Assembly: GCF_046119375.1 (NCBI RefSeq) | Contig: NW_027362761.1 | Span: 1,213,650,001-1,213,714,000, forward strand | Origin: Phyllobates terribilis | Taxonomy: Eukaryota | Direction of reading: 5' to 3' | Length of the DNA stretch: 64,000 bases | Shown here: in pieces, positions 1 to 64,000 of the stretch | Layout: every line of letters starts with the position of its first letter | How positions within the stretch are numbered: position 1 is the first letter of the stretch | Made by a program: the position numbers and the translations under genes | The notes under the pieces: generated by a model | Databases searched by the model: none | What the model was told of the DNA's origin: nothing | What the model saw: only the letters and a program-made list of their open reading frames with translations

Positions 1-1697
1 GTCTTTTTAAAAGTCTGATGATGTTCTTGACTCCTACTGTTCAAAAGTCGAGAAGAAATCTTCCTCTTCTGTCTATATAGAACTGAAAAGTGCATTAGAT
101 TCTCTCTTTTTTTTTTTTTTCTGAAAATGTAACCGTGTGTTCTCATGGAGCCACGTCGTGCCATGGATGATGACCAGGCTCTTGTCAACCGGTGCCGAGC
201 TCTGCTCTTACATGCAGAAATAACGGGGATCCTGCAATTTCTCTCGTGCTGCTTCGCTCCTGTCTTGAGATCAGGAGTCCTGTTGAGCTCTTAAATACAG
301 TAGTTTTTTTACATTACCACTTGTTATAACCTCCAGCCCATAGAGAAATGTGTTTCAGGCGTTTAGTCGGTCTGCTGACTGATCTGCTGAAGTTTTCCAT
401 TTCAATCGGTTCCTCAGATCACACACGTTTCTGTCACCAGCCGTGGCCGGCGAGTTGACTCGGCTCAGCTAGTATCTCGTACAGAGATTGCTGCTCAGGA
501 AGTCTCTCTCAGCACTCACTGGCTGTGAAGCTTGAAAGGAGGCAGGGAGGAGGCGCGGCAACTGTCACTTTTTTTTTTTTTTTTTCCAGCTTTGATGGAA
601 GGTACAGACTTTCTACTACTACTCCTACAGCCGAGGAGTCACCAGCCGCCCAGCACTGAGCGCTTACTACGCAATAGCTCGGTCTGGGCAGACACCTCGG
701 CTGCTGGGCTTCCTATATTTTGAAGCGACTGCCACAAGAGGGACCTTCTGAGCGAAACTTTCCAATCTACTATAGCTGACACTACAAAGCTTATTGTTTT
801 ATTTTATTTTTTAAATTCTTAGGCTGCCAGCTCATATTCTAAGTAGGTATATCACTTGGAAGGTTGAGTACGTCTCTTGAGATTTTTCTCTTTTTTTTCA
901 TTTATTTATTTTTTTTATTTATTTATTTTTTTCTCTGCCAGTGATCAAGTTAGATGACTTGATTTTTCTGTAGTGGTGTTTTATATGTTGATATATATAG
1001 CGACCGGTGACAGTAGTTCTCAGGTGCCTTTTTGCGGTCGGTCACAATAACGATCTAGCCGGTTTGTGGTCTTCCACACTCACCGAGTAATCGTGTGCAT
1101 GGCCATCTAGTGTAAGTTTAGTCACGGTCTTGATAGGAATCATTTGACTGTCGGGTCTCCGTTATGTTCAATATCCATGCCGGTCATGATCACCCATCTC
1201 CACGTAACAGTGTGTGCTATGGCGCAATTAGGGAGACAGGCGTCAGCCGAAATAAGGTTACTTGGATGGTTATCTCTTGTTTCTTGGCCAGATTCACAAA
1301 TTAGGAATATTAACATGGGTTGGTCGTGGAGTGTTTAAAGCATGTGAGGCAGTGTGTTCGACGCCCGCGCTTCCCGACACCGTGCTGTAAATTTTTAAAC
1401 AGGACTAAGAGAGTTGCAGCTTTTAGCTGAATGAGAGGCCCCACACATCAGGCGAAAAGAGTAAAGGATCACTGATGCCCTCACCAGTAGTGTTGAGCCA
1501 CCCCCGTAGTGTTCGGGTTCGGTTCGGTTCGTCGAACACCGGGATGTTCGAGGAACTGTTCGTCGAACTGTTCGTTGAACACCTTAGAACACCGTCGAAC
1601 ACCGTTAAAACCAATGGCAGGCAAACAAAAACACATAGAAACACATAGAAAACACCTGCAAAGGTGTCCAAAAGCTGACAAACTGCTCAGAAGACAC

Positions 1698-2285
1698 TCT
1701 CTTTAAAAAAGCCGGCCGGCAAATTCAGCAGCGGCATACACCGGTACCCGACAATTTAGACAAGAAGGAATAGAGCATCACACATAGATTAGATAGATAG
1801 AAACATGTCAGTCACACATATAAGAAGCACAGTGACAGTGTTGGTTACTGCACTTGTCATTTAGTGTAAAGGATTTATTAAAAAAAATATTAGTGTTTTC
1901 ATGCACCGTCTCTTTAAAAAAGCCGCCCGGCAATTCAGCATCTGTACCCGACAATTTAGAACAGAAAGAATAGAGCTTCACACATAGATTAGATAGATAG
2001 AAACATGTCAGTCACATATATAATAAGTACAGTGACAGTGTTGCTTACTATACTTGTCATTTAGTGTAAAGGATTTATTTAAAAAAATAATAGTGTTTTC
2101 ATGCACTGTCTCTTTAAAAAAGCCGGCCGGCAATTCAGCAGCGGTACCCGACAATTTAGAACAGAAAGATAGAGCATCACACATAGATTAGATAGATAGA
2201 AACATGTCAGTCACATATATATGAAGTACAGTGATAGTGTTGGTTACTGTACTTGTCATTTAGTATTAAAATAAAGGATTTATTA
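1698..2285 (+). repeat. ~200-bp direct repeat x3 inside the hAT element, with two inverted copies at ~6345-6710
   Basis: TCTCTTTAAAAAAGCC at 1698, 1909 and 2109, each unit containing AGATTAGATAGATAG. Reverse-complement copies lie in the right arm. Confidence 0.85.
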
Positions 2286-5200
2286 TTAAAAAAATTGGCG
2301 TGGGGTTCCCCTTAATTTTAGGCTCTAGCGGAGGTTAAGCAGACGGCTGGGGCAGATGTTTGAAGCCTGGGAAGGGGGTAATACCCACGGAGCTTCCCAG
2401 GCTACTAATATCAGCCCCCAGCTGAATACATAGCCTTTACTAGCTATTAAAATGGGGGACCCCCCAAAAAAAATGACGTGGGGTCCCCCCTAATTTAATA
2501 GCTAGCAAAGGCTAGGCAGACAGCTGGGGGCTGATATTAATAGCCCAGGAAGGGAGCCATAAATATTGGCCCCCTCCCAGGCTAGAAACACCAGCCGTCA
2601 GCCGCCCCAGAAATGGCGCATTCATAGGATGCGCCAATTCTGGCACTTAGCCTCGCTCTTCCACGCTGCCCTGGTGCGGTGGCAGGGGGTAATAGGGTTG
2701 GGGTTGATGTCAGCTTATAATGCCAGCTGACATCAAGCCCAGGTTAGTAATGGAAAGGCGTCTATAAGACACCCCCCCATTACTAACCCCATAGTCAAAG
2801 TTAAAAAAAACACAAACACCCAGAATAAAGTCCTTTAATTGAAATAAAGACACAATCCTTTATTGTTCTAAATTAAACCATACTTACCATCACGCCCATT
2901 CCAGCTGAAGCCAACGATCTCCTGCAATAAAAGAAAAATAATAAAGCAACCTCATCCTTACCTTTCCATGGTTCCCACGACAGCTTCAGCTCTGCTACAT
3001 CGAGATGACAGGCTGGACCGCAGCAGAACGCTGCCATCCAGCCTGTCATCCCGCAGACACTGAGAAGCGCAGGCTTGCTTGCGCTGCTCAGCGTCTCTCT
3101 GTGACGACATCCAGATGAGCCGAGTTCATGTCCAATGAACTCGGCTCACCTCATGCACGTCACTGACAGCGTGGGAAAATTCTCACGCTGAAGCGCTGAT
3201 TGCAGGAGAATTTTCCCACGCTGTCAGTGACGTGCAGGAGGTGAGCTGAGTTCATTGGACATGAGCTCACCTCATACACATCACTGACAGCGTGGGAGAA
3301 TTCTCCTGCACTCAGCACTTCAGCGTGAGAATTTTCCCACGCTGTCAGTGACGTGCATGAGGTGAGCCGAGTTCATTGGACATGACCTCGGCTCATCTGG
3401 ATGCCGTCACAGCGAGACAGTGAGGAGCGCAAGCATGCCTGCGCTTCTCAGTGTCTGCGGGATGACAGACTGGATGGCAGCGTTCTGCTGCGGTCCAGCC
3501 AGTCATCTCGATGTAGCAGAGCTGAAGCTGTCGTGGGAACCATGGAAAGGTAAGGATGAGGTTGGTTTATTATTTTTCTTTTATTGCAGGAGATCGTTGG
3601 CTTCAGCTGGAATGGGTGTGATGGTAAGTATGGTTTAATTTAGAACAATAAAGAATTGTGTCTTTATTTCAATTAAAGGACTTTATTCTGGGTGTTGTGT
3701 TTTTTTTAAATACTTTACTAGAAATTCATGGCGGTCATGTCTAATACTGGCGTGACCCCATGAATTTTGGGCTTGGGGCCAGCTGATAATACCAAGCTGG
3801 CCCTAACCCCTTTATTACCCAGTGAGCCACCGCACCAGGGCCCTGGATGAGTTGGGTACAGTGCCAGAAGATGGCGCTTCTATGAACGCGCCATTTTCCG
3901 GGGTGGCTGCGGACTGCAATTTGTAGCGGGGGGGGGGGCCCAGAAAGCTTGGGCCTCCCTGCGCTGCAGATTCCAGCCCCCAGCTGCCTAGTTGTACCTG
4001 GCTGGACACAAAAATAGGGCGAAGCCCCACGTACTTTTTTTTTAATTATTTCATGAAATTCATGAAATAATTAAGAAAAAAAGGCCTTCCCTATATTGTT
4101 GTGTCCGGCCAGGTACAAATAGGCAGCTGGTTGATGGGGGCAGCCCGTTCCTGCCTGCTGTACCTGGCTGGACACAAATATAGTGCGAAGCCCCACTTCA
4201 ATTTTTTTAAATTATTTCAGGAAATTCATGAAATAATTTAAAAAAAATTGACGTGGGGCTTCGCACTATATTTGTGTCCAGCCAGGTACAGCAGGCAGGA
4301 ACGGGCTGCCCCCAACCACCAGCTGCCTATTTGTACCTGGCAGGACACAACAATATAGGGAAGCCCTTTTTTTCTTAATTATTTCATGAAATAATTTAAA
4401 GAAAATTGACGTGGGGCTTCGCCCTGTTTTTGTGTCCAGCCAGGTACAACTAGGCAGCTGGGGGCTGGAATCCGCAGCGCAGGGAGGCCCAAGCTTTCTG
4501 GGCCACCCCCGCTGCAAATTGCAGTCCGCAGCCACCCCGGAAAATGGCGCGCTCATAGAAGCGCCATCTTCTGGCGCTGTACCCAACTCATCCAGGGCCC
4601 TGATGCGGTGGCTCACTGGGTAATAAAGGGGTTAGGGCCAGCTTGGCATTATCAGCTGGCCCTAAGCCCGTAATTCATGGGGTCACGCCAATATTAGACA
4701 TGACCACCATGAATTTCTAGTAAAGTATTTAAAAAAAACACAACACCCAGAAAAAAGTCCTTTAATTGAAATAAACACACAATTCTTTATTGTTCTAAAT
4801 TAAACCATACTTACCATCACGCCCATTCCAGCTGAAGCCAACGATCTCCTGAAATAAAAGAAAAATAATAAAGCAACATCATCCTTACCTTTCCATGGTT
4901 CCCATGACAGCTTCAGCTCTGCTACATCGAGATGACAGGCTGGACCGCAGCAGAACGCTGCCATCCAGCGTGTCATCCCGCAGACACTGAGAAGCGCAGG
5001 CTTGCTTGCGCTCCACAGTGTCTCTCTGTGAGGGCATCCAGATGAGCCGAGTTCATGTCCAATGAACTCGGCTCACCTCATGCACGTCACTGACAGCGTG
5101 GGAAAATTCTCCTGCACTCAGCGCTTCAGCGTGGGAGAATTCTCACACTGAAGCGCTGAGTGCAGGAGAATTCTCCCATGCTGTCAGTGACGTGCAGGAG

Positions 5201-6710
5201 GTGAGCTGAGTTCATTGGACATGAGCTCACCTTATGCACGTCACTGACAGCATGGGAAAATTCTCCTGCACTCAGCGCTTCAGCGTGGGAGAATTCTCAC
5301 GCTGAAGCGCTGAGTGCAGGAGAATTCTCCCACGCTGTCAGTGACGTGCAGGAGGTGAGCTGAGTTCATTGGACATGAGCTCACCTTATGCAAGTCACTG
5401 ACAGCGTGGGAGAATTCTCCTGCACTCACCGGTTCAGCGTGAGAATTTTCCCACGCTGTCAGTGACGTGCATGAGGTGAGCCGAGTTCATTGGACATGAA
5501 CTCGGCTCATCTGGATGTCGTCACAGAGAGACGCTGAGCAGCGCAAGCAAGCCTGCGCTTCTCAGTGTCTGCGGGATGAGAGGCTGGATGGCAGCGTTCT
5601 GCTGCGGTCCAGCCTGTCATCTCGATGTAGCAGAGCTGAAGCTGTCGTGGGAACCATGGAAAGGTAAGGATGAGGTTGCTTTATTATTTTTCTTTTATTG
5701 CAGGAGATCGTTGGCTTCAGCTGGAATGGGCGTGACGGTAAGTATGGTTTAATTTAGAACAATAAAGGATTGTGTCTTTATTTCAATTAAAGGACTTTAT
5801 TCTGGGTGTTTGTGTTTTTTTTAACTTTGACTATGGGGTTAGTAATGGGGGTGTCTTATAGACGCCTCTCCATTACTAACCTGGGCTTGATGTCAGCTGG
5901 CATTATAAGCTGACATCAACCCCAACCCTATTACCCCCTGCCACCGCACCAGGGCAGCGTGGAAGAGCGAGGCTAAGTGCCAGAATTGGCGCATCCTATG
6001 AATGCGCCATTTCTGGGGCGGCTGACGGCTGGTGTTTCTAGCCTGGGAGGGGGCCCATATTCATGGCTCCCTTCCTGGGCTATTAATATCAGCCCCCAGC
6101 TGTCTGCCTAGCCTTTGCTAGCTATTAAATTAGGGGGGACCCCAAGTCATTTTTTTTGGGGGGTCCCCATTTTAATAGCTAGTAAAGGCTATGTATTCAG
6201 CTGGGGGCTGATATTAGTAGCCTGGGAAGCTCCGTGGGTATTACCCCCTTCCCAGGCTTCAAACATCTGCCCCAGCCGTCTGCTTAACCTCCGCTAGAGC
6301 CTAAAATTAAGGGGAACCCCACGCCAATTTTTTTAATAATAAATCCTTTATTTTAATACTAAATGACAAGTACAGTAACCAACACTATCACTGTACTTCA
6401 TATATATGTGACTGACATGTTTCTATCTATCTAATCTATGTGTGAAGCTCTATTCTGTCTGTTATAAATTGTTGGGTACCGCTGCTGAATTTCCGGCCGG
6501 CTTTTTTTAAAGAAACGGTGCATGAAAACACTATTATTTTTTTTGATAAATCCTTTACGCTAAATGACAAGTACAGTAAGCAGCACTTTCACTGTACTTA
6601 TTATATATGTGGCTGACATGTTTATATCTATCTAATCTATGTGTGAAGCTCTATTCTTTCGGTTCTAAATTGTCGGGTACCGGTGTATGCCGCTGATGAA
6701 TTGCCGGCTT
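1900..6710. repeat. Nested inverted repeats (palindrome of palindromes)
   Basis: Outer arms ~1900-2800 and ~5823-6710. Internal palindromes at 2803-3707 (centre ~3255), 3705-4733 (centre ~4220) and 4735-5822 (centre ~5280). The first and third are copies of each other. Confidence 0.9.
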
Positions 6711-7010
6711 TTCATGTTTCACTGTTGGCACTGTTCCCATCGATTTGGGCAATCACTGTAATGCCACAACCACCATGGCTGTGGCATTACAGTGAGTGGC
6801 AGACAATCCCTGCATGATTGGTGCTCTAAATAGCGCCAGACATGCAGGACACGCTTTTGGTGCACGAACAGTTATCGAACATAACCTCGAACAGCCGAAT
6901 TTTTTGCAAATCGTTCGGGTTCGTCGAACAACTCGAACACCGCCCAAAACAGCTCGAATTTGAGATTGGCGAACAGTTCTAGTCGAACACCGCTCATCTC
7001 TACTCACCAG

Positions 7011-7940
7011 TTCACCTCTGTGATTTATTTTTTCTGTGCTGCGTGCAACATTGTTCTAACAGTTTTTGCTCTATTAAATGATGAAAAACTAGATAAGAAC
7101 ATTTTAAAAAGAGCATTTTTTGATGAGAGTTATGGTCGTTCTTGGATAAGCCAGAGAGGTCCATGAAGGCTAGGTGAATTGTTATCGTTCGTCTTTTTGG
7201 GCAGATTCGCAAATTAGGAATATTAACATGGCTCGATCCTGGAGTGTTAAAAGCATGTGAGACTGGGTATACAACGTCCGCGCTTCCCGAATCCAAACTG
7301 TAAATTTTAAGCAGAATTAAAAGTCGCAACTACAGCTGAACGAGAGACCCAAATAAGGCAAAAGGAGCAGCATATCACTGACTCCGGCCCTGGTTCAACC
7401 CCTGTGACTCTTCTGTGCTGCGTCCAACCTTGACCTAACAGTTTTTGCTCTATTAAAGGGTGCAAAAAAAAATAGATGAGAACATTTTAAACAGAGCATT
7501 TTTGACGAGAGTTACGGTCGTTCTTGGATAAGCCAGAGAGGTCCACGAAGGCTAGGTGGATGGTTATCTCGTCTTTTTTCGCCAGATTCACAAATTAGGA
7601 ATATTAACATGGCTCGGTCCAGGAGTGTTAAAAGCGTGTGAGACTGGGCATACGACGTCCGTGCTTCCCAAATCTGAACTGTACATTTTAAACAGAATTA
7701 AAAGTTGCAGCTATAGCTGAATGAGAGACCCAAGTAAGGCGAAAAGGAGCAACATATCACTGACGCCGGCTCTGGTTCAACCCCTGTGACTCTTCTGTGC
7801 TGTGTGCAACCTTGACCTAACAGTTTTTGCACTATTAAAGGGTGCAAAAAAATATATAGACAAGAGTAAATCTAAAAAAAAAAGAGCATTTCTGACAAGA
7901 ATTACGTCCGTACCTGGATAAGCCACAGGGTTTCATACTG
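7011..7940 (+). repeat. Diverged ~385-bp repeats upstream of the interferon-like ORF (unit 1; 5' part at ~1240-1487)
   Basis: GGATAAGCC and CAAATTAGGAATATT recur at ~380-390-bp spacing. The block is split by the hAT insertion. Confidence 0.85.
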
Positions 7941-7960
7941 TGACAGCCTCTTTTAAAGAC

Positions 7961-8518
7961 ATGTCGTTGACAAATCACCTTTATATTTTCACATTTGTGG
8001 TGGTGGTGGCAGGTCCGATCTATGACGATGTCTGCAAATTACCTGAGCAAGAGAACTTAAAGCAGCTGCATAATGCTTTTGTGAAGGCGAGCTCGGCCGC
8101 CAACTGTTCCACGAATGCTGAGTTAGACGAAGAACAATCCGAGAATGAAGAGATGAGGATGAAATTTTGTAATACGGTCTCAAAGATGAGCGATGACGAA
8201 GTTGGTGTTGTTATACATGAAATTCTGTTATGGATAGAGGACAAACTAAAAAGTCTCTTGTGGTCCGATCGGCAAGAATATAGAAATGTGATGGAACTTT
8301 TGCAAATGCAGATAGATCTCACCACTTCTTGCCTATGAGCAACTAAAGCAAGACTCGTGTAATACAAAACAGCAAAGTACTTGTCTCCACAAGGGGATTT
8401 CGTCAAAGATGGCGAGCAATCGCCTTGCAACTTTAAGGTCGCGAACAGCAAGATAACCAGAAACCTTCTGCTGGCCGAACAAATGATCGCTAATGCATAG
8501 ACAAAGCAAAAGTACTGA
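7961..8518 (+). pseudogene. Type I interferon-like pseudogene (unit 1)
   Basis: Full-length homolog of 23195-23752 with CGA>TGA at 8336-8338, CAA>TAA, and a TAG near the 3' end. Confidence 0.75.
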
Positions 8519-10439
8519 AGAAGGCGAGCGGTGAAGCAGCGCGAGCGTCAAAAACAGGTCTCTGATTTTTGTTGTTCATCTTTATGTTTTTTTTTTAATT
8601 TTCTTTTCTGTTTTTTATTTTGTCAATGAAGCTTCAATAAATTCTGGTGTCAAAGGCGATTACTGTGCGGTGAATGTTTTATTTTGTTTTCACTTTTCTT
8701 TTTCTTTCAAGAGTTTTTCAAACACAACAGAACTGGGATGTGCTCGGCGCATATATATAACATTCGTTCACATACGGTCCTCGTGGAGCCTACGGCTCGG
8801 CCACATTACTCCTTTATAGCGTAAAAGATCTTTTGCTGTTGCTAAAATCATGAACTATATTTTTGCCCTTACATCTTGAGGTGGGTGGCAAGGAGAAAGA
8901 ATGAACAAGCGTGTGCTCTCGTTACCAGAGGAAATCTCTGTCTCCTTCCCATTCAAAACGGTTTTTACAATGTTTTTTTGATTTTCGGTCCCCCCCCACC
9001 ACCCCCTCCGCCTGTTCGTGTTTACAGCCGTTTTACATTTTTCTCATCATCTCAAAGTCTTATTCATGTTAGTTGACATCACGTACAGAGACGGTCGGAT
9101 TATGTCACTTGACTATATATGTATATATTAACAACCTGGGCTAAGCCTAAAACTGCAAAAATGAGACACAAAGGAAGGGTCTTTTTAAAAGTCTGATGAT
9201 GTTCTTGACTCCTAGTGTTGAAAAGTCGAGAAGAAATCTTCCTCTTCTGTCTATATAGAACTGAATAGTGCATTAGATTCTCTCATTTTTTTTTTTCTGA
9301 AAATGTAACCGTGTGTTCTCATGGAGCCGCGTCGTGCCATGGATGATGACCAGGCTCTTGTCAACCGGTGCCGAGCTCTGCTCTTACATGCAGAAATAAC
9401 GGGGATCCTGCAATTTCTCTCGTGCTGCTTCGCTCCTGTCTTGAGATCAGGAGTCCTGTTGAGCTCTTAAATACAGCAGTTTTTTACATTACCACTTGTT
9501 ATAACCTCCAGCCCATAGAGAAATGTGTTTCAGGCGTTTAGTCGGTCTGCTGACTGATCTGCTGAAGTTTTCCATTTCAATCGGTTCCTCAGATCACACA
9601 CGTTTCTGTCACCTGCAGTGGTCGGCGAGTGACTCGGCTCAGCTAGTATCTCGTACAGAGATTGCTGCTCAGGAAGTCTCTCTCAGCATTCACTGGCTGT
9701 GAAGCTTGAAAGGAGGCAGGGAGGAGGCGCGGCAACTGTCTCTTTTTTTTTTTTTTTTTTTTCAGCTTTGATGGAAGGTATAGACTTTCTACTACTGCTC
9801 CTACAGCCGAGGAGTCACCAGCCGCCCAGCACTGAGCGCTTACTACGCAATAGCTCGGTCTGGGCAGACACCTCGGCTGCTGGGCTTCCTATATTTTGAA
9901 GCGACTGCCACAAGAGGGACCTTCTGAGCGAAACTTTCCAATCTACTATAGCTGACACTACAAAGCTTATTGTTTTATTTTATTTTTTAAATTCTTAGGC
10001 TGCCAGCTCATATTCTAAGTAGGTATATCACTTGGAAGGTTGAGTACGTCTCTTGAGATTATTCTCTTTTTTTCATTTATTTTTCTTTATTTATTTATTT
10101 ATTTATTTTTTTTCTCTGCCAGTGATCAAGTTAGATGACTTGATTTTTCTGTAGTGGTGTTTTATATGTTGATATATATAGCGACCGGTGACAGTAGTTC
10201 TCAGGTGCCTTTTTGCTGTCGGTCACAATAACGATCTAGCCGGTTTGTGGTCTTCCACACTCACCGAGTAATCGTGTGCATGGCCATCTAGTGAAAGTTT
10301 AGTCACGGTCTTGATAGGAATCATTTGACTGTCGGGTCTCCGTTACGTTCAATATCCATGCCGGTCATGATCACCCATCTCCACGTAACAGTGTGTGCTA
10401 TGGCGCAATTAGGGAGACAGGCGTCAGCCGAAATAAGGT

Positions 10440-11600
10440 TACTTGGATGGTTATCTCTTGTTTCTTGGCCAGATTCACAAATTAGGAATATTAACATGGG
10501 TCGGTCGTGGAGTGTTTAAAGCATGTGAGGCAGTGTGTTCGACGCCCGCGCTTCCCGACACCGTGCTGTAAATTTTTAAACAGGACTAAGAGAGTTGCAG
10601 CTTTTAGCTGAATGAGAGGCCCCACACATCAGGCGAAAAGAGTAAAGGATCACTGATGCCCTCACCAGTTCACCTCTGTGATTTATTTTTTCTGTGCTGC
10701 GTGCAACATTGTGCTAACAGTTTTTGCTCTATTAAATGATGAAAAACTAGATAAGAACATTTTAAAAAGAGCATTTTTTGATGAGAGTTATGGTCGTTCT
10801 TGGATAAGCCAGAGAGGTCCATGAAGGCTAGGTGAATTGTTATCGTTCGTCTTTTTGGGCAGATTCGCAAATTAGGAATATTAACATGGCTCGATCCTGG
10901 AGTGTTAAAAGCATGTGAGACTGGGTATACAACGTCCGCGCTTCCCGAATCCAAACTGTAAATTTTAAGCAGAATTAAAAGTCGCAACTACAGCTGAACG
11001 AGAGACCCAAATAAGGCAAAAGGAGCAGCATATCACTGACTCCGGCCCTGGTTCAACCCCTGTGACTCTTCTGTGCTGCGTCCAACCTTGACCTAACAGT
11101 TTTTGCTCTATTAAAGGGTGCAAAAAAAAATAGATGAGAACATTTTAAACAGAGCATTTTTGACGAGAGTTACGGTCGTTCTTGGATAAGCCAGAGAGGT
11201 CCACGAAGGCTAGGTGGATGGTTATCTCGTCTTTTTTCGCCAGATTCACAAATTAGGAATATTAACATGGCTCGGTCCAGGAGTGTTAAAAGCGTGTGAG
11301 ACTGGGCATACGACGTCCGTGCTTCCCAAATCTGAACTGTACATTTTTAAACAGAATTAAAAGTTGCAGCTATAGCTGAATGAGAGACCCAAGTAAGGCG
11401 AAAAGGAGCAACATATCACTGACGCCGGCTCTGGTTCAACCCCTGTGACTCTTCTGTGCTGTGTGCAACCTTGACCTAACAGTTTTTGCACTATTAAAGG
11501 GTGCAAAAAAATATATAGACAAGAGTAAATCTAAAAAAAAAAGAGCATTTCTGACAAGAATTACGTCCGTACCTGGATAAGCCACAGGGTTTCACACTGT
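10440..11600 (+). repeat. Diverged ~385-bp repeats upstream of the interferon-like ORF (unit 2)
   Basis: GGATAAGCC at 10802, 11184 and 11575; CAAATTAGGAATATT at 10478, 10868 and 11249. The last partial repeat is the putative promoter/5'UTR of the ORF. The same block is at ~14095-15265 and, one repeat shorter, at ~17740-18525. Confidence 0.85.
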
Positions 11601-11619
11601 GACAGCCTCTTTTAAAGAC

Positions 11620-12177
11620 ATGTCGTTGACAAATCACCTTTATATTTTCACATTTGTGGTGGTGGTGGCAGGTCCGATCTATGACGATGTCTGCAAATTA
11701 CCTGAGCAAGAGAACTTAAAGCAGCTGCATAATGCTTTTGTGAAGGCGAGCTCGGCCGCCAACTGTTCCACGAATGCTGAGTTAGACGAAGAACAATCCG
11801 AGAATGAAGAGATGAGGATGAAATTTTGTAATACGGTCTCAAAGATGAGCGATAACGAAGTTGGTGTTGTTATACATGAAATTCTGTTATGGATAGAGGA
11901 CAAACTAAAAAGTCTCTTGTGGTCCGATCGGCAAGAATATAGAAATGTGATGGAACTTTTGCAAATGCAGATAGATCTCACCACTTCTTGCCTACGAGCA
12001 ACTAAAGCAAGACTCGTGTAATACAAAACAGCAAAGTACTTGTCTCCACAAGGGGATTTCGTCAAAGACGGCGAGCAATCGCCTTGCAACTTTAAGGTCG
12101 CGAACAGCAAGATAACCAGAAACCTTCTGCTAGCCGAACAAATGATCGCTAATGCAGAGACAAAGCAAAAGTACTGA
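11620..12177 (+). pseudogene. Type I interferon-like pseudogene (unit 2)
   Basis: Full-length homolog with a premature TAA at 12019-12021 (CAA in intact copies; shared with unit 1). Confidence 0.75.
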
Positions 12178-15100
12178 AGAAGGCGAGCGGTGAAGCAGCG
12201 CGGGCGTCAAAAACAGGTCTCTGATTTTTGTTGTTCATCTTTATGTTTTTTTTTTAATTTTCTTTTCTGTTTTTTATTTTGTCAATGAAGCTTCAATAAA
12301 TTCTGGTGTCAAAGGCGATTACTGTGCGGTGAATGTTTTATTTTGTTTTCACTTTTCTTTTTCTTTCAAGAGTTTTTCAAACACAACAGAACTGGGATGT
12401 GCTCGGCGCATATATATAACATTCGTTCACATACGGTCCTCGTGGAGCCTACGGCTCGGCCACATTACTCCTTTATAGCGTAAAAGATCTTTTGCTGTTG
12501 CTAAAATCATGAACTATATTTTGCCCTTACATCTTGAGGTGGGTGGCAAGGAGAAAGAATGAACAAGCGTGTGCTCTCGTTACCAGAGGAAATCTCTGTC
12601 TCCTTCCCATTCAAAACTGTTTTTTACAATGTTTTTTTGATTTTCGGTCCCCCCCCACCACCCCCTCCGCCTGTTCGTGTTTACAGCCGTTTTACATTTT
12701 TCTCATCATCTCAAAGTCTTATTCATGTTAGTTGACATCACGTACAGAGACGGTCGGATTATGTCACTTGACTATATATGTATATATTAACAACCTGGGT
12801 TAAGCCTAAAACTGAAAAAATGAGACACAAAGGAAGGGTCTTTTTAAAAGTCTGATGATGTTCTTGACTCCTAGTGTTGAAAAGTCGAGAAGAAATCTTC
12901 CTCTTCTGTCTATATAGAACTGAAAAGTGCATTAGATTCTCTCATTTTTTTTTTTCTGAAAATGTAACCGTGTGTTCTCATGGAGCCGCGTCGTGCCATG
13001 GATGATGACCAGGCTCCTGTCAACCGGTGCCGAGCTCTGCTCTTACATGCAGAAATAACGGGGATCCTACAATTTCTCTCGTGCTGCTTCGCTCCTGTCT
13101 TGAGATCAGGAGTCCTGTTGAGCTCTTAAATACAGCAGTTTTTTTACATTACCACTTGTTATAACCTCCAGCCCATAGAGAAATGTGTTTCAGGCGTTTA
13201 GTCGGTCTGCTGACTGATCTGCTGAAGTTTTCCATTTCAATCGGTTCCTCAGATCACACACGTTTCTGTCACCAGCCGTGGCCGGCGAGTGACTCGGCTC
13301 AGCTAGTATCTCGTACAGAGATTGCTGCTCAGGAAGTCTCTCTCAGCATTCACTGGCTGTGAAGCTTGAAAGGAGGCAGGGAGGAGGCGCGGCAACTGTC
13401 TCTTTTTTTTTTTTTTTTTCAGCTTTTGATGGAAGGTATAGACTTTCTACTACTACTCCTACAGCCGAGGAGTCACCAGCCGCCCAGCACTGAGCGCTTA
13501 CTACACAATAGCTCGGTCTGGGCAGACACCTCGGCTGCTGGGCTTCCTAGATTTTGAAGCGACTGCCACAAGAGGGACCTTCTGAGCGACACGTTCCAAT
13601 CTACTATAGCTGACACTACAAAGCTTATTGTTTTATTTATTTTTAAATTCTTAGGCTGCCAGCTCATATTCTAAGTAGGTATATCATTGGGAAGGTTGAG
13701 TACGTCTCTTGAGATTTTTTTTTCTTTTATTCATTCATTTATTTTTATTTTTTTCTCTGCCAGTGATCAAGTTGGATGGCTTGATTTTTTTTTTTTTTTT
13801 TTTGTGTAGTGGTGATTTTATATGTTGATTTATATAGCGACCGGTGACAGTAGTTCTCAGGTGCCTTTTTGCTGTCGGTCACAATAACGATCTAGACGGT
13901 TTGTGGTCTTCCACACTCCCCGAGTAATCGTGTGCATGGCCATCTAGTGTAAGTTTAGTCACGGTCTTGATAGGAATCATTTGACTGTCGGGTCACCGTT
14001 ACGTTCAATATCTATGCCGCTCATGATCACCCAACTCCACGTAACAGTGTGTGCTATGGCACCATTAGAGAGACAGGCGTCAGCCGAAATAAGGTTACTT
14101 GGATGGTTATCTCTTGTTTCTTGGCCAGATTCACAAATTAGGAATATTAACATGGGTCGGTCGTGGAGTGTTTAAAGCATGTGAGGCAGTGTGTTCGACG
14201 CCCGCGCTTCCCGACACCGTGCTGTAAATTTTTAAACAGGACTAAGAGAGTTGCAGCTTTTAGCTGAATGAGAGGCCCCACACATCAGGTGAAAAGAGTA
14301 AAGGATCACTGATGCCCTCACCAGTCCACCCCTGTGATTTTTTTTTTTTCTGTGCTGCGTGCAACATTGTGCTAACAGTTTTTGCTCTATTAAATGATGA
14401 AAAACTACATGAGAACATTTTAAAAAGAGCATTTTTGACGAGAGTTATGGTCGTTCTTGGATAAGCCAGAGAGGTCCATGAAGGCTTGGTGAATTGTTAT
14501 CGCTCGTCTTTTTGGCCAGATTCACAAATTAGGAATATTAACATGGCTCGATCCTGGAGTGTTAAAAGCATGTGAGACTGGGTATATGAAATCCGCGCTT
14601 CCCGAATCCAAACTGTAAATTTTTAAGCAGAATTAAAAGTCGCAACTAAAGCTGAACGAGAGACCCAAATAAGGTAAAAGGAGCAGCATATCACTGACAC
14701 CGGCCCTGGTTCAACCCCTGTGACTCTTCTGTGCTGCGTGCAACCTTGACCTAACAGTTTTTGCACTATTAAAGGGTGCAAAAATAGATGAGAACATTTT
14801 AAAAAGAGCATTTTTGACGAGAGTTACGGTCGTTCTTGGATAAGCCAGAGAGGTCCACGAAGGCTAGGTGGATGGTTATCTCATCTTTTTTTTTTTACCA
14901 GATTCACAAATTAGGAATATTAACATGGCTCGGTCCAGGAGTGTTAAAAGCATGTGAGACTGGGCATACGACGTCCGTGCTTCCCAAATCTGAACTGTAC
15001 ATTTTAAACAGAATTAAAAGTTGCAGCTATAGCTGAATGAGAGACCAAAGTAAGGCAAAAAGGAGCAACATATCACTGACGCCGGCTCTGGTTCAACCCC

Positions 15101-15284
15101 CTGTGACTCTTCTGTGCTGTGTGCAACCTTGACCTAACAGTTTTTTGCACTATTAAAGGGTGTAAAAAAATATATATAGATAGGAATAAATCTAAAAAAA
15201 AAAAAAAGAGCATTTCTGAAGAGAATTACGTCCGTACCTGGATAAGCCACAGGGTTTCACACTGTGACAGCCTCTTTTAAAGAC

Positions 15285-15843
15285 ATTTCGCTGACAAATC
15301 ACCTTTACATTTTCACATTTGTGGTGGTGGTGGCAGGTCCCATCTATGACGGTGTCTGCAAATTACCTGAGCAAGAGAACTTAAAGCAGCTGCATAATGC
15401 TTTTTGTGAAGGCGAGCTTGGCCGCCAACTGTTCCACAAATGCTGTTTTAGACGAAGAACAATCCGAGAATGAAGAGATGAGGATGAAATTTTTTAATAC
15501 GGTCTCAAAGATGAGCGATGACGAAGTTGGTGTTGTTATACATGAATTTCTGTTATGGATAGAGGACAAACTAAAAAGTCTCATGTGGTCCGATCGGCAA
15601 GAATATAGAAATGTGATGGAACTTTTGCAAATGCAGATAGATCTCACGACTTCTTGCCTACGAGCAACTAAAACAAAACTCGTGCAACACAAAACAGCAA
15701 AGTACTTGTCTCCACAAGGGGATTTCGTCAAAGACGGCGAGCAATCGCCTTGCACCTTTAAGGTCGCGTGTAGCAAGATAACCAGAATCCTTCTGCTGGC
15801 CGAACAAATGATCGCTAATGCAGAGACAAAGCAAAAGTACTGA
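15285..15843 (+). pseudogene. Type I interferon-like pseudogene (unit 3)
   Basis: Start codon ATG>ATT at 15285 and a +1 T in GCTTTTTGTG. The native C-terminus is otherwise present. Confidence 0.75.
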
Positions 15844-18545
15844 AGAAGGCGAGCGGTGAAGCAGCGCGGGCGTCAAAAACAGGTCTCTGATTTTGTTGTT
15901 CATCTTTATGTTTTTAATTTTCTTTTTTCTGTATTTATTTTGTCAATGAAGCTTCAATAAATTCTGGTGTCCAAGGCGATTACTGTGCGGTGAATGTTTT
16001 ATTTTGTTTTTACTTTTCTTTCGAGAGTTTTCAAACATAACAGAACTAGGATGTGCGCGGCGCATATATATAACATTCGTTCACATACGGTCCTCGTGGA
16101 GCCTACGGCTCGGCCACATTACTCCTTTATAGCGTAAAAGATCTTTTGCTGTTGCTAAAATCATGAACTATATTTTTGCCCTTACATCTTGAGGTGGGTG
16201 GCAAGGAGAAAGAATGAACAAGCGTGTGCTCTCATTACCAGAGGAAATCTCTGTCTCCTTCCCATTCAAAACTGTTTTTTACAATGTTTTTTACGGTCAC
16301 CCCCCCCCCACCCGCCTGTTTGTGTTTACAGCCATTTTACATTTCTCATCATCTCAAAGTCTTTTTCGTGTTAGTTGACATCACGTACAGAGACGGTCGG
16401 TTTACGCCACTTGACTATATATGTATATATTAACAACTTGGACTAAGCCTAAAACTGCAAAAATGAGACACAAAGGAAGGGTCTTTTTAAAAGTCTGATG
16501 ATGTTCTTGACTCCTAGTGTTCAAAAGTCGAGAAGAAATCTTCCTCTTCTGTCTATATAGAACTGAAAAGTGCATTAGATTCTCTCTTTTTTTTTTTTTC
16601 TGAAAATGTAACCGTGTGTTCTCATGGAGCCGCGTCGTGCCATGGATGATGACCAGGCTCTTGTCAACCGGGGCCGAGCTCTGCTCTTACATGCAGAAAT
16701 AACGGGGATCCTGCAATTTCTCTCGTGCTGCTTCGCTCCTGTCTTGAGATCAGGAGTCCTGTTGAGCTCTTAAATACAGCAGTTTTTTACATTACCACTT
16801 GTTATAACCTCCAGCCCATAGAGAAATGTGTTTCAGGCGTTTAGTCGGTCTGCTGACTGATCTGCTGAAGTTTTCCATTTCAATCGGTTCCTCAGATCAC
16901 ACACGTTTCTGTCACCAGCCGTGGCCGGCGAGTGACTCGGCTCAGCTAGTATCTCGTACAGAGATTGCTGCTCAGGAAGTCTCTCTCAGCATTCACTGGC
17001 TGTGAAGCTTGAAAGGAGGCAGGGAGGAGGCGCGGCAACTGTCACTTTTTTTTTTTTTTTTTTTTCAGCTTTTGATGGAAGGTACAGACTTTCTACTACT
17101 ACTCCTACAGCCGAGGAGTCACCAGCCGCCCAGCACTGAGCGCTTACTACGCAATAGCTCGGTCTGGGCAGACACCTCGGCTGCTGGGCTTCCTAGATTT
17201 TGAAGCGACTGCCACAAGAGGGACCTTCTGAGCGAAACTTTCCAATCTACTATAGCTGACACTACAAAGCTTATTGTTTTATTTATTTTTAAATTCTTAG
17301 GCTGCCAGCTCATATTCTAAGTAGGTATATCATTGGGAAGGTTGAGTACGTCTCTTGAGATTTTTTTTTTCTTTTATTCATTCATTTATTTTTTTTTTTT
17401 CTCTGCCAGTGATCAAGTTGGATGGCTTGATTTTTTTTTTTTTTTTTGTGTAGTGGTGATTTTATATGTTGATTTATATAGCGACCGGTGACAGTAGTTC
17501 TCAGGTGCCTTTTTGCTGTCGGTCACAATAACGATCTAGCCGGTTTGTGGTCTTCCACACTCCCCGAGTAATCGTGTGCATGGCCATCTAGTGTAAGTTT
17601 AGTCACGGTCTTGATAGGAATCATTTGACTGTCGGGTCACCGTTACGTTCAATATCTATGCCGCTCATGATCACCCAACTCCACGTAACAGTGTGTGCTA
17701 TGGCGCCATTAGAGAGACAGGCGTCAGCCGAAATAAGGTTACTTGGATGGTTATCTCTTGTTTCTTGGCCAGATTCACAAATTAGGAATATTAACATGGG
17801 TCGGTCGTGGAGTGTTTAAAGCATGTGAGGCAGTGTGTTCGACGCCCGCGCTTCCCGACACCGTGCTGTAAATTTTTAAACAGGACTAAGAGAGTTGCAG
17901 CTTTTAGCTGAATGAGAGGCCCCACACATCAGGTGAAAAGAGTAAAGGATCACTGATGCCCTCACCAGTCCACCCCTGTGATTTTTTTTTTTTCTGTGCT
18001 GCGTGCAACATTGTGCTAACAGTTTTTGCTCTATTAAATGATGAAAAACTACATGAGAACATTTTAAAAAGAGCATTTTTGACGAGAGTTATGGTCGTTC
18101 TTGGATAAGCCAGAGAGGTCCATGAAGGCTTGGTGGATGGTTATCTCGTCTTTTTTTTACCAGATTCACAAATTAGGAATATTAACATGGCTCGGTCCAG
18201 GAGTGTTAAAAGCATGTGAGACTGGGCATACGACGTCCGTGCTTCCCAAATCTGAACTGTACATTTTAAACAGAATAAAAAGTTGCAGCTATAGCTGAAT
18301 GAGAGACCAAAGTAAGGCAAAAAGGAGCAACATATCACTGACGCCGGCTCTGGTTCAACCCCCTGTGACTCTTCTGTGCTGTGTGCAACCTTGACCTAAC
18401 AGTTTTTTGCACTATTAAAGGGTGTAAAAAAATATATATAGATAAGAATAAATCTAAAAAAAAAAAAAGAGCATTTCTGAAGAGAATTACGTCCGTACCT
18501 GGATAAGCCACAGGGTTTCACACTGTGACAGCCTCTTTTAAAGAC

Positions 18546-19065
18546 ATGTCGTTGGCAAATCACCTTTACATTTTCACATTTGTGGTGGTGGTGGCAGGTC
18601 CGATCTATGACGGTGTCTGCAAATTACCTGAGCAAGAGAACTTATACCAGCTGCATAATGCTTTTGTGAAGGCGAGCTCGGCCGCCAACTGTTTCGTAAA
18701 TGCTGTGTTAGCCGAAGAACAATCCGAGAATGAAGAGATGAGGATGACATTTTTTTAATACGGTCTCAAAGATGAGCGATGACGAAGTTGGTGTTGTTAT
18801 ACATGAATTTCTGTTATGGATAGAGGACAAACTAAAAAGTCTCTTGTGGTCCGATCGGCAAGAATATAGAAATATGATGGAACTTTTGCAAATGCAGATA
18901 GATCGCACGACTTCTTGCCTACGAGCAACTAAAACAAGACTCGTGCAATACAAAACAGCTAAGTACTTGTCTCCACAAGGGGATTTCGTCAAAGATGGCG
19001 AGCAATCGCCTTGCACCTTTAAGGTTCAACCCCCTGTGACTCTTCTGTGCTGTGTGCAACCTTGA
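18546..19065 (+). pseudogene. Truncated, frameshifted interferon-like copy
   Basis: T7 instead of T6 in the A(C/A)ATTTTTTAAT tract splits the ORF (track ORFs 18525-18758 and 18772-19065). Confidence 0.7.
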
Positions 19066-19209
19066 CCTAACAGTTTTTGCGCTATTAAAGGGTGCAAAAA
19101 AAATATATAGACCCGAGTAAATCTAAATAAAAGAGCATTTCTGATGAAAATTACGTCCGTACCTGGATAAGCCACAGGGTTTCACACTGTGACAGCCTCT
19201 TTTAAAGAC

Positions 19210-19728
19210 ATGTCGTTGGCAAATCACCTTTACATTTTCACATTTGTGGTGGTGGTGGCAGGTCCGATCTATGACGGTGTCTGCAAATTACCTGAGCAAG
19301 AGAACTTAAAGCAGCTGCATAATGCTTTTGTGAAGGCGAGCTCGGCTGCCAACTGTTTCGTAAATGCTGTGTTAGCCGAAGAACAATCCGAAAATGAAGA
19401 GATGAGGATGAAATTTTTTAATACGGTCTCAAAGATGAGCGATGACGAAGTTGGTGTTGTTATACATGAATTTCTGTTATGGATAGAGGACAAACTAAAA
19501 AGTCTCTTGTGGTCCGATCGGCAAGAATATAGAAATATGATGGAATTTTTGCAAATGCAGATAGATCGCGTGACTTCTTGCCTACGAGCAACTAAAACAA
19601 GACTCGTGCAATACAAAACAGCAAAGTATTTGTCTCCACAAGGGGATTTCGTCAAAGACGGCGAGCAATCGCCTTGCACCTTTAAGGTTCAACCCCCTGT
19701 GACTCTTCTCTGCTGTGTGCAACCTTGA
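19210..19728 (+). CDS. Interferon-like ORF, open but C-terminally truncated (172 aa, ends SPCTFKV-QPPVTLLCCVQP)
   Basis: The ATG is 21 nt downstream of the GTG used by the ORF track. The last helix is replaced by promoter-derived sequence. No poly(A) signal of its own seen. Confidence 0.45.
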   Translation: MSLANHLYIFTFVVVVAGPIYDGVCKLPEQENLKQLHNAFVKASSAANCFVNAVLAEEQSENEEMRMKFFNTVSKMSDDEVGVVIHEFLLWIEDKLKSLLWSDRQEYRNMMEFLQMQIDRVTSCLRATKTRLVQYKTAKYLSPQGDFVKDGEQSPCTFKVQPPVTLLCCVQP

Positions 19729-19872
19729 CCTAACAGTTTTTGCACTACTAAAGGGTGCAAAAAATATATATAGACAAGAGTAAATCTAAATAAAAGAGCA
19801 TTTCTGACGAGAATTACGTCCGTACCTGGATAAGCCACAGGGTTTCACACTGTGACAGCCTCTTTTAAAGAC

Positions 19873-20391
19873 ATGTCGTTGGGAAATCACCTTCACATTT
19901 TCACATTTGTGGTGATGGTGGCAGGTCCGATCTATGACGGTGTCTGCAAATTACCTGAGCAAGAGATCTTAAAGCAGCTGCATAATGCTTTTGTGAAGGC
20001 GAGCTCGGCCGCCAACTGTTTCGTAAATGCTGTGTTAGCCGAAGAACAATCCGAGAATGAAGAGATGAGGATGACATTTTTTAATACGGTCTCAAAGATG
20101 AGCGATGACGAAGTTGGTGTTGTTATACATGAATTTCTGTTATGGATAGAGGACAAACTAAAAAGTCTCTTGTGGTCCGATCGGCAAGAATATAGAAATG
20201 TGATGGAACTTTTGCAAATGCAGATAGATCGCACGACTTCTTGCCTACGAGCAACTAAAACAAGACTCGTGCAATACAAAACAGCAAAGTACTTGTCTGC
20301 ACAAGGGGATTTCGTCAAAGACGGCGAGCAATCGCCTTGCACATTTAAGGTTCAACCCCCTGTGACTCTTCTGTGCTGTGTGCAACCTTGA
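19873..20391 (+). CDS. Interferon-like ORF, open but C-terminally truncated (172 aa)
   Basis: Same structure as 19210-19728. Confidence 0.45.
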   Translation: MSLGNHLHIFTFVVMVAGPIYDGVCKLPEQEILKQLHNAFVKASSAANCFVNAVLAEEQSENEEMRMTFFNTVSKMSDDEVGVVIHEFLLWIEDKLKSLLWSDRQEYRNVMELLQMQIDRTTSCLRATKTRLVQYKTAKYLSAQGDFVKDGEQSPCTFKVQPPVTLLCCVQP

Positions 20392-20535
20392 CCTAACAGT
20401 TTTTCAACTATTAAAGAGTGCAGAAACTATATATAGACAAGAGTAAATCTAAATAAAAGAGCATTTCTGACGAAAATTACGTCCGTACCTGAATAAGCCA
20501 CAGGGTTTCACACTGTGACAGCCTCTTTTAAAGAC

Positions 20536-21078
20536 ATGTCGTTGGCAAATCACCTTTACATTTTCACATTTGTGGTGATGGTGGCAGGTCCGATCTATGA
20601 CGGTGTCTGCAAATTACCTGAGCAAGAGAACTTAAAGCAGCTGCATAATGCTGTTGTGAAGGCGAGCTCGGCCGCCAACTGTTTCGTAAATGCTGTGTTA
20701 GCCGAAGAACAATCCGAGAATGAAGAGATGAGGATGACATTTTTTAATACGGTCTCAAAGATGAGCGATGACGAAGTTGGTGTTGTTATACATGAATTTC
20801 TGTTATGGATAGAGGACAAACTAAAAAGTCTCTTGTGGTCCGATCGGCAAGAATATAGAAATATGATGGAATTTTTGCAAATGCAGATAGATCGCGCGAC
20901 TTCTTGCCTACGAGCAACTAAAACAAGACTCGTGCAATACAAAACAGCAAAGTACTTGTCTCCACAAGGGGATTTCGTCAAAGACGGCGAGCAATTGCCT
21001 TGCACCTTTAAGCTTCAACCCCCCTGTGACTCTTCTGTGCTGTGTGCAACCTTGACCAAACAGTTTTTGCACTATTAA
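20536..21078 (+). CDS. Interferon-like ORF, open, truncated with an alternative tail (180 aa, ends LQPPCDSSVLCATLTKQFLHY)
   Basis: An extra C in the junction C-tract shifts the tail frame. Confidence 0.4.
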   Translation: MSLANHLYIFTFVVMVAGPIYDGVCKLPEQENLKQLHNAVVKASSAANCFVNAVLAEEQSENEEMRMTFFNTVSKMSDDEVGVVIHEFLLWIEDKLKSLLWSDRQEYRNMMEFLQMQIDRATSCLRATKTRLVQYKTAKYLSPQGDFVKDGEQLPCTFKLQPPCDSSVLCATLTKQFLHY

Positions 21079-21198
21079 AGGGTGAAAAAATATATATAGA
21101 CAAGAGTAAATCTAAATAAAAGAGCATTTCTGACGAAAATTACGTCCGTACCTGGATAAGCCACAGGGTTTCACACTGTGACAGCCTCTTTTAAAGAC

Positions 21199-21717
21199 AT
21201 GTCGTTGGCAAATCACCTTTACATTTTCACATTTGTGGTGGTGGTGGCAGGTCCGATCTATGACGGTGTCTGCAAATTACCTGAGCAAGAGAACTTAAAG
21301 CAGCTGCATAATGCTTTTGTGAAGGCGAGCTCGGCCGCCAACTGCTTCGTAAATGCTGTGTTAGCCGAAGAACAATCCGAGAATGAAGAGATGAGGATGA
21401 AATTTTTTAATACGGTCTCAAAGATGAGCGATGATGAAGTTGGTGTTGTTATACATGAATTTCTGTTATGGATAGAGGACAAACTAAAAAGTCTCTTGTG
21501 GTCCGATCGGCAAGAATATAGAAATATGATGGAACTTTTGCAAATGCAGATAGATCGCACGACTTCTTGCCTACGAGCAACTAAAACAAGACTCGTGCAA
21601 TACAAAACAGCAAAGTACTTATCTCCACAAGGGGATTTCGTCAAAGACGGCGAGCAATCGACTTGCACCTTTAAGGTTCAACCCCTTGTGACTCTTCTGT
21701 GCTGTGTGCAACCTTGA
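21199..21717 (+). CDS. Interferon-like ORF, open but C-terminally truncated (172 aa)
   Basis: Same structure as 19210-19728. Confidence 0.45.
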   Translation: MSLANHLYIFTFVVVVAGPIYDGVCKLPEQENLKQLHNAFVKASSAANCFVNAVLAEEQSENEEMRMKFFNTVSKMSDDEVGVVIHEFLLWIEDKLKSLLWSDRQEYRNMMELLQMQIDRTTSCLRATKTRLVQYKTAKYLSPQGDFVKDGEQSTCTFKVQPLVTLLCCVQP

Positions 21718-21863
21718 CCTAACAGTTTTTGCGCTATTAAAGGATGCAAAAAAAATATATATAGACAAGAGTAAATCTAAATAAAAGAGCATTTCTGACG
21801 AGAATTACGTCCGTACCTGGATAAGCCACAGGGTTTCACACTGTGACAGCCTCTTTTAAAGAC

Positions 21864-22386
21864 ATGTCGTTGGCAAATCACCTTTACATTTTCACATTTG
21901 TGGTGGTGGTGCCAGGTCCGATCTATGCCGGTGTCTGCAAATTACCTGAGCAAGAGAACTTAAAGCAGCTGCATAATGCTTTTGTGAAGGCGAGCTCGGC
22001 CGCCAAATGTTTCGTAAATGCTGTGTTTGCCGAAGAACAATCCGAGAATGAAGAGATGAGGATGAAATTTTTTTTTTAATAAGGTCTCAAAGATGAGCGA
22101 TGACGAAGTTGGTGTTGTTATACATGAATTTCTGTGATGGATAGAGGACAAACTAAAAAGTCTCTTGTGGTCCGATCGGCAAGAATATAGAAATATGATG
22201 GAACTTTTGCAAATGCAGATAGATCGCGCGACTTCTTGCCTACGAGCAACTAAAACAAGACTCGTGCAATACAAAACAGCAAAGTACTTGTCTGCACAAG
22301 CGGATTTCGTCAAAGACGGCGAGCAATCGCCTTGCACCTTTAAGGTTCAACCCCCTGTGACTCTTCTGTGCTGTGTGCAACCTTGA
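21864..22386 (+). pseudogene. Truncated, frameshifted interferon-like copy
   Basis: T-tract expanded to T9 followed by TAA, plus a TGA in the helix-B region. Confidence 0.7.
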
Positions 22387-22530
22387 CCTAACAGTTTTTG
22401 CGTTATCAAAGGGTGCAAAAAAAAAATATAGACCAGAGTAAATCTAAATAAAAGAGCATTTCTGACGAGAATTACGTCCGTACCTGGATAAGCCACAGGG
22501 TTTCACACTGTGACAGCCTCTTTTAAAGAC

Positions 22531-23049
22531 ATGTCGTTGGCAAATCACCTTTACATTTTCACATTTGTGGTGGTGGTGGCAGGTCCGATCTATGACGGTG
22601 TCTGCAAATTACCTGAGCAAGAGATCTTAAAGCAGCTGCATAATGCTTTTGTGAAGGCGAGCTCGGCCGCCAACTATTTAGTAAATGCTGTGTTAGCCGA
22701 AGAACAATCCGAGAATGAAGAGATAAGGATGAAATTTTTTAATACGGTCTCAAAGATGAGCGATGACGAAGTTGGTGCTGTTATACATGAATTTCTGTTA
22801 TGGATAGAGGACAAACTAAAAAGTCTCTTGTGGTCCGATCGGCAAGAATATAGAAATATGATGGAACTTTTGCAAATGCAGATAGATTGCGCGACTTCTT
22901 GCCTACGAGCAACTAAAACAAGACTCGTGCAATACAAAACAGCAAAGTACTTGTCTCCACAAGGGGATTTCGTCAAAGACGGCGAGCAATCGCCTTACAC
23001 CTTTAAGGTTCAACCCCCTGTTACTCTTCTGTGCTGTGTGCAAACTTGA
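22531..23049 (+). CDS. Interferon-like ORF, open but C-terminally truncated (172 aa)
   Basis: Same structure as 19210-19728, but Cys49 is changed to Tyr (AANY). Confidence 0.4.
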   Translation: MSLANHLYIFTFVVVVAGPIYDGVCKLPEQEILKQLHNAFVKASSAANYLVNAVLAEEQSENEEIRMKFFNTVSKMSDDEVGAVIHEFLLWIEDKLKSLLWSDRQEYRNMMELLQMQIDCATSCLRATKTRLVQYKTAKYLSPQGDFVKDGEQSPYTFKVQPPVTLLCCVQT

Positions 23050-23088
23050 ACTAACAGTTTTTGCGTTATTAAAGGGTGCAAAAAAAAA

Positions 23089-23127
23089 TATATAGACAAG
23101 AGTAAATCTAAATAAAAGAGCATTTCT
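23089..23127 (+). promoter_or_regulatory. Putative TATA box (TATATAG) and Inr-like CATTTC of the interferon-like gene
   Basis: TATATAG at 23089-23095; CATTTC with A at 23122, 33 nt downstream of the TATA start; no upstream ATG before 23195. Repeated in the 663-bp units. Confidence 0.5.
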
Positions 23128-23194
23128 GACGAGATTTACGTCCGTGCCTGGATAAGCCACAGGGTTTCACACTGTGACAGCCTCTTTTAAAGAC

Positions 23195-23752
23195 ATGTCG
23201 TTGGCAAATCACCTTTACATTTTCACATTTGTGGTGGTGGTGGCAGGTCCCATCTATGACGGTGTCTGCAAATTACCTGAGCAAGAGAACTTAAAGCAGC
23301 TGCATAATGCTTTTGTGAAGGCGATCTCGGCCGCCAACTGTTTCGTAAATGCTGTGTTAGCCGAAGAACAATCCGAGAATGAAGAGATGAGGATGAAATT
23401 TTTTAATACGGTCTCAAAGATGAGCGATGACGAAGTTGGTGTTGTTATACATGAATTTCTGTTATGGATAGAGGACAAACTAAAAAGTCTCTTGTGGTCC
23501 GATCGGCAAGAATATAGAAATATGATGGAACTTTTGCAAATGCAGATAGATCGCACGACTTCTTGCTTACGAGCAACTAAAACAAGACTCATGCAATACA
23601 AAACAGCAAAGTACTTGTCTCCACAAGGGGATTTCGTCAAAGATGGCGAGCAATCGCCTTGCACCTTTAAAGTCGCGTACAGCAAGATAATCAGAATCCT
23701 TCTGCTGGCCGAACAAATGATCGCTAATGCAGAGACAAAGCAAAAGTACTGA
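23195..23752 (+). CDS. Intact intronless divergent type I interferon-like secreted protein (185 aa)
   Basis: Hydrophobic leader MSLANHLYIFTFVVVVAG. Cys at 25/49/124/156 (1/25/100/132 counting from the first Cys, versus 1/29/98/138 in IFN-alpha2). CKLP ~ CDLP; VVIHEFLLWI ~ PVLHEMIQQI; ungapped KYLSPQGDFVKDGEQSPCTFKVAYSKIIR ~ [29 protein letters not shown]. TATA upstream and AATAAA downstream. Comparison by eye to a remembered sequence. Confidence 0.72.
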   Translation: MSLANHLYIFTFVVVVAGPIYDGVCKLPEQENLKQLHNAFVKAISAANCFVNAVLAEEQSENEEMRMKFFNTVSKMSDDEVGVVIHEFLLWIEDKLKSLLWSDRQEYRNMMELLQMQIDRTTSCLRATKTRLMQYKTAKYLSPQGDFVKDGEQSPCTFKVAYSKIIRILLLAEQMIANAETKQKY

Positions 23753-23868
23753 AGAAGGCGAGCGGTGAAGCAGCGCGGGCGTCAAAAACAGGTCTCTGAT
23801 TTTGTTGCTCATCTTTATGTTTTTAATTTTCTTTTTTTTTACTGCTTTTATTTTGTCAATGAAGCTTC

Positions 23869-23874
23869 AATAAA
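23869..23874 (+). terminator. Polyadenylation signal AATAAA of the full-length gene
   Basis: 117 nt after the stop codon and followed by GU/U-rich sequence. Equivalent signals at 34396, 44131, 52153 and 58674. Confidence 0.6.
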
Positions 23875-24233
23875 TTCTGGTGTCAAAGGCGATTACTGTG
23901 CGGTGAATGTTTTATTTTGTTTTTTTACTTTTCTTTCGAGAGTTTTTCAAACACAACAGAACTGGGATGTGCGCGGCGCATATATATAACATTCGTTCAC
24001 ATACGGTCCTCGTGGAGCCTATGGCTCGGCCACATTACTTTTTTTTTTATAGCGTAAAAGATCTTTTGCTGTTGCTAAAATCATGAACTATATTTTGCCC
24101 TTACATCTTGAGGTGGGTGGCAAGGAGAAAGAATGAACAAGCGTGTGCTCTCATTACCAGAGGAAATCTCTGTCTCCTTCCCATTCAAAACTGTTTTACA
24201 ATGTTTTTTTCGGTCCCCCCCGCCTGTTCGTGT

Positions 24234-26090
24234 GAGTCTCAGTACATTCGCCTTTCTCCTCAGGGTTTAGCACACAGCTCCATCTACCCTGTCAGATGAT
24301 TGTCCTCTGTATCTCAGTACATTCGGCAGTTCTCAGTGTTCAGCACACAGATGTCTCTGCCCTGTCTGCTGCACAGTCATCTGATTTTCATGTGTGCCTC
24401 AGTTCATCCGCCTTTCTCCTCAATATTAAGCACACAGCTTGTTGTGTCCTGTCAGCTGAAAGTTCCTGTGTGTCTCACACATTGGCAGTTCTCCTCAATC
24501 TGTAGCACACACCTCCGATGATTGTCCTGTGTGTTTTAGTACTTCCGCGGTTCTCCTCAGTGTTTAGCACACAGCTCCTTCTGCCCTGTCAGATGGTTGT
24601 CCTGTGTGTCTTAGTACTTCCGCGGTTCTCCTCAGTGTTTAGCACACAGCTCCTTCTGCCCTGTCAGATGATTGTCCTGTGTGTCTCACACATCCGCGGT
24701 TCTCCTCAGTGTTTAGCACACAGCTCCTTCTGCCCTGTCAGATGATTGTCCTGTGTGTCTTAGTACATCCGCGGTTCTCCTCAGTGTTTAGCACACAGCT
24801 CCTTCTGCCCTGTCAGATGATTGTCCTGTGTGTCTCACACATCCGCGGTTCTCCTCAGTGTTTATCACACAGCTCCTTCTGCCCTGTCAGATGATTGTCC
24901 TGTGTGTCTTAGTACATCCGCGGTTCTCCTCATTGTTTAGCACACAGCTCCTTCTGCCCTGTCAGATTATTGTCCTGTGTGTCTTAGTACATCCGCGGTT
25001 CTCCTCAGTGTTTAGCACACAGCTCCTTCTGCCCTGTCAGATGATTGTCCTGTGTGTCTCACACATCCGCGGTTCTCCTCAGTGTTTAGCACACAGCTCC
25101 TTCTGCCCTGTCAGATGGTTGTCCTGTGTGTCTTAGTACATCCGCGGTTCTCCTCATTGTTTAGCACACAGCTCCTTCTGCCCTGTCAGATTATTGTCCT
25201 GTGTGTCTTAGTACATCCGCGGTTCTCCTCATTGTTTAGCACACAGCTCCTTCTGCCCTGTCAGATTATTGTCCTGTGTGTCTTAGTACATCCGCGGTTC
25301 TCCTCATTGTTTAGCACACAGCTCCTTCTGCCCTGTCAGATGATTGTCCTGTGTGTCTTAGTACATCCGCGGTTCTCCTCAGTGTTTAGCACACAGCTCC
25401 TTCTGCCCTGTCAGATGGTTGTCCTGTGTGTCTTAGTACATCCGCGGTTCTCCTCAGTGTTTAGCACACAGCTCCTTCTGCCCTGTCAGATGATTGTCCT
25501 GTGTGTCTTTGTACTTCCGCGGATCTCCTCAGTGTTTAGCACACAGCTCCTTCTTCCCTGTCTGCTGATACATACTGTGTGTCTCAGTAGATCTGCAGAT
25601 CTCCTAAGTGTTTACCACACGGCTCCTTTTGTTCTGTCTGCTGATATTTCCTGTTTCGCCACAGCCCAACTATCAGTATTTGGTTAGTATTTTTTCTCAC
25701 TAGTCGGAGACAAAACCAGGAGTGGAGCTCCTTCTGCCCTGTCAGCAGCTTGTACTCTCTTTCAGTGCTTAACACAGCTCATTTTCCCCTGTCAGATGAT
25801 TGTCCTGTGGGTCTCACACATCGTCATTCTCATCAGGGTTTAGCAAATGGCTCCTTCTGTTCTGTCAGATGATTGTTCTGTTTTCCTCAGTACATCGGCA
25901 GTTCTCTTCAGGGTTTACCACACAGCTCCTTCTGCCCTGTCAGATGATTGTCCTGTGTGTCTCACACATCGGCAGTGCTCCTCAGGGTTTACCACACAGC
26001 TCCTTCTGCCCTGTCAGCAGCTTGTACTCTCTTTCAGTACATTGGCAGTTTTCGTCAACGTTTCGCACAAAGTTTCTTCCGCCCAGTCAG
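24234..26090. repeat. 75/74-bp minisatellite, homogeneous core with diverged flanks
   Basis: Monomer CCTGTGTGTCTTAGTACATCCGCGGTTCTCCTCAGTGTTTAGCACACAGCTCCTTCTGCCCTGTCAGATGATTGT; the 74-bp variant has CTCACACATC. Confidence 0.95.
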
Positions 26091-26099
26091 CTAATAGAT

Positions 26100-26849
26100 C
26101 ACACTAGACCTCAAGCAGCTTGGATTGTAACCTCTCCACTCTTCCTCCAGACTCTGGGACCTTGTGGAGTGTGTCAATGACTGCCTTCTGGATATCTGTC
26201 AAGTCAGCAGTCTTCCCCATGATTGTGGAGGCTACTGAAAGGACTAAGGGACCTTTTTAAATGCTTCAGAAGTCTTTTGCTGGTGTTTTTTTTTAGTTTA
26301 TTATTCTAATCTACTGTGATAATGACTTTTGTGTTTTCATTGGCTGTAAGCCATAATGATCAACATTAACAGAAATAAACACTTGAAATAGATCCCTCTG
26401 CGTGTAATGACTCTATATAATAGATCCCTCTGTGTGTAATGACTCTATATAATAGATCCCTCTGTGTGTAATGACTCTATATAATAGATCCCTGTGTAAT
26501 GACTCTATATAATAGATCACTCTGTGTGTAATGACTCTATTTAATAGATCCCTCTGCGTGTAATGGCTCTATATAATAGATCCCTCTGTGTGTAATGACT
26601 CTATATAATAGATCCCTCTGTGTGTAATGACTCTATATAATAGATCCCTCTGTGTGTAATGACTCTATATAATAGATCCCTCTGTGTGTAATGACTCTAT
26701 TTAATAGATCCCTCTGTGTGTAATGACTCTATATAATAGATCCCTCTGTTTGTAATGACTCTATATAATATAGGAGTTTCACTTTTGGTATTGAAGAACT
26801 GAAATAAATTAACTTTTTGATGATATTCTAATTTTGTGAGAAGCACTTG
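26100..26849 (-). mobile_element. Internally deleted Tc1-like transposon remnant (one TIR plus transposase fragments)
   Basis: The minus strand starts CAAGTGCTTCTCACAAAATTAGAATATCATCAAAAAG after TA (26850-26851). ATG at 26220 gives MGKTADLTDIQKAVIDTLHK, fused to GPRVWRKSGE...PSCLRSSV, typical Tc1 transposase segments. Confidence 0.88.
26389..26768. repeat. 32-bp VNTR in the Tc1 TIR (12 units)
   Basis: TAGATCCCTCTGTGTGTAATGACTCTATATAA at 26389, 26421, 26453 and on to 26737. Three units at 37068-37164, 47083-47179 and 62849-62945. Confidence 0.95.
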
Positions 26850-27015
26850 TATGTATCTTTTGTTTGCAGATTGTAACTTTTGCTTTTGTCAGACTAATTC
26901 TTCTCGTCAGACATCTTTTGGTTCGTTCTTCGCTGTAAATATGTGTCACTAATGTCCTGAAGGCAGAGAATGACTTGTGTAGATGAGAAGTAAACGATAT
27001 GAGCCGGGCGCAGCA

Positions 27016-27100
27016 CCCAGCATGTACAGCGTAGTGGTAGTGCTCCTGCCCTACATGCCGGCGACACGGGTTCGAATCCTGAGCTGTACTTATTGCTGGG
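27016..27100 (+). ncRNA. tRNA-like / tRNA-derived Pol III element with an extended terminal stem
   Basis: B box GGTTCGAATCC at 27069-27079; A-box-like GTAGTGGTAG; GTACAGC pairs with GCTGTAC and is extended by CCCAGCA/TGCTGGG; anticodon-like arm CCTGC-CCTACAT-GCCGG (TAC). Not a canonical tRNA. Confidence 0.55.
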
Positions 27101-27299
27101 AGCTGAGAGAATGAACGACATCTACATATGTACAACAAATCATCGCTGTTAATACCTGACTTTAACTTATTATTAAGTTTGACGCCTTTGAGCTTCTGTG
27201 TTTCCAAGTTTGCCGGAAAAACTAAAAACGAGCAAGAAAAATGTCTGAACCAAAAGAAACTCAAGACAAACCTTGTTTGCTGTGCACCATCAAGTGTGA

Positions 27300-27650
27300 A
27301 TGTCTGCTCTGGAGAGTGAGATGTGGCTCTGCTGGAGAGTATATACGGGCCAATATGGAGCCCAGTCATCAGCAGAAGCCGTACAGTCCTGGGCTGTATG
27401 GACCGTATGTTCTGACTTCAATATCTATTGGAAACTGCGGTGAAAAGAACGATAAAGCTTCTGCCTTTCGTGGAAACATTGAGGATTTGAGTCCTGGCGT
27501 TGCTGCGTTAAGCACAGAGACCATACTGAGCCCATAGTGATAGCACAGAGCACACCGGTACTGGTAACGATCGCTCCGATCACTGGGGAGACACAACTTT
27601 CCATCAATATCATCTCTGACTTCTCTCAGATTGTAAAGCCAAAAAATTGA
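27300..27650 (+). pseudogene. Possible decayed Ig C1-set (MHC class I alpha3-like) remnant
   Basis: The frame starting at 27300 gives WLCW...(57 codons)...GFESWRCCVKHRDHTEPIVI, matching C-x-V-x-H-x4-E-P spacing. It has three in-frame stops. Motif match by eye only. Confidence 0.25.
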
Positions 27651-28409
27651 CATAAGGAAACAAAGACAAAGTCTGACATGACATTCGCCAAAATACTGTT
27701 CATTGTGGTATCTGTGACCGGTCTGGAGCCGGACGACAGCACAGGACTAAATGTTAAACAGGAATAAGAGGGCTGCAGCTTTTAGCTGAATGAGAGGTCA
27801 CACATCAGGCGAAAGGAGTAAAGGATCACTGATGCCGTCACCAGTTCATCCCTGTGATTTCTTTCTTCTGTGCTGCGTGCAACATTGTTCCAACAGTTTT
27901 TGCTCTGTTAAATGATGCAAAACTACATGAGAACATTTTAAAAAGAGCATTTTTTTACGAGAGTTACGGTCGTTCTTGGATAAGCCAGAGAGGTCCATGA
28001 AGGCTAGGTGGATGGTTATCTTGTCTTTTTGGCGAGATTCACAAATTAGGAATATTAACATGGCTCGGTCCAGGAGTGTTAAAAGCGTGTGAGACTGGGC
28101 ATACGACGTCCATATTTCCCAAGTCTGAACTGTACATTGTAAACTGAATTAAAAGTTGCAGCTATAGCTCAATGAGAGACCCAAGTAAGGCGAAAAGGAG
28201 CAACATATCACTGACGCCGGCTCTGGTTCAACCCCTGTGACTCTTCTGTGCTGTGTGCAACCTTGACCTAACAGTTTTTGCACTAATAAAGGGTGCAAAA
28301 AAATATATAGACAAGAGTAAATCTAAAAAAAGAGCATTTTCTGATAAGAATTACGTCCGTACCTGGATAAGCCACAGGGTTTCACACTGTGACAGCCTCT
28401 TTTAAAGAC

Positions 28410-31400
28410 ATGTCGATGGCAAATCACCTTTACATTTTCACATTTGTGTGGTGGTGGTGGCAGGTCCGATCTATGACGGTGTCTGCAAATTACCTGAGCA
28501 ATAGAACTTTAAGCAGCTGCATAATGCTTTTGTGAAGGCGAGCTTGGCCGCCAACTGTTCCACAAATGCTGTGTTAGCCGAAGAACAATCCGAGAATGAA
28601 GAGATGAGGATGAAATTTTTTTAATACGGTCTCAAAGATGAGCGATGACGAAGTTGGTGTTGTTATACATGAATTTCTGTTATGGATAGAGGACAAACTA
28701 AAAAGTCTCTTGTGGTCCGATCGGCAAGAATATAGAAATATGATGGAACTTTTGCAAATGCAGATAGATCGAGCGACTTCTTGCCTACGAGCAACTAAAA
28801 CAAGACTCGTACAATACAAAACAGCAAGTACTTGTCTCCACAAGGGGATTTCGTCAAAGACGGCGAGCAATCGCCTTGCACCTTTAAGGTTCAACCCCCT
28901 GTGACTCTTCTGTGCTGTGTGCAACCTTGACCTAACAGTTTTTGCACTATTAAAGGGTGCAAAAAATATATATAGACAAGAGTAAATCTAAATAAAAGAG
29001 CATTTCTGACGAGAATTACGTCCGTACCTGGATAAGCCACAGGGTTTCACACTGTGACAGCCTCTTTTAAAGACATGTCGTTGGCAAATCACCTTTACAT
29101 TTTCACATTTGTGGTGGTGGTGGCAGGTCTGATCTATGACGGTGTCTGCAAATTATCTGAGCAAGAGAACTTAAAGCAGCTGCATAATGCTTTTGTGAAG
29201 GCGAGCTCGGCCGCCAACTGTTTCGTAAATGCTGTGTTAGCCGAAGAACAATCCGAGAATGAAGAGATGAGGATGAAATTTTTTAATACGGTCTCAAAGA
29301 TGAGCGATGACGAAGTTGGTGTTGTTATACATGAATTTCTGTTATTATTGAGGACAAACTAAAATGTCCATTGTGGTAAGATCGGCAAGAATATAGAAAT
29401 ATGATGGAACTTTTGCAAATGCAGATAGATCTCGTGACTTCTTGCCTACGAGCAACTAAAACAAGACTCGTGCAATACAAAACAGCAAAGTACTTGTCTC
29501 CACAAGGGGATTTCGTCAAAGACGGCGAGCAATCGCCTTGCACCTTTAAGGTTCAACCCCCTGTGACTCTTCTGTGCTGTGTGCAACCTTGACCTAACAG
29601 TTTTTGCACTATTAAAGGGTGAAAAAATATATATAGACAAGAGTAAATCTAAATAAAAGAGCATTTCTGACGAAAATTACGTCCGTACCTGGATAAGCCA
29701 CAGGGTTTCACACTGTGACAGCCTCTTTTAAAGACATGTCGTTGGCAAATCACCTTTACATTTTCACATTTGTGGTGGTGGTGGTGGCAGGTCCGATCTA
29801 TGACGGTGTCATCAAATTACCTGAGCAAGAGAACTTATAGCAGCTGCATAATGCTTTTGTGAAGGCGAGCTCGGCCGCCAACTGTTTCGTAAATGCTGTG
29901 TTAGCCGAAGAACAATCCGAGAATGAAGAGATGAGGATGAATTTTTTTAATACGGTCTCAAAGATGAGCGATGACGAAGTTGGTGTTGTTATACATGAAT
30001 TTCTGTTATGGATAGAGGACAAACTAAAAAGTCTCTTGTGGTCCGATCGGAAAGAATATAGAAATATGATGGAACTTTTGCAAATGCAGATAGATCGCGC
30101 GACTTCTTGCCTATGAGCAACTAAAACAAGACTCGTGCAATACAAAACAGCAAAGTACTTGTCTCCACAAGGGGATTTCGTCAAAGACGGCGAGCAATCG
30201 CCTTGCACCTTTAAGGTTCAACCCCCTGTGACTCTTCTGTGCTGTGTGCAACCTTGACCTAACAGTTTTTGCACTATAAAAGGGTGCAAAAAATATATAT
30301 AGACAAGAGTAAAGCTAAATTAAAGGAGCAATTCTGACGAAAATTACGTCCGTACCTGGATAAGCCACAGGGTTTCACACTGTGACAGCCTCTTTTAAAG
30401 ACATGTCGTTGGCAAATCACCTTTACATTTTCACATTTGTGGTGGTGGTGGCAGGTCCGATCTATGACGGTGTCTGCAAATTATCTGAGCAAGAGAACTT
30501 AAAGCAGCTGCATAATGCTTTTGTGAAGGCGAGCTCGGCCGCCAACTGTTTCGTAAATGCTGTGTTAGCCGAAGAACAATCCGAGAATGAAGAGATGAGG
30601 ATGAAATTTTTTAATACGGTCTCAAAGATGAGCGATGACGAAGTTGGTGTTGTTATACATGAATTTCTGTTATTATTGAGGACAAACTAAAAAGTCCATT
30701 GTGGTCCGATCGGCAAGAATATAGAAATATGATGGAACTTTTGCAAATGCAGATAGATTTCGCGACTTCTTGCCTACGAGCAACTAAAACAAGACTCGTG
30801 CAATACAAAACAGCAAAGTACTTGTCTCCACAAGGGGATTTCGTCAAAGACGGCGAGCAATCGCCTTGCACCTTTAAGGTTCAACCCCCTGTGACTCTTC
30901 TGTGCTGTGTGCAACCTTGACCTAACAGTTTTTGCACTATTAAAGGGTGAAAAAATATATATAGACAAGAGTAAATCTAAATAAAAGAGCATTTCTGACG
31001 AAAAATACGTCCGTACCTGGATAAGCCACAGGGTTTCACACTGTGACAGCCTCTTTTAAAGACATGTCGTTGGCAAATCACCTTTACATTTTCACATTTG
31101 TGGTGGTGGTGGCAGGTCCGATCTATGACGGTGTCTGCAAATTACCTGAGCAAGAGAACTTAAAGCAGCTGCATAATGCTTTTATGAAGGCGAGCTCGGC
31201 CGCCAACTGTTCCACGAATGCTGAGTTAGACGAAGAACAATCCGAGAATGAAGAGATGAGGATGACATTTTTTTAATACGGTCTCAAAGATGAGCGATGA
31301 CGAAGTTGGTGTTGTTATACATGAATTTCTGTTATGGATAGAGGACAAACTAAAAAGTCTCTTGTGGTCCGATCGGCAAGAATATAGAAATATGATGGAA

Positions 31401-33573
31401 CTTTTTGCAAATGCAGATAGATCGCACGACTTCTTGCCTACGAGCAACTAAAACAAGACTCGTGCAATACAAAACAGCAAAGTACTTGTCTCCACAAGGG
31501 GATTTCGTCAAAGACGGCGAGCAATCGCCTTGCACCTTTAAGGTTCAATCCCCTGTGACTATTCTGTGCTGTGTGCAACCTTGACCTAACAGTTTTTGCA
31601 CTATTAAAGGGTGCAAAAAATATATATAGACAAGAGTAAATCTAAATAAAAGAGCATTTCTGACGAGAATTACGTCCGTACCTGGATAAGCCACAGGGTT
31701 TCACACTGTGACAGCCTCTTTTAAAGACATGTCTTGGCAAATCACCTTTACTTTTTCACATTTATGGTGGTGGTGGTGGCAGGTCCGATCTATGACGGTG
31801 TCATCAAATTACCTGAGCAAGAGAACTTATAGCAGCTGCATAATGCTTTTGTGAAGGCGAGCTCGGCCGCCAACTGTTTCGTAAATGCTGTGTTAGCCGA
31901 ATAACAATCTGAGAATGAAGAGATGAGGATGAATTTTTTTAATACGGTCTCAAAGATGAGCGATGACGAAGTTGGTGTTGTTATACATGAATTTCTGTTA
32001 TGGATAGAGGACAAACTAAAAAGTCTCTTGTGGTCCGATCGGAAAGAATATAGAAATATGATGGAACTTTTGCAAATGCAGATAGATCGAGCGACTTCTT
32101 GCCTACGAGCAACTAAAACAAGACTCGTACAATACAAAACAGCAAGTACTTGTCTCCACAAGGGGATTTCGTCAAAGACGGCGAGCAATCGCCTTGCACC
32201 TTTAAGGTTCAACCCCCTGTGACTCTTCTGTGCTGTGTGCAACCTTGACCTAACAGTTTTTGCACTATTAAAGGGTGCAAAAAATATATATAGACAAGAG
32301 TAAATCTAAATAAAAGAGCATTTCTGACGAGAATTACGTCCGTACCTGGATAAGCCACAGGGTTTCACACTGTGACAGCCTCTTTTAAAGACATGTCGTT
32401 GGCAAATCACCTTTACATTTTCACATTTGTGGTGGTGGTGGCAGGTCTGATCTATGACGGTGTCTGCAAATTATCTGAGCAAGAGAACTTAAAGCAGCTG
32501 CATAATGCTTTTGTGAAGGCGAGCTCGGCCGCCAACTGTTTCGTAAATGCTGTGTTAGCCGAAGAACAATCCGAGAATGAAGAGATGAGGATGAAATTTT
32601 TTAATACGGTCTCAAAGATGAGCGATGACGAAGTTGGTGTTGTTATACATGAATTTCTGTTATTATTGAGGACAAACTAAAATGTCCATTGTGGTAAGAT
32701 CGGCAAGAATATAGAAATATGATGGAACTTTTGCAAATGCAGATAGATCTCGTGACTTCTTGCCTACGAGCAACTAAAACAAGACTCGTGCAATACAAAA
32801 CAGCAAAGTACTTGTCTCCACAAGGGGATTTCGTCAAAGACGGCGAGCAATCGCCTTGCACCTTTAAGGTTCAACCCCCTGTGACTCTTCTGTGCTGTGT
32901 GCAACCTTGACCTAACAGTTTTTGCACTATTAAAGGGTGAAAAAATATATATAGACAAGAGTAAATCTAAATAAAAGAGCATTTCTGACGAAAAATACGT
33001 CCGTACCTGGATAAGCCACAGGGTTTCACACTGTGACAGCCTCTTTTAAAGACATGTCGAAGGCAAATCACCTTTACATTTTCACATTTGTGGTGATGGT
33101 GGCAGGTCCGATCTATGACGGTGTCTGCAAATTACCTGAGCAAGAGAACTTAAAGCAGCTGCATAATGCTTTTGTGAAGGCGAGCTCGGCCGCCAACTGT
33201 TTCGTAAATGCTGTGTTAGCCGAAGAACAATCCGAGAATGAAGAGATGAGGATGAAATTTTTTTAATACGGTCTCAAAGATGAGCGATGACGAAGTTGGT
33301 GTTGTTATACATGAATTTCTGTTATGGATAGAGGACAAACTAAAAAGTCTCTTGTGGTCCGATCGGCAAGAATACAGAAATATGATGGAACTTTTGCAAA
33401 TGCAGATAGATCGCGCGACTTCTTGCCTACGAGCAACTAAAACAAGACTCGTGCAATACAAAACAGCAAAGTACTTGTCTCCACAAGGGGATTTCGTCAA
33501 AGATGGCGAGCAATCCCCTTGCACCTTTAAGGTTCAACCCCCTGTGACTCTTCTGTGCTGTGTGCAACCTTGA
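28410..33573 (+). pseudogene. Eight disabled truncated interferon-like copies
   Basis: Frameshifts in the (GTG)n leader, T6>T7 and T4>T5 tracts, a 1-bp loss at TTATTATTGAGG, and AAG>TAG and CGA>TGA stops. Confidence 0.7.
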
Positions 33574-33721
33574 CCTAACAGTTTTTGCGCTATTAAAGGG
33601 TGCAAAAAATATATATATATAGACAAGAGTAAATCTAAATAAAAGAGCATTTCTGACAAGAATTACGTCCGTACCTGGATAAGCCACAGGGTTTCACACT
33701 GTGACAGCCTCTTTTAAAGAC

Positions 33722-34279
33722 ATGTCGTTGGCAAATCACCTTTACATTTTCACATTTGTGGTGGTGGTGGCAGGTCCGATCTATGACGGTGTCTGCAAAT
33801 TACCTGAGCAAGAGAACTTAAAGCAGCTGCATAATGCTTTTGTGAAGGCGATCTCGGCCGCCAACTGTTTCGCAAATGCTGTGTTAGCCGAAGAACAATC
33901 CGAGAATGAAGAGATGAGGATGAAATTTTTTAATACGGTCTCAAAGATGAGCGATGACGAAGTTGGTGTTGTTATACATGAATTTCTGTTATGGATAGAG
34001 GACAAACTAAAAAGTCTCTTGTGGTCCGATCGGCAAGAATATAGAAATATGATGGAACTTTTGCAAATGCAGATAGATCGCACGACTTCTTGCTTACGAG
34101 CAACTAAAACAAGACTCGTGCAATACAAAACAGCAAAGTACTTGTCTCCACAAGGGGATTTCGTCAAAGACGGCGAGCAATCGCCTTGCACCTTTAAAGT
34201 CGCGTACAGCAAGATAATCAGAATCCTTCTGCTGGCCGAGCAAATGATCGCTAATGCAGAGACAAAGCAAAAGTACTGA
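33722..34279 (+). CDS. Intact type I interferon-like protein (185 aa)
   Basis: Differs from 23195-23752 by two residues (FANAV, RLVQ). AATAAA at 34396. Confidence 0.72.
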   Translation: MSLANHLYIFTFVVVVAGPIYDGVCKLPEQENLKQLHNAFVKAISAANCFANAVLAEEQSENEEMRMKFFNTVSKMSDDEVGVVIHEFLLWIEDKLKSLLWSDRQEYRNMMELLQMQIDRTTSCLRATKTRLVQYKTAKYLSPQGDFVKDGEQSPCTFKVAYSKIIRILLLAEQMIANAETKQKY

Positions 34280-34759
34280 AGAAGGCGAGCGGTGAAGCAG
34301 CGCGGGCGTCAAAAACAGGTCTCTGATTTTGTTGCTCATCTTTATGTTTTTAATTTTCTTTTTTTTTTCTGCTTTTATTTTGTCAATGAAGCTTCAATAA
34401 ATTCTGGTGTCAAAGTCGATTACTGTGCGGTGAATGTTTTATTTTGTTTTTTACTTTTCTTTCGAGAGTTTTTCAAACACAACAGAACTGGGATGTGCGC
34501 GGCGCATATATATAACATTCGTTCACATACGGTCCTCGTGGAGCCTATGGCTCGGCCACATTACTTTTTTTTTTATAGCGTAAAAGATCTTTTGCTGTTG
34601 CTAAAATCATGAACTATATTTTGCCCTTACATCTTGAGGTGGGTGGCAAGGAGAAAGAATGAACAAGCGTGTGCTCTCGTTACCAGAGGAAATCTCTGTC
34701 TCCTTCCCATTCAAAACTGTTTTACAATGTTTTTTTCGGTCCCCCCCGCCTGTTCGTGT

Positions 34760-36167
34760 GAGTCTCAGTACATTCGCCTTTCTCCTCAGGGTTTAGCACA
34801 CAGCTCCATCTACCCTGTCAGATGATTGTCCTCTGTATCTCAGTACATTCGGCAGTTCTCAGTGTTCAGCACACAGATGTCTCTGCCCTGTCTGCTGCAC
34901 AGTCATCTGATTTTCATGTGTGCCTCAGTTCATCCGCCTTTCTCCTCAATATTAAGCACACAGCTTGTTGTGTCCTGTCAGCTGAAAGTTCCTGTGTGTC
35001 TCACACATTGGCAGTTCTCCTCAATCTGTAGCACACACCTCCGATGATTGTCCTGTGTGTTTTAGTACTTCCGCGGTTCTCCTCAGGGTTTAGCACACAG
35101 CTCCTTCTGCCCTGTCAGATGGTTGTCCTGTGTGTCTCACACATCCGCGGTTCTCCTCAGTGTTTATCACACAGCTCCTTCTGCCCTGTCAGATTATTGT
35201 CCTGTGTGTCTTAGTACTTCCGCGGTTCTCCTCATTGTTTAGCACACAGCTCCTTCTGCCCTGTCAGATTATTGTCCTGTGTGTCTTAGTACATCCGCGG
35301 TTCTCCTCAGGGTTAAGCACACAGCTCCTTCTGCCCTGTCAGATTATTGTCCTGTGTGTCTTAGTACATCCGCGGTTCTCCTCATTGTTTAGCACACAGC
35401 TCCTTCTGCCCTGTCAGATTATTGTCCTGTGTGTCTTAGTACATCCGCGGTTCTCCTCAGTGTTTAGCACACAGCTCCTTCTGCCCTGTCAGATGATTGT
35501 CCTGTGTGTCTCACACATCCGCGGTTCTCCTCAGTGTTTAGCACACAGCTCCTTCTGCCCTGTCAGATGATTGTCCTGTGTGTCTTTGTACTTCCGCGGA
35601 TCTCCTCAGTGTTTAGCACACAGCTCCTTCTTCCCTGTCTGCTGATACATACTGTGTGTCTCAGTAGATCTGCAGATCTCCTAAGTGTTTACCACACGGC
35701 TCCTTTTGTTCTGTCTGCTGATATTTCCTGTTTCGCCACAGCCCAACTATCAGTATTTGGTTAGTATTTTTTCTCACTAGTCGGAGACAAAACCAGGAGT
35801 GGAGCTCCTTCTGCCCTGTCAGCAGCTTGTACTCTCTTTCAGTGCTTAACACAGCTCATTTTCCCCTGTCAGATGATTGTCCTGTGGGTCTCACACATCG
35901 TCATTCTCATCAGGGTTTAGCAAATGGCTCCTTCTGTTCTGTCAGATGATTGTTCTGTTTTCCTCAGTACATCGGCAGTTCTCTTCAGGGTTTACCACAC
36001 AGCTCCTTCTGCCCTGTCAGATGATTGTCCTGTGTGTCTCACACATCGGCAGTGCTCCTCAGGGTTTACCACACAGCTCCTTCTGCCCTGTCAGCAGCTT
36101 GTACTCTCTTTCAGTACATTGGCAGTTTTCGTCAACGTTTCGCACAAAGTTTCTTCCGCCCAGTCAG
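34760..36167. repeat. 75/74-bp minisatellite (HOR2)
   Basis: Same monomer as 24234-26090. Confidence 0.95.
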
Positions 36168-36176
36168 CTAATAGAT

Positions 36177-37241
36177 CACACTAGACCTCAAGCAGCTTGG
36201 ATTGTAACCTCTCCACTCTTCCTCCAGACTCTGGGACCTTGTGGACTGTGTCAATGACTGCCTTCTGGACATCTGTCAAGTCAGCAGTCTTCCCCATGAT
36301 TGTGGAGGCTACTGAAAGGACTAAGGCAGAGGTCCCCAACCGCTGGTCCGCGGACCAGGACCGGGCCGTTGGGGTTTTTCAGCCGGTCCGCGGCGCCGCT
36401 GACAGCCAGCTCCGCGGCCCTGCGCCTGGTCAGAGCTCGCTCTGTGTGGATTTATAATGTTTTCTGCCATGGCCGTGACAGCTCGCAGCTCCCGGCAGAG
36501 AACATTATGCAGGACGGGGTGGGGCGTCGGGCGGGTCTTAGTGACGCGGCCCTCCTGCACAGCATGGTGTGTTTCTGACGGGGTGGGGCGGCAGGCTCTC
36601 CTCACTGACACGCCCCTGGCAGAACATGTTATGTGGGGCGTGCTGGGGCAGCAGACTGGCTTCAGTGACGCGGCTCCCGGTACCGGTGTTCAGTGTGTAG
36701 CGCTGCTAAGCAGCAGCGCTGTATACACTAACGCTCAATGTACAATGCTGCTACTTAGCAGCGCTGTACACCGAGGTCCCGCCAGCATCCTCCCCATACA
36801 GCTCCACCCCTCCATAACCCCACCCCCATATGACCAAAGCCCCGCCCCCACCCCCACCGGGCCATGGAAAACTGGTCTTGCTTAAAGCCGGTCCCTGGTG
36901 CAAAAAAGGTTGGGGACCTCTGGACTAAGGGACCTTTTTAAATGCTTCAGAAGTCTTTTGCTGGTGTTTTTTTTGTTTATTATTCTAATCTACTGTGATA
37001 ATGACTTTTGTGTTTTCATTGGCTGTAAGCCATAATGATCAACATTAACAGAAATAAACACTTGAAATAGAATCCCTCTGTGTGTAATGACTCTATATAA
37101 TAGATCCCTCTGTGTGTAATGACTCTATATAATAGATCCCTCTGTTTGTAATGACTCTATATAATATATGAGCTTCACTTTAGGTATTGAAGAACTGAAA
37201 TTAACTTTTTGATGATATTCTAATTTTGTGAGATGCACTTG
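36177..37241 (-). mobile_element. Tc1-like remnant (HOR2), interrupted by a hAT MITE
   Basis: Same sequence as 26100-26849. Confidence 0.88.
36327..36922. mobile_element. hAT-family MITE (596 bp)
   Basis: Perfect 15-bp TIR CAGAGGTCCCCAACC/GGTTGGGGACCTCTG; 8-bp TSD GACTAAGG at 36319-36326 and 36923-36930. Empty site in HOR1 at ~26242. Confidence 0.93.
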
Positions 37242-37407
37242 TATGTATCTTTTGTTTGCAGATTGTAACTTTTGCTTTTGTCAGACTAATTCTTCTCGTC
37301 AGACATCTTTTGGTTCGTTCTTCGCTGTAAATATGTGTCACTAATGTCCTGAAGGCAGAGAATGACTTGTGTAGATGAGAAGTAAACGATATGAGCCGGG
37401 CGCAGCA

Positions 37408-37492
37408 CCCAGCATGTACAGCGTAGTGGTAGTGCTCCTGCCCTACATGCCGGCGACACGGGTTCGAATCCTGAGCTGTACTTATTGCTGGG
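37408..37492 (+). ncRNA. tRNA-like element (HOR2)
   Basis: Identical to 27016-27100. Confidence 0.55.
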
Positions 37493-38800
37493 AGCTGAGA
37501 GAATGAACGACATCTACATATGTACAACAAATCATCGCTGTTAATACCTGACTTTAACTTATTATTAAGTTTGACGTCTTTGAGCTTCTGTGTTTCCAAG
37601 TTTGCCGGAAAAACTAAAAACGAGCAAGAAAAATGTCTGAACCAAAAGAAACTCAAGACAAACCTTGTTTGCTGTGCACCATCAAGTGTGAATGTCTGCT
37701 CTGGAGAGTGATATGTGGCTCTGCTGGATAGTATATAAGGGCCAATATGGAGCCCAGTCATCAGCAGAAGCCGTACAGTCCTGGGCTGTATGGACCGTAT
37801 GTTCTGACTTCAATATCTATTGGAAACTGCGGTGAAAAGAACGATAAAGCTTCTGCCTTTCGTGGAAACATTGAGGATTTGAGTCCTGGCGTTGCTGCGT
37901 TAAGCACAGAGACCATACTGAGCCCATAGTGATAGCACAGAGCACACCGGTACTGGTAACGATCGCTCCGATCACTGGGAGACACAACTTTCCATCAATA
38001 TCATCTCTGACTTCTCTCAGATTGTAAAGCCAAAAAATTGACATAAGGAAACAAAGACAAAGTCTGACATGACATTCGCCAAAATACTGTTCATTGTGGT
38101 ATCTGTGACCGGTCTGGAGCCGGACGACAGCACAGGACTAAATTTTAAACAGGAATAAGAGGGCTGCAGCTTTTAGCTGAATGAGAGGTCACACATCAGG
38201 CGAAAGGAGTAAAGGATCACTGATGCCGTCACCAGTTCATCCCTGTGATTTCTTTCTTCTGTGCTGCGTGCAACATTGTTCCAACAGTTTTTGCTCTGTT
38301 AAATGATGCAAAACTACATGAGAACATTTTAAAAAGAGCATTTTTTTACGAGAGTTACGGTCGTTCTTGGATAAGCCAGAGAGGTCCACGAAGGCTAGGT
38401 GGATGGTTATCTTGTCTTTTTGGCGAGATTCACAAATTAGGAATATTAACATAGCTCGGTCCAGGAGTGTTAAAAGCGTGTGAGACTGGGCATACGACAT
38501 CCATATTTCCCAAGTCTGAACTGTACATTGTAAACTGAATTAAAAGTTGCAGCTATAGCTCAATGAGAGACCCAAGTAAGGCGAAAAGGAGCAACATATC
38601 ACTGACGCCGGCTCTGGTTCAACCCCTGTGACTCTTCTGTGCTGTGTGCAACCTTGACCTAACAGTTTTTGCACTATTAAAGGGTGCAAAAAAATATATA
38701 GACAAGAGTAAATCTAAAAAAAGAGCATTTTCTGATAAGAATTACGTCCGTACCTGGATAAGCCACAGGGTTTCACACTGTGACAGCCTCTTTTAAAGAC

Positions 38801-41314
38801 ATGTCGATGGCAAATCACCTTTACATTTTCACATTTGTGTGGTGGTGGTGGCAGGTCCGATCTATGACGGTGTCATCAAATTACCTGAGCAAGAGAACTT
38901 ATAGCAGCTGCATAATGCTTTTGTGAAGGCGAGCTCGGCCGCCAACTGTTTCGTAAATGCTGTGTTAGCCGAAGAACAATCCGAGAATGAAGAGATGAGG
39001 ATGAAATTTTTTTAATACGGTCTCAAAGATGAGCGATGACGAAGTTGGTGTTGTTATACATGAATTTCTGTTATGGATAAAGGACAAACTAAAAAGTCTC
39101 TTGTGGTCCGATCGGCAAGAATATAGAAATATGATGGAACTTTTGCAAATGCAGATAGATCGCGCGACTTCTTGCCTACGAGCAACTAAAACAAGACTAT
39201 TGCAATACAAAACAGCAAAGTACTTGTCTCCACAAGGGGATTTCGTCAAAGACGGCGAGCAATCGCCTTGCACCTTTAAGGTTCAACCCCCTGTGACTCT
39301 TCTGTGCTGTGTGCAACCTTGACCTAACAGTTTTTGCACTATTAAAGGGTGCAAAAAATATATATAGACAAGAGTAAATCTAAATAAAAGAGCATTTCTG
39401 ACGAAAAATACGTCCGTACCTGGATAAGCCACAGGGTTTCACACTGTGACAGCCTCTTTTAAAGACATGTCGTTGGCAAATCACCTTTACATTTTCACAT
39501 TTGTGGTGATGGTGGCAGGTCCGATCTATGACGGTGTCTGCAAATTACCTGAGCAAGAGATCTTGAAGCAGCTGCATAATGCTTTTGTGAAGGCGAGCTC
39601 GGCCGCCAACTGTTTCGTAAATGCTGTGTTAGCCGAAGAACAATCCGAGAATGAAGAGATGAGGATGACATTTTTTTAATACGGTCTCAAAGATGAGCGA
39701 TGACGAAGTTGGTGTTGTTATACATGAATTTCTGTTATGGATAGAGGACAAACTAAAAAGTCTCTTGTGGTCCGATCGGCAAGAATATAGAAATATGATG
39801 GAACTTTTTGCAAATGCAGATAGATCGCACGACTTCTTGCCTACGAGCAACTAAAACAAGACTATTGCAATACAAAACAGCAAAGTACTTGTCTCCACAA
39901 GGGGATTTCGTCAAAGACGGAGAGCAATCGCCTTGCACCTTTAAGGTTCAACCCCCTGTGACTCTTCTGTGCTGTGTGCAACCTTGACCTAACAGTTTTT
40001 GCACTATTAAAGGGTGCAAAAAAATATATATAGACAAGAGTAAATCTAAATTAAAAGAGCATTTCTGACGAAAATTACGTCCGTACCTGGATAAGCCACA
40101 GGGTTTCACACTGTGACAGCCTCTTTTAAAGACATGTCGTTGGCAAATCACCTTTACATTTTCACATTTGTGGTGGTGGTGGCAGGTCCGATCTATGACG
40201 GTGTCTGCAAATTATCTGAGCAAGAGAACTTAAAGCAGCTGCATAATGCTTTTGTGAAGGCGAGCTCGGCCGCCAACTGTTTCGTAAATGCTGTGTTAGC
40301 CGAAGAACAATCCGAGAATGAAGAGATGAGGATGAAATTTTTTAATACGGTCTCAAAGATGAGCGATGACGAAGTTGGTGTTGTTATACATGAATTTCTG
40401 TTATTATTGAGGACAAACTAAAAAGTCCATTGTGGTCCGATCGGCAAGAATATAGAAATATGATGGAACTTTTGCAAATGCAGATAGATCTCGCGACTTC
40501 TTGCCTACGAGCAACTAAAACAAGACTCGTGCAATACAAAACAGCAAAGTACTTGTCTCCACAAGGGGATTTCGTCAAAGACGGCGAGCAATCGCCTTGC
40601 ACCTTTAAGGTTCAACCCCCTGTGACTCTTCTGTGCTGTGTGCAACCTTGACCTAACAGTTTTTGCACTATTAAAGGGTGAAAAAAAATATATAGACAAG
40701 AGTAAATCTAAATAAAAGAGCATTTCTGACGAAAAATACGTCCGTACCTGGATAAGCAACAGGGTTTCACACTGTGACAGCCTCTTTTAAAGACATGTCG
40801 TTGGCAAATCACCTTTACATTTTCACATTTGTGGTGATGGTGGCAGGTCCGATCTATGACGGTGTCTGCAAATTACCTGAGCAAGAGATCTTGAAGCAGC
40901 TGCATAATGCTTTTGTGAAGGCGAGCTCGGCCGCCAACTGTTTCGTAAATGCTGTGTTAGCCGAAGAACAATCCGAGAATGAAGAGATGAGGATGAAATT
41001 TTTTTAATACGGTCTCAAAGATGAGCGATGACGAAGTTGGTGTTGTTATACATGAATTTCTGTTATGGATAGAGGACAAACTAAAAAGTCTCTTGTGGTC
41101 CGATCGGCAAGAATATAGAAATATGATGGAACTTTTGCAAATGCAGATAGATCGCGCGACTTCTTGCCTACGAGCAACTAAAACAAGACTCGTGCAATAC
41201 AAAACAGCAAAGTACTTGTCTCCACAAGGGGATTTCGTCAAAGATGGCGAGCAATCGCCTTGCACCTTTAAGGTTCAACCCCCTGTGACTCTTCTGTGCT
41301 GTGTGCAACCTTGA
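38801..41314 (+). pseudogene. Four disabled truncated interferon-like copies
   Basis: Same recurrent frameshifts as array 2. Confidence 0.7.
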
Positions 41315-41462
41315 CCTAACAGTTTTTGCGCTATTAAAGGGTGCAAAAAAAATATATATATAGACAAGAGTAGATCTAAATAAAAGAGCATTTCTGACGA
41401 GAATTACGTCCGTGCCTGGATAAGCCACAGGGTTTCACACTGTGACAGCCTCTTTTAAAGAC

Positions 41463-41981
41463 ATGTCGTTGGCAAATCACCTTTACATTTTCACATTTGT
41501 GGTGGTGGTGGCAGGTCCCATCTATGACGGTGTCTGCAAATTACCTGAGCAAGAGAACTTAAAGCAGCTGCATAATGCTTTTGTGAAGGCGATCTCGGCC
41601 GCCAACTGTTTCGTAAATGCTGTGTTAGCCGAAGAACAATCCGAGAATGAAGAGATGAGGATGAAATTTTTTAATACGGTCTCAAAGATGAGCGATGACG
41701 AAGTTGGTGTTGTTATACATGAATTTCTGTTATGGATAGAGGACAAACTAAAAAGTCTCTTGTGGTCCGATCGGCAAGAATATAGAAATATGATGGAACT
41801 TTTGCAAATGCAGATAGATCGCACGACTTCTTGCCTACGAGCAACTAAAACAAGACTCGTGCAATACAAAACAGCAAAGTACTTGTCTCCACAAGGGGAT
41901 TTCGTCAAAGACGGCGAGCAATCGCCTTGCACCTTTAAGGTTCAACCCCCTGTGACTCTTCTGTGCTGTGTGCAACCTTGA
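41463..41981 (+). CDS. Interferon-like ORF, open but truncated (172 aa); 5' part of terminal-copy type
   Basis: Carries KAISAA, GTGCCTGG and CCCATC like the terminal copies, but ends at the GGT junction. Confidence 0.45.
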   Translation: MSLANHLYIFTFVVVVAGPIYDGVCKLPEQENLKQLHNAFVKAISAANCFVNAVLAEEQSENEEMRMKFFNTVSKMSDDEVGVVIHEFLLWIEDKLKSLLWSDRQEYRNMMELLQMQIDRTTSCLRATKTRLVQYKTAKYLSPQGDFVKDGEQSPCTFKVQPPVTLLCCVQP

Positions 41982-42127
41982 CCTAACAGTTTTTGCACTA
42001 TTAAAGGGTGCAAAAAAATATATATAGACAAGAGTAAATCTAAATTAAAAGAGCATTTCTGACGAAAATTACGTCCGTACCTGGATAAGCCACAGGGTTT
42101 CACACTGTGACAGCCTCTTTTAAAGAC

Positions 42128-43308
42128 ATGTCGTTGGCAAATCACCTTTACATTTTCACATTTGTGGTGGTGGTGGCAGGTCCGATCTATGACGGTGTCT
42201 GCAAATTATCTGAGCAAGAGAACTTAAAGCAGCTGCATAATGCTTTTGTGAAGGCGAGCTCGGCCGCCAACTGTTTCGTAAATGCTGTGTTAGCCGAAGA
42301 ACAATCCGAGAATGAAGAGATGAGGATGAAATTTTTTAATACGGTCTCAAAGATGAGCGATGACGAAGTTGGTGTTGTTATACATGAATTTCTGTTATTA
42401 TTGAGGACAAACTAAAAAGTCCATTGTGGTCCGATCGGCAAGAATATAGAAATATGATGGAACTTTTGCAAATGCAGATAGATCTCGCGACTTCTTGCCT
42501 ACGAGCAACTAAAACAAGACTCGTGCAATACAAAACAGCAAAGTACTTGTCTCCACAAGGGGATTTCGTCAAAGACGGCGAGCAATCGCCTTGCACCTTT
42601 AAGGTTCAACCCCCTGTGACTCTTCTGTGCTGTGTGCAACCTTGACCTAACAGTTTTTGCACTATTAAAGGGTGAAAAAAAATATATAGACAAGAGTAAA
42701 TCTAAATAAAAGAGCATTTCTGACGAAAAATACGTCCGTACCTGGATAAGCAACAGGGTTTCACACTGTGACAGCCTCTTTTAAAGACATGTCGTTGGCA
42801 AATCACCTTTACATTTTCACATTTGTGGTGATGGTGGCAGGTCCGATCTATGACGGTGTCTGCAAATTACCTGAGCAAGAGATCTTGAAGCAGCTGCATA
42901 ATGCTTTTGTGAAGGCGAGCTCGGCCGCCAACTGTTTCGTAAATGCTGTGTTAGCCGAAGAACAATCCGAGAATGAAGAGATGAGGATGAAATTTTTTTA
43001 ATACGGTCTCAAAGATGAGCGATGACGAAGTTGGTGTTGTTATACATGAATTTCTGTTATGGATAGAGGACAAACTAAAAAGTCTCTTGTGGTCCGATCG
43101 GCAAGAATATAGAAATATGATGGAACTTTTGCAAATGCAGATAGATCGCGCGACTTCTTGCCTACGAGCAACTAAAACAAGACTCGTGCAATACAAAACA
43201 GCAAAGTACTTGTCTCCACAAGGGGATTTCGTCAAAGATGGCGAGCAATCGCCTTGCACCTTTAAGGTTCAACCCCCTGTGACTCTTCTGTGCTGTGTGC
43301 AACCTTGA
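42128..43308 (+). pseudogene. Two disabled truncated interferon-like copies
   Basis: Near-identical to 40134-41314. Confidence 0.7.
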
Positions 43309-43456
43309 CCTAACAGTTTTTGCGCTATTAAAGGGTGCAAAAAAAATATATATATAGACAAGAGTAGATCTAAATAAAAGAGCATTTCTGACGAGAATTA
43401 CGTCCATGCCTGGATAAGCCACAGGGTTTCACACTGTGACAGCCTCTTTTAAAGAC

Positions 43457-44014
43457 ATGTCGTTGGCAAATCACCTTTACATTTTCACATTTGTGGTGGT
43501 GGTGGCAGGTCCCATCTATGACGGTGTCTGCAAATTACCTGAGCAAGAGAACTTAAAGCAGCTGCATAATGCTTTTGTGAAGGCGATCTCGGCCGCCAAC
43601 TGTTTCGTAAATGCTGTGTTAGCCGAAGAACAATCCGAGAATGAAGAGATGAGGATGAAATTTTTTAATACGGTCTCAAAGATGAGCGATGACGAAGTTG
43701 GTGTTGTTATACATGAATTTCTGTTATGGATAGAGGACAAACTAAAAAGTCTCTTGTGGTCCGATCGGCAAGAATATAGAAATATGATGGAACTTTTGCA
43801 AATGCAGATAGATCGCACGACTTCTTGCTTACGAGCAACTAAAACAAGACTCATGCAATACAAAACAGCAAAGTACTTGTCTCCACAAGGGGATTTCGTC
43901 AAAGACGGCGAGCAATCGCCTTGCACCTTTAAAGTCGCGTACAGCAAGATAATCAGAATCCTTCTGCTGGCCGAACAAATGATCGCTAATGCAGAGACAA
44001 AGCAAAAGTACTGA
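43457..44014 (+). CDS. Intact type I interferon-like protein (185 aa)
   Basis: Protein identical to 23195-23752 in the ORF track. AATAAA at 44131. Confidence 0.72.
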   Translation: MSLANHLYIFTFVVVVAGPIYDGVCKLPEQENLKQLHNAFVKAISAANCFVNAVLAEEQSENEEMRMKFFNTVSKMSDDEVGVVIHEFLLWIEDKLKSLLWSDRQEYRNMMELLQMQIDRTTSCLRATKTRLMQYKTAKYLSPQGDFVKDGEQSPCTFKVAYSKIIRILLLAEQMIANAETKQKY

Positions 44015-44495
44015 AGAAGGCGAGCGGTGAAGCAGCGCGGGCGTCAAAAACAGGTCTCTGATTTTGTTGCTCATCTTTATGTTTTTAATTTTCTTTTTTT
44101 TTACTGCTTTTATTTTGTCAATGAAGCTTCAATAAATTCTGGTGTCAAAGGCGATTACTGTGCGGTGAATGTTTTATTTTGTTTTTTTACTTTTCTTTCG
44201 AGAGTTTTTCAAACACAACAGAACTGGGATGTGCGCGGCGCATATATATAACATTCGTTCACATACGGTCCTCGTGGAGCCTATGGCTCGGCCACATTAC
44301 TTTTTTTTTTATAGCGTAAAAGATCTTTTGCTGTTGCTAAAATCATGAACTATATTTTGCCCTTACATCTTGAGGTGGGTGGCAAGGAGAAAGAATGAAC
44401 AAGCGTGTGCTCTCATTACCAGAGGAAATCTCTGTCTCCTTCCCATTCAAAACTGTTTTACAATGTTTTTTTCGGTCCCCCCCGCCTGTTCGTGT

Positions 44496-46204
44496 GAGTC
44501 TCAGTACATTCGCCTTTCTCCTCAGGGTTTAGCACACAGCTCCATCTACCCTGTCAGATGATTGTCCTCTGTATCTCAGTACATTCGGCAGTTCTCAGTG
44601 TTCAGCACACAGATGTCTCTGCCCTGTCTGCTGCACAGTCATCTGATTTTCATGTGTGCCTCAGTTCATCCACCTTTCTCCTCAATATTAAGCACACAGC
44701 TTGTTGTGTCCTGTCAGCTGAAAGTTCCTGTGTGTCTCACACATTGGCAGTTCTCCTCAATCTGTAGCACACACCTCCGATGATTGTCCTGTGTGTCTTA
44801 GTACATCCGCAGTTCTCCTCAGGGTTTAGCACACAGCTCCTTCTGCCCTGTCAGATGGTTGTCCTGTGTGTCTTAGTACATCCGCAGTTCTCCTCAGTGT
44901 TTAGCACACAGCTCCTTCTGCCCTGTCAGATGATTGTCCTGTGTGTCTTAGTACATCCGCGGTTCTCCTCAGGGTTTAGCACACAGCTCCTTCTGCCCTG
45001 TCAGATGGTTGTCCTGTGTGTCTTAGTACATCCGCGGTTCTCCTCAGGGTTTAGCACACAGCTCCTTCTGCCCTGTGAGATGGTTGTCCTGTGTGTCTCA
45101 CACATCCGCGGTTCTCCTCAGTGTTTAGCACACAGCTCCTTCTCCCCTGTCAGATGATTGTCCTGTGTGTCTTAGTACATCAGCGGTTCTCCTCAGTGTT
45201 TATCACACAGCTCCTTCTGCCCTGTCAGATTATTGTCCTGTGTGTCTTAGTACATCCGCGGTTCTCCTCATTGTTTAGCACACAGCTCCTTCTGCCCTGT
45301 CAGATTATTGTCCTGTGTGTCTTAGTACATCCGCGGTTCTCCTCAGTGTTTATCACACAGCTCCTTCTGCCCTGTCAGATTATTGTCCTGTGTGTCTTAG
45401 TACTTCCGCGGTTCTCCTAATTGTTTAGCACACAGCTCCTTCTGCCCTGTCAGATTATTGTCCTGTGTGTCTTAGTACATCCGCGGTTCTCCTCAGTGTT
45501 TAGCACACAGCTCCTTCTGCCCTGTCAGATTATTGTCCTGTGTGTCTTAGTACATCCGCGGTTCTCCTCAGTGTTTAGCACACAGCTCCTTCTGCCCTGT
45601 CAGATGATTGTCCTGTGTGTCTTTGTACTTCCGCGGATCTCCTCATTGTTTAGCACACAGCTCCTTCTTCCCTGTCTGCTGATACATACTGTGTGTCTCA
45701 GTAGATCTGCAGATCTCCTAAGTGTTTACCACACGGCTCCTTTTGTTCTGTCTGCTGATATTTCCTGTTTCGCCACAGCCCAACTATCAGTATTTGGTTA
45801 GTATTTTTTCTCACTAGTCGGAGACAAAACCAGGAGTGGAGCTCCTTCTGCCCTGTCAGCAGCTTCTACTCTCTTTCAGTGCTTAACACAGCTCATTTTC
45901 CCCTGTCAGATGATTGTCCTGTGGGTCTCACACATCGTCATTCTCATCAGGGTTTAGCAAATGGCTCCTTCTGTTCTGTCAGATGATTGTTCTGTTTTCC
46001 TCAGTACATCGGCAGTTCTCTTCAGGGTTTACCACACAGCTCCTTCTGCCCTGTCAGATGATTGTCCTGTGTGTCTCACACATCGGCAGTGCTCCTCAGG
46101 GTTTACCACACAGCTCCTTCTGCCCTGTCAGCAGCTTGTACTCTCTTTCAGTACATTGGCAGTTTTCGTCAACGTTTCGCACAAAGTTTCTTCCGCCCAG
46201 TCAG
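44496..46204. repeat. 75/74-bp minisatellite (HOR3)
   Basis: Same monomer as 24234-26090. Confidence 0.95.
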
Positions 46205-46213
46205 CTAATAGAT

Positions 46214-47260
46214 CACACTAGACCTCAAGCAGCTTGGATTGTAACCTCTCCACTCTTCCTCCAGACTCTGGGACCTTGTGGACTGTGTCAATGACTGCCT
46301 TCTGGACATCTGTCAAGTCAGCAGTCTTCCCCATGATTGTGGAGGCTACTGAAAGGACTAAGGCAGAGGTCCCCAACCGCTGGTCCGCGGACCAGGACCG
46401 GGCCGTTGGGGTTTTTCAGCCGGTCCGCGGCGCCGCTGACAGCTAGCTCCGCGGCCCTGCGCCTGGTCAGAGCTCGCTCTGTGTGGATTTATAATGTTTT
46501 CTGCCATGGCCGTGACAGCTCGCAGCTCCCGGCAGAGAACATTATGCAGGACGGGGTGGGGCGTCGGGCGGGTCTTAGTGACGCGGCCCTCCTGCACAGC
46601 ATGGTGTGTTTCTGATGGGGTGGGGCGGCAGGCTCTCCTCACTGACACGCCCCCGGCAGAACATGTTATGTGGGGCGTGCTGGGGCAGCAGACTGGCTTC
46701 AGTGACGCGGCTCCCGGTACCGGTGTTCAGTGTGTAGCGCTGCTAAGCAGCAGCGCTGTATACACTAACGCTCAATGTACAATGCTGCTACTTAGCAGCG
46801 CTGTACACCGAGGTCCCGCCAGCATCCTCCCCATACAGCTCCACCCCTCCATAACCCCGCCCCCACCCCCACCGGGCCATGGAAAACTGGTCTTGCTTAA
46901 AGCCGGTCCCTGGTGCAAAAAAGGTTGGGGACCTTTGGACTAAGGGACCTTTTTAAATGCTTCAGAAGTCTTTTGCTGGTGTTTTTTTTGTTTATTATTC
47001 TAATCTACTGTGATAATGACTTTTGTGTTTTCATTGGCTGTAAGCCATAATGATCAACATTAACAGAAATAAACACTTGAAATAGAATCCCTCTGTGTGT
47101 AATGACTCTATATAATAGATCCCTCTGTGTGTAATGACTCTATATAATAGATCCCTCTGTTTGTAATGACTCTATATAATATATGAGCTTCACTTTTGGT
47201 ATTGAAGAACTGAAATAAATTAACTTTTTGATGATATTCTAATTTTGTGAGATGCACTTG
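46214..47260 (-). mobile_element. Tc1-like remnant (HOR3), interrupted by a hAT MITE
   Basis: Same sequence as 26100-26849. Confidence 0.88.
46364..46937. mobile_element. hAT-family MITE (574 bp)
   Basis: TSD GACTAAGG; 22-bp internal deletion; one substitution in the right TIR (ACCTTTG). Confidence 0.92.
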
Positions 47261-47426
47261 TATGTATCTTTTGTTTGCAGATTGTAACTTTTGCTTTTGT
47301 CAGACTAATTCTTCTCGTCAGACATCTTTTGGTTCGTTCTTCGCTGTAAATATGTGTCACTAATGTCCTGAAGGCAGAGAATGACTTGTGTAGATGAGAA
47401 GTAAACGATATGAGCCGGGCGCAGCA

Positions 47427-47511
47427 CCCAGCATGTACAGCGTAGTGGTAGTGCTCCTGCCCTACATGCCGGTGACACGGGTTCGAATCCTGAGCTGTAC
47501 TTATTGCTGGG
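47427..47511 (+). ncRNA. tRNA-like element (HOR3)
   Basis: One C>T change in the variable region. Confidence 0.55.
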
Positions 47512-48819
47512 AGCTGAGAGAATGAACGACATCTACATATGTACAACAAATCATCGCTGTTAATACCTGACTTTAACTTATTATTAAGTTTGACGTCTTT
47601 GAGCTTCTGTGTTTCCAAGTTTGCCGGAAAAACTAAAAACGAGCAAGAAAAATGTCTGAACCAAAAGAAACTCAAGACAAACCTTGTTTGCTGTGCACCA
47701 TCAAGTGTGAATGTCTGCTCTGGAGAGTGATATGTGGCTCTGCTGGATAGTATATAAGGGCCAATATGGAGCCCAGTCATCAGCAGAAGCCGTACAGTCC
47801 TGGGCTGTATGGACCGTATGTTCTGACTTCAATATCTATTGGAAACTGCGGTGAAAAGAACGATAAAGCTTCTGCCTTTCGTGGAAACATTGAGGATTTG
47901 AGTCCTGGCGTTGCTGCGTTAAGCACAGAGACCATACTGAGCCCATAGTGATAGCACAGAGCACACCGGTACTGGTAACGATCGCTCCGATCACTGGGAG
48001 ACACAACTTTCCATCAATATCATCTCTGACTTCTCTCAGATTGTAAAGCCAAAAAATTGACATAAGGAAACAAAGACAAAGTCTGACATGACATTCGCCA
48101 AAATACTGTTCATTGTGGTATCTGTGACCGGTCTGGAGCCGGACGACAGCACAGGACTAAATTTTAAACAGGAATAAGAGGGCTGCAGCTTTTAGCTGAA
48201 TGAGAGGTCACACATCAGGCGAAAGGAGTAAAGGATCACTGATGCCGTCACCAGTTCATCCCTGTGATTTCTTTCTTCTGTGCTGCGTGCAACATTGTTC
48301 CAACAGTTTTTGCTCTGTTAAATGATGCAAAACTACATGAGAACATTTTAAAAAGAGCATTTTTTTACGAGAGTTACGGTCGTTCTTGGATAAGCCAGAG
48401 AGGTCCACGAAGGCTAGGTGGATGGTTATCTTGTCTTTTTGGCGAGATTCACAAATTAGGAATATTAACATAGCTCGGTCCAGGAGTGTTAAAAGCGTGT
48501 GAGACTGGGCATACGACATCCATATTTCCCAAGTCTGAACTGTACATTGTAAACTGAATTAAAAGTTGCAGCTATAGCTCAATGAGAGACCCAAGTAAGG
48601 CGAAAAGGAGCAACATATCACTGACGCCGGCTCTGGTTCAACCCCTGTGACTCTTCTGTGCTGTGTGCAACCTTGACCTAACAGTTTTTGCACTATTAAA
48701 GGGTGCAAAAAAATATATAGACAAGAGTAAATCTAAAAAAAGAGCATTTTCTGATAAGAATTACGTCCGTACCTGGATAAGCCACAGGGTTTCACACTGT
48801 GACAGCCTCTTTTAAAGAC

Positions 48820-51330
48820 ATGTCGATGGCAAATCACCTTTACATTTTCACATTTGTGTGGTGGTGGCAGGTCCGATCTATGACGGTGTCTGCAAATTAT
48901 CTGAGCAAGAGAACTTATAGCAGCTGCATAATGCTTTTGTGAAGGCGAGCTCGGCCGCCAACTGTTTCGTAAATGCTGTGTTAGCCGAAGAACAATCCGA
49001 GAATGAAGAGATGAGGATGAAATTTTTTTAATACGGTCTCAAAGATGAGCGATGACGAAGTTGGTGTTGTTATACATGAATTTCTGTTATGGATAAAGGA
49101 CAAACTAAAAAGTCTCTTGTGGTCCGATCGGCAAGAATATAGAAATATGATGGAACTTTTGCAAATGCAGATAGATCGCGTGACTTCTTGCCTACGAGCA
49201 ACTAAAACAAGACTATTGCAATACAAAACAGCAAAGTACTTGTCTCCACAAGGGGATTTCGTCAAAGACGGCGAGCAATCGCCTTGCACCTTTAAGGTTC
49301 AACCCCCTGTGACTCTTCTGTGCTGTGTGCAACCTTGACCTAACAGTTTTTGCACTATTAAAGGGTGCAAAAAATATATATAGACAAGAGTAAATCTAAA
49401 TAAAAGAGCATTTCTGACGAAAAATACGTCCGTACCTGGATAAGCCACAGGGTTTCACACTGTGACAGCCTCTTTTAAAGACATGTCGTTGGCAAATCAC
49501 CTTTACATTTTCACATTTGTGGTGATGGTGGCAGGTCCGATCTATGACGGTGTCTGCAAATTACCTGAGCAAGAGATCTTGAAGCAGCTGCATAATGCTT
49601 TTGTGAAGGCGAGCTCGGCCGCCAACTGTTTCGTAAATGCTGTGTTAGCCGAAGAACAATCCGAGAATGAAGAGATGAGGATGACATTTTTTTAATACGG
49701 TCTCAAAGATGAGCGATGACGAAGTTGGTGTTGTTATACATGAATTTCTGTTATGGATAGAGGACAAACTAAAAAGTCTCTTGTGGTCCGATCGGCAAGA
49801 ATATAGAAATATGATGGAACTTTTTGCAAATGCAGATAGATCGCACGACTTCTTGCCTACGAGCAACTAAAACAAGACTATTGCAATACAAAACAGCAAA
49901 GTACTTGTCTCCACAAGGGGATTTCGTCAAAGACGGAGAGCAATCGCCTTGCACCTTTAAGGTTCAACCCCCTGTGACTCTTCTGTGCTATGTGCAACCT
50001 TGACCTAACAGTTTTTGCACTATTAAAGGGTGCAAAAAAATATATATAGACAAGAGTAAATCTAAATTAAAAGAGCATTTCTGACGAAAATTACGTCCGT
50101 ACCTGGATAAGCCACAGGGTTTCACACTGTGACAGCCTCTTTTAAAGACATGTCGTTGGCAAATCACCTTTACATTTTCACATTTGTGGTGGTGGTGGCA
50201 GGTCCGATCTATGACGGTGTCTGCAAATTATCTGAGCAAGAGAACTTAAAGCAGCTGCATAATGCTTTTGTGAAGGCGAGCTCGGCCGCCAACTGTTTCG
50301 TAAATGCTGTGTTAGCCGAAGAACAATCCGAGAATGAAGAGATGAGGATGAAATTTTTTAATACGGTCTCAAAGATGAGCGATGACGAAGTTGGTGTTGT
50401 TATACATGAATTTCTGTTATTATTGAGGACAAACTAAAAAGTCCATTGTGGTCCGATCGGCAAGAATATAGAAATATGATGGAACTTTTGCAAATGCAGA
50501 TAGATCTCGCGACTTCTTGCCTACGAGCAACTAAAACAAGACTCGTGCAATACAAAACAGCAAAGTACTTGTCTCCACAAGGGGATTTCGTCAAAGACGG
50601 CGAGCAATCGCCTTGCACCTTTAAGGTTCAACCCCCTGTGACTCTTCTGTGCTGTGTGCAACCTTGACCTAACAGTTTTTGCACTATTAAAGGGTGAAAA
50701 AATATATATAGACAAGAGTAAATCTAAATAAAAGAGCATTTCTGACGAAAAATACGTCCGTACCTGGATAAGCAACAGGGTTTCACACTGTGACAGCCTC
50801 TTTTAAAGACATGTCGTTGGCAAATCACCTTTACATTTTCACATTTGTGGTGATGGTGGCAGGTCCGATCTATGACGGTGTCTGCAAATTACCTGAGCAA
50901 GAGATCTTGAAGCAGCTGCATAATGCTTTTGTGAAGGCGAGCTCGGCCGCCAACTGTTTCGTAAATGCTGTGTTAGCCGAAGAACAATCCGAGAATGAAG
51001 AGATGAGGATGAAATTTTTTTAATACGGTCTCAAAGATGAGCGATGACGAAGTTGGTGTTGTTATACATGAATTTCTGTTATGGATAGAGGACAAACTAA
51101 AAAGTCTCTTGTGGTCCGATCGGCAAGAATATAGAAATATGATGGAACTTTTGCAAATGCAGATAGATCGCGCGACTTCTTGCCTACGAGCAACTAAAAC
51201 AAGACTCGTGCAATACAAAACAGCAAAGTACTTGTCTCCACAAGGGGATTTCGTCAAAGATGGCGAGCAATCGCCTTGCACCTTTAAGGTTCAACCCCCT
51301 GTGACTCTTCTGTGCTGTGTGCAACCTTGA
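48820..51330 (+). pseudogene. Four disabled truncated interferon-like copies
   Basis: Same recurrent frameshifts as arrays 2-3. Confidence 0.7.
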
Positions 51331-51478
51331 CCTAACAGTTTTTGCGCTATTAAAGGGTGCAAAAAAAATATATATATAGACAAGAGTAGATCTAAATAAA
51401 AGAGCATTTCTGACGAGAATTACGTCCGTGCCTGGATAAGCCACAGGGTTTCACACTGTGACAGCCTCTTTTAAAGAC

Positions 51479-52036
51479 ATGTCGTTGGCAAATCACCTTT
51501 ACATTTTCACATTTGTGGTGATGGTGGCAGGTCCCATCTATGACGGTGTCTGCAAATTACCTGAGCAAGAGAACTTAAAGCAGCTGCATAATGCTTTTGT
51601 GAAGGCGATCTCGGCCGCCAACTGTTTCGTAAATGCTGTGTTAGCCGAAGAACAATCCGAGAATGAAGAGATGAGGATGAAATTTTTTAATACGGTCTCA
51701 AAGATGAGCGATGACGAAGTTGGTGTTGTTATACATGAATTTCTGTTATGGATAGAGGACAAACTAAAAAGTCTCTTGTGGTCCGATCGGCAAGAATATA
51801 GAAATATGATGGAACTTTTGCAAATGCAGATAGATCGCACGACTTCTTGCTTACGAGCAACTAAAACAAGACTCATGCAATACAAAACAGCAAAGTACTT
51901 GTCTCCACAAGGGGATTTCGTCAAAGACGGCGAGCAATCGCCTTGCACCTTTAAAGTCGCGTACAGCAAGATAATCAGAATCCTTCTGCTGGCCGAACAA
52001 ATGATCGCTAATGCAGAGACAAAGCAAAAGTACTGA
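51479..52036 (+). CDS. Intact type I interferon-like protein (185 aa)
   Basis: One leader change (VVMVA). AATAAA at 52153. Confidence 0.72.
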   Translation: MSLANHLYIFTFVVMVAGPIYDGVCKLPEQENLKQLHNAFVKAISAANCFVNAVLAEEQSENEEMRMKFFNTVSKMSDDEVGVVIHEFLLWIEDKLKSLLWSDRQEYRNMMELLQMQIDRTTSCLRATKTRLMQYKTAKYLSPQGDFVKDGEQSPCTFKVAYSKIIRILLLAEQMIANAETKQKY

Positions 52037-52517
52037 AGAAGGCGAGCGGTGAAGCAGCGCGGGCGTCAAAAACAGGTCTCTGATTTTGTTGCTCATCTTT
52101 ATGTTTTTAATTTTCTTTTTTTTTACTGCTTTTATTTTGTCAATGAAGCTTCAATAAATTCTGGTGTCAAAGGCGATTACTGTGCGGTGAATGTTTTATT
52201 TTGTTTTTTTACTTTTCTTTCGAGAGTTTTTCAAACACAACAGAACTGGGATGTGCGCGGCGCATATATATAACATTCGTTCACATACGGTCCTCGTGGA
52301 GCCTATGGCTCGGCCACATTACTTTTTTTTTTATAGCGTAAAAGATCTTTTGCTGTTGCTAAAATCATGAACTATATTTTGCCCTTACATCTTGAGGTGG
52401 GTGGCAAGGAGAAAGAATGAACAAGCGTGTGCTCTCATTACCAGAGGAAATCTCTGTCTCCTTCCCATTCAAAACTGTTTTACAATGTTTTTTTCGGTCC
52501 CCCCCGCCTGTTCGTGT

Positions 52518-53925
52518 GAGTCTCAGTACATTCGCCTTTCTCCTCAGGGTTTAGCACACAGCTCCATCTACCCTGTCAGATGATTGTCCTCTGTATCTCA
52601 GTACATTCGGCAGTTCTCAGTGTTCAGCACACAGATGTCTCTGCCCTGTCTGCTGCACAGTCATCTGATTTTCATGTGTGCCTCAGTTCATCCGCCTTTC
52701 TCCTCAATATTAAGCACACAGCTTGTTGTGTCCTGTCAGCTGAAAGTTCCTGTGTGTCTCACACATTGGCAGTTCTCCTCAATCTGTAGCACACACCTCC
52801 GATGATTGTCCTGTGTGTCTCACACATCCGCGGTTCTCCTCAGTGTTTAGCACACAGCTCCTTCTGCCCTGTCAGATGATTGTCCTGTGTGTCTTAGTAC
52901 ATCCGCGGTTCTCCTCAGTGTTTAGCACACAGCTCCTTCTGCCCTGTCAGATTATTGTCCTGTGTGTCTTAGTACATCCGCGGTTCTCCTCATTGTTTAG
53001 CACACAGCTCCTTCTGCCCTGTCAGATGATTGTCCTGTGTGTCTCACACATCCGCGGTTCTCCTCAGTGTTTAGCACACAGCTCCTTCTGCCCTGTCAGA
53101 TTATTGTCCTGTGTGTCTTAGTACATCCGCGGTTCTCCTCAGGGTTAAGCACACAGCTCCTTCTGCCCTGTCAGATGATTGTCCTGTGTGTCTTAGTACA
53201 TCCGCGGTTCTCCTCATTGTTTAGCACACAGCTCCTTCTGCCCTGTCAGATTATTGTCCTGTGTGTCTTAGTACATCCGCGGTTCTCCTCAGTGTTTAGC
53301 ACACAGCTCCTTCTGCCCTGTCAGATGATTGTCCTGTGTGTCTTTGTACTTCCGCGGATCTCCTCATTGTTTAGCACACAGCTCCTTCTTCCCTGTCTGC
53401 TGATACATACTGTGTGTCTCAGTAGATCTGCAGATCTCCTAAGTGTTTACCACACGGCTCCTTTTGTTCTGTCTGCTGATATTTCCTGTTTCGCCACAGC
53501 CCAACTATCAGTATTTGGTTAGTATTTTTTCTCACTAGTCGGAGACAAAACCAGGAGTGGAGCTCCTTCTGCCCTGTCAGCAGCTTGTACTCTCTTTCAG
53601 TGCTTAACACAGCTCATTTTCCCCTGTCAGATGATTGTCCTGTGGGTCTCACACATCGTCATTCTCATCAGGGTTTAGCAAATGGCTCCTTCTGTTCTGT
53701 CAGATGATTGTTCTGTTTTCCTCAGTACATCGGCAGTTCTCTTCAGGGTTTACCACACAGCTCCTTCTGCCCTGTCAGATGATTGTCCTGTGTGTCTCAC
53801 ACATCGGCAGTGCTCCTCAGGGTTTACCACACAGCTCCTTCTGCCCTGTCAGCAGCTTGTACTCTCTTTCAGTACATTGGCAGTTTTCGTCAACGTTTCG
53901 CACAAAGTTTCTTCCGCCCAGTCAG
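52518..53925. repeat. 75/74-bp minisatellite (HOR4)
   Basis: Same monomer as 24234-26090. Confidence 0.95.
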
Positions 53926-54084
53926 CTAATAGATCACACTAGACCTCAAGCAGCTTGGATTGTAACCTCTCCACTCTTCCTCCAGACTCTGGGACCTTGT
54001 GGACTGTGTCAATGACTGCCTTCTGGACATCTGTCAAGTCAGCAGTCTTCCCCATGATTGTGGAGGCTACTGAAAGGACTAAGG

Positions 54085-54658
54085 CAGAGGTCCCCAACCG
54101 CTGGTCCGCGGACCAGGACCGGGCCGTTGGGGTTTTTCAGCCGGTCCGCGGCGCCGCTGACAGCTAGCTCCGCGGCCCTGCGCCTGGTCAGAGCTCGCTC
54201 TGTGTGGATTTATAATGTTTTCTGCCATGGCCGTGACAGCTCGCAGCTCCCGGCAGAGAACATTATGCAGGACGGGGTGGGGCGTCGGGCGGGTCTTAGT
54301 GACGCGGCCCTCCTGCACAGCATGGTGTGTTTCTGATGGGGTGGGGCGGCAGGCTCTCCTCACTGACACGCCCCCGGCAGAACATGTTATGTGGGGCGTG
54401 CTGGGGCAGCAGACTGGCTTCAGTGACGCGGCTCCCGGTACCGGTGTTCAGTGTGTAGCGCTGCTAAGCAGCAGCGCTGTATACACTAACGCTCAATGTA
54501 CAATGCTGCTACTTAGCAGCGCTGTACACCGAGGTCCCGCCAGCATCCTCCCCATACAGCTCCACCCCTCCATAACCCCGCCCCCACCCCCACCGGGCCA
54601 TGGAAAACTGGTCTTGCTTAAAGCCGGTCCCTGGTGCAAAAAAGGTTGGGGACCTTTG
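54085..54658. mobile_element. hAT-family MITE (574 bp)
   Basis: Same variant as 46364-46937. Confidence 0.92.
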
Positions 54659-54803
54659 GACTAAGGGGCCTTTTTAAATGCTTCAGAAGTCTTTTGCTAG
54701 TGTTTTTTTTGTTTATTATTCTAATCTACTGTGATAATGACTTTTGTGTTTTCATTGGCTGTAAGCCATAATGATCAACATTAACAGAAATAAACACTTG
54801 AAA

Positions 54804-55028
54804 TAGAATCCCTCTGTGTGTAATGACTCTATATAATAGATCCCTCTGTGTGTAATGACTCTATATAATAGATCCCTCTGTGTGTAATGACTCTATATAA
54901 TAGATCCCTCTGTGTGTAATGACTCTATATAATAGATCCCTCTGTGTGTAATGACTCTATATAATAGATCCCTCTGTGTGTAATGACTCTATATAATAGA
55001 TCCCTCTGTTTGTAATGACTCTATATAA
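54804..55028. repeat. 32-bp VNTR in the Tc1 TIR (7 units)
   Basis: Units at 54804, 54837, 54869, 54901, 54933, 54965 and 54997. Confidence 0.95.
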
Positions 55029-55275
55029 TATATGAGCTTCACTTTTGGTATTGAAGAACTGAAATAAATTAACTTTTTGATGATATTCTAATTTTGTGAG
55101 ATGCACTTGTATGTATCTTTTGTTTGCAGATTGTAACTTTTGCTTTTGTCAGACTAATTCTTCTCGTCAGACATCTTTTGGTTCGTTCTTCGCTGTAAAT
55201 ATGTGTCACTAATGTCCTGAAGGCAGAGAATGACTTGTGTAGATGAGAAGTAAACGATATGAGCCGGGCGCAGCA

Positions 55276-55360
55276 CCCAGCATGTACAGCGTAGTGGTAG
55301 TGCTCCTGCCCTACATGCCGGTGACACGGGTTCGAATCCTGAGCTGTACTTATTGCTGGG
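55276..55360 (+). ncRNA. tRNA-like element (HOR4)
   Basis: Same as HOR3. Confidence 0.55.
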
Positions 55361-56671
55361 AGCTGAGAGAATGAACGACATCTACATATGTACAACAAAT
55401 CATCGCTGTTAATACCTGACTTTAACTTATTATTAAGTTTGACGTCTTTGAACTTCTGTGTTTCCAAGTTTGCCGGAAAAACTAAAAACGAGCAAGAAAA
55501 ATGTCTGAACCAAAAGAAGCTCAAGACAAACCTTGTTTGCTGTGCACCATCAAGTGTGAATGTCTGCTCTGGAGAGTGATATGTGGCTCTGCTGGATAGT
55601 ATATAAGGGCCAATATGGAGCCCAGTCATCAGCAGAAGCCGTACAGTCCTGGGCTGTATGGACCGTATGTTCTGACTTCAATATCTATTGGAAACTGCGG
55701 TGAAAAGAACGATAAAGCTTCTGCCTTTCGTGGAAACATTGAGGATTTGAGTCCTGGCGTTGCTGCGTTAAGCACAGAGACCATACTGAGCCCATAGTGA
55801 TAGCACAGAGCACACCGGTACTGGTAACGATCGCTCCGATCACTGGGAGACACAACTTTCCATCAATATCATCTCTGACTTCTCTCAGATTGTAAAGCCA
55901 AAAAATTGACATAAGGAAACAAAGACAAAGTCTGACATGACATTCGCCAAAATACTGTTCATTGTGGTATCTGTGACCGGTCTGGAGCCGGACGACAGCA
56001 CAGGACTAAATTTTAAACAGGAATAAGAGGGCTGCAGCTTTTAGCTGAATGAGAGGTCACACATCAGGCGAAAGGAGTAAAGGATCACTGATGCCGTCAC
56101 CAGTTCATCCCTGTGATTTCTTTCTTCTGTGCTGCGTGCAACATTGTTCCAACAGTTTTTGCTCTGTTAAATGATGCAAAACTACATGAGAACATTTTAA
56201 AAAGAGCATTTTTTTACGAGAGTTACGGTCGTTCTTGGATAAGCCAGAGAGGTCCACGAAGGCTAGGTGGATGGTTATCTTGTCTTTTTGGCGAGATTCA
56301 CAAATTAGGAATATTAACATAGCTCGGTCCAGGAGTGTTAAAAGCGTGTGAGACTGGGCATACGACATCCATATTTCCCAAGTCTGAACTGTACATTGTA
56401 AACTGAATTAAAAGTTGCAGCTATAGCTCAATGAGAGACCCAAGTAAGGCGAAAAGGAGCAACATATCACTGACGCCGGCTCTGGTTCAACCCCTGTGAC
56501 TCTTCTGTGCTGTGTGCAACCTTGACCTAACAGTTTTTGCACTATTAAAGGGTGCAAAAAAATATATAGACAAGAGTAAATCTAAAAAAAAAAAGAGCAT
56601 TTCTGACGAAAAATACGTCCGTACCTGGATAAGCCACAGGGTTTCACACTGTGACAGCCTCTTTTAAAGAC

Positions 56672-57856
56672 ATGTCGTTGGCAAATCACCTTTACATTTT
56701 CACATTTTTGGTGATGGTGGCAGGTCCGATCTATGACGGTGTCTGCAAATTACCTGAGCAAGAGATCTTGAAGCAGCTGCATAATGCTTTTGTGAAGGCG
56801 AGCTCGGCCGCCAACTGTTTCGTAAATGCTGTGTTAGCCGAAGAACAATCCGAGAATGAAGAGATGAGGATGACATTTTTTTAATACGGTCTCAAAGATG
56901 AGCGATGACGAAGTTGGTGTTGTTATACATGAATTTCTGTTATGGATAGAGGACAAACTAAAAAGTCTCTTGTGGTCCGATCGGCAAGAATATAGAAATA
57001 TGATGGAACTTTTTGCAAATGCAGATAGATCGCACGACTTCTTGCCTACGAGCAACTAAAACAAGACTATTGCAATACAAAACAGCAAAGTACTTGTCTC
57101 CACAAGGGGATTTCGTCAAAGACGGAGAGCAATCGCCTTGCACCTTTAAGGTTCAACCCCCTGTGACTCTTCTGTGCTGTGTGCAACCTTGACCTAACAG
57201 TTTTTGCGTTATTAAAGGGTGCAAAAAAATATATATAGACAAGAGTAAATCTAAATTAAAAGAGCATTTCTGACGAAAATTACGTCCGTACCTGGATAAG
57301 CCACAGGGTTTCACACTGTGACAGCCTCTTTTAAAGACATGTCGTTGGCAAATCACCTTTACATTTTCACATTTGTGGTGGTGGTGGCAGGTCCGATCTA
57401 TGACGGTGTCTGCAAATTATCTGAGCAAGAGAACTTAAAGCAGCTGCATAATGCTTTTGTGAAGGCGAGCTCGGCCGCCAACTGTTTCGTAAATGCTGTG
57501 TTAGCCGAAGAACAATCCGAGAATGAAGAGATGAGGATGAAATTTTTTAATACGGTCTCAAAGATGAGCGATGACGAAGTTGGTGTTGTTATACATGAAT
57601 TTCTGTTATTATTGAGGACAAACTAAAAAGTCCATTGTGGTCCGATCGGCAAGAATATAGAAATATGATGGAACTTTTGCAAATGCAGATAGATCTCGCG
57701 ACTTCTTGCCTACGAGCAACTAAAACAAGACTCGTGCAATACAAAACAGCAAAGTACTTGTCTCCACAAGGGGATTTCGTCAAAGACGGCGAGCAATCGC
57801 CTTGCACCTTTAAGGTTCAACCCCCTGTGACTCTTCTGTGCTGTGTGCAACCTTGA
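56672..57856 (+). pseudogene. Two disabled truncated interferon-like copies
   Basis: T7 plus T5 tracts in the first copy; TTATTATTGAGG frameshift in the second. Confidence 0.7.
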
Positions 57857-57999
57857 CCTAACAGTTTTTGCACTATTAAAGGGTGAAAAAATATATATAG
57901 ACAAGAGTAGATCTAAATAAAAGAGCATTTCTAACGAGAATTACGTCCGTGCCTGGATAAGCCACAGGGTTTCACACTGTGACAGCCTCTTTTAAAGAC

Positions 58000-58557
58000 A
58001 TGTCGTTGGCAAATCACCTTTACATTTTCACATTTGTGGTGGTGGTGGCAGGTCCCATCTATGACGGTGTCTGCAAATTACCTGAGCAAGAGAACTTAAA
58101 GCAGCTGCATAATGCTTTTGTGAAGGCGATCTCGGCCGCCAACTGTTTCGTAAATGCTGTGTTAGCCGAAGAACAATCCGAGAATGAAGAGATGAGGATG
58201 AAATTTTTTAATACGGTCTCAAAGATGAGCGATGACGAAGTTGGTGTTGTTATACATGAATTTCTGTTATGGATAGAGGACAAACTAAAAAGTCTCTTGT
58301 GGTCCGATCGGCAAGAATATAGAAATATGATGGAACTTTTGCAAATGCAGATAGATCGCACGACTTCTTGCTTACGAGCAACTAAAACAAGACTCATGCA
58401 ATACAAAACAGCAAAGTACTTGTCTCCACAAGGGGATTTCGTCAAAGACGGCGAGCAATCGCCTTGCACCTTTAAAGTCGCGTACAACAAGATAATCAGA
58501 ATCCTTCTGCTGGCCGAACAAATGATCGCTAATGCAGAGACAAAGCAAAAGTACTGA
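58000..58557 (+). CDS. Intact type I interferon-like protein (185 aa)
   Basis: One change (AYNK). AATAAA at 58674. Confidence 0.72.
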   Translation: MSLANHLYIFTFVVVVAGPIYDGVCKLPEQENLKQLHNAFVKAISAANCFVNAVLAEEQSENEEMRMKFFNTVSKMSDDEVGVVIHEFLLWIEDKLKSLLWSDRQEYRNMMELLQMQIDRTTSCLRATKTRLMQYKTAKYLSPQGDFVKDGEQSPCTFKVAYNKIIRILLLAEQMIANAETKQKY

Positions 58558-59038
58558 AGAAGGCGAGCGGTGAAGCAGCGCGGGCGTCAAAAACAGGTCT
58601 CTGATTTTGTTGCTCATCTTTATGTTTTTAATTTTCTTTTTTTTTACTGCTTTTATTTTGTCAATGAAGCTTCAATAAATTCTGGTGTCAAAGGCGATTA
58701 CTGTGCGGTGAATGTTTTATTTTGTTTTTTTACTTTTCTTTCGAGAGTTTTTCAAACACAACAGAACTGGGATGTGCGCGGCGCATATATATAACATTCG
58801 TTCACATACGGTCCTCGTGGAGCCTATGGCTCGGCCACATTACTTTTTTTTTTATAGCGTAAAAGATCTTTTGCTGTTGCTAAAATCATGAACTATATTT
58901 TGCCCTTACATCTTGAGGTGGGTGGCAAGGAGAAAGAATGAACAAGCGTGTGCTCTCATTACCAGAGGAAATCTCTGTCTCCTTCCCATTCAAAACTGTT
59001 TTACAATGTTTTTTTCGGTCCCCCCCGCCTGTTCGTGT

Positions 59039-61948
59039 GAGTCTCAGTACATTCGCCTTTCTCCTCAGTGTTTAGCACACAGCTCCTTCTGCCCTGTCAG
59101 ATGGTTGTCCTGTGTGTCTTAGTACTTCCGCGGTTCTCCTCAGGGTTTAGCACACAGCTCCTTCTGCCCTGTCAGATGATTGTCCTGTGTGTCTTAGTAC
59201 TTCCGCGGTTCTCCTCAGTGTTTAGCACACAGCTCCTTCTGCCCTGTCAGCTGATTGTCCTGTGTGTCTCACACATCCGCGGTTCTCCTCAGTGTTTATC
59301 ACACAGCTCCTTCTGCCCTGTCAGATTATTGTCCTGTGTGTCTTAGTACATCCGCGGTTCTCCTCAGTGTTTAGCACACAGCTCCTTCTGCCCTGTCAGA
59401 TTATTGTCCTGTGTGTCTTAGTACATCCGCGGTTCTCCTCAGTGTTTATCACACAGCTCCTTCTGCCCTGTCAGATTATTGTCCTGTGTGTCTTAGTACA
59501 TCCGCGGTTCTCCTCAGTGTTTAGCACACAGCTCCTTCTGCCCTGTCAGATTATTGTCCTGTGTGTCTTAGTACATCCGCGGTTCTCCTCAGTGTTTAGC
59601 ACACAGCTCCTTCTACCCTGTCAGATGGTTGTCCTGTGTGTCTTAGTACATCCGCGGTTCTCCTCAGTGTTTAGCACACAGCTCCTTCTGCCCTGTCAGA
59701 TGGTTGTCCTGTGTGTCTTAGTACTTCCGCGGTTCTCCTCAGGGTTTAGCACACAGCTCCTTCTGCCCTGTCAGATTATTGTCCTGTGTGTCTTAGTACA
59801 TCCGCGGTTCTCCTCAGTGTTTAGCACACAGCTCCTTCTGCCCTGTCAGATGATTGTCCTGTGTGTCTTAGTACATCCGCAGTTCTCCTCAGGGTTTAGC
59901 ACACAGCTCCTTCTGCCCTGTCAGCTGATTGTCCTGTGTGTCTTAGTACTTCCGCGGTTCTCCTCAGTGTTTAGCACACAGCTCCTTCTGCCCTGTCAGA
60001 TGGTTGTCCTGTGTGTCTTAGTACTTCCGCGGATCTCCTCAGTGTTTAGCACACAGCTCCTTCTGCCCTGTCAGCTGATTGTCCTGTGTGTCTTAGTACT
60101 TCCGCGGATCTCCTCAGTGTTTAGCACACAGCTCCTTCTGCCCTGTCAGATGGTTGTCCTGTGTGTCTTAGTACTTCCGCGGATCTCCTCAGTGTTTAGC
60201 ACACAGCTCCTTCTACCCTGTCAGATGGTTGTCCTGTGTGTCTTAGTACATCCGCGGTTCTCCTCATTGTTTAGCGCACAGCTCCTTCTGCCCTGTCAGA
60301 TGGTTGTCCTGTGTGTCTTAGTACTTCCGCGGATCTCCTCAGTGTTTAGCGCACAGCTCCTTCTGCCCTGTCAGCTGATTGTCCTGTGTGTCTTAGTACT
60401 TCCGCGGTTCTCCTCAGGGTTTAGCACACAGCTCCTTCTGCCCTGTCAGATGATTGTCCTGTGTGTCTTAGTACATCCGCGGTTCTCCTCAGTGTTTAGC
60501 ACACAGCTCCTTCTGCCCTGTCAGATGAACATTCCTGTATGTCGCAGTAACACCAGCAGGTTTTCCCAGTGTTTAGCACACAGCTCCGTCTACCCTTTCA
60601 GCTGGTTGTCCTCGGTGTCTCAGTACATGGACAGTTCTCAGTGTTCAGCACACAGATGCTTCTGCCCGGACTGCTAATATTCCGTGTGCGTCTCGGTACA
60701 TCAGCAGATCTCCTCAGTGTTTAGCACACCACTCCTTCCGCTCTGTCAGAAGATACTTCTTATTTTACACAGTAACATTGGTAGTTCTCTGTTTTTGGCA
60801 CACGCTTCCTTCTCCCATTTTCAGCTGATAGTTCCTGTGTGTCTAAAAACTTTGGCAGTTCTCTCCAGTGTTTAGCACACAGCTGGTTCTGCCCCGTCAG
60901 CTGAATGTCCCATGGGTCTCAGTACATCGGCATTTTCTCAGTGTTTAGCACACAGCTCCTTCTGTCCTCTCAGTGGAAAGTTCCTGTGTTTCTCAGTAAC
61001 ACTGGTAGTTCTCCATTTTTAGCACTTTCTTCCTTCTCCCTTGTCAGCGGATAGTTCTTGTATGTCTGAAAATCTTCTGCTGTTCTCCTCAGTGATTAAC
61101 AAACAGCTCCTTCTGCCCTGTCCGCTGATAACTACTATATGTCTCAGTACATGAACAATTTTAATCAGTGTTTAGCACACAGCTCCTTTTGCCCCATCAA
61201 GTGACTGTCCTGTGTGTGTCTGTATATCGGCAGTCCTCATTGTTTAGCACACAGCTCCTTCTGCCCTGTCAGATTATTGTCCTGTGTGTCTTAGTACATC
61301 CGCGGTTCTCCTCAGTGTTTAGCACACAGCTCCTTCTGCCCTGTCAGATGATTGTCCTGTGTGTCTTTGTACTTCCGCGGATCTCCTCAGTGTTTAGCAC
61401 ACAGCTCCTTCTTCCCTGTCTGCTGATACATACTGTGTGTCTCAGTAGATCTGCAGATCTCCTAAGTGTTTACCACACGGCTCCTTTTGTTCTGTCTGCT
61501 GATATTTCCTGTTTCGCCACAGCCCAACTATCAGTATTTGGTTAGTATTTTTTCTCACTAGTCGGAGACAAAACCAGGAGTGGAGCTCCTTCTGCCCTGT
61601 CAGCAGCTTGTACTCTCTTTCAGTGCTTAACACAGCTCATTTTCCCCTGTCAGATGATTGTCCTGTGGGTCTCACACATCGTCATTCTCCTCAGGGTTTA
61701 GCAAATGGCTCCTTCTGTTCTGTCAGATGATTGTTCTGTTTTCCTCAGTACATCGGCAGTTCTCTTCAGGGTTTACCACACAGCTCCTTCTGCCCTGTCA
61801 GATGATTGTCCTGTGTGTCTCACACATCGGCAGTGCTCCTCAGGGTTTACCACACAGCTCCTTCTGCCCTGTCAGCAGCTTGTACTCTCTTTCAGTACAT
61901 TGGCAGTTTTCGTCAACGTTTCGCACAAAGTTTCTTCTGCCCAGTCAG
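59039..61948. repeat. 75/74-bp minisatellite (HOR5, longest)
   Basis: About 20 homogeneous monomers, then an extra diverged block at ~60529-61236. Confidence 0.95.
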
Positions 61949-61957
61949 CTAATAGAT

Positions 61958-63026
61958 CACACTAGACCTCCAGCAGCTTGGATTGTGACCTCTCCACTCT
62001 TCCTCCAGACTCTGGGACCTTGTGGAGTGTGTCAATGACTGCCTTCTGGACATCTGTCAAGTCAGCAGTCTTCCCCATGATTGTGGAGGCTACTGAAAGG
62101 ACTAAGGCAGAGGTCCCCAACCGCTGGTCCGCGGACCAGGACCGGGCCGTTGGGGTTTTTCAGCCGGTCCGCGGCGCCGCTGACAGCTAGCTCCGCGGCC
62201 CTGCGCCTGGTCAGAGCTCGCTCTGTGTGGATTTATAATGTTTTCTGCCATGGCCGTGACAGCTCGCAGCTCCCGGCAGAGAACATTATGCAGGACGGGG
62301 TGGGGCGTCGGGCGGGTCTTAGTGACGCGGCCCTCCTGCACAGCATGGTGTGTTTCTGATGGGGTGGGGCGGCAGGCTCTCCTCACTGACACGCCCCCGG
62401 CAGAACATGTTATGTGGGGCGTGCTGGGGCAGCAGACTGGCTTCAGTGACGCGGCTCCCGGTACCGGTGTTCAGTGTGTAGCGCTGCTAAGCAGCAGCGC
62501 TGTATACACTAACGCTCAATGTACAATGCTGCTACTTAGCAGCGCTGTACACCGAGGTCCCGCCAGCATCCTCCCCATACAGCTCCACCCCTCCATAACC
62601 CCACCCCCATATGACCAAAGCCCAGCCCCCACCCCCACCGGGCCATGGAAAACTGGTCTTGCTTAAAGCCGGTCCCTGGTGCAAAAAAGGTTGGGGACCT
62701 CTGGACTAAGGGACCTTTTTAAATGCTTCAGAAGTCTTTTGCTGGTGTTTTTTTTGTTTATTATTCTAATCTACTGTGATAATGACTTTTGTGTTTTCAT
62801 TGGCTGTAAGCCATAATGATCAACATTAACAGAAATAAACACTTGAAATAGAATCCCTCTGTGTGTAATGACTCTATATAATAGATCCCTCTGTGTGTAA
62901 TGACTCTATATAATAGATCCCTCTGTTTGTAATGACTCTATATAATATATGAGCTTCACTTTTGGTATTGAAGAACTGAAATAAATTAACTTTTTGATGA
63001 TATTCTAATTTTGTGAGATGCACTTG
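61958..63026 (-). mobile_element. Tc1-like remnant (HOR5), interrupted by a hAT MITE
   Basis: Same sequence as 26100-26849. Confidence 0.88.
62108..62703. mobile_element. hAT-family MITE (596 bp)
   Basis: TSD GACTAAGG; perfect TIRs; no deletion. Confidence 0.93.
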
Positions 63027-63192
63027 TATGTATCTTTTGTTTGCAGATTGTAACTTTTGCTTTTGTCAGACTAATTCTTCTCGTCAGACATCTTTTGGTT
63101 CGTTCTTCGCTGTAAATATGTGTCACTAATGTCCTGAAGGCAGAGAATGACTTGTGTAGATGAGAAGTAAACGATATGAGCCGGGCGCAGCA

Positions 63193-63277
63193 CCCAGCAT
63201 GTACAGCGTAGTGGTAGTGCTCCTGCCCTACATGCCGGTGACACGGGTTCGAATCCTGAGCTGTACTTATTGCTGGG
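63193..63277 (+). ncRNA. tRNA-like element (HOR5)
   Basis: Same as HOR3. Confidence 0.55.
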
Positions 63278-64000
63278 AGCTGAGAGAATGAACGACATCT
63301 ACATATGTACAACAAATCATCGCTGTTAATACCTGACTTTAACTTATTATTAAGTTTGACGTCTTTGAGCTTCTGTGTTTCCAAGTTTGCCGGAAAAACT
63401 AAAAACGAGCAAGAAAAATGTCTGAACCAAAAGAAACTCAAGACAAACCTTGTTTGCTGTGCACCATCAAGTGTGAATGTCTGCTCTGGAGAGTGATATG
63501 TGGCTCTGCTGGATAGTATATAAGGGCCAATATGGAGCCCAGTCATCAGCAGAAGCCGTACAGTCCTGGGCTGTATGGACCGTATGTTCTGACTTCAATA
63601 TCTATTGGAAACTGCGGTGAAAAGAACGATAAAGCTTCTGCCTTTCGTGGAAACATTGAGGATTTGAGTCCTGGCGTTGCTGCGTTAAGCACAGAGACCA
63701 TACTGAGCCCATAGTGATAGCACAGAGCACACCGGTACTGGTAACGATCGCTCCGATCACTGGGAGACACAACTTTCCATCAATATCATCTCTGACTTCT
63801 CTCAGATTGTAAAGCCAAAAAATTGACATAAGGAAACAAAGACAAAGTCTGACATGACATTCGCCAAAATACTGTTCATTGTGGTATCTGTGACCGGTCT
63901 GGAGCCGGACGACAGCACAGGACTAAATTTTAAACAGGAATAAGAGGGCTGCAGCTTTTAGCTGAATGAGAGGTCACACATCAGGCGAAAGGAGTAAAGG

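Follow-up and report, generated by a model that had tools for sequence, protein, structure and literature searches.

The 64,000-nucleotide stretch of the Phyllobates terribilis genome analyzed here (hereafter the window) probably carries a lineage-specific and highly divergent type I interferon-like gene, consisting of a single exon, which evolves as a tandem-repeat system. Its repeat structure, the single junction shared by its truncated copies and the mosaic genealogies of its segments can be read directly from the assembled DNA, and its homology to interferon is established through one intermediate protein by sequence comparison.

Copy Number and Repeat Organization

The copied ORF is a single exon of 558 bp, uninterrupted from ATG to stop, that encodes 185 amino acids. 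A BLAST search of the window with its representative at 23195–23752 found exactly 36 copies within 51 kb, all on the plus strand, to which all coordinates below refer. Eight copies are of full extent, starting at 7961, 11620, 15285, 23195, 33722, 43457, 51479, and 58000, and the remaining 28 all end at CDS nucleotide 476. Upon translation, five copies are intact (185 amino acids), six are open and truncated to 172 or 180 amino acids (19210, 19873, 20536, 21199, 22531, and 41463), and 25 are disabled, including three of the full-extent ones. The other four intact ORFs differ from the 23195 copy by 2, 0, 1, and 1 residues, respectively. Arrays of 8, 9, 8, 5, and 3 copies account for 33 of the total, and the other three are found in 3.66-kb units. 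The initial annotation had given the same copy, state and array counts and an upper limit of two residue changes among the intact proteins, and all of these were reproduced.

The three 3.66-kb units (7961–18545) are spaced by 3659 and 3665 bp and have one full-extent, disabled CDS each (7961–8518, 11620–12177, and 15285–15843), accompanied by a 460-bp 3′ flank, a 1.46-kb unit-specific segment and 2.8 copies of a 383-bp repeat. These CDSs are 95–96% identical to the intact one and have received premature stops (125 and 133 amino acids) or the loss of the ATG together with a frameshift. Part of a further 3.66-kb unit, U0, is cut by the window start (1–1488; 97.8% identical to 9179–10669), and a 5.5-kb insertion separates it from the remainder of U0 at 7003–7960. 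This remainder is composed of 383-bp upstream repeats (period 382 at 7032–7865 according to TRF) and the proximal promoter-like region of the first full-extent copy, U1, and is 99.7% identical to 10661–11619. The presence of U0 at the window start indicates that the array continues leftward.

The five arrays consist of head-to-tail units with a period of 663–667 bp. Array A (18546–23752) has seven 3′-truncated units, five of them open, and a terminal intact gene at 23195–23752. Eight disabled truncated units precede the intact gene (33722–34279) of array B (28410–34279), and seven truncated units, of which that at 41463 is open, precede that of array C (38801–44014; gene at 43457–44014). Arrays D (48820–52036) and E (56672–58557) are shorter, with four and two disabled units in front of the intact genes at 51479–52036 and 58000–58557, respectively. 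The truncation of the inner units lies within the CDS, which leaves the last copy of an array as the only one able to encode the complete protein: by construction, it alone has the C-terminal helix and stop codon and is followed by the 3′ flank (23753–24227 in array A, with AATAAA at 23869), which is present only behind full-extent copies.

The spacers contain 75-bp and 32-bp minisatellites, and 383-bp repeats are found in the upstream region. The 75-bp minisatellite lies at 24228–26090 in spacer A and at 35043–36094, 44779–46131, 52801–53852, and 59036–61875 in the others, and its copy number varies from 14 to 38 between repeats. The 1.74-kb distal spacer (26671–28409) closes with the 383-bp repeats that lie upstream of the next array and with that array's promoter-like region; homologues of the spacer at 37066–38800, 47081–48819, 54930–56671, and 62847–64000 are 98.5–100% identical between the higher-order repeats (HORs). 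Since the last of these is where the distal spacer belonging to repeat E begins (99.0% identical to 26671–27824), a further array is expected beyond the window, and the locus thus continues past both window ends. Spacer and left-flank ORFs matched no Pfam family, and no Rfam match was obtained within the window.

Measured from the array starts, the higher-order periods are 9873, 10391, 10019, and 7849 bp. Indeed, units at equivalent positions in different HORs are closer to each other than neighboring units are: D2 is 100% identical to C2, and D3 and D4 are 99.8% identical to C3 and C4, vs. about 96–98% between neighbors. The initial annotation had proposed three nested levels with a HOR of 6.5–10.5 kb. 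The HOR and the nesting of repeats stand, while the range given was slightly too wide at its low end, the 3.66-kb units adjoin the 663-bp arrays rather than being nested in them, and there are more levels than three, namely the 383-bp upstream repeat, the multi-unit blocks and the 75-bp and 32-bp minisatellites.

Founding Junction and Proposed Origin

One junction, at which CDS nucleotide 476 is joined to position −187, is common to all 28 inner copies, and when the junction sequence was set against the intact CDS and against upstream sequence that is not duplicated, 1–2 nucleotides of microhomology were revealed. That the junction is shared by every inner copy points to a single illegitimate duplication, probably expanded later by unequal exchange. 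In the route that we propose, illegitimate recombination would have joined CDS nucleotide 476 to position −187 in the upstream region of the same gene, yielding a founding 663-bp unit of a promoter-like region and the first 85% of the CDS, and unequal homologous exchange would have expanded this unit into arrays. The array, 3′ flank, minisatellites and 1.74-kb spacer might then have been duplicated together as an 8–10-kb HOR, giving a set that adjoins a presumably older set of 3.66-kb one-gene units. Continuing exchange and gene conversion would duplicate or delete blocks of units and hold the complete genes close to identity. Of the marks of retroposition, neither a poly(A) remnant nor flanking direct repeats can be seen.

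Recent and Ongoing Turnover

The amplification had been described as very recent and the turnover as satellite-like, and both descriptions are borne out. For the copy-number polymorphism between individuals that had also been proposed, the Logan contigs of other runs supplied no evidence, as they give no copy number. In four of the five arrays, the terminal gene and its 3′ flank differ by only 1–2 substitutions per 1028 bp, and several units are 100% identical to each other (C3 and C6, C4 and C7, B2 and B7, C2 and D2). Array C holds a duplicated block of three units, C3–C5 matching C6–C8, and array D corresponds to array C minus this block. Furthermore, adjacent segments have discordant genealogies. 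Between A and C, the gene with its 3′ flank differs at 1 of 1028 sites and the spacer at 18 of 1738 (Fisher p = 0.003), and the opposite pattern is found between B and C (7 of 1028 vs. 2 of 1735; p = 0.016). Together with the identical blocks, this discordance indicates that gene conversion and unequal crossing-over are still under way. A sharp conversion boundary within the 200 bp upstream of the terminal ATG, where the difference is 6%, was considered and rejected, as much of this difference is variation in the length of A/TA runs at the TATA box; for this reason, the mosaic argument rests on the comparison of the gene and 3′ flank with the distal spacer.

Relationship to Type I Interferons

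The 185-residue protein has a predicted signal peptide and four cysteines, at positions 25, 49, 124, and 156. A phmmer search against 1.84 billion representative proteins detected a sole relative, designated P0001 (E = 1.9e-11, 40% identity over residues 79–181), and no frog interferon at E of 0.001 or better; word-indexed searches of 5.8 billion clustered proteins, queried first by the one sequence and next by an alignment, found nothing beyond P0001. P0001 matches the Interferon alpha/beta family, PF00143, with 30.4 bits (gathering cut-off, 26.8; E = 5.2e-7) over profile positions 48–156 of 160, and the same match had been precomputed independently. Thus, the claim of the initial annotation that this is an immune gene holds transitively, from the ORF to P0001 and from P0001 to PF00143. 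On its contig, P0001 has a 131-amino-acid ORF upstream.

In PDB, a direct search with the window protein gave no match, and phmmer with P0001 alone gave no interferon. With a joint profile of the window proteins and P0001, all eight PDB matches are interferon-alpha chains, at E values of 0.13–0.65 that are individually non-significant. IFN-alpha has a four-cysteine pattern, C1–C98 and C29–C138, and a C-terminal SPCAWE motif. The joint-profile alignment places C124 of the window protein at C98 of IFN-alpha2 and its SPC156 at SPC138 of the CAWE motif, where the window protein has SPCTFK in place of SPCAWE; P0001 shares both aligned cysteines and the SPC motif. For the two N-terminal cysteines, the correspondence is one of spacing alone; the four cysteines together may fit a type I interferon. 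Type I interferons have the five-helix class II cytokine fold; AlphaFold gave poor models with five to six helices (pLDDT 57.5 without an alignment and 50.9 with a five-row one), and Foldseek, run against PDB, VIA-align wide and AFDB Swiss-Prot, retrieved nothing but generic helical bundles, which were not used as evidence either way. We infer that the five complete genes would make a secreted cytokine signaling through the type I interferon receptor.

Alternative Interpretations

The ORF could belong to another class of secreted helical proteins, for instance the IL-6/G-CSF-like long-chain cytokines, or be an unrelated orphan. Neither the 185-residue protein nor its C-terminal 110 residues match PF00143 in Pfam even at E ≤ 10, and the weak neighbors of the full protein in the ESM Atlas are clusters of IL-12a, G-CSF, IL-11, leptin, and LIF (scores 0.86–0.89). 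However, these scores are under the reliability line of the tool itself, and the neighbors vanish without the signal peptide: the mature part retrieves unrelated helical proteins and no interferons, and P0001 retrieves nothing. As the only real homologue exceeds the gathering threshold of Interferon alpha/beta, and the PDB profile matches are unanimous with the cysteines in register, we regard another class as rather unlikely. A doubt of a different kind is whether the HOR copies or identical blocks arose in assembly, through false duplication of haplotypes or the erroneous expansion of a shorter array. Over 2360 bp surrounding the terminal gene, arrays C and D differ by three substitutions, and their main difference is the three-unit block, which is 100% identical to its neighbor; the independent runs were examined as Logan contigs, which give no copy number. 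On the other hand, runs X1 and X2, from two independent studies, each yielded a 697-nucleotide contig composed of one 666-bp period plus 31 nucleotides, opened at two different positions, 22950 and 22977; that of X1 spans the junction 23006|23007 by 57 nucleotides, and the X2 contig by only 30 on its left side. Such self-closure after a single period, seen in independent studies, means that the assembly did not create the tandem unit. Run X4 covers the unit at 3.2–4.4 times the depth of the part specific to terminal copies (about 830–1160 vs. 262), in agreement with the ratio of 36:8 in the window. Moreover, units have their own substitutions and lesions (2–4% divergence), spacers A, D, and B/C/E differ at 0.6–1.4% of sites, and minisatellite lengths also differ, which is not expected of artefactual copies. 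An artefact of this kind is therefore improbable.

With the repeat structure taken as real, it is possible, if somewhat doubtful, that the locus is a neutral, decaying satellite derived from an amplified interferon-like retrogene, in which no copy is functional and the five intact ones were homogenized too recently to have decayed. The genome is described as rich in repeats, at about 88% (PMC12208295). Most copies are disabled, and lesions common to different arrays indicate that dead units were themselves amplified. Changes private to the open copies are 13 non-synonymous and 8 synonymous (p = 0.13 vs. neutral), so that no purifying selection is detected, and open copies are not different from disabled ones, at 42:17. 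A regular-expression scan of the 187-bp proximal region detected neither an ISRE nor paired IRF sites nor an NF-kB motif, and isolated IRF half-sites are all that the spacer contains. Among the available runs, none is recorded as RNA; small runs marked “RNA?” resemble low-coverage DNA, and are read as such because their contigs pass the poly(A) signal and cross unit junctions. The near-identity of the terminal genes reaches into the non-coding 3′ flank, which suggests conversion rather than protein-level selection. Against this stand the complete copy kept intact in all five arrays, where most inner copies are disabled, and the retention of both aligned cysteines and the SPC motif in P0001 at 40% identity, which implies protein-level constraint somewhere in the family. 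The TATA-like box (23089–23095, about 100 nucleotides upstream of the ATG in every unit, followed by AATAAA at 23111), the ATG, the signal-peptide-like start and the AATAAA are also all in place. As far as the evidence now goes, the inner copies are neutral passengers. Conversely, the architecture itself might be functional, either as a copy-number “accordion”, the image used in the initial annotation, for an antiviral cytokine, or through open 172-residue truncated proteins or their RNAs that modulate the full-length cytokine. The adaptive version is not sustained by the substitution pattern, which cannot be told from neutral, and we consider a functional architecture quite unlikely.

Implications

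Lineage-specific bursts of intronless interferon genes are already known in frogs; by the time they are observed, the copies have usually diverged so far that the way in which the burst came about can no longer be seen. If the locus is an interferon-like gene evolving as a tandem-repeat system, the amplification has been caught in progress, with its founding junction, truncated arrays capped by complete genes, recent block duplications and conversion, and would give a concrete case of how a cytokine gene becomes satellite DNA, or the reverse. Amphibians are under heavy pressure from ranaviruses, and at this locus it becomes possible to ask whether a rapidly changing copy number of an antiviral gene is of adaptive value to them. 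If the architecture were functional, with each array stacking promoter-bearing units before one complete interferon-like gene, selection from frog viruses would keep the locus in flux. The locus would then represent a counterpart of D4Z4/DUX4 among immune genes and a novel mode of evolution for a cytokine locus. Furthermore, this lineage is too divergent for standard annotation by Pfam and sequence search, so that interferon repertoires of large amphibian genomes may be under-counted.

Comparison with Known Systems

As in the intronless type I interferons of Xenopus (IFNX) and Nanorana parkeri, the gene has a single exon and encodes a predicted secreted helical protein of about 185 residues that may fit the four-cysteine pattern, and like the frog interferons, which have expanded independently in different species, it shows lineage-specific tandem expansion with pseudogenes (PMC4928184; PMC7016992). 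However, it is far more divergent than amphibian intronless interferons, with CTFK instead of CAWE, and for Xenopus, 24–37 interferon genes over about 0.5 Mb are described rather than 663-bp arrays of truncated copies (PMC4928184; PMC7016992). Mammalian IFN-alpha/omega clusters, for example that of the pig (PMC4221479), are similar in being tandem multigene families with pseudogenes and concerted evolution by gene conversion.

The copies in these mammalian clusters are full-length genes several kb or more apart, among which arrays of truncated copies are not known. In human D4Z4/DUX4 at 4q35, each 3.3-kb tandem unit has a full intronless, retrogene-type ORF, array length shifts by unequal exchange, and a usable 3′ end with a poly(A) signal is confined to the distal copy. 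The P. terribilis locus resembles it in having an ORF inside the tandem unit and a usable 3′ end in the distal copy alone, whereas its inner units are cut inside the CDS and its arrays are themselves repeated as 8–10-kb units. The nested periodicities, block duplication and deletion, and homogenization by unequal crossing-over and conversion are like those of alpha satellite HORs; unlike the non-coding centromeric monomers of alpha satellite, however, the unit here is derived from a gene and carries a promoter-like region and most of an ORF.

Organization of the Repeat Locus

BLAST of the open reading frame (ORF) at 23195-23752 (558 bp, 185 amino acids) against the window finds 36 copies, every one on the plus strand: the full 558 bp are spanned by eight of them, and the remaining 28 end at nucleotide 476. 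When translated from each ATG, five copies give intact 185-amino-acid ORFs, at 23195, 33722, 43457, 51479, and 58000, the last four proteins differing from the first by 2, 0, 1, and 1 residues, respectively. Six others are open but truncated (172 or 180 amino acids), and 25 of the 36 are disabled by premature stops, frameshifts, or loss of the start codon. The total of 36 and its split into 5, 6, and 25 are exactly those that the initial annotation had given.

Three copies (starts at 7961, 11620, and 15285, plus strand, by BLAST) lie in 3.66-kb units, and to their right follow five arrays (A to E) with 8, 9, 8, 5, and 3 copies at a period of 663-667 bp. The distances from array start to array start are 9873, 10391, 10019, and 7849 bp. 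The array copy numbers proposed earlier hold, and the lower bound of 6.5 kb proposed for the long period is loose, the measured minimum being 7849 bp; "nested" is also a loose word for the 3.66-kb units, because they sit beside the arrays. Each higher-order repeat opens with an array of 663-bp units and its one complete gene. Next come 460 bp of 3′ flank, which has an AATAAA at 23869, then the 75-bp minisatellite and a short segment, in some repeats containing a 32-bp minisatellite. A 1.74-kb spacer closes the repeat, and its 3′ end consists of the 383-bp repeat holding the proximal upstream region, in about 1.7 copies. The gene, the 3′ flank, and the 383-bp repeats are common to the 3.66-kb units and the higher-order repeats, while the former have a distinct 1.46-kb middle segment where the latter have minisatellites. 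The locus is truncated by the window at both ends: a fourth 3.66-kb unit, interrupted by a 5.5-kb insertion, occupies 1-1488 and 7003-7960, and 62847-64000 is the first part of the next spacer.

The 75-bp minisatellite is found behind each array (24228-26090, 35043-36094, 44779-46131, 52801-53852, and 59036-61875), and its GC and AT skews are both strongly negative. Between higher-order repeats that are otherwise near-identical, it varies from 14 to 38 copies and provides a second and independent indicator of instability. Furthermore, the upstream region is tandemly repeated with a 383-bp period at 7032-7865, 10444-11524, and 14103-15169 (2.2-2.8 copies, 83-88% matches). Here a promoter-like segment is duplicated without any coding sequence, in a round of tandem duplication that seems to predate the 663-bp unit. 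The insertion in the leftmost 3.66-kb unit (1489-7002) is a foldback element in which nearly all of the sequence is nested inverted repeats; the arms reach 609 nt and are 96-99% complementary. It has an 8-bp target-site duplication, CTCACCAG, on either side and the termini TAGTG...CTCTA, and it resembles a non-autonomous hAT-type transposon; no Pfam family was detected in its ORFs.

Origin and Homogenization of the Tandem Units

One junction is common to all 28 inner copies: nucleotide 476 of the coding sequence is joined to what is, in the unduplicated copies, the sequence 187 bp upstream of the ATG, and the two parental sequences overlap there by 1-2 bases. Such a shared junction argues that the 663-bp unit would have been made by a single illegitimate recombination, and its multiplication would then have proceeded by homologous unequal exchange. 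This founding event would explain why each inner unit has a promoter-like region (a TATA-like box at -106 and AATAAA at -84) plus 85% of the coding sequence, and why the last copy of each array alone retains the 3′ flank along with the final helix. Past the junction, the inner ORF runs into upstream sequence and acquires the tail VQPPVTLLCCVQP. An AATAAA at 23111-23116, with an equivalent in every 663-bp unit, is situated about 60 nt past the stop of the truncated ORF and just 3′ of the next TATA-like box, so that, judged from these motifs, each unit could in principle be a self-contained mini-gene.

Logan contigs from four sequencing runs were aligned to 22900-24227. Two runs from different studies, X1 and X2, each yielded one 697-nt contig, equal to one 666-bp period plus 31 nt and cut at differing points (22950 and 22977). 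Contigs of this form are what a de Bruijn assembler puts out for a tandem repeat closing on itself. The X1 contig spans the junction 23006|23007 by 57 nt. In the large run X4, the word depth is about 830-1160 over the shared unit vs. 262 over the terminal-specific part, a ratio of 3.2-4.4, to be compared with the copy ratio of 36:8 (4.5) in the window. The self-closing contigs, the bridged junction, and the depth ratio therefore establish that the tandem unit level, as distinct from the higher-order level, is no assembly artifact. A run labeled as another organism, X17, contains a 260-nt piece of the coding sequence with two differences. At 23821 and 23936 the X4 contigs diverge into unrelated sequence, with an increase in depth at about 23935-23979; part of the 3′ flank (a short stretch at 23821-23936) is therefore present elsewhere in the genome too, perhaps as a fragment of a dispersed repeat.

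Pairwise identities computed among all units revealed that relationships between arrays are position-specific. For example, the second units of arrays C and D are 100% identical, C3 and C4 match D3 and D4 at 99.8%, and C8 vs. D5 and C3 vs. E2 are each at 99.7%. Within array C, the block C3-C4-C5 recurs as C6-C7-C8 (100%, 100%, and 99.4%), and array D corresponds to array C minus that three-unit block; in array B, B7 is 100% identical to B2. Genealogies also differ from segment to segment. Over the terminal gene and its 3′ flank, A, C, D, and E differ from one another by 1-2 substitutions per 1028 bp and B by 7-8, while in the distal spacers B, C, and E differ by 0-2 per 1155, with D 7-9 and A 12-14 away. 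A and C differ at 1/1028 in gene plus flank vs. 18/1738 in the spacer (Fisher p = 0.003), and B and C in the opposite direction, at 7/1028 vs. 2/1735 (p = 0.016). Segment mosaics of this kind are the hallmark of repeats that undergo gene conversion and exchange unequally with one another. Because the near-identity of the terminal genes runs on through the non-coding flank, it comes from homogenization and not from protein-level selection.

A Probable Divergent Interferon-Like Gene

The 185-amino-acid protein has no match in Pfam, in PDB, or in a word-indexed collection of 5.8 billion proteins. Exhaustive phmmer comparison with 1.84 billion representatives gave one real relative, P0001 (E 1.9e-11, 40% identity over residues 79-181), a 139-amino-acid protein from a 2.3-kb (2267 bp) Logan contig. 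P0001 matches PF00143 (Interferon alpha/beta) at 30.4 bits, above the curated threshold of 26.8, with E 5.2e-7 and coverage of positions 48-156 in a profile of 160, and the same assignment had also been precomputed independently. When P0001 and the window proteins were combined into one profile, 8/8 PDB hits were to interferon-alpha, each alone non-significant (E 0.13-0.65); in these alignments, C124 falls opposite C98, and S-P-C156 opposite S-P-C138 of the CAWE motif. Cysteines 25, 49, 124, and 156 are spaced roughly as in four-cysteine interferons, the N-terminus looks signal-peptide-like by eye, and the gene is a single exon. At about 42%, the base GC of the window agrees with the value reported for the draft assembly, 42.26% (PMC12208295). 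In frogs, type I interferons lacking introns coexist with intron-containing ones, and the former have expanded independently in every species examined (PMC4928184; PMC7016992). Probably, the ORF is a highly divergent type I interferon-like gene of the frog intronless kind. The P0001 contig also has a 131-amino-acid ORF that ends 136 bp upstream of P0001; the two could be halves of one interferon-like gene, this ORF the N-terminal one, with a short intron or a frameshift between them.

Functional Gene or Neutral Satellite

A serious rival reading, conceivable though somewhat unlikely, is that the locus is a neutral gene-derived satellite in which the complete copies are merely young and no copy is functional. 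Private substitutions bear on it: they number 13 non-synonymous to 8 synonymous in open copies and 42 to 17, plus 7 stops, in disabled ones, and neither set departs significantly from the neutral expectation of about 75:25. The ISRE, paired IRF site, and NF-kB consensus are absent from the proximal 187 bp. None of the matching runs has RNA on record, and the small runs guessed as RNA behave like low-coverage DNA. Structure prediction for the protein did not succeed (pLDDT 57.5 and 50.9), and fold and ESM searches were uninformative. The gene family is of a known kind, that of the intronless interferons of amphibians, whose expansion is lineage-specific and in tandem.

The repeat structure is solid and is instructive on gene family turnover, and its biological meaning would rest on experiments. 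In it, 3′-truncated copies follow one another at a 663-bp period, each array is capped by its only complete gene, and the arrays in turn recur in 8-10-kb units homogenized by conversion. To our knowledge, no interferon locus has this arrangement, and a comparable one at any interferon locus was not found in the literature searched. The nearest analogue is the human D4Z4/DUX4 macrosatellite, in which a usable 3′ end is present in the distal copy only.

What the first reader, a model, noticed from the sequence alone, without database searches (positions are those of the whole stretch)
18352..23874. Promoter-stacking architecture: many promoters and truncated ORFs, one poly(A) site and one full gene per array
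Seen: the 663-bp unit junction TTTAA-GGT-TCAACC joins the ORF (TTTAAGGTCGCG) to the promoter region (CTCTGGTTCAACC) at a 3-bp GGT microhomology. Every internal copy keeps the TATA/Inr and ORF but loses most of the last helix, the R149-equivalent and the poly(A) signal; only the last copy is complete. Inference: transcripts from upstream copies would read through to the single AATAAA. The array could tune the dose of the terminal gene (enhancer stacking or transcriptional interference) or yield NMD-prone or decoy products.
Basis: partly seen in the sequence, partly recalled or inferred. Interest (0 to 1): 0.7.

Follow-up and report, generated by a model that had tools for sequence, protein, structure and literature searches.

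The report
Tandem array of truncated frog interferon-like genes
A poison-frog interferon-like gene was partly duplicated once and the 663-base piece multiplied into rows of truncated, decaying copies ending in one complete gene; this looks like a by-product of repeat-prone DNA, and nothing shows it works as a stacked-promoter control device.

Summary
The structure is real. Window 18354-23672 holds eight head-to-tail units of about 663 bp. Each unit has a 185-bp 5' flank and the first 159 codons of an intronless ORF. All 28 internal junctions in the window share one breakpoint, at a 3-bp GGT microhomology. Only the last unit of each array runs on into the final helix, stop codon, 3' UTR and terminal AATAAA.

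The ORF is a very divergent type I interferon-like protein. Its one database relative passes Pfam's Interferon threshold, and a joint profile hits only human IFN-alpha.

- Internal copies do not all keep the ORF: 5 of 7 are open here, and 6 of 28 in the window.
- Every unit carries its own AATAAA about 60 nt after the truncated stop, so "one poly(A) site per array" fails at the hexamer level.

Internal copies drift neutrally (47 non-synonymous, 20 synonymous, 6 nonsense changes). Their 5' flank is more variable than the ORF. Unit number varies among paralogous blocks (9, 8, 8, 5, 3).

The best reading is one microhomology-mediated partial duplication, unequal-exchange expansion, then block duplication. 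Function of the stacked flanks is untested, because no RNA data were found. The scan has noted this only on this same stretch.

The parts
17972..18353 (+). Last full copy of the 382-bp non-coding repeat directly upstream of the array. The first ~150 bp of each 663-bp unit is the start of one more copy of this repeat.
18354..19024 (+). Unit A1.1. The 5' edge shows the unrearranged parent CTCTGG|TTCAACC. The ORF is frameshifted (+1 in a T run, stop after 70 codons).
19025..19687 (+). Unit A1.2. Truncated ORF open (19210-19728, 172 codons, tail read from the next unit's flank).
19688..20350 (+). Unit A1.3. Truncated ORF open (19873-20391).
20351..21013 (+). Unit A1.4. ORF open, but the junction variant changes the tail (20536-21078, 180 codons).
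21014..21676 (+). Unit A1.5. Truncated ORF open (21199-21717).
21677..22345 (+). Unit A1.6. ORF broken by a +4 insertion in the T run (stop after 71 codons).
22346..23008 (+). Unit A1.7. Truncated ORF open (22531-23049).
23009..23194 (+). 5' flank of the terminal unit: an A-run/(TA)n TATA-like stretch, and an AATAAA at unit position 103.
23195..23752 (+). Complete intronless ORF of 185 codons. It has a hydrophobic N-terminus, four cysteines in the mature part (C25, C49, C124, C156) and a last helix with R167. It is divergent type I interferon-like.
23753..23874 (+). 3' UTR ending in AATAAA (23869-23874), followed by a GT/T-rich stretch. It is present only after the last unit.
28227..34199 (+). 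Paralogous array A2 of nine units. No internal ORF is open. Terminal ORF 33722-34279 is intact.
38618..43934 (+). Paralogous array A3 of eight units. It contains a very recent 3-unit duplication (A3.3-5 = A3.6-8). Terminal ORF 43457-44014 is intact.
48637..51956 (+). Paralogous array A4 of five units. Terminal ORF 51479-52036 is intact.
56486..58477 (+). Paralogous array A5 of three units. Terminal ORF 58000-58557 is intact.
7776..15843 (+). Three unduplicated single copies (units at 7776-8438, 11435-12097, 15092-15763, each running on into the 3' end). They keep the ancestral TTTAAGGTCGCG. All three are disabled (stops at codons 126 and 134; lost start plus a +1).

Best explanation
This stretch is a gene-fragment tandem array.

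Origin (inferred from the anatomy):
1. An intronless, very divergent type I interferon-like gene already sat in a tandemly duplicated cluster, behind a 382-bp non-coding repeat.
2. It suffered one partial tandem duplication. The copied segment runs from 185 bp upstream of the start codon to codon 159, and its ends were joined at a 3-bp GGT microhomology. That points to replication slippage, template switching or end joining.
3. Unequal exchange between the 663-bp units then enlarged the array.
4. The whole array and its flank, with 75-bp and 32-bp satellites, was later copied as 8-10 kb blocks at least five times. Units have since been gained and lost.

Consequence (shown): in each array only the last unit is contiguous with the last helix, the natural stop, the 3' UTR and the strong AATAAA, so it is the only copy able to encode a whole protein. 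Internal units are truncated pseudogene copies that evolve neutrally.

The stacked 5' flanks are a passive consequence of where the breakpoints fell. If the flank is a working promoter, internal units probably give short, useless transcripts or read-through RNA. A regulatory role is neither needed to explain the structure nor indicated by it. Whether the terminal genes themselves are still functional is open.
For: One shared breakpoint:
- A single breakpoint occurs in all 28 junctions, and both parental sequences are preserved.

Block duplication of an already-formed array:
- Unit types defined by shared frameshifts and substitutions recur at matching positions in arrays A2-A5.
- The unique spacer parts are 98.8-99.8% alike.

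Footprints of unequal exchange:
- Identical unit pairs occur inside A3 and A2.
- A terminal-type unit (A3.5) ends in an internal junction.
- Array sizes are 9, 8, 8, 5 and 3.

Neutral decay of internal copies:
- 22 of 28 are broken by at least 7 distinct frameshift events and 6 nonsense events.
- Internal-only substitutions are 47 non-synonymous, 20 synonymous and 6 nonsense, against a neutral expectation of about 72%, 24% and 4.5%.
- In this array alone the counts are 20, 8 and 1.
- CpG transitions are 4 times as frequent per base as other transitions.

Protein identity:
- phmmer over 1.84 billion representatives gives one true relative, P0001 (40% identity over residues 79-181, E 1.9e-11).
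- P0001 scores 30.4 bits on PF00143 Interferon, above the 26.8-bit cut-off.
- The joint profile's eight best PDB hits are all human IFN-alpha. The alignment puts C156 and R167 on C138 and R149.
- The model is all-helical, with a last helix at 158-184.

The junction is confirmed in contigs from other studies.
Against: - No expression data could be obtained, so activity of the flanks is untested.
- Five of seven internal ORFs in this particular array are still open, and their private changes lean slightly to synonymous (12 non-synonymous, 7 synonymous). That is not significant, but it does not exclude weak constraint.
- Integrity of the five terminal ORFs is not evidence of selection. The non-coding 500 bp downstream is just as similar (0.24% against 0.5% for the ORF). 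About two disabling events would be expected on the terminal lineage at the internal rate, so finding none has P of about 0.1 (my estimate).
- The window's own protein misses Pfam Interferon directly, and the fold searches found only generic helical bundles. The interferon assignment rests on one bridging sequence and a marginal profile hit (E 0.056).
Confidence: 0.75

Rival explanations
1. Functional promoter or enhancer stacking, or transcriptional interference. The repeated 5' flanks act together on the terminal gene, and unit number tunes the dose.
For: - Every unit keeps the same 185-bp flank with the TATA-like stretch.
- Arrays with 3 to 9 units precede near-identical terminal genes. That would give a natural dosage series.
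- Precedents exist for duplicated promoters that act as enhancers, such as the Xenopus rDNA spacer (my own knowledge).
Against: - The internal flanks are the most variable part of the unit.
- They carry no interferon-type response elements.
- They are part of a 382-bp repeat that is also present without any ORF.
- Unit number is not conserved among blocks that are about 99% alike.
- The CpG-decay pattern suggests germline methylation.
- There are no transcription data.
Confidence: 0.1
2. The whole locus is dead. The terminal ORFs are also non-functional and are intact only because the block duplications are very young. The cluster is an interferon-pseudogene-derived satellite.
For: - All three single copies are disabled.
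- Terminal ORFs are no more conserved than the non-coding DNA downstream of them.
- Among terminal copies there are 4 non-synonymous and 3 synonymous differences.
- No gene product identical or similar to it is on record, apart from one Logan fragment.
- No RNA holder was found.
Against: - The terminal lineage stayed open while most sister lineages broke.
- The four-cysteine pattern and the last-helix motif shared with P0001 and IFN-alpha are kept.
- Interferons are often silent until induced, so missing RNA means little.
Confidence: 0.3
3. The truncated internal ORFs encode useful decoy or antagonist proteins of 172 residues with the junction-derived tail.
For: - Five open copies in this array share the same tail.
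- Each is followed by an AATAAA about 60 nt after its stop, so self-contained short mRNAs are conceivable.
Against: - 22 of 28 internal copies are broken, and substitutions are neutral.
- The product lacks the whole last helix of the bundle and gains two extra cysteines, so a stable fold is unlikely. This is an inference from the interferon fold.
Confidence: 0.03
4. Assembly artefact: a mis-assembled or over-expanded repeat.
For: The genome is very large and repeat-rich. Homopolymer frameshifts can be long-read errors.
Against: - The junction is bridged by short-read contigs from two other studies.
- Units differ by 3-4% with clade-specific variants, and the frameshifts follow the tree rather than being random.
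- The five arrays show a coherent history.
Confidence: 0.03

Closest known systems
D4Z4 macrosatellite with DUX4 (human 4q35)
   Same: Both are head-to-tail arrays in which every unit carries an intronless ORF. A stable full-length mRNA depends on sequence, including the poly(A) signal, that lies only beyond the last unit (PMC8399085 abstract).
   Different: D4Z4 units are 3.3 kb and hold the complete ORF. Here the units are 663 bp and the ORF is cut at codon 159. Each unit here also has its own AATAAA hexamer. Nothing is known here about chromatin control or expression.
Amphibian intronless type I interferon clusters (Xenopus IFNX genes)
   Same: Both are intronless interferon genes multiplied in tandem clusters that include pseudogenes. 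X. tropicalis has 32 genes plus 3 pseudogenes in about 0.5 Mb, and more than half of the promoters lack virus-response elements (PMC4928184).
   Different: Those clusters are described as whole-gene duplicates. Here most copies are one recurrent 3'-truncated fragment in satellite-like arrays. The protein is too divergent for a direct Pfam hit.
Xenopus rDNA intergenic spacer promoters and 60/81-bp enhancer repeats (my own knowledge, not checked here)
   Same: Copies of a gene's promoter are stacked in tandem upstream of the real gene.
   Different: That is a Pol I system with demonstrated enhancer activity and a terminator before the gene promoter. No activity is shown here, and the repeats here drag a broken coding region along.
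Xenopus oocyte 5S DNA repeat with its truncated pseudogene (my own knowledge, not checked here)
   Same: Both are partial tandem duplications of a gene inside a repeat unit that give truncated, inactive copies next to the real gene.
   Different: That is a Pol III gene, with one pseudogene per unit rather than many fragments per complete gene.

Membership tests
Type I interferon (Pfam PF00143) | Direct match of the protein to the Interferon alpha/beta profile at or above the gathering score | tested here: not met
   One search gave no Interferon hit for the 185-aa or the 172-aa product.
Type I interferon (Pfam PF00143) | Significant homology to a protein that does pass the profile threshold | tested here: met
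   P0001 has E 1.9e-11 and 40% identity over residues 79-181. P0001 scores 30.4 bits against a 26.8 cut-off on PF00143. The joint profile's top 8 PDB hits are all IFN-alpha, at E 0.056-0.36.
Type I interferon (Pfam PF00143) | Conserved cysteine before the last helix and the receptor-contact arginine 11 residues later (IFN-alpha2 C138, R149) | tested here: met
   The alignment puts C156 on C138 and R167 on R149. Both are invariant against P0001.
Type I interferon (Pfam PF00143) | Five-helix cytokine bundle | tested here: inconclusive
   The single-sequence model is all-helical, with five long helices after the signal peptide, but mean pLDDT is 57.5. Foldseek and VIA-align found only generic helical bundles. 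The language-model neighbours are helical cytokines, all with scores under 0.9.
Type I interferon (Pfam PF00143) | Signalling through the interferon receptor and antiviral activity | not testable with these tools
   This needs expression and a cell assay.
Gene-bearing macrosatellite of the D4Z4/DUX4 type | Head-to-tail array of units of hundreds to thousands of bp, each with ORF sequence | tested here: met
Gene-bearing macrosatellite of the D4Z4/DUX4 type | Complete ORF in every unit | tested here: not met
   Internal units stop at codon 159, and most are also frameshifted.
Gene-bearing macrosatellite of the D4Z4/DUX4 type | Poly(A) signal only distal to the last unit | tested here: not met
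   AATAAA occurs at unit position 94-104 in all eight units, and ATTAAA at about 60 in six. Actual usage could not be tested.
Partial-duplication pseudogene | Truncated relative to the parent, with disabling mutations and neutral substitution pattern | tested here: met
Stacked promoter or enhancer repeats (as in the Xenopus rDNA spacer) | The duplicated promoter copies are transcriptionally active or enhance the downstream gene | not testable with these tools
   The runs that hold the sequence behave as DNA: their contigs run past the AATAAA into the satellite.

The most novel reading that the evidence does not exclude
The arrays are copy-number-variable control modules for an inducible interferon-like gene. 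The stacked 185-bp flanks fire on infection, and either boost the terminal gene (local factor recruitment) or damp it (promoter occlusion, repeat-induced silencing). On this reading, the five near-identical terminal genes behind 3, 5, 8, 8 and 9 units would form a built-in dosage series.
Probability: 0.07. Interest if true: 0.7.

Novelty: new variant of a known kind. Interest (0 to 1): 0.35.

Why it matters
The locus shows, with both parental sequences still present, how a fragment of a protein-coding immune gene can turn into satellite-like DNA. The steps are one microhomology junction, unequal exchange, then block duplication.

It is also a practical warning. Such arrays can inflate counts of intronless interferon genes in amphibian genomes: this window alone has 36 ORF-bearing copies, and only 5 are complete and open.

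If the terminal genes are expressed, the five arrays of different length in front of almost identical genes would be a ready-made test of whether upstream promoter-bearing repeats change gene output. That question is otherwise studied mainly at the human D4Z4 locus.

Tried and rejected
- RNA evidence. The single run search gave eight holders, none on record as RNA. Laid contigs run through the AATAAA into the 75-bp satellite, with depth rising in the satellite and Illumina adapter ends. I treat them as DNA, so they only confirm the junction.
- Direct family scans of the protein gave nothing: Pfam, PDB sequence search, and word-index protein searches with the protein and with the alignment.
- An exact look-up of the product was blank.
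- P0002, from the big search, is a HEAT-repeat protein matched through low-complexity stretches. I rejected it.
- The DNA of the P0001 contig could not be fetched.
- Fold searches on the low-confidence model were uninformative.
- Splicing idea. Could the junction AAG|GTTCAA serve as a donor to the terminal AAAG|TC? I rejected this by reading: the join would be out of frame and both sites are weak.
- Interferon-type promoter elements (ISRE, IRF-E, NF-kB, GAS) are absent. The only hit is a TTTCnnnnGAAA palindrome, which the terminal units do not keep.
- The antisense ORFs of 100-143 codons have no family match, and the relative P0001 supports the plus-strand frame.
- Rfam found nothing in the window.
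I repeated it from the stored alignment.


Full report
**What is there**

Direct-repeat search and BLAST of one unit against the window find eight head-to-tail units at 18354-23672, 96-97% alike.

The same unit occurs 36 times in the window:
- three single copies, at 7776, 11435 and 15092;
- five arrays of 8, 9, 8, 5 and 3 units, at 18354, 28227, 38618, 48637 and 56486;
- a further block that begins at the window's end.

Each unit has 185 bp of 5' flank and the first 159 codons of an ORF.

**The junction**

All 28 internal junctions read TTTAAGG|TTCAACC. The sequence upstream of every first unit and every single copy reads CTCTGG|TTCAACC. The three single copies read TTTAAGG|TCGCG at the corresponding ORF position.

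Terminal copies of the arrays now read TTTAAAGTCGCG, a shared synonymous change.

Short-read contigs from two other studies bridge the junction at 23008/23009. One is a 697-nt contig, the size expected for a collapsed 663-bp tandem unit. The tandem junction is therefore real DNA; unit number per array was not checked independently.

**The gene**

Earlier notes of this scan place the genome in the golden poison frog; I did not verify this.

The complete product (23195-23752, 185 residues) has:
- a hydrophobic N-terminus;
- four cysteines in the mature part;
- an all-helical low-confidence model whose last helix is residues 158-184.

It has no direct Pfam or PDB match, and the word-index search was blank.

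The exhaustive search over 1.84 billion representatives gave one true relative, P0001. It is 40% identical over residues 79-181, with E 1.9e-11. P0001 comes from a 2.26-kb Logan contig. It passes Pfam's Interferon alpha/beta threshold, at 30.4 bits against a 26.8 cut-off.

A profile of the two proteins has human IFN-alpha as its eight best PDB hits, at E 0.056-0.36. It aligns the SPC...R segment with IFN-alpha2 C138...R149. Language-model neighbours are helical cytokines, all below the trust level. Fold searches gave only generic bundles.

I read the ORF as a very divergent intronless type I interferon-like gene. This is probable, not proven. Expanded clusters of intronless interferons with pseudogenes are known in frogs (PMC4928184).

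The breakpoint after codon 159 removes the entire last helix and the R149-equivalent (R167). It adds a 12-residue tail with two extra cysteines.

**Corrections to the observation**

In this array, 5 of 7 internal ORFs are open. A1.1 has a +1 in a T run and A1.6 has a +4. A1.4 has a changed tail.

In the other arrays only 1 of 21 internal copies is open. The breaks fall in at least seven distinct frameshift events and six nonsense events. These follow the unit tree, so they are inherited mutations and not random read errors.

Every unit has AATAAA at unit position 94-104, about 60 nt past the stop of the truncated ORF. Six of the eight also have ATTAAA near position 60. The terminal AATAAA at 23869 has the better GT/T-rich downstream context. 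Even so, "one poly(A) site per array" is not what the sequence shows.

**History**

The tree of units shows types shared between arrays A2-A5 at matching positions: a first-unit type, two 70-codon types, a 95-codon type and a terminal type. The unique parts of the inter-array spacers are 98.8-99.8% alike. So an already-formed array was copied as a block of 8-10 kb.

Later unequal exchange is visible in three ways:
- A3.3-A3.5 equals A3.6-A3.8;
- A3.5 is a terminal-type unit ending in an internal junction;
- array sizes differ.

The array of this finding (A1) is the oldest branch. Its units have 1.3-1.6% private change each.

The single-copy blocks (3.66-kb period, 94-96% alike) show the state before the partial duplication. 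All three are pseudogenes.

The first ~150 bp of the unit is the beginning of a 382-bp non-coding repeat. One to nearly three copies of that repeat stand upstream of every single copy and every array. The supposed promoter is thus repeat sequence that also occurs without an ORF.

**Selection**

*Internal copies.*
- Substitutions seen only in internal units are 47 non-synonymous, 20 synonymous and 6 nonsense. The neutral expectation is about 72%, 24% and 4.5%.
- For this array alone the counts are 20, 8 and 1. For its five open copies they are 12 and 7. This is neutral, or nearly so.
- The internal 5' flank has more variant sites per base (0.23) than the ORF (0.15).
- Much of the flank's variation sits in the A-run/(TA)n stretch.
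- CpG transitions are 4 times as frequent per base as other transitions, a germline-methylation signature.

*Terminal copies.*
- Among the five terminal copies the ORF differs by 0.5%. The 500 bp of non-coding DNA downstream differs by 0.24%, and the 5' flank by 2.85%.
- The intact terminal ORFs therefore reflect recent duplication at least as much as selection.
- From tree lengths I estimate about two disabling events expected on the terminal lineage, so finding none has P of about 0.1.

**Promoter and transcription**

The flank has the TATA-like stretch at unit 76-84 and a TTTTAAAG just before the ATG. It has no ISRE, IRF-E, NF-kB or 3-spaced GAS consensus. The one TTTCnnnnGAAA palindrome is not kept in terminal units. 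This is weak evidence, since many Xenopus interferon promoters also lack such elements.

No RNA evidence was obtainable. Read-through RNA would be unspliced. Only the long-3'UTR route to NMD would then apply, not the exon-junction route (PMC2896932, abstract).

**Verdict**

The anatomy is as described, with two corrections. The best explanation is a single microhomology-mediated partial duplication of an interferon-like gene, amplified by unequal exchange and then by block duplication. That history leaves neutral truncated copies in front of one complete gene per array.

The closest known architecture is the D4Z4/DUX4 macrosatellite. It differs in having complete ORFs in its units and no signal inside them. 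The promoter-stacking function remains a low-probability, testable idea.

Noticed in passing
window 1489-7002: A 5.5-kb insertion is absent from the paralogous spacer. It has an 8-bp target duplication (CTCACCAG) and an imperfect 11-bp terminal inverted repeat, so it looks like a hAT-type transposon. It carries a 200-bp tandem repeat (1742-2264) and palindromic 121/154-bp repeats (3144-3396, 5071-5441).
   Followed up: partly
window 23009-23194 and the matching flanks at 33533, 43268, 51290, 57816: Among the five terminal units the 185-bp 5' flank is 2.85% diverged, while the ORF (0.5%) and the 500 bp downstream (0.24%) are almost identical. Most changes lie in the A-run/(TA)n stretch. The cause could be slippage or exchange with internal units, and it is not resolved.
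   Followed up: partly
window 24517-26017, 35043-36094, 44779-46131, 52801-53852, 59036-61875: A 75-bp satellite with strong strand skew lies downstream of every array. Copy number runs from 14 to 38 between paralogous blocks, and chance ORFs of up to 211 codons run through it.
   Followed up: no
window 26387-26770, 37066-37166, 47081-47181, 54802-55030, 62847-62947: A 32-bp satellite has 12, 3, 3, 7 and 3 copies in successive blocks.
   Followed up: no
window 7032-7865, 10444-11524, 14103-15169, 17972-18374, 27852-28246 and equivalents: A 382-bp non-coding tandem repeat stands upstream of each gene copy. The gene's own 5' flank is the first ~150 bp of one more copy.
   Followed up: partly
window 39947-43934: Units A3.3-A3.5 are identical to A3.6-A3.8 over the shared 663 bp, which marks a very recent three-unit duplication. 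A3.5 is a terminal-type unit with an internal junction.
   Followed up: yes
P0001 contig (Logan, SRR32377441; no locus): The only database relative sits on a 2.26-kb contig, with a 131-codon ORF 137 bp upstream on the same strand. That ORF may be the frameshifted N-terminal half. The DNA could not be fetched.
   Followed up: no
window 18708-23685, minus strand: Antisense ORFs of 100-143 codons run through most units. They have no family match and are probably chance.
   Followed up: partly

What the first reader, a model, noticed from the sequence alone, without database searches (positions are those of the whole stretch)
23195..23752. A highly divergent, intronless type I interferon-like cytokine hidden in satellite-like DNA
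Seen: a 185-aa single-exon ORF with a hydrophobic leader, 4 Cys (1/25/100/132 from the first Cys), a TATA upstream and an AATAAA downstream. Established knowledge, from the remembered IFN-alpha2 sequence: Cys at 1/29/98/138, CDLP at the N-terminus, V-L-H-E in helix B, and KY-x13-SPC-AWEV-x4-I-x-R at the C-terminus. The ORF matches the last segment without gaps (K,Y,K,S,P,C,V,I,R identical over 29 aa), including the Arg equivalent to IFNAR2-contacting R149. The normally conserved CAWE motif is CTFK and the R33 equivalent is absent. Inference: a new, atypical type I interferon lineage, possibly with altered receptor use or antagonist activity.
Basis: partly seen in the sequence, partly recalled or inferred. 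Interest (0 to 1): 0.92.

Follow-up and report, generated by a model that had tools for sequence, protein, structure and literature searches.

The report
Divergent frog interferon gene, massively repeated
The 185-residue reading frame is real and is a very divergent relative of type I interferons in a frog genome, but it is one of dozens of tandem copies, most truncated or broken, and no test here shows that it is expressed or active.

Summary
The ORF at 23195-23752 (+) exists as described: 185 aa, hydrophobic leader, Cys at 25/49/124/156, TATATAG at -106, AATAAA 117 nt after the stop.

It is not a lone hidden gene. The window holds 36 copies:
- 5 intact full-length copies, 99-100% identical.
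- 28 units of 664 bp, cut at codon 160. Only 6 have an open frame.
- 3 older full-length pseudogenes.

Each full-length copy is the last unit of an array of truncated units. The arrays repeat every 8-10 kb between 75-bp and 32-bp satellites.

Interferon kinship is supported, but only indirectly:
- The ORF itself gets no Pfam Interferon hit.
- Its only relative among 1.8 billion proteins is a 139-aa ORF from a tree-frog (Litoria) data set (E 1.9e-11, 40% identity).
- That ORF passes Pfam's Interferon alpha/beta threshold.
- A joint profile hits only interferon-alpha chains in the PDB, weakly (E 0.12-0.6), with both C-terminal cysteines in register.

Structure prediction failed (pLDDT 46-51). 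Run contigs look like DNA or read-through, not mRNA. Divergence among copies is nearly equal at all three codon positions.

Intronless, four-cysteine, hard-to-detect interferons are already described in frogs. This is a new, extreme member; the satellite-like amplification is the unusual part. Function, receptor use and antagonism are untested.

The parts
23195..23752 (+). Full-length 185-aa single-exon ORF (the finding). Leader about residues 1-17/23. Cys codons at 23267, 23339, 23564 and 23660. SPC motif at residues 154-156. Helix-E-like tail at residues 161-185.
   Evidence: homology
23089..23095 (+). TATA-like TATATAG, 106 nt upstream of the ATG. It is present in every full-length copy and in the older copies.
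23869..23874 (+). AATAAA, 117 nt after the stop. It is present only after full-length copies.
18362..23194 (+). Array of seven 664-bp units. Each holds 184 bp of 5' flank plus codons 1-160. Units start (ATG) at 18546, 19210, 19873, 20536, 21199, 21864 and 22531. Two are frameshifted. Five are open but lack the last helix and end in a short foreign tail.
23006..23016 (+). Duplication junction in the unit before the full-length copy. Codon 160 (TTTAAG-GT) is joined to position -184 of the 5' flank (..CTCTGGTTCAACC), with G/GT microhomology. This is a tandem-duplication breakpoint, not an intron.
33722..34279 (+). Second intact full-length copy (98.9% aa identity), the last unit of array 28226-34279.
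43457..44014 (+). Third intact full-length copy (100% aa identity), the last unit of array 38617-44014.
51479..52036 (+). Fourth intact full-length copy (99.5%), the last unit of array 48636-52036.
58000..58557 (+). Fifth intact full-length copy (99.5%), the last unit of array 56488-58557.
7961..15843 (+). Three older full-length copies in a 3.66-kb repeat (starts 7961, 11620, 15285), about 90% identical to the young ones. All are dead: 3 stops, 1 stop, and lost ATG plus frameshifts.
23753..28225 (+). Inter-array segment of the higher-order repeat: 3' flank, 75-bp satellite (24517-26017), 32-bp satellite (26387-26770), then about 1.7 kb leading into the next array. It recurs after each full-length copy at 92-99% identity.

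Best explanation
What it is. This is a very divergent, single-exon, four-cysteine member of the type I interferon family in a frog genome. It has been swept into a two-level tandem amplification.

Level 1. An unequal exchange joined codon 160 of the gene to position -184 of its own 5' flank, at a G/GT microhomology. That made a 664-bp unit: proximal promoter plus codons 1-160. The unit multiplied into arrays. Only the last unit of each array keeps the final helix, the stop codon and the AATAAA.

Level 2. The whole block repeats every 8-10 kb: array, full-length gene, 75-bp satellite, 32-bp satellite and spacer.

The protein, if made (inferred). It would be secreted and about 160-168 aa when mature. 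It would be a helical cytokine with disulfides C25-C124 and C49-C156, matching interferon-alpha C1-C98 and C29-C138. It would be expected to act through an interferon-alpha/beta-type receptor pair and JAK-STAT signalling.

My commitment. The sequence identity and the architecture are shown. Activity is not. I put about 40% on the full-length copies being expressed, working cytokine genes. I put about 60% on the block being a young, mostly decaying gene-derived repeat whose terminal ORFs are intact only because they are recent copies.
For: ORF and copy census.

Junction and origin of the spacer from the gene's own 5' flank.

Higher-order repeat.

Unit tree: the five full-length copies plus unit 41463 form one clade, and unit types recur at matching positions in different arrays, so unit diversification predates block amplification.

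Homology chain:
- Query to P0001, E 1.9e-11 in 1.84 billion proteins, 40% identity over residues 79-181.
- P0001 to Pfam PF00143 Interferon, 30.4 bits against a gathering score of 26.8, E 5e-7, profile positions 48-156 of 160.
- The joint profile's only PDB hits at E<=10 are eight interferon-alpha-2/alpha-1 sequences (E 0.12-0.6). W101, C124, KY and SPC156 are in register.
- The 53 residues before the match fit the 47 profile positions left over.

Fit with known frog interferons: they keep four cysteines, escape simple searches, and more than half lack ISRE/PRDI promoter elements (PMC4928184). P0001's source run is listed in the data statement of the Litoria verreauxii alpina genome paper.

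Evidence for decay:
- 22 of 28 truncated units and all 3 older full-length copies are broken.
- Divergence by codon position is nearly flat: 0.026/0.020/0.030, against 0.040 in the spacer.
- dN/dS between young and old copies is 0.6-0.8.
- No GAAANNGAAA, NF-kB-like or ATTTA motif lies near the gene.
- Contigs from all four runs laid, the three 'RNA?'/unclassified ones included, cross the stop and the AATAAA. In X1 and X2 a contig also starts inside the preceding unit.
Against: Against interferon identity:
- The query alone gets no Interferon hit in Pfam, even at E<=10, and none in the PDB.
- The N-terminal 78 residues have no independent homology support.
- Language-model neighbours of the query are class I long-chain cytokines (IL-11, leptin, LIF, CNTF, growth hormone) at 0.85-0.89, not interferons.
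- No confident structure could be obtained.

Against 'decaying repeat':
- All 5 young full-length copies are intact, against 6 of 28 truncated units.
- Some full-length against truncated pairs give dN/dS of 0.06-0.2. The counts are tiny (3-8 changes) and the copies are not independent.
- The TATA box, start context and poly(A) signal are kept in every full-length copy.
Confidence: 0.7

Rival explanations
1. The full-length ORF is a working, expressed cytokine gene of a new, atypical type I interferon lineage, perhaps with altered receptor use or antagonist activity.
For: Five of five young full-length copies are intact, with leader, four cysteines, R149 equivalent, TATA box and AATAAA. The family was conserved at protein level between two frogs, at 40% identity with the structural residues kept. 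Many Xenopus interferon genes also lack ISRE/PRDI elements.
Against: No mRNA-like signal in any of the four runs laid. Divergence is nearly flat across codon positions. The older copies are dead. Word depth of 260-1180 in a 2.27-billion-letter DNA run points to very many copies (rough), which is unheard of for active interferon genes. The five intact copies are near-identical recent duplicates, so their intactness has little weight. Nothing here tests receptor use or antagonism.
Confidence: 0.3
2. It is not an interferon but a class I long-chain helical cytokine (IL-6/IL-11/LIF/CNTF/leptin-like), and the interferon link is a false transitive inference.
For: The ESM Atlas feature search places both the whole protein and residues 76-185 next to class I long-chain cytokine clusters: IL-12A, G-CSF-like, IL-11, leptin, LIF, CNTF and growth hormone for the whole protein, and cardiotrophin-2-like, leptin, IL-6, IL-11, LIF, CNTF and IL-27A for residues 76-185. 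Scores are 0.85-0.89. There is no direct Pfam Interferon hit.
Against: Those scores are below 0.9, which the tool calls leads only. P0001 passes Pfam's curated Interferon threshold, and its Atlas neighbours are interferon clusters. The joint profile hits only interferon-alpha in the PDB. The cysteine spacing fits interferon-alpha. Class I cytokine genes of this group carry introns (background knowledge), while this ORF is a single exon.
Confidence: 0.07
3. It is a chance open reading frame in satellite DNA with no protein-coding history.
For: It lies in tandem repeats. An antisense ORF of 143 aa is open too. It is absent from protein collections.
Against: A cross-species protein match at E 1.9e-11 to an ORF that passes the Pfam Interferon gathering score. 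Conserved Cys, Trp and SPC positions.
Confidence: 0.02

Closest known systems
Amphibian intronless type I interferons (Xenopus tropicalis/laevis IFNX genes; Nanorana parkeri), Sang et al. 2016 (PMC4928184), Tian et al. 2019 (PMC7016992)
   Same: Frog host. Single-exon coding sequence. Four conserved cysteines. Similarity to classical interferons is too low for simple searches. Clustered, lineage-specific expansion with pseudogenes. Many promoters lack ISRE/PRDI elements.
   Different: Reported repertoires are several to about 40 genes per species, spread over about 0.5 Mb. Here the gene is part of a satellite-like higher-order repeat with 36 copies in 64 kb, most cut at codon 160. No sequence comparison or phylogeny with IFNX proteins could be made here, because none was retrievable as a tool sequence.
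P0001, a 139-aa ORF on a 2.3-kb Logan contig of run SRR32377441, which is listed in the data statement of the Litoria verreauxii alpina genome paper
   Same: 40% identity over residues 79-181. Shared W, both C-terminal cysteines, YLSP, SPC and the RILL helix. It passes the Pfam Interferon gathering score.
   Different: Only the C-terminal two thirds is present. It is preceded by an acceptor-like ttcctcag, and no N-terminal homology lies within 554 bp upstream. So it either has an intron there or is a 5'-truncated relic. It has a longer C-terminal tail and is not seen in tandem on its contig.
Human interferon-alpha-2 (PDB 1ITF, 1RH2, 3SE3)
   Same: About a quarter of residues are identical over residues 83-174 in HMMER's alignment (my count). 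C98 and C138 equivalents, W76, K133-Y, the S-P-C motif and R149 are kept. Total length and cysteine spacing are similar (1/25/100/132 against 1/29/98/138).
   Different: CAWE is CTFK. The R144 equivalent is Tyr. No R33 equivalent follows the second Cys. The profile E-value is only 0.12.
Fish four-cysteine (group II) type I interferons
   Same: Four-cysteine pattern. Secreted helical cytokine of similar size.
   Different: The fish genes have 4-5 exons (PMC4928184); this ORF is a single exon. Not compared by sequence here.

Membership tests
Type I interferon (Pfam PF00143, Interferon alpha/beta domain) | The protein itself matches the family profile above the curated threshold | tested here: not met
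   No PF00143 hit for the whole protein, the mature part or the C-terminal part, even at E<=10.
Type I interferon (Pfam PF00143, Interferon alpha/beta domain) | Significant homology to a protein that does match the profile (transitive membership) | tested here: met
   Query to P0001: E 1.9e-11 library-wide, 4e-22 pairwise. P0001 to PF00143: 30.4 bits against a gathering score of 26.8. The joint profile hits only interferon-alpha chains in the PDB, E 0.12-0.6.
Type I interferon (Pfam PF00143, Interferon alpha/beta domain) | Two conserved disulfides (interferon-alpha C1-C98 and C29-C138, the four-cysteine pattern) | tested here: met
   HMMER aligns C124 and C156 to C98 and C138. C25 and C49 fit by spacing only (inference). 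Actual pairing is not testable here.
Type I interferon (Pfam PF00143, Interferon alpha/beta domain) | Five-helix class II cytokine fold | tested here: inconclusive
   Both AlphaFold2 models are all-helical, with 5-6 helices at plausible positions. Mean pLDDT is 46 and 51, pTM 0.31 and 0.46. Foldseek against the PDB and Swiss-Prot models gave nothing below E 0.1.
Type I interferon (Pfam PF00143, Interferon alpha/beta domain) | Cleavable secretory signal peptide | not testable with these tools
   A hydrophobic stretch at residues 7-18 is visible. No signal-peptide predictor was available. Cleavage after A17 or G23 is my inference.
Type I interferon (Pfam PF00143, Interferon alpha/beta domain) | Virus- or IRF-responsive promoter elements (PRDI/ISRE-like GAAANNGAAA, NF-kB site) | tested here: not met
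   None within 200 bp upstream of any full-length copy. This is not strictly defining: more than half of Xenopus interferon promoters lack them.
Type I interferon (Pfam PF00143, Interferon alpha/beta domain) | Signals through the interferon-alpha/beta receptor and induces antiviral genes | not testable with these tools
   Needs recombinant protein and cells of this frog.
Amphibian intronless interferons (IFNX group) | Whole coding sequence in one exon | tested here: met
   The ORF is continuous from ATG to stop and covers the entire interferon domain.
Amphibian intronless interferons (IFNX group) | Groups with Xenopus or Nanorana IFNX in a phylogeny | not tested
   No IFNX sequence could be obtained as a tool sequence. 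All three word-indexed searches found nothing beyond P0001.
Expressed gene | Transcript with a defined start and a poly(A) end | tested here: inconclusive
   Only assembled contigs were available. Contigs in all four runs cross the AATAAA site, and in X1 and X2 a contig starts inside the preceding unit, as DNA or read-through would.

The most novel reading that the evidence does not exclude
The array is not junk. A frog keeps hundreds of near-identical, promoter-bearing interferon genes as a dosage array, as with histone or rDNA arrays, for burst production of an atypical interferon. Alternatively, the open truncated units make helix-E-less proteins that act as receptor decoys or antagonists.
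Probability: 0.08. Interest if true: 0.85.

Novelty: new member of a known kind. Interest (0 to 1): 0.45.

Why it matters
Frogs are the one vertebrate group where intron-containing and intronless interferons coexist, and where the origin of amniote-type interferon genes can be studied. This locus matters in three ways:
- It adds a member so divergent that Pfam misses it.
- It shows that such genes can be found through one bridging relative.
- It shows an interferon gene turning into a satellite-like repeat through a mapped partial-duplication junction.

If the copies are active, this would be by far the largest interferon gene amplification known. If they are silent, it is a clean example of a gene-derived satellite, and a warning that intact ORFs in young repeats are weak evidence of function.

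Tried and rejected
- Direct Pfam scans of the whole, mature and C-terminal protein and of old-copy pieces: no Interferon hit.
- phmmer against the PDB with the query and with P0001: only spurious hits.
- Three word-indexed searches of 5.8 billion proteins (query, P0001, alignment A2): nothing beyond P0001.
- Exact look-ups of the proteins: not on record.
- Two AlphaFold2 runs with shallow alignments: pLDDT 46 and 51. Foldseek on the better one gave only generic helical proteins, so the structure route was dropped.
- Scan of viral contigs for relatives, to test a viral origin: none.
- Rfam on the window: nothing.
- 'The break at codon 160 is a splice donor': rejected. The sequence after it is the gene's own 5' flank from -184, also found upstream of the first unit of arrays and of the old copies.
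- '5 of 5 intact against 6 of 28' as a selection test: rejected as evidence. The naive hypergeometric probability is about 0.002 (my arithmetic), but the copies are recent duplicates of one another.
- Ancestral-state mapping of substitutions: the machine does not offer ancestral sequences, so it was not done by any other route.
- The Rana temporaria large-tandem-repeat paper: a term search found no mention of '664' or '663'.

Full report
**Observation**

The ORF runs from ATG 23195 to TGA 23750-23752 and encodes 185 residues.
- It starts with a hydrophobic stretch.
- It has four cysteines, at residues 25, 49, 124 and 156.
- TATATAG lies 106 nt upstream and AATAAA 117 nt after the stop. The start context is gacATGT.

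A tblastn of the protein against the window finds 36 copies.
- Five are full-length, intact and 99-100% identical: starts 23195, 33722, 43457, 51479 and 58000.
- Each is the last unit of an array of 664-bp units. A unit holds 184 bp of upstream sequence and codons 1-160, then ends in a short foreign tail.
- Of 28 such truncated units, 22 carry frameshifts or stops.
- Three older full-length copies (7961, 11620, 15285), about 90% identical, sit in a 3.66-kb repeat. All three are dead.

**The truncation point**

An alignment shows that the sequence after codon 160 is the gene's own 5' flank from position -184. It is joined at a G/GT microhomology. The same flank lies upstream of the first unit of arrays and of the old copies. 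So the break is a tandem-duplication junction, not a splice site.

**Higher-order repeat and history**

Each block is an array, the full-length gene, a 75-bp satellite, a 32-bp satellite and about 1.7 kb of spacer. The block recurs at 92-99% identity every 8-10 kb and runs off the right end of the window.

A tree of units groups the five full-length copies with unit 41463. It groups the broken unit types by their position in the block. So units diversified first and the block was amplified later.

**Identity of the protein**

Direct tests:
- Pfam finds no interferon domain in the ORF, whole or in parts, even at E<=10.
- phmmer against the PDB finds nothing real.
- A word-indexed search of 5.8 billion proteins finds nothing.

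The bridging relative:
- An exhaustive phmmer over 1.84 billion representatives finds one true relative, P0001, of 139 aa. E is 1.9e-11, with 40% identity over residues 79-181.
- P0001 passes the curated gathering score of Pfam PF00143 (Interferon alpha/beta): 30.4 against 26.8 bits, E 5e-7, profile positions 48-156 of 160.
- Its language-model neighbours are interferon clusters.

The joint profile:
- A profile of the ORF family plus P0001 hits eight PDB sequences at E<=10. All are interferon-alpha-2 or alpha-1 (E 0.12-0.6).
- In those alignments W101, C124, K139-Y140, S154-P155-C156 and R167 line up with W76, C98, K133-Y, S-P-C138 and R149.
- The 53 mature residues before the matched part fit the 47 profile positions left over. 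The first two cysteines are spaced as in interferon-alpha.

I therefore accept membership in the type I interferon family at about 0.8-0.85. The N-terminal third has no independent support.

Against this:
- Language-model feature search of the query points to class I long-chain cytokines at 0.85-0.89. The tool itself rates that as a lead only.
- Structure prediction with the shallow alignments available gave pLDDT 46 and 51. Foldseek on the second, better model returned nothing usable.

**Organism and literature**

Earlier notes of this scan call the genome a frog and place the window about 394 Mb into a chromosome. I did not verify this independently.

P0001's contig comes from run SRR32377441, which the Litoria verreauxii alpina genome paper lists among its data. 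The contig shares no nucleotide similarity with the window.

Frog intronless type I interferons are established knowledge:
- Xenopus carries roughly 22-36 intronless type I genes per species plus pseudogenes. Nanorana has fewer.
- Almost all keep four cysteines.
- They are so divergent that simple BLAST has limited power.
- More than half of their promoters lack ISRE/PRDI elements (PMC4928184, PMC7016992).

The ORF fits that description. Its lack of GAAANNGAAA, NF-kB-like and ATTTA motifs is therefore weak evidence either way.

**Is it active?**

The single read-laying run used Logan contigs of four runs.
- In the 'RNA?'/unclassified runs (X1, X3, X2), contigs run through the stop and the AATAAA and on to the satellite. 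In X1 and X2 a contig also begins inside the preceding truncated unit.
- Depth downstream is equal or higher than over the gene.
- This looks like DNA or read-through, not an mRNA.
- In a 2.27-billion-letter DNA run, word depth is about 850-1180 on the shared core and about 260-300 on the full-length-specific part.
- If the genome is several Gb, that means hundreds of copies or more. This is a rough inference, with no single-copy calibration.

Among the young units:
- Divergence is nearly flat across codon positions (0.026, 0.020, 0.030), against 0.040 in the spacer.
- dN/dS between young and old copies is 0.6-0.8.
- A few pairs give 0.06-0.2, but on 3-8 changes.
- The five intact full-length copies are recent duplicates of one another, so their intactness carries little weight.

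I put about 40% on working genes and about 60% on a young, decaying, gene-derived repeat.

**Verdict**

- Supported: an interferon-family, intronless sequence.
- Not supported or untested: a unique hidden gene, a demonstrably new lineage, and altered receptor use or antagonism.

The protein is a new, extreme member of a known kind. The satellite-like two-level amplification, with its mapped junction, is the unusual feature.

No ancestral reconstruction was made, because the machine does not offer it.

Noticed in passing
window 1722-6702: A nested palindrome of about 5 kb. Several inverted-repeat pairs have arms of 200-609 nt at 91-99% complementarity, and short hairpin-like repeats of 121-154 bp lie inside. 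It sits just left of the oldest interferon-like copies.
   Followed up: partly
window 24517-26017, 35043-36094, 44779-46131, 52801-53852, 59036-61875: A 75-bp satellite (14-38 copies per array, 79-85% matches) with strong negative GC and AT skew. Long ORFs through it, such as 59262-60677 (471 aa), are repeat artefacts. Its depth in all sequencing runs is several times that of the gene.
   Followed up: partly
window 26387-26770, 37066-37166, 47081-47181, 54802-55030, 62847-62947: A 32-bp satellite (3-12 copies, 94-98% matches) that follows each 75-bp array.
   Followed up: no
window 7032-7865, 10444-11524, 14103-15169: The promoter and 5' flank of the older copies is itself tandemly duplicated (period about 380 bp, 2.2-2.8 copies). 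This is an earlier round of the same kind of 5'-end amplification.
   Followed up: partly
window 23339-23371 versus 8105-8137, 11764-11796 and 31208-31240: Four amino-acid changes cluster right after the second cysteine: CFVNAVLAEEQ in young copies against CSTNAELDEEQ in the old copies and in unit 31064. In interferon-alpha this is the receptor-binding AB loop. It could be a gene-conversion tract or past diversifying change.
   Followed up: no
window 23254-23685 (-) and the same place in every unit: An antisense ORF of 136-143 aa is open opposite the interferon-like frame in most units. It has no Pfam match and is probably a by-product of the sense frame's composition.
   Followed up: partly
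window 26809-27369 (-), 37201-37761 (-), 47220-47780 (-), 55069-55629 (-), 62986-63546 (-); 36457-36885 (+), 46494-46943 (+), 54215-64664 region (+): Recurrent ORFs of 186 aa (minus strand) and 142-149 aa (plus strand) lie in the inter-array spacer of each block. The four ORFs scanned had no Pfam match. The sequences look low in complexity.
   Followed up: partly
L001 540-565 and 34-153 / 1214-1333: In the Litoria contig the interferon-like ORF is preceded by an acceptor-like ttcctcag, and no N-terminal homology lies within 554 bp upstream. So it has either one long last exon after an intron or is a 5'-truncated relic. A 120-nt direct repeat (71% identity) flanks it.
   Followed up: partly
P0002 (not in the window): The second phmmer hit (E 1.2e-4) is a 2053-aa NACHT/HEAT-repeat-like protein. 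It matches residues 45-95 through six repeated stretches rich in A, L, N, E and K. I judge it a compositional match, not a relative.
   Followed up: no
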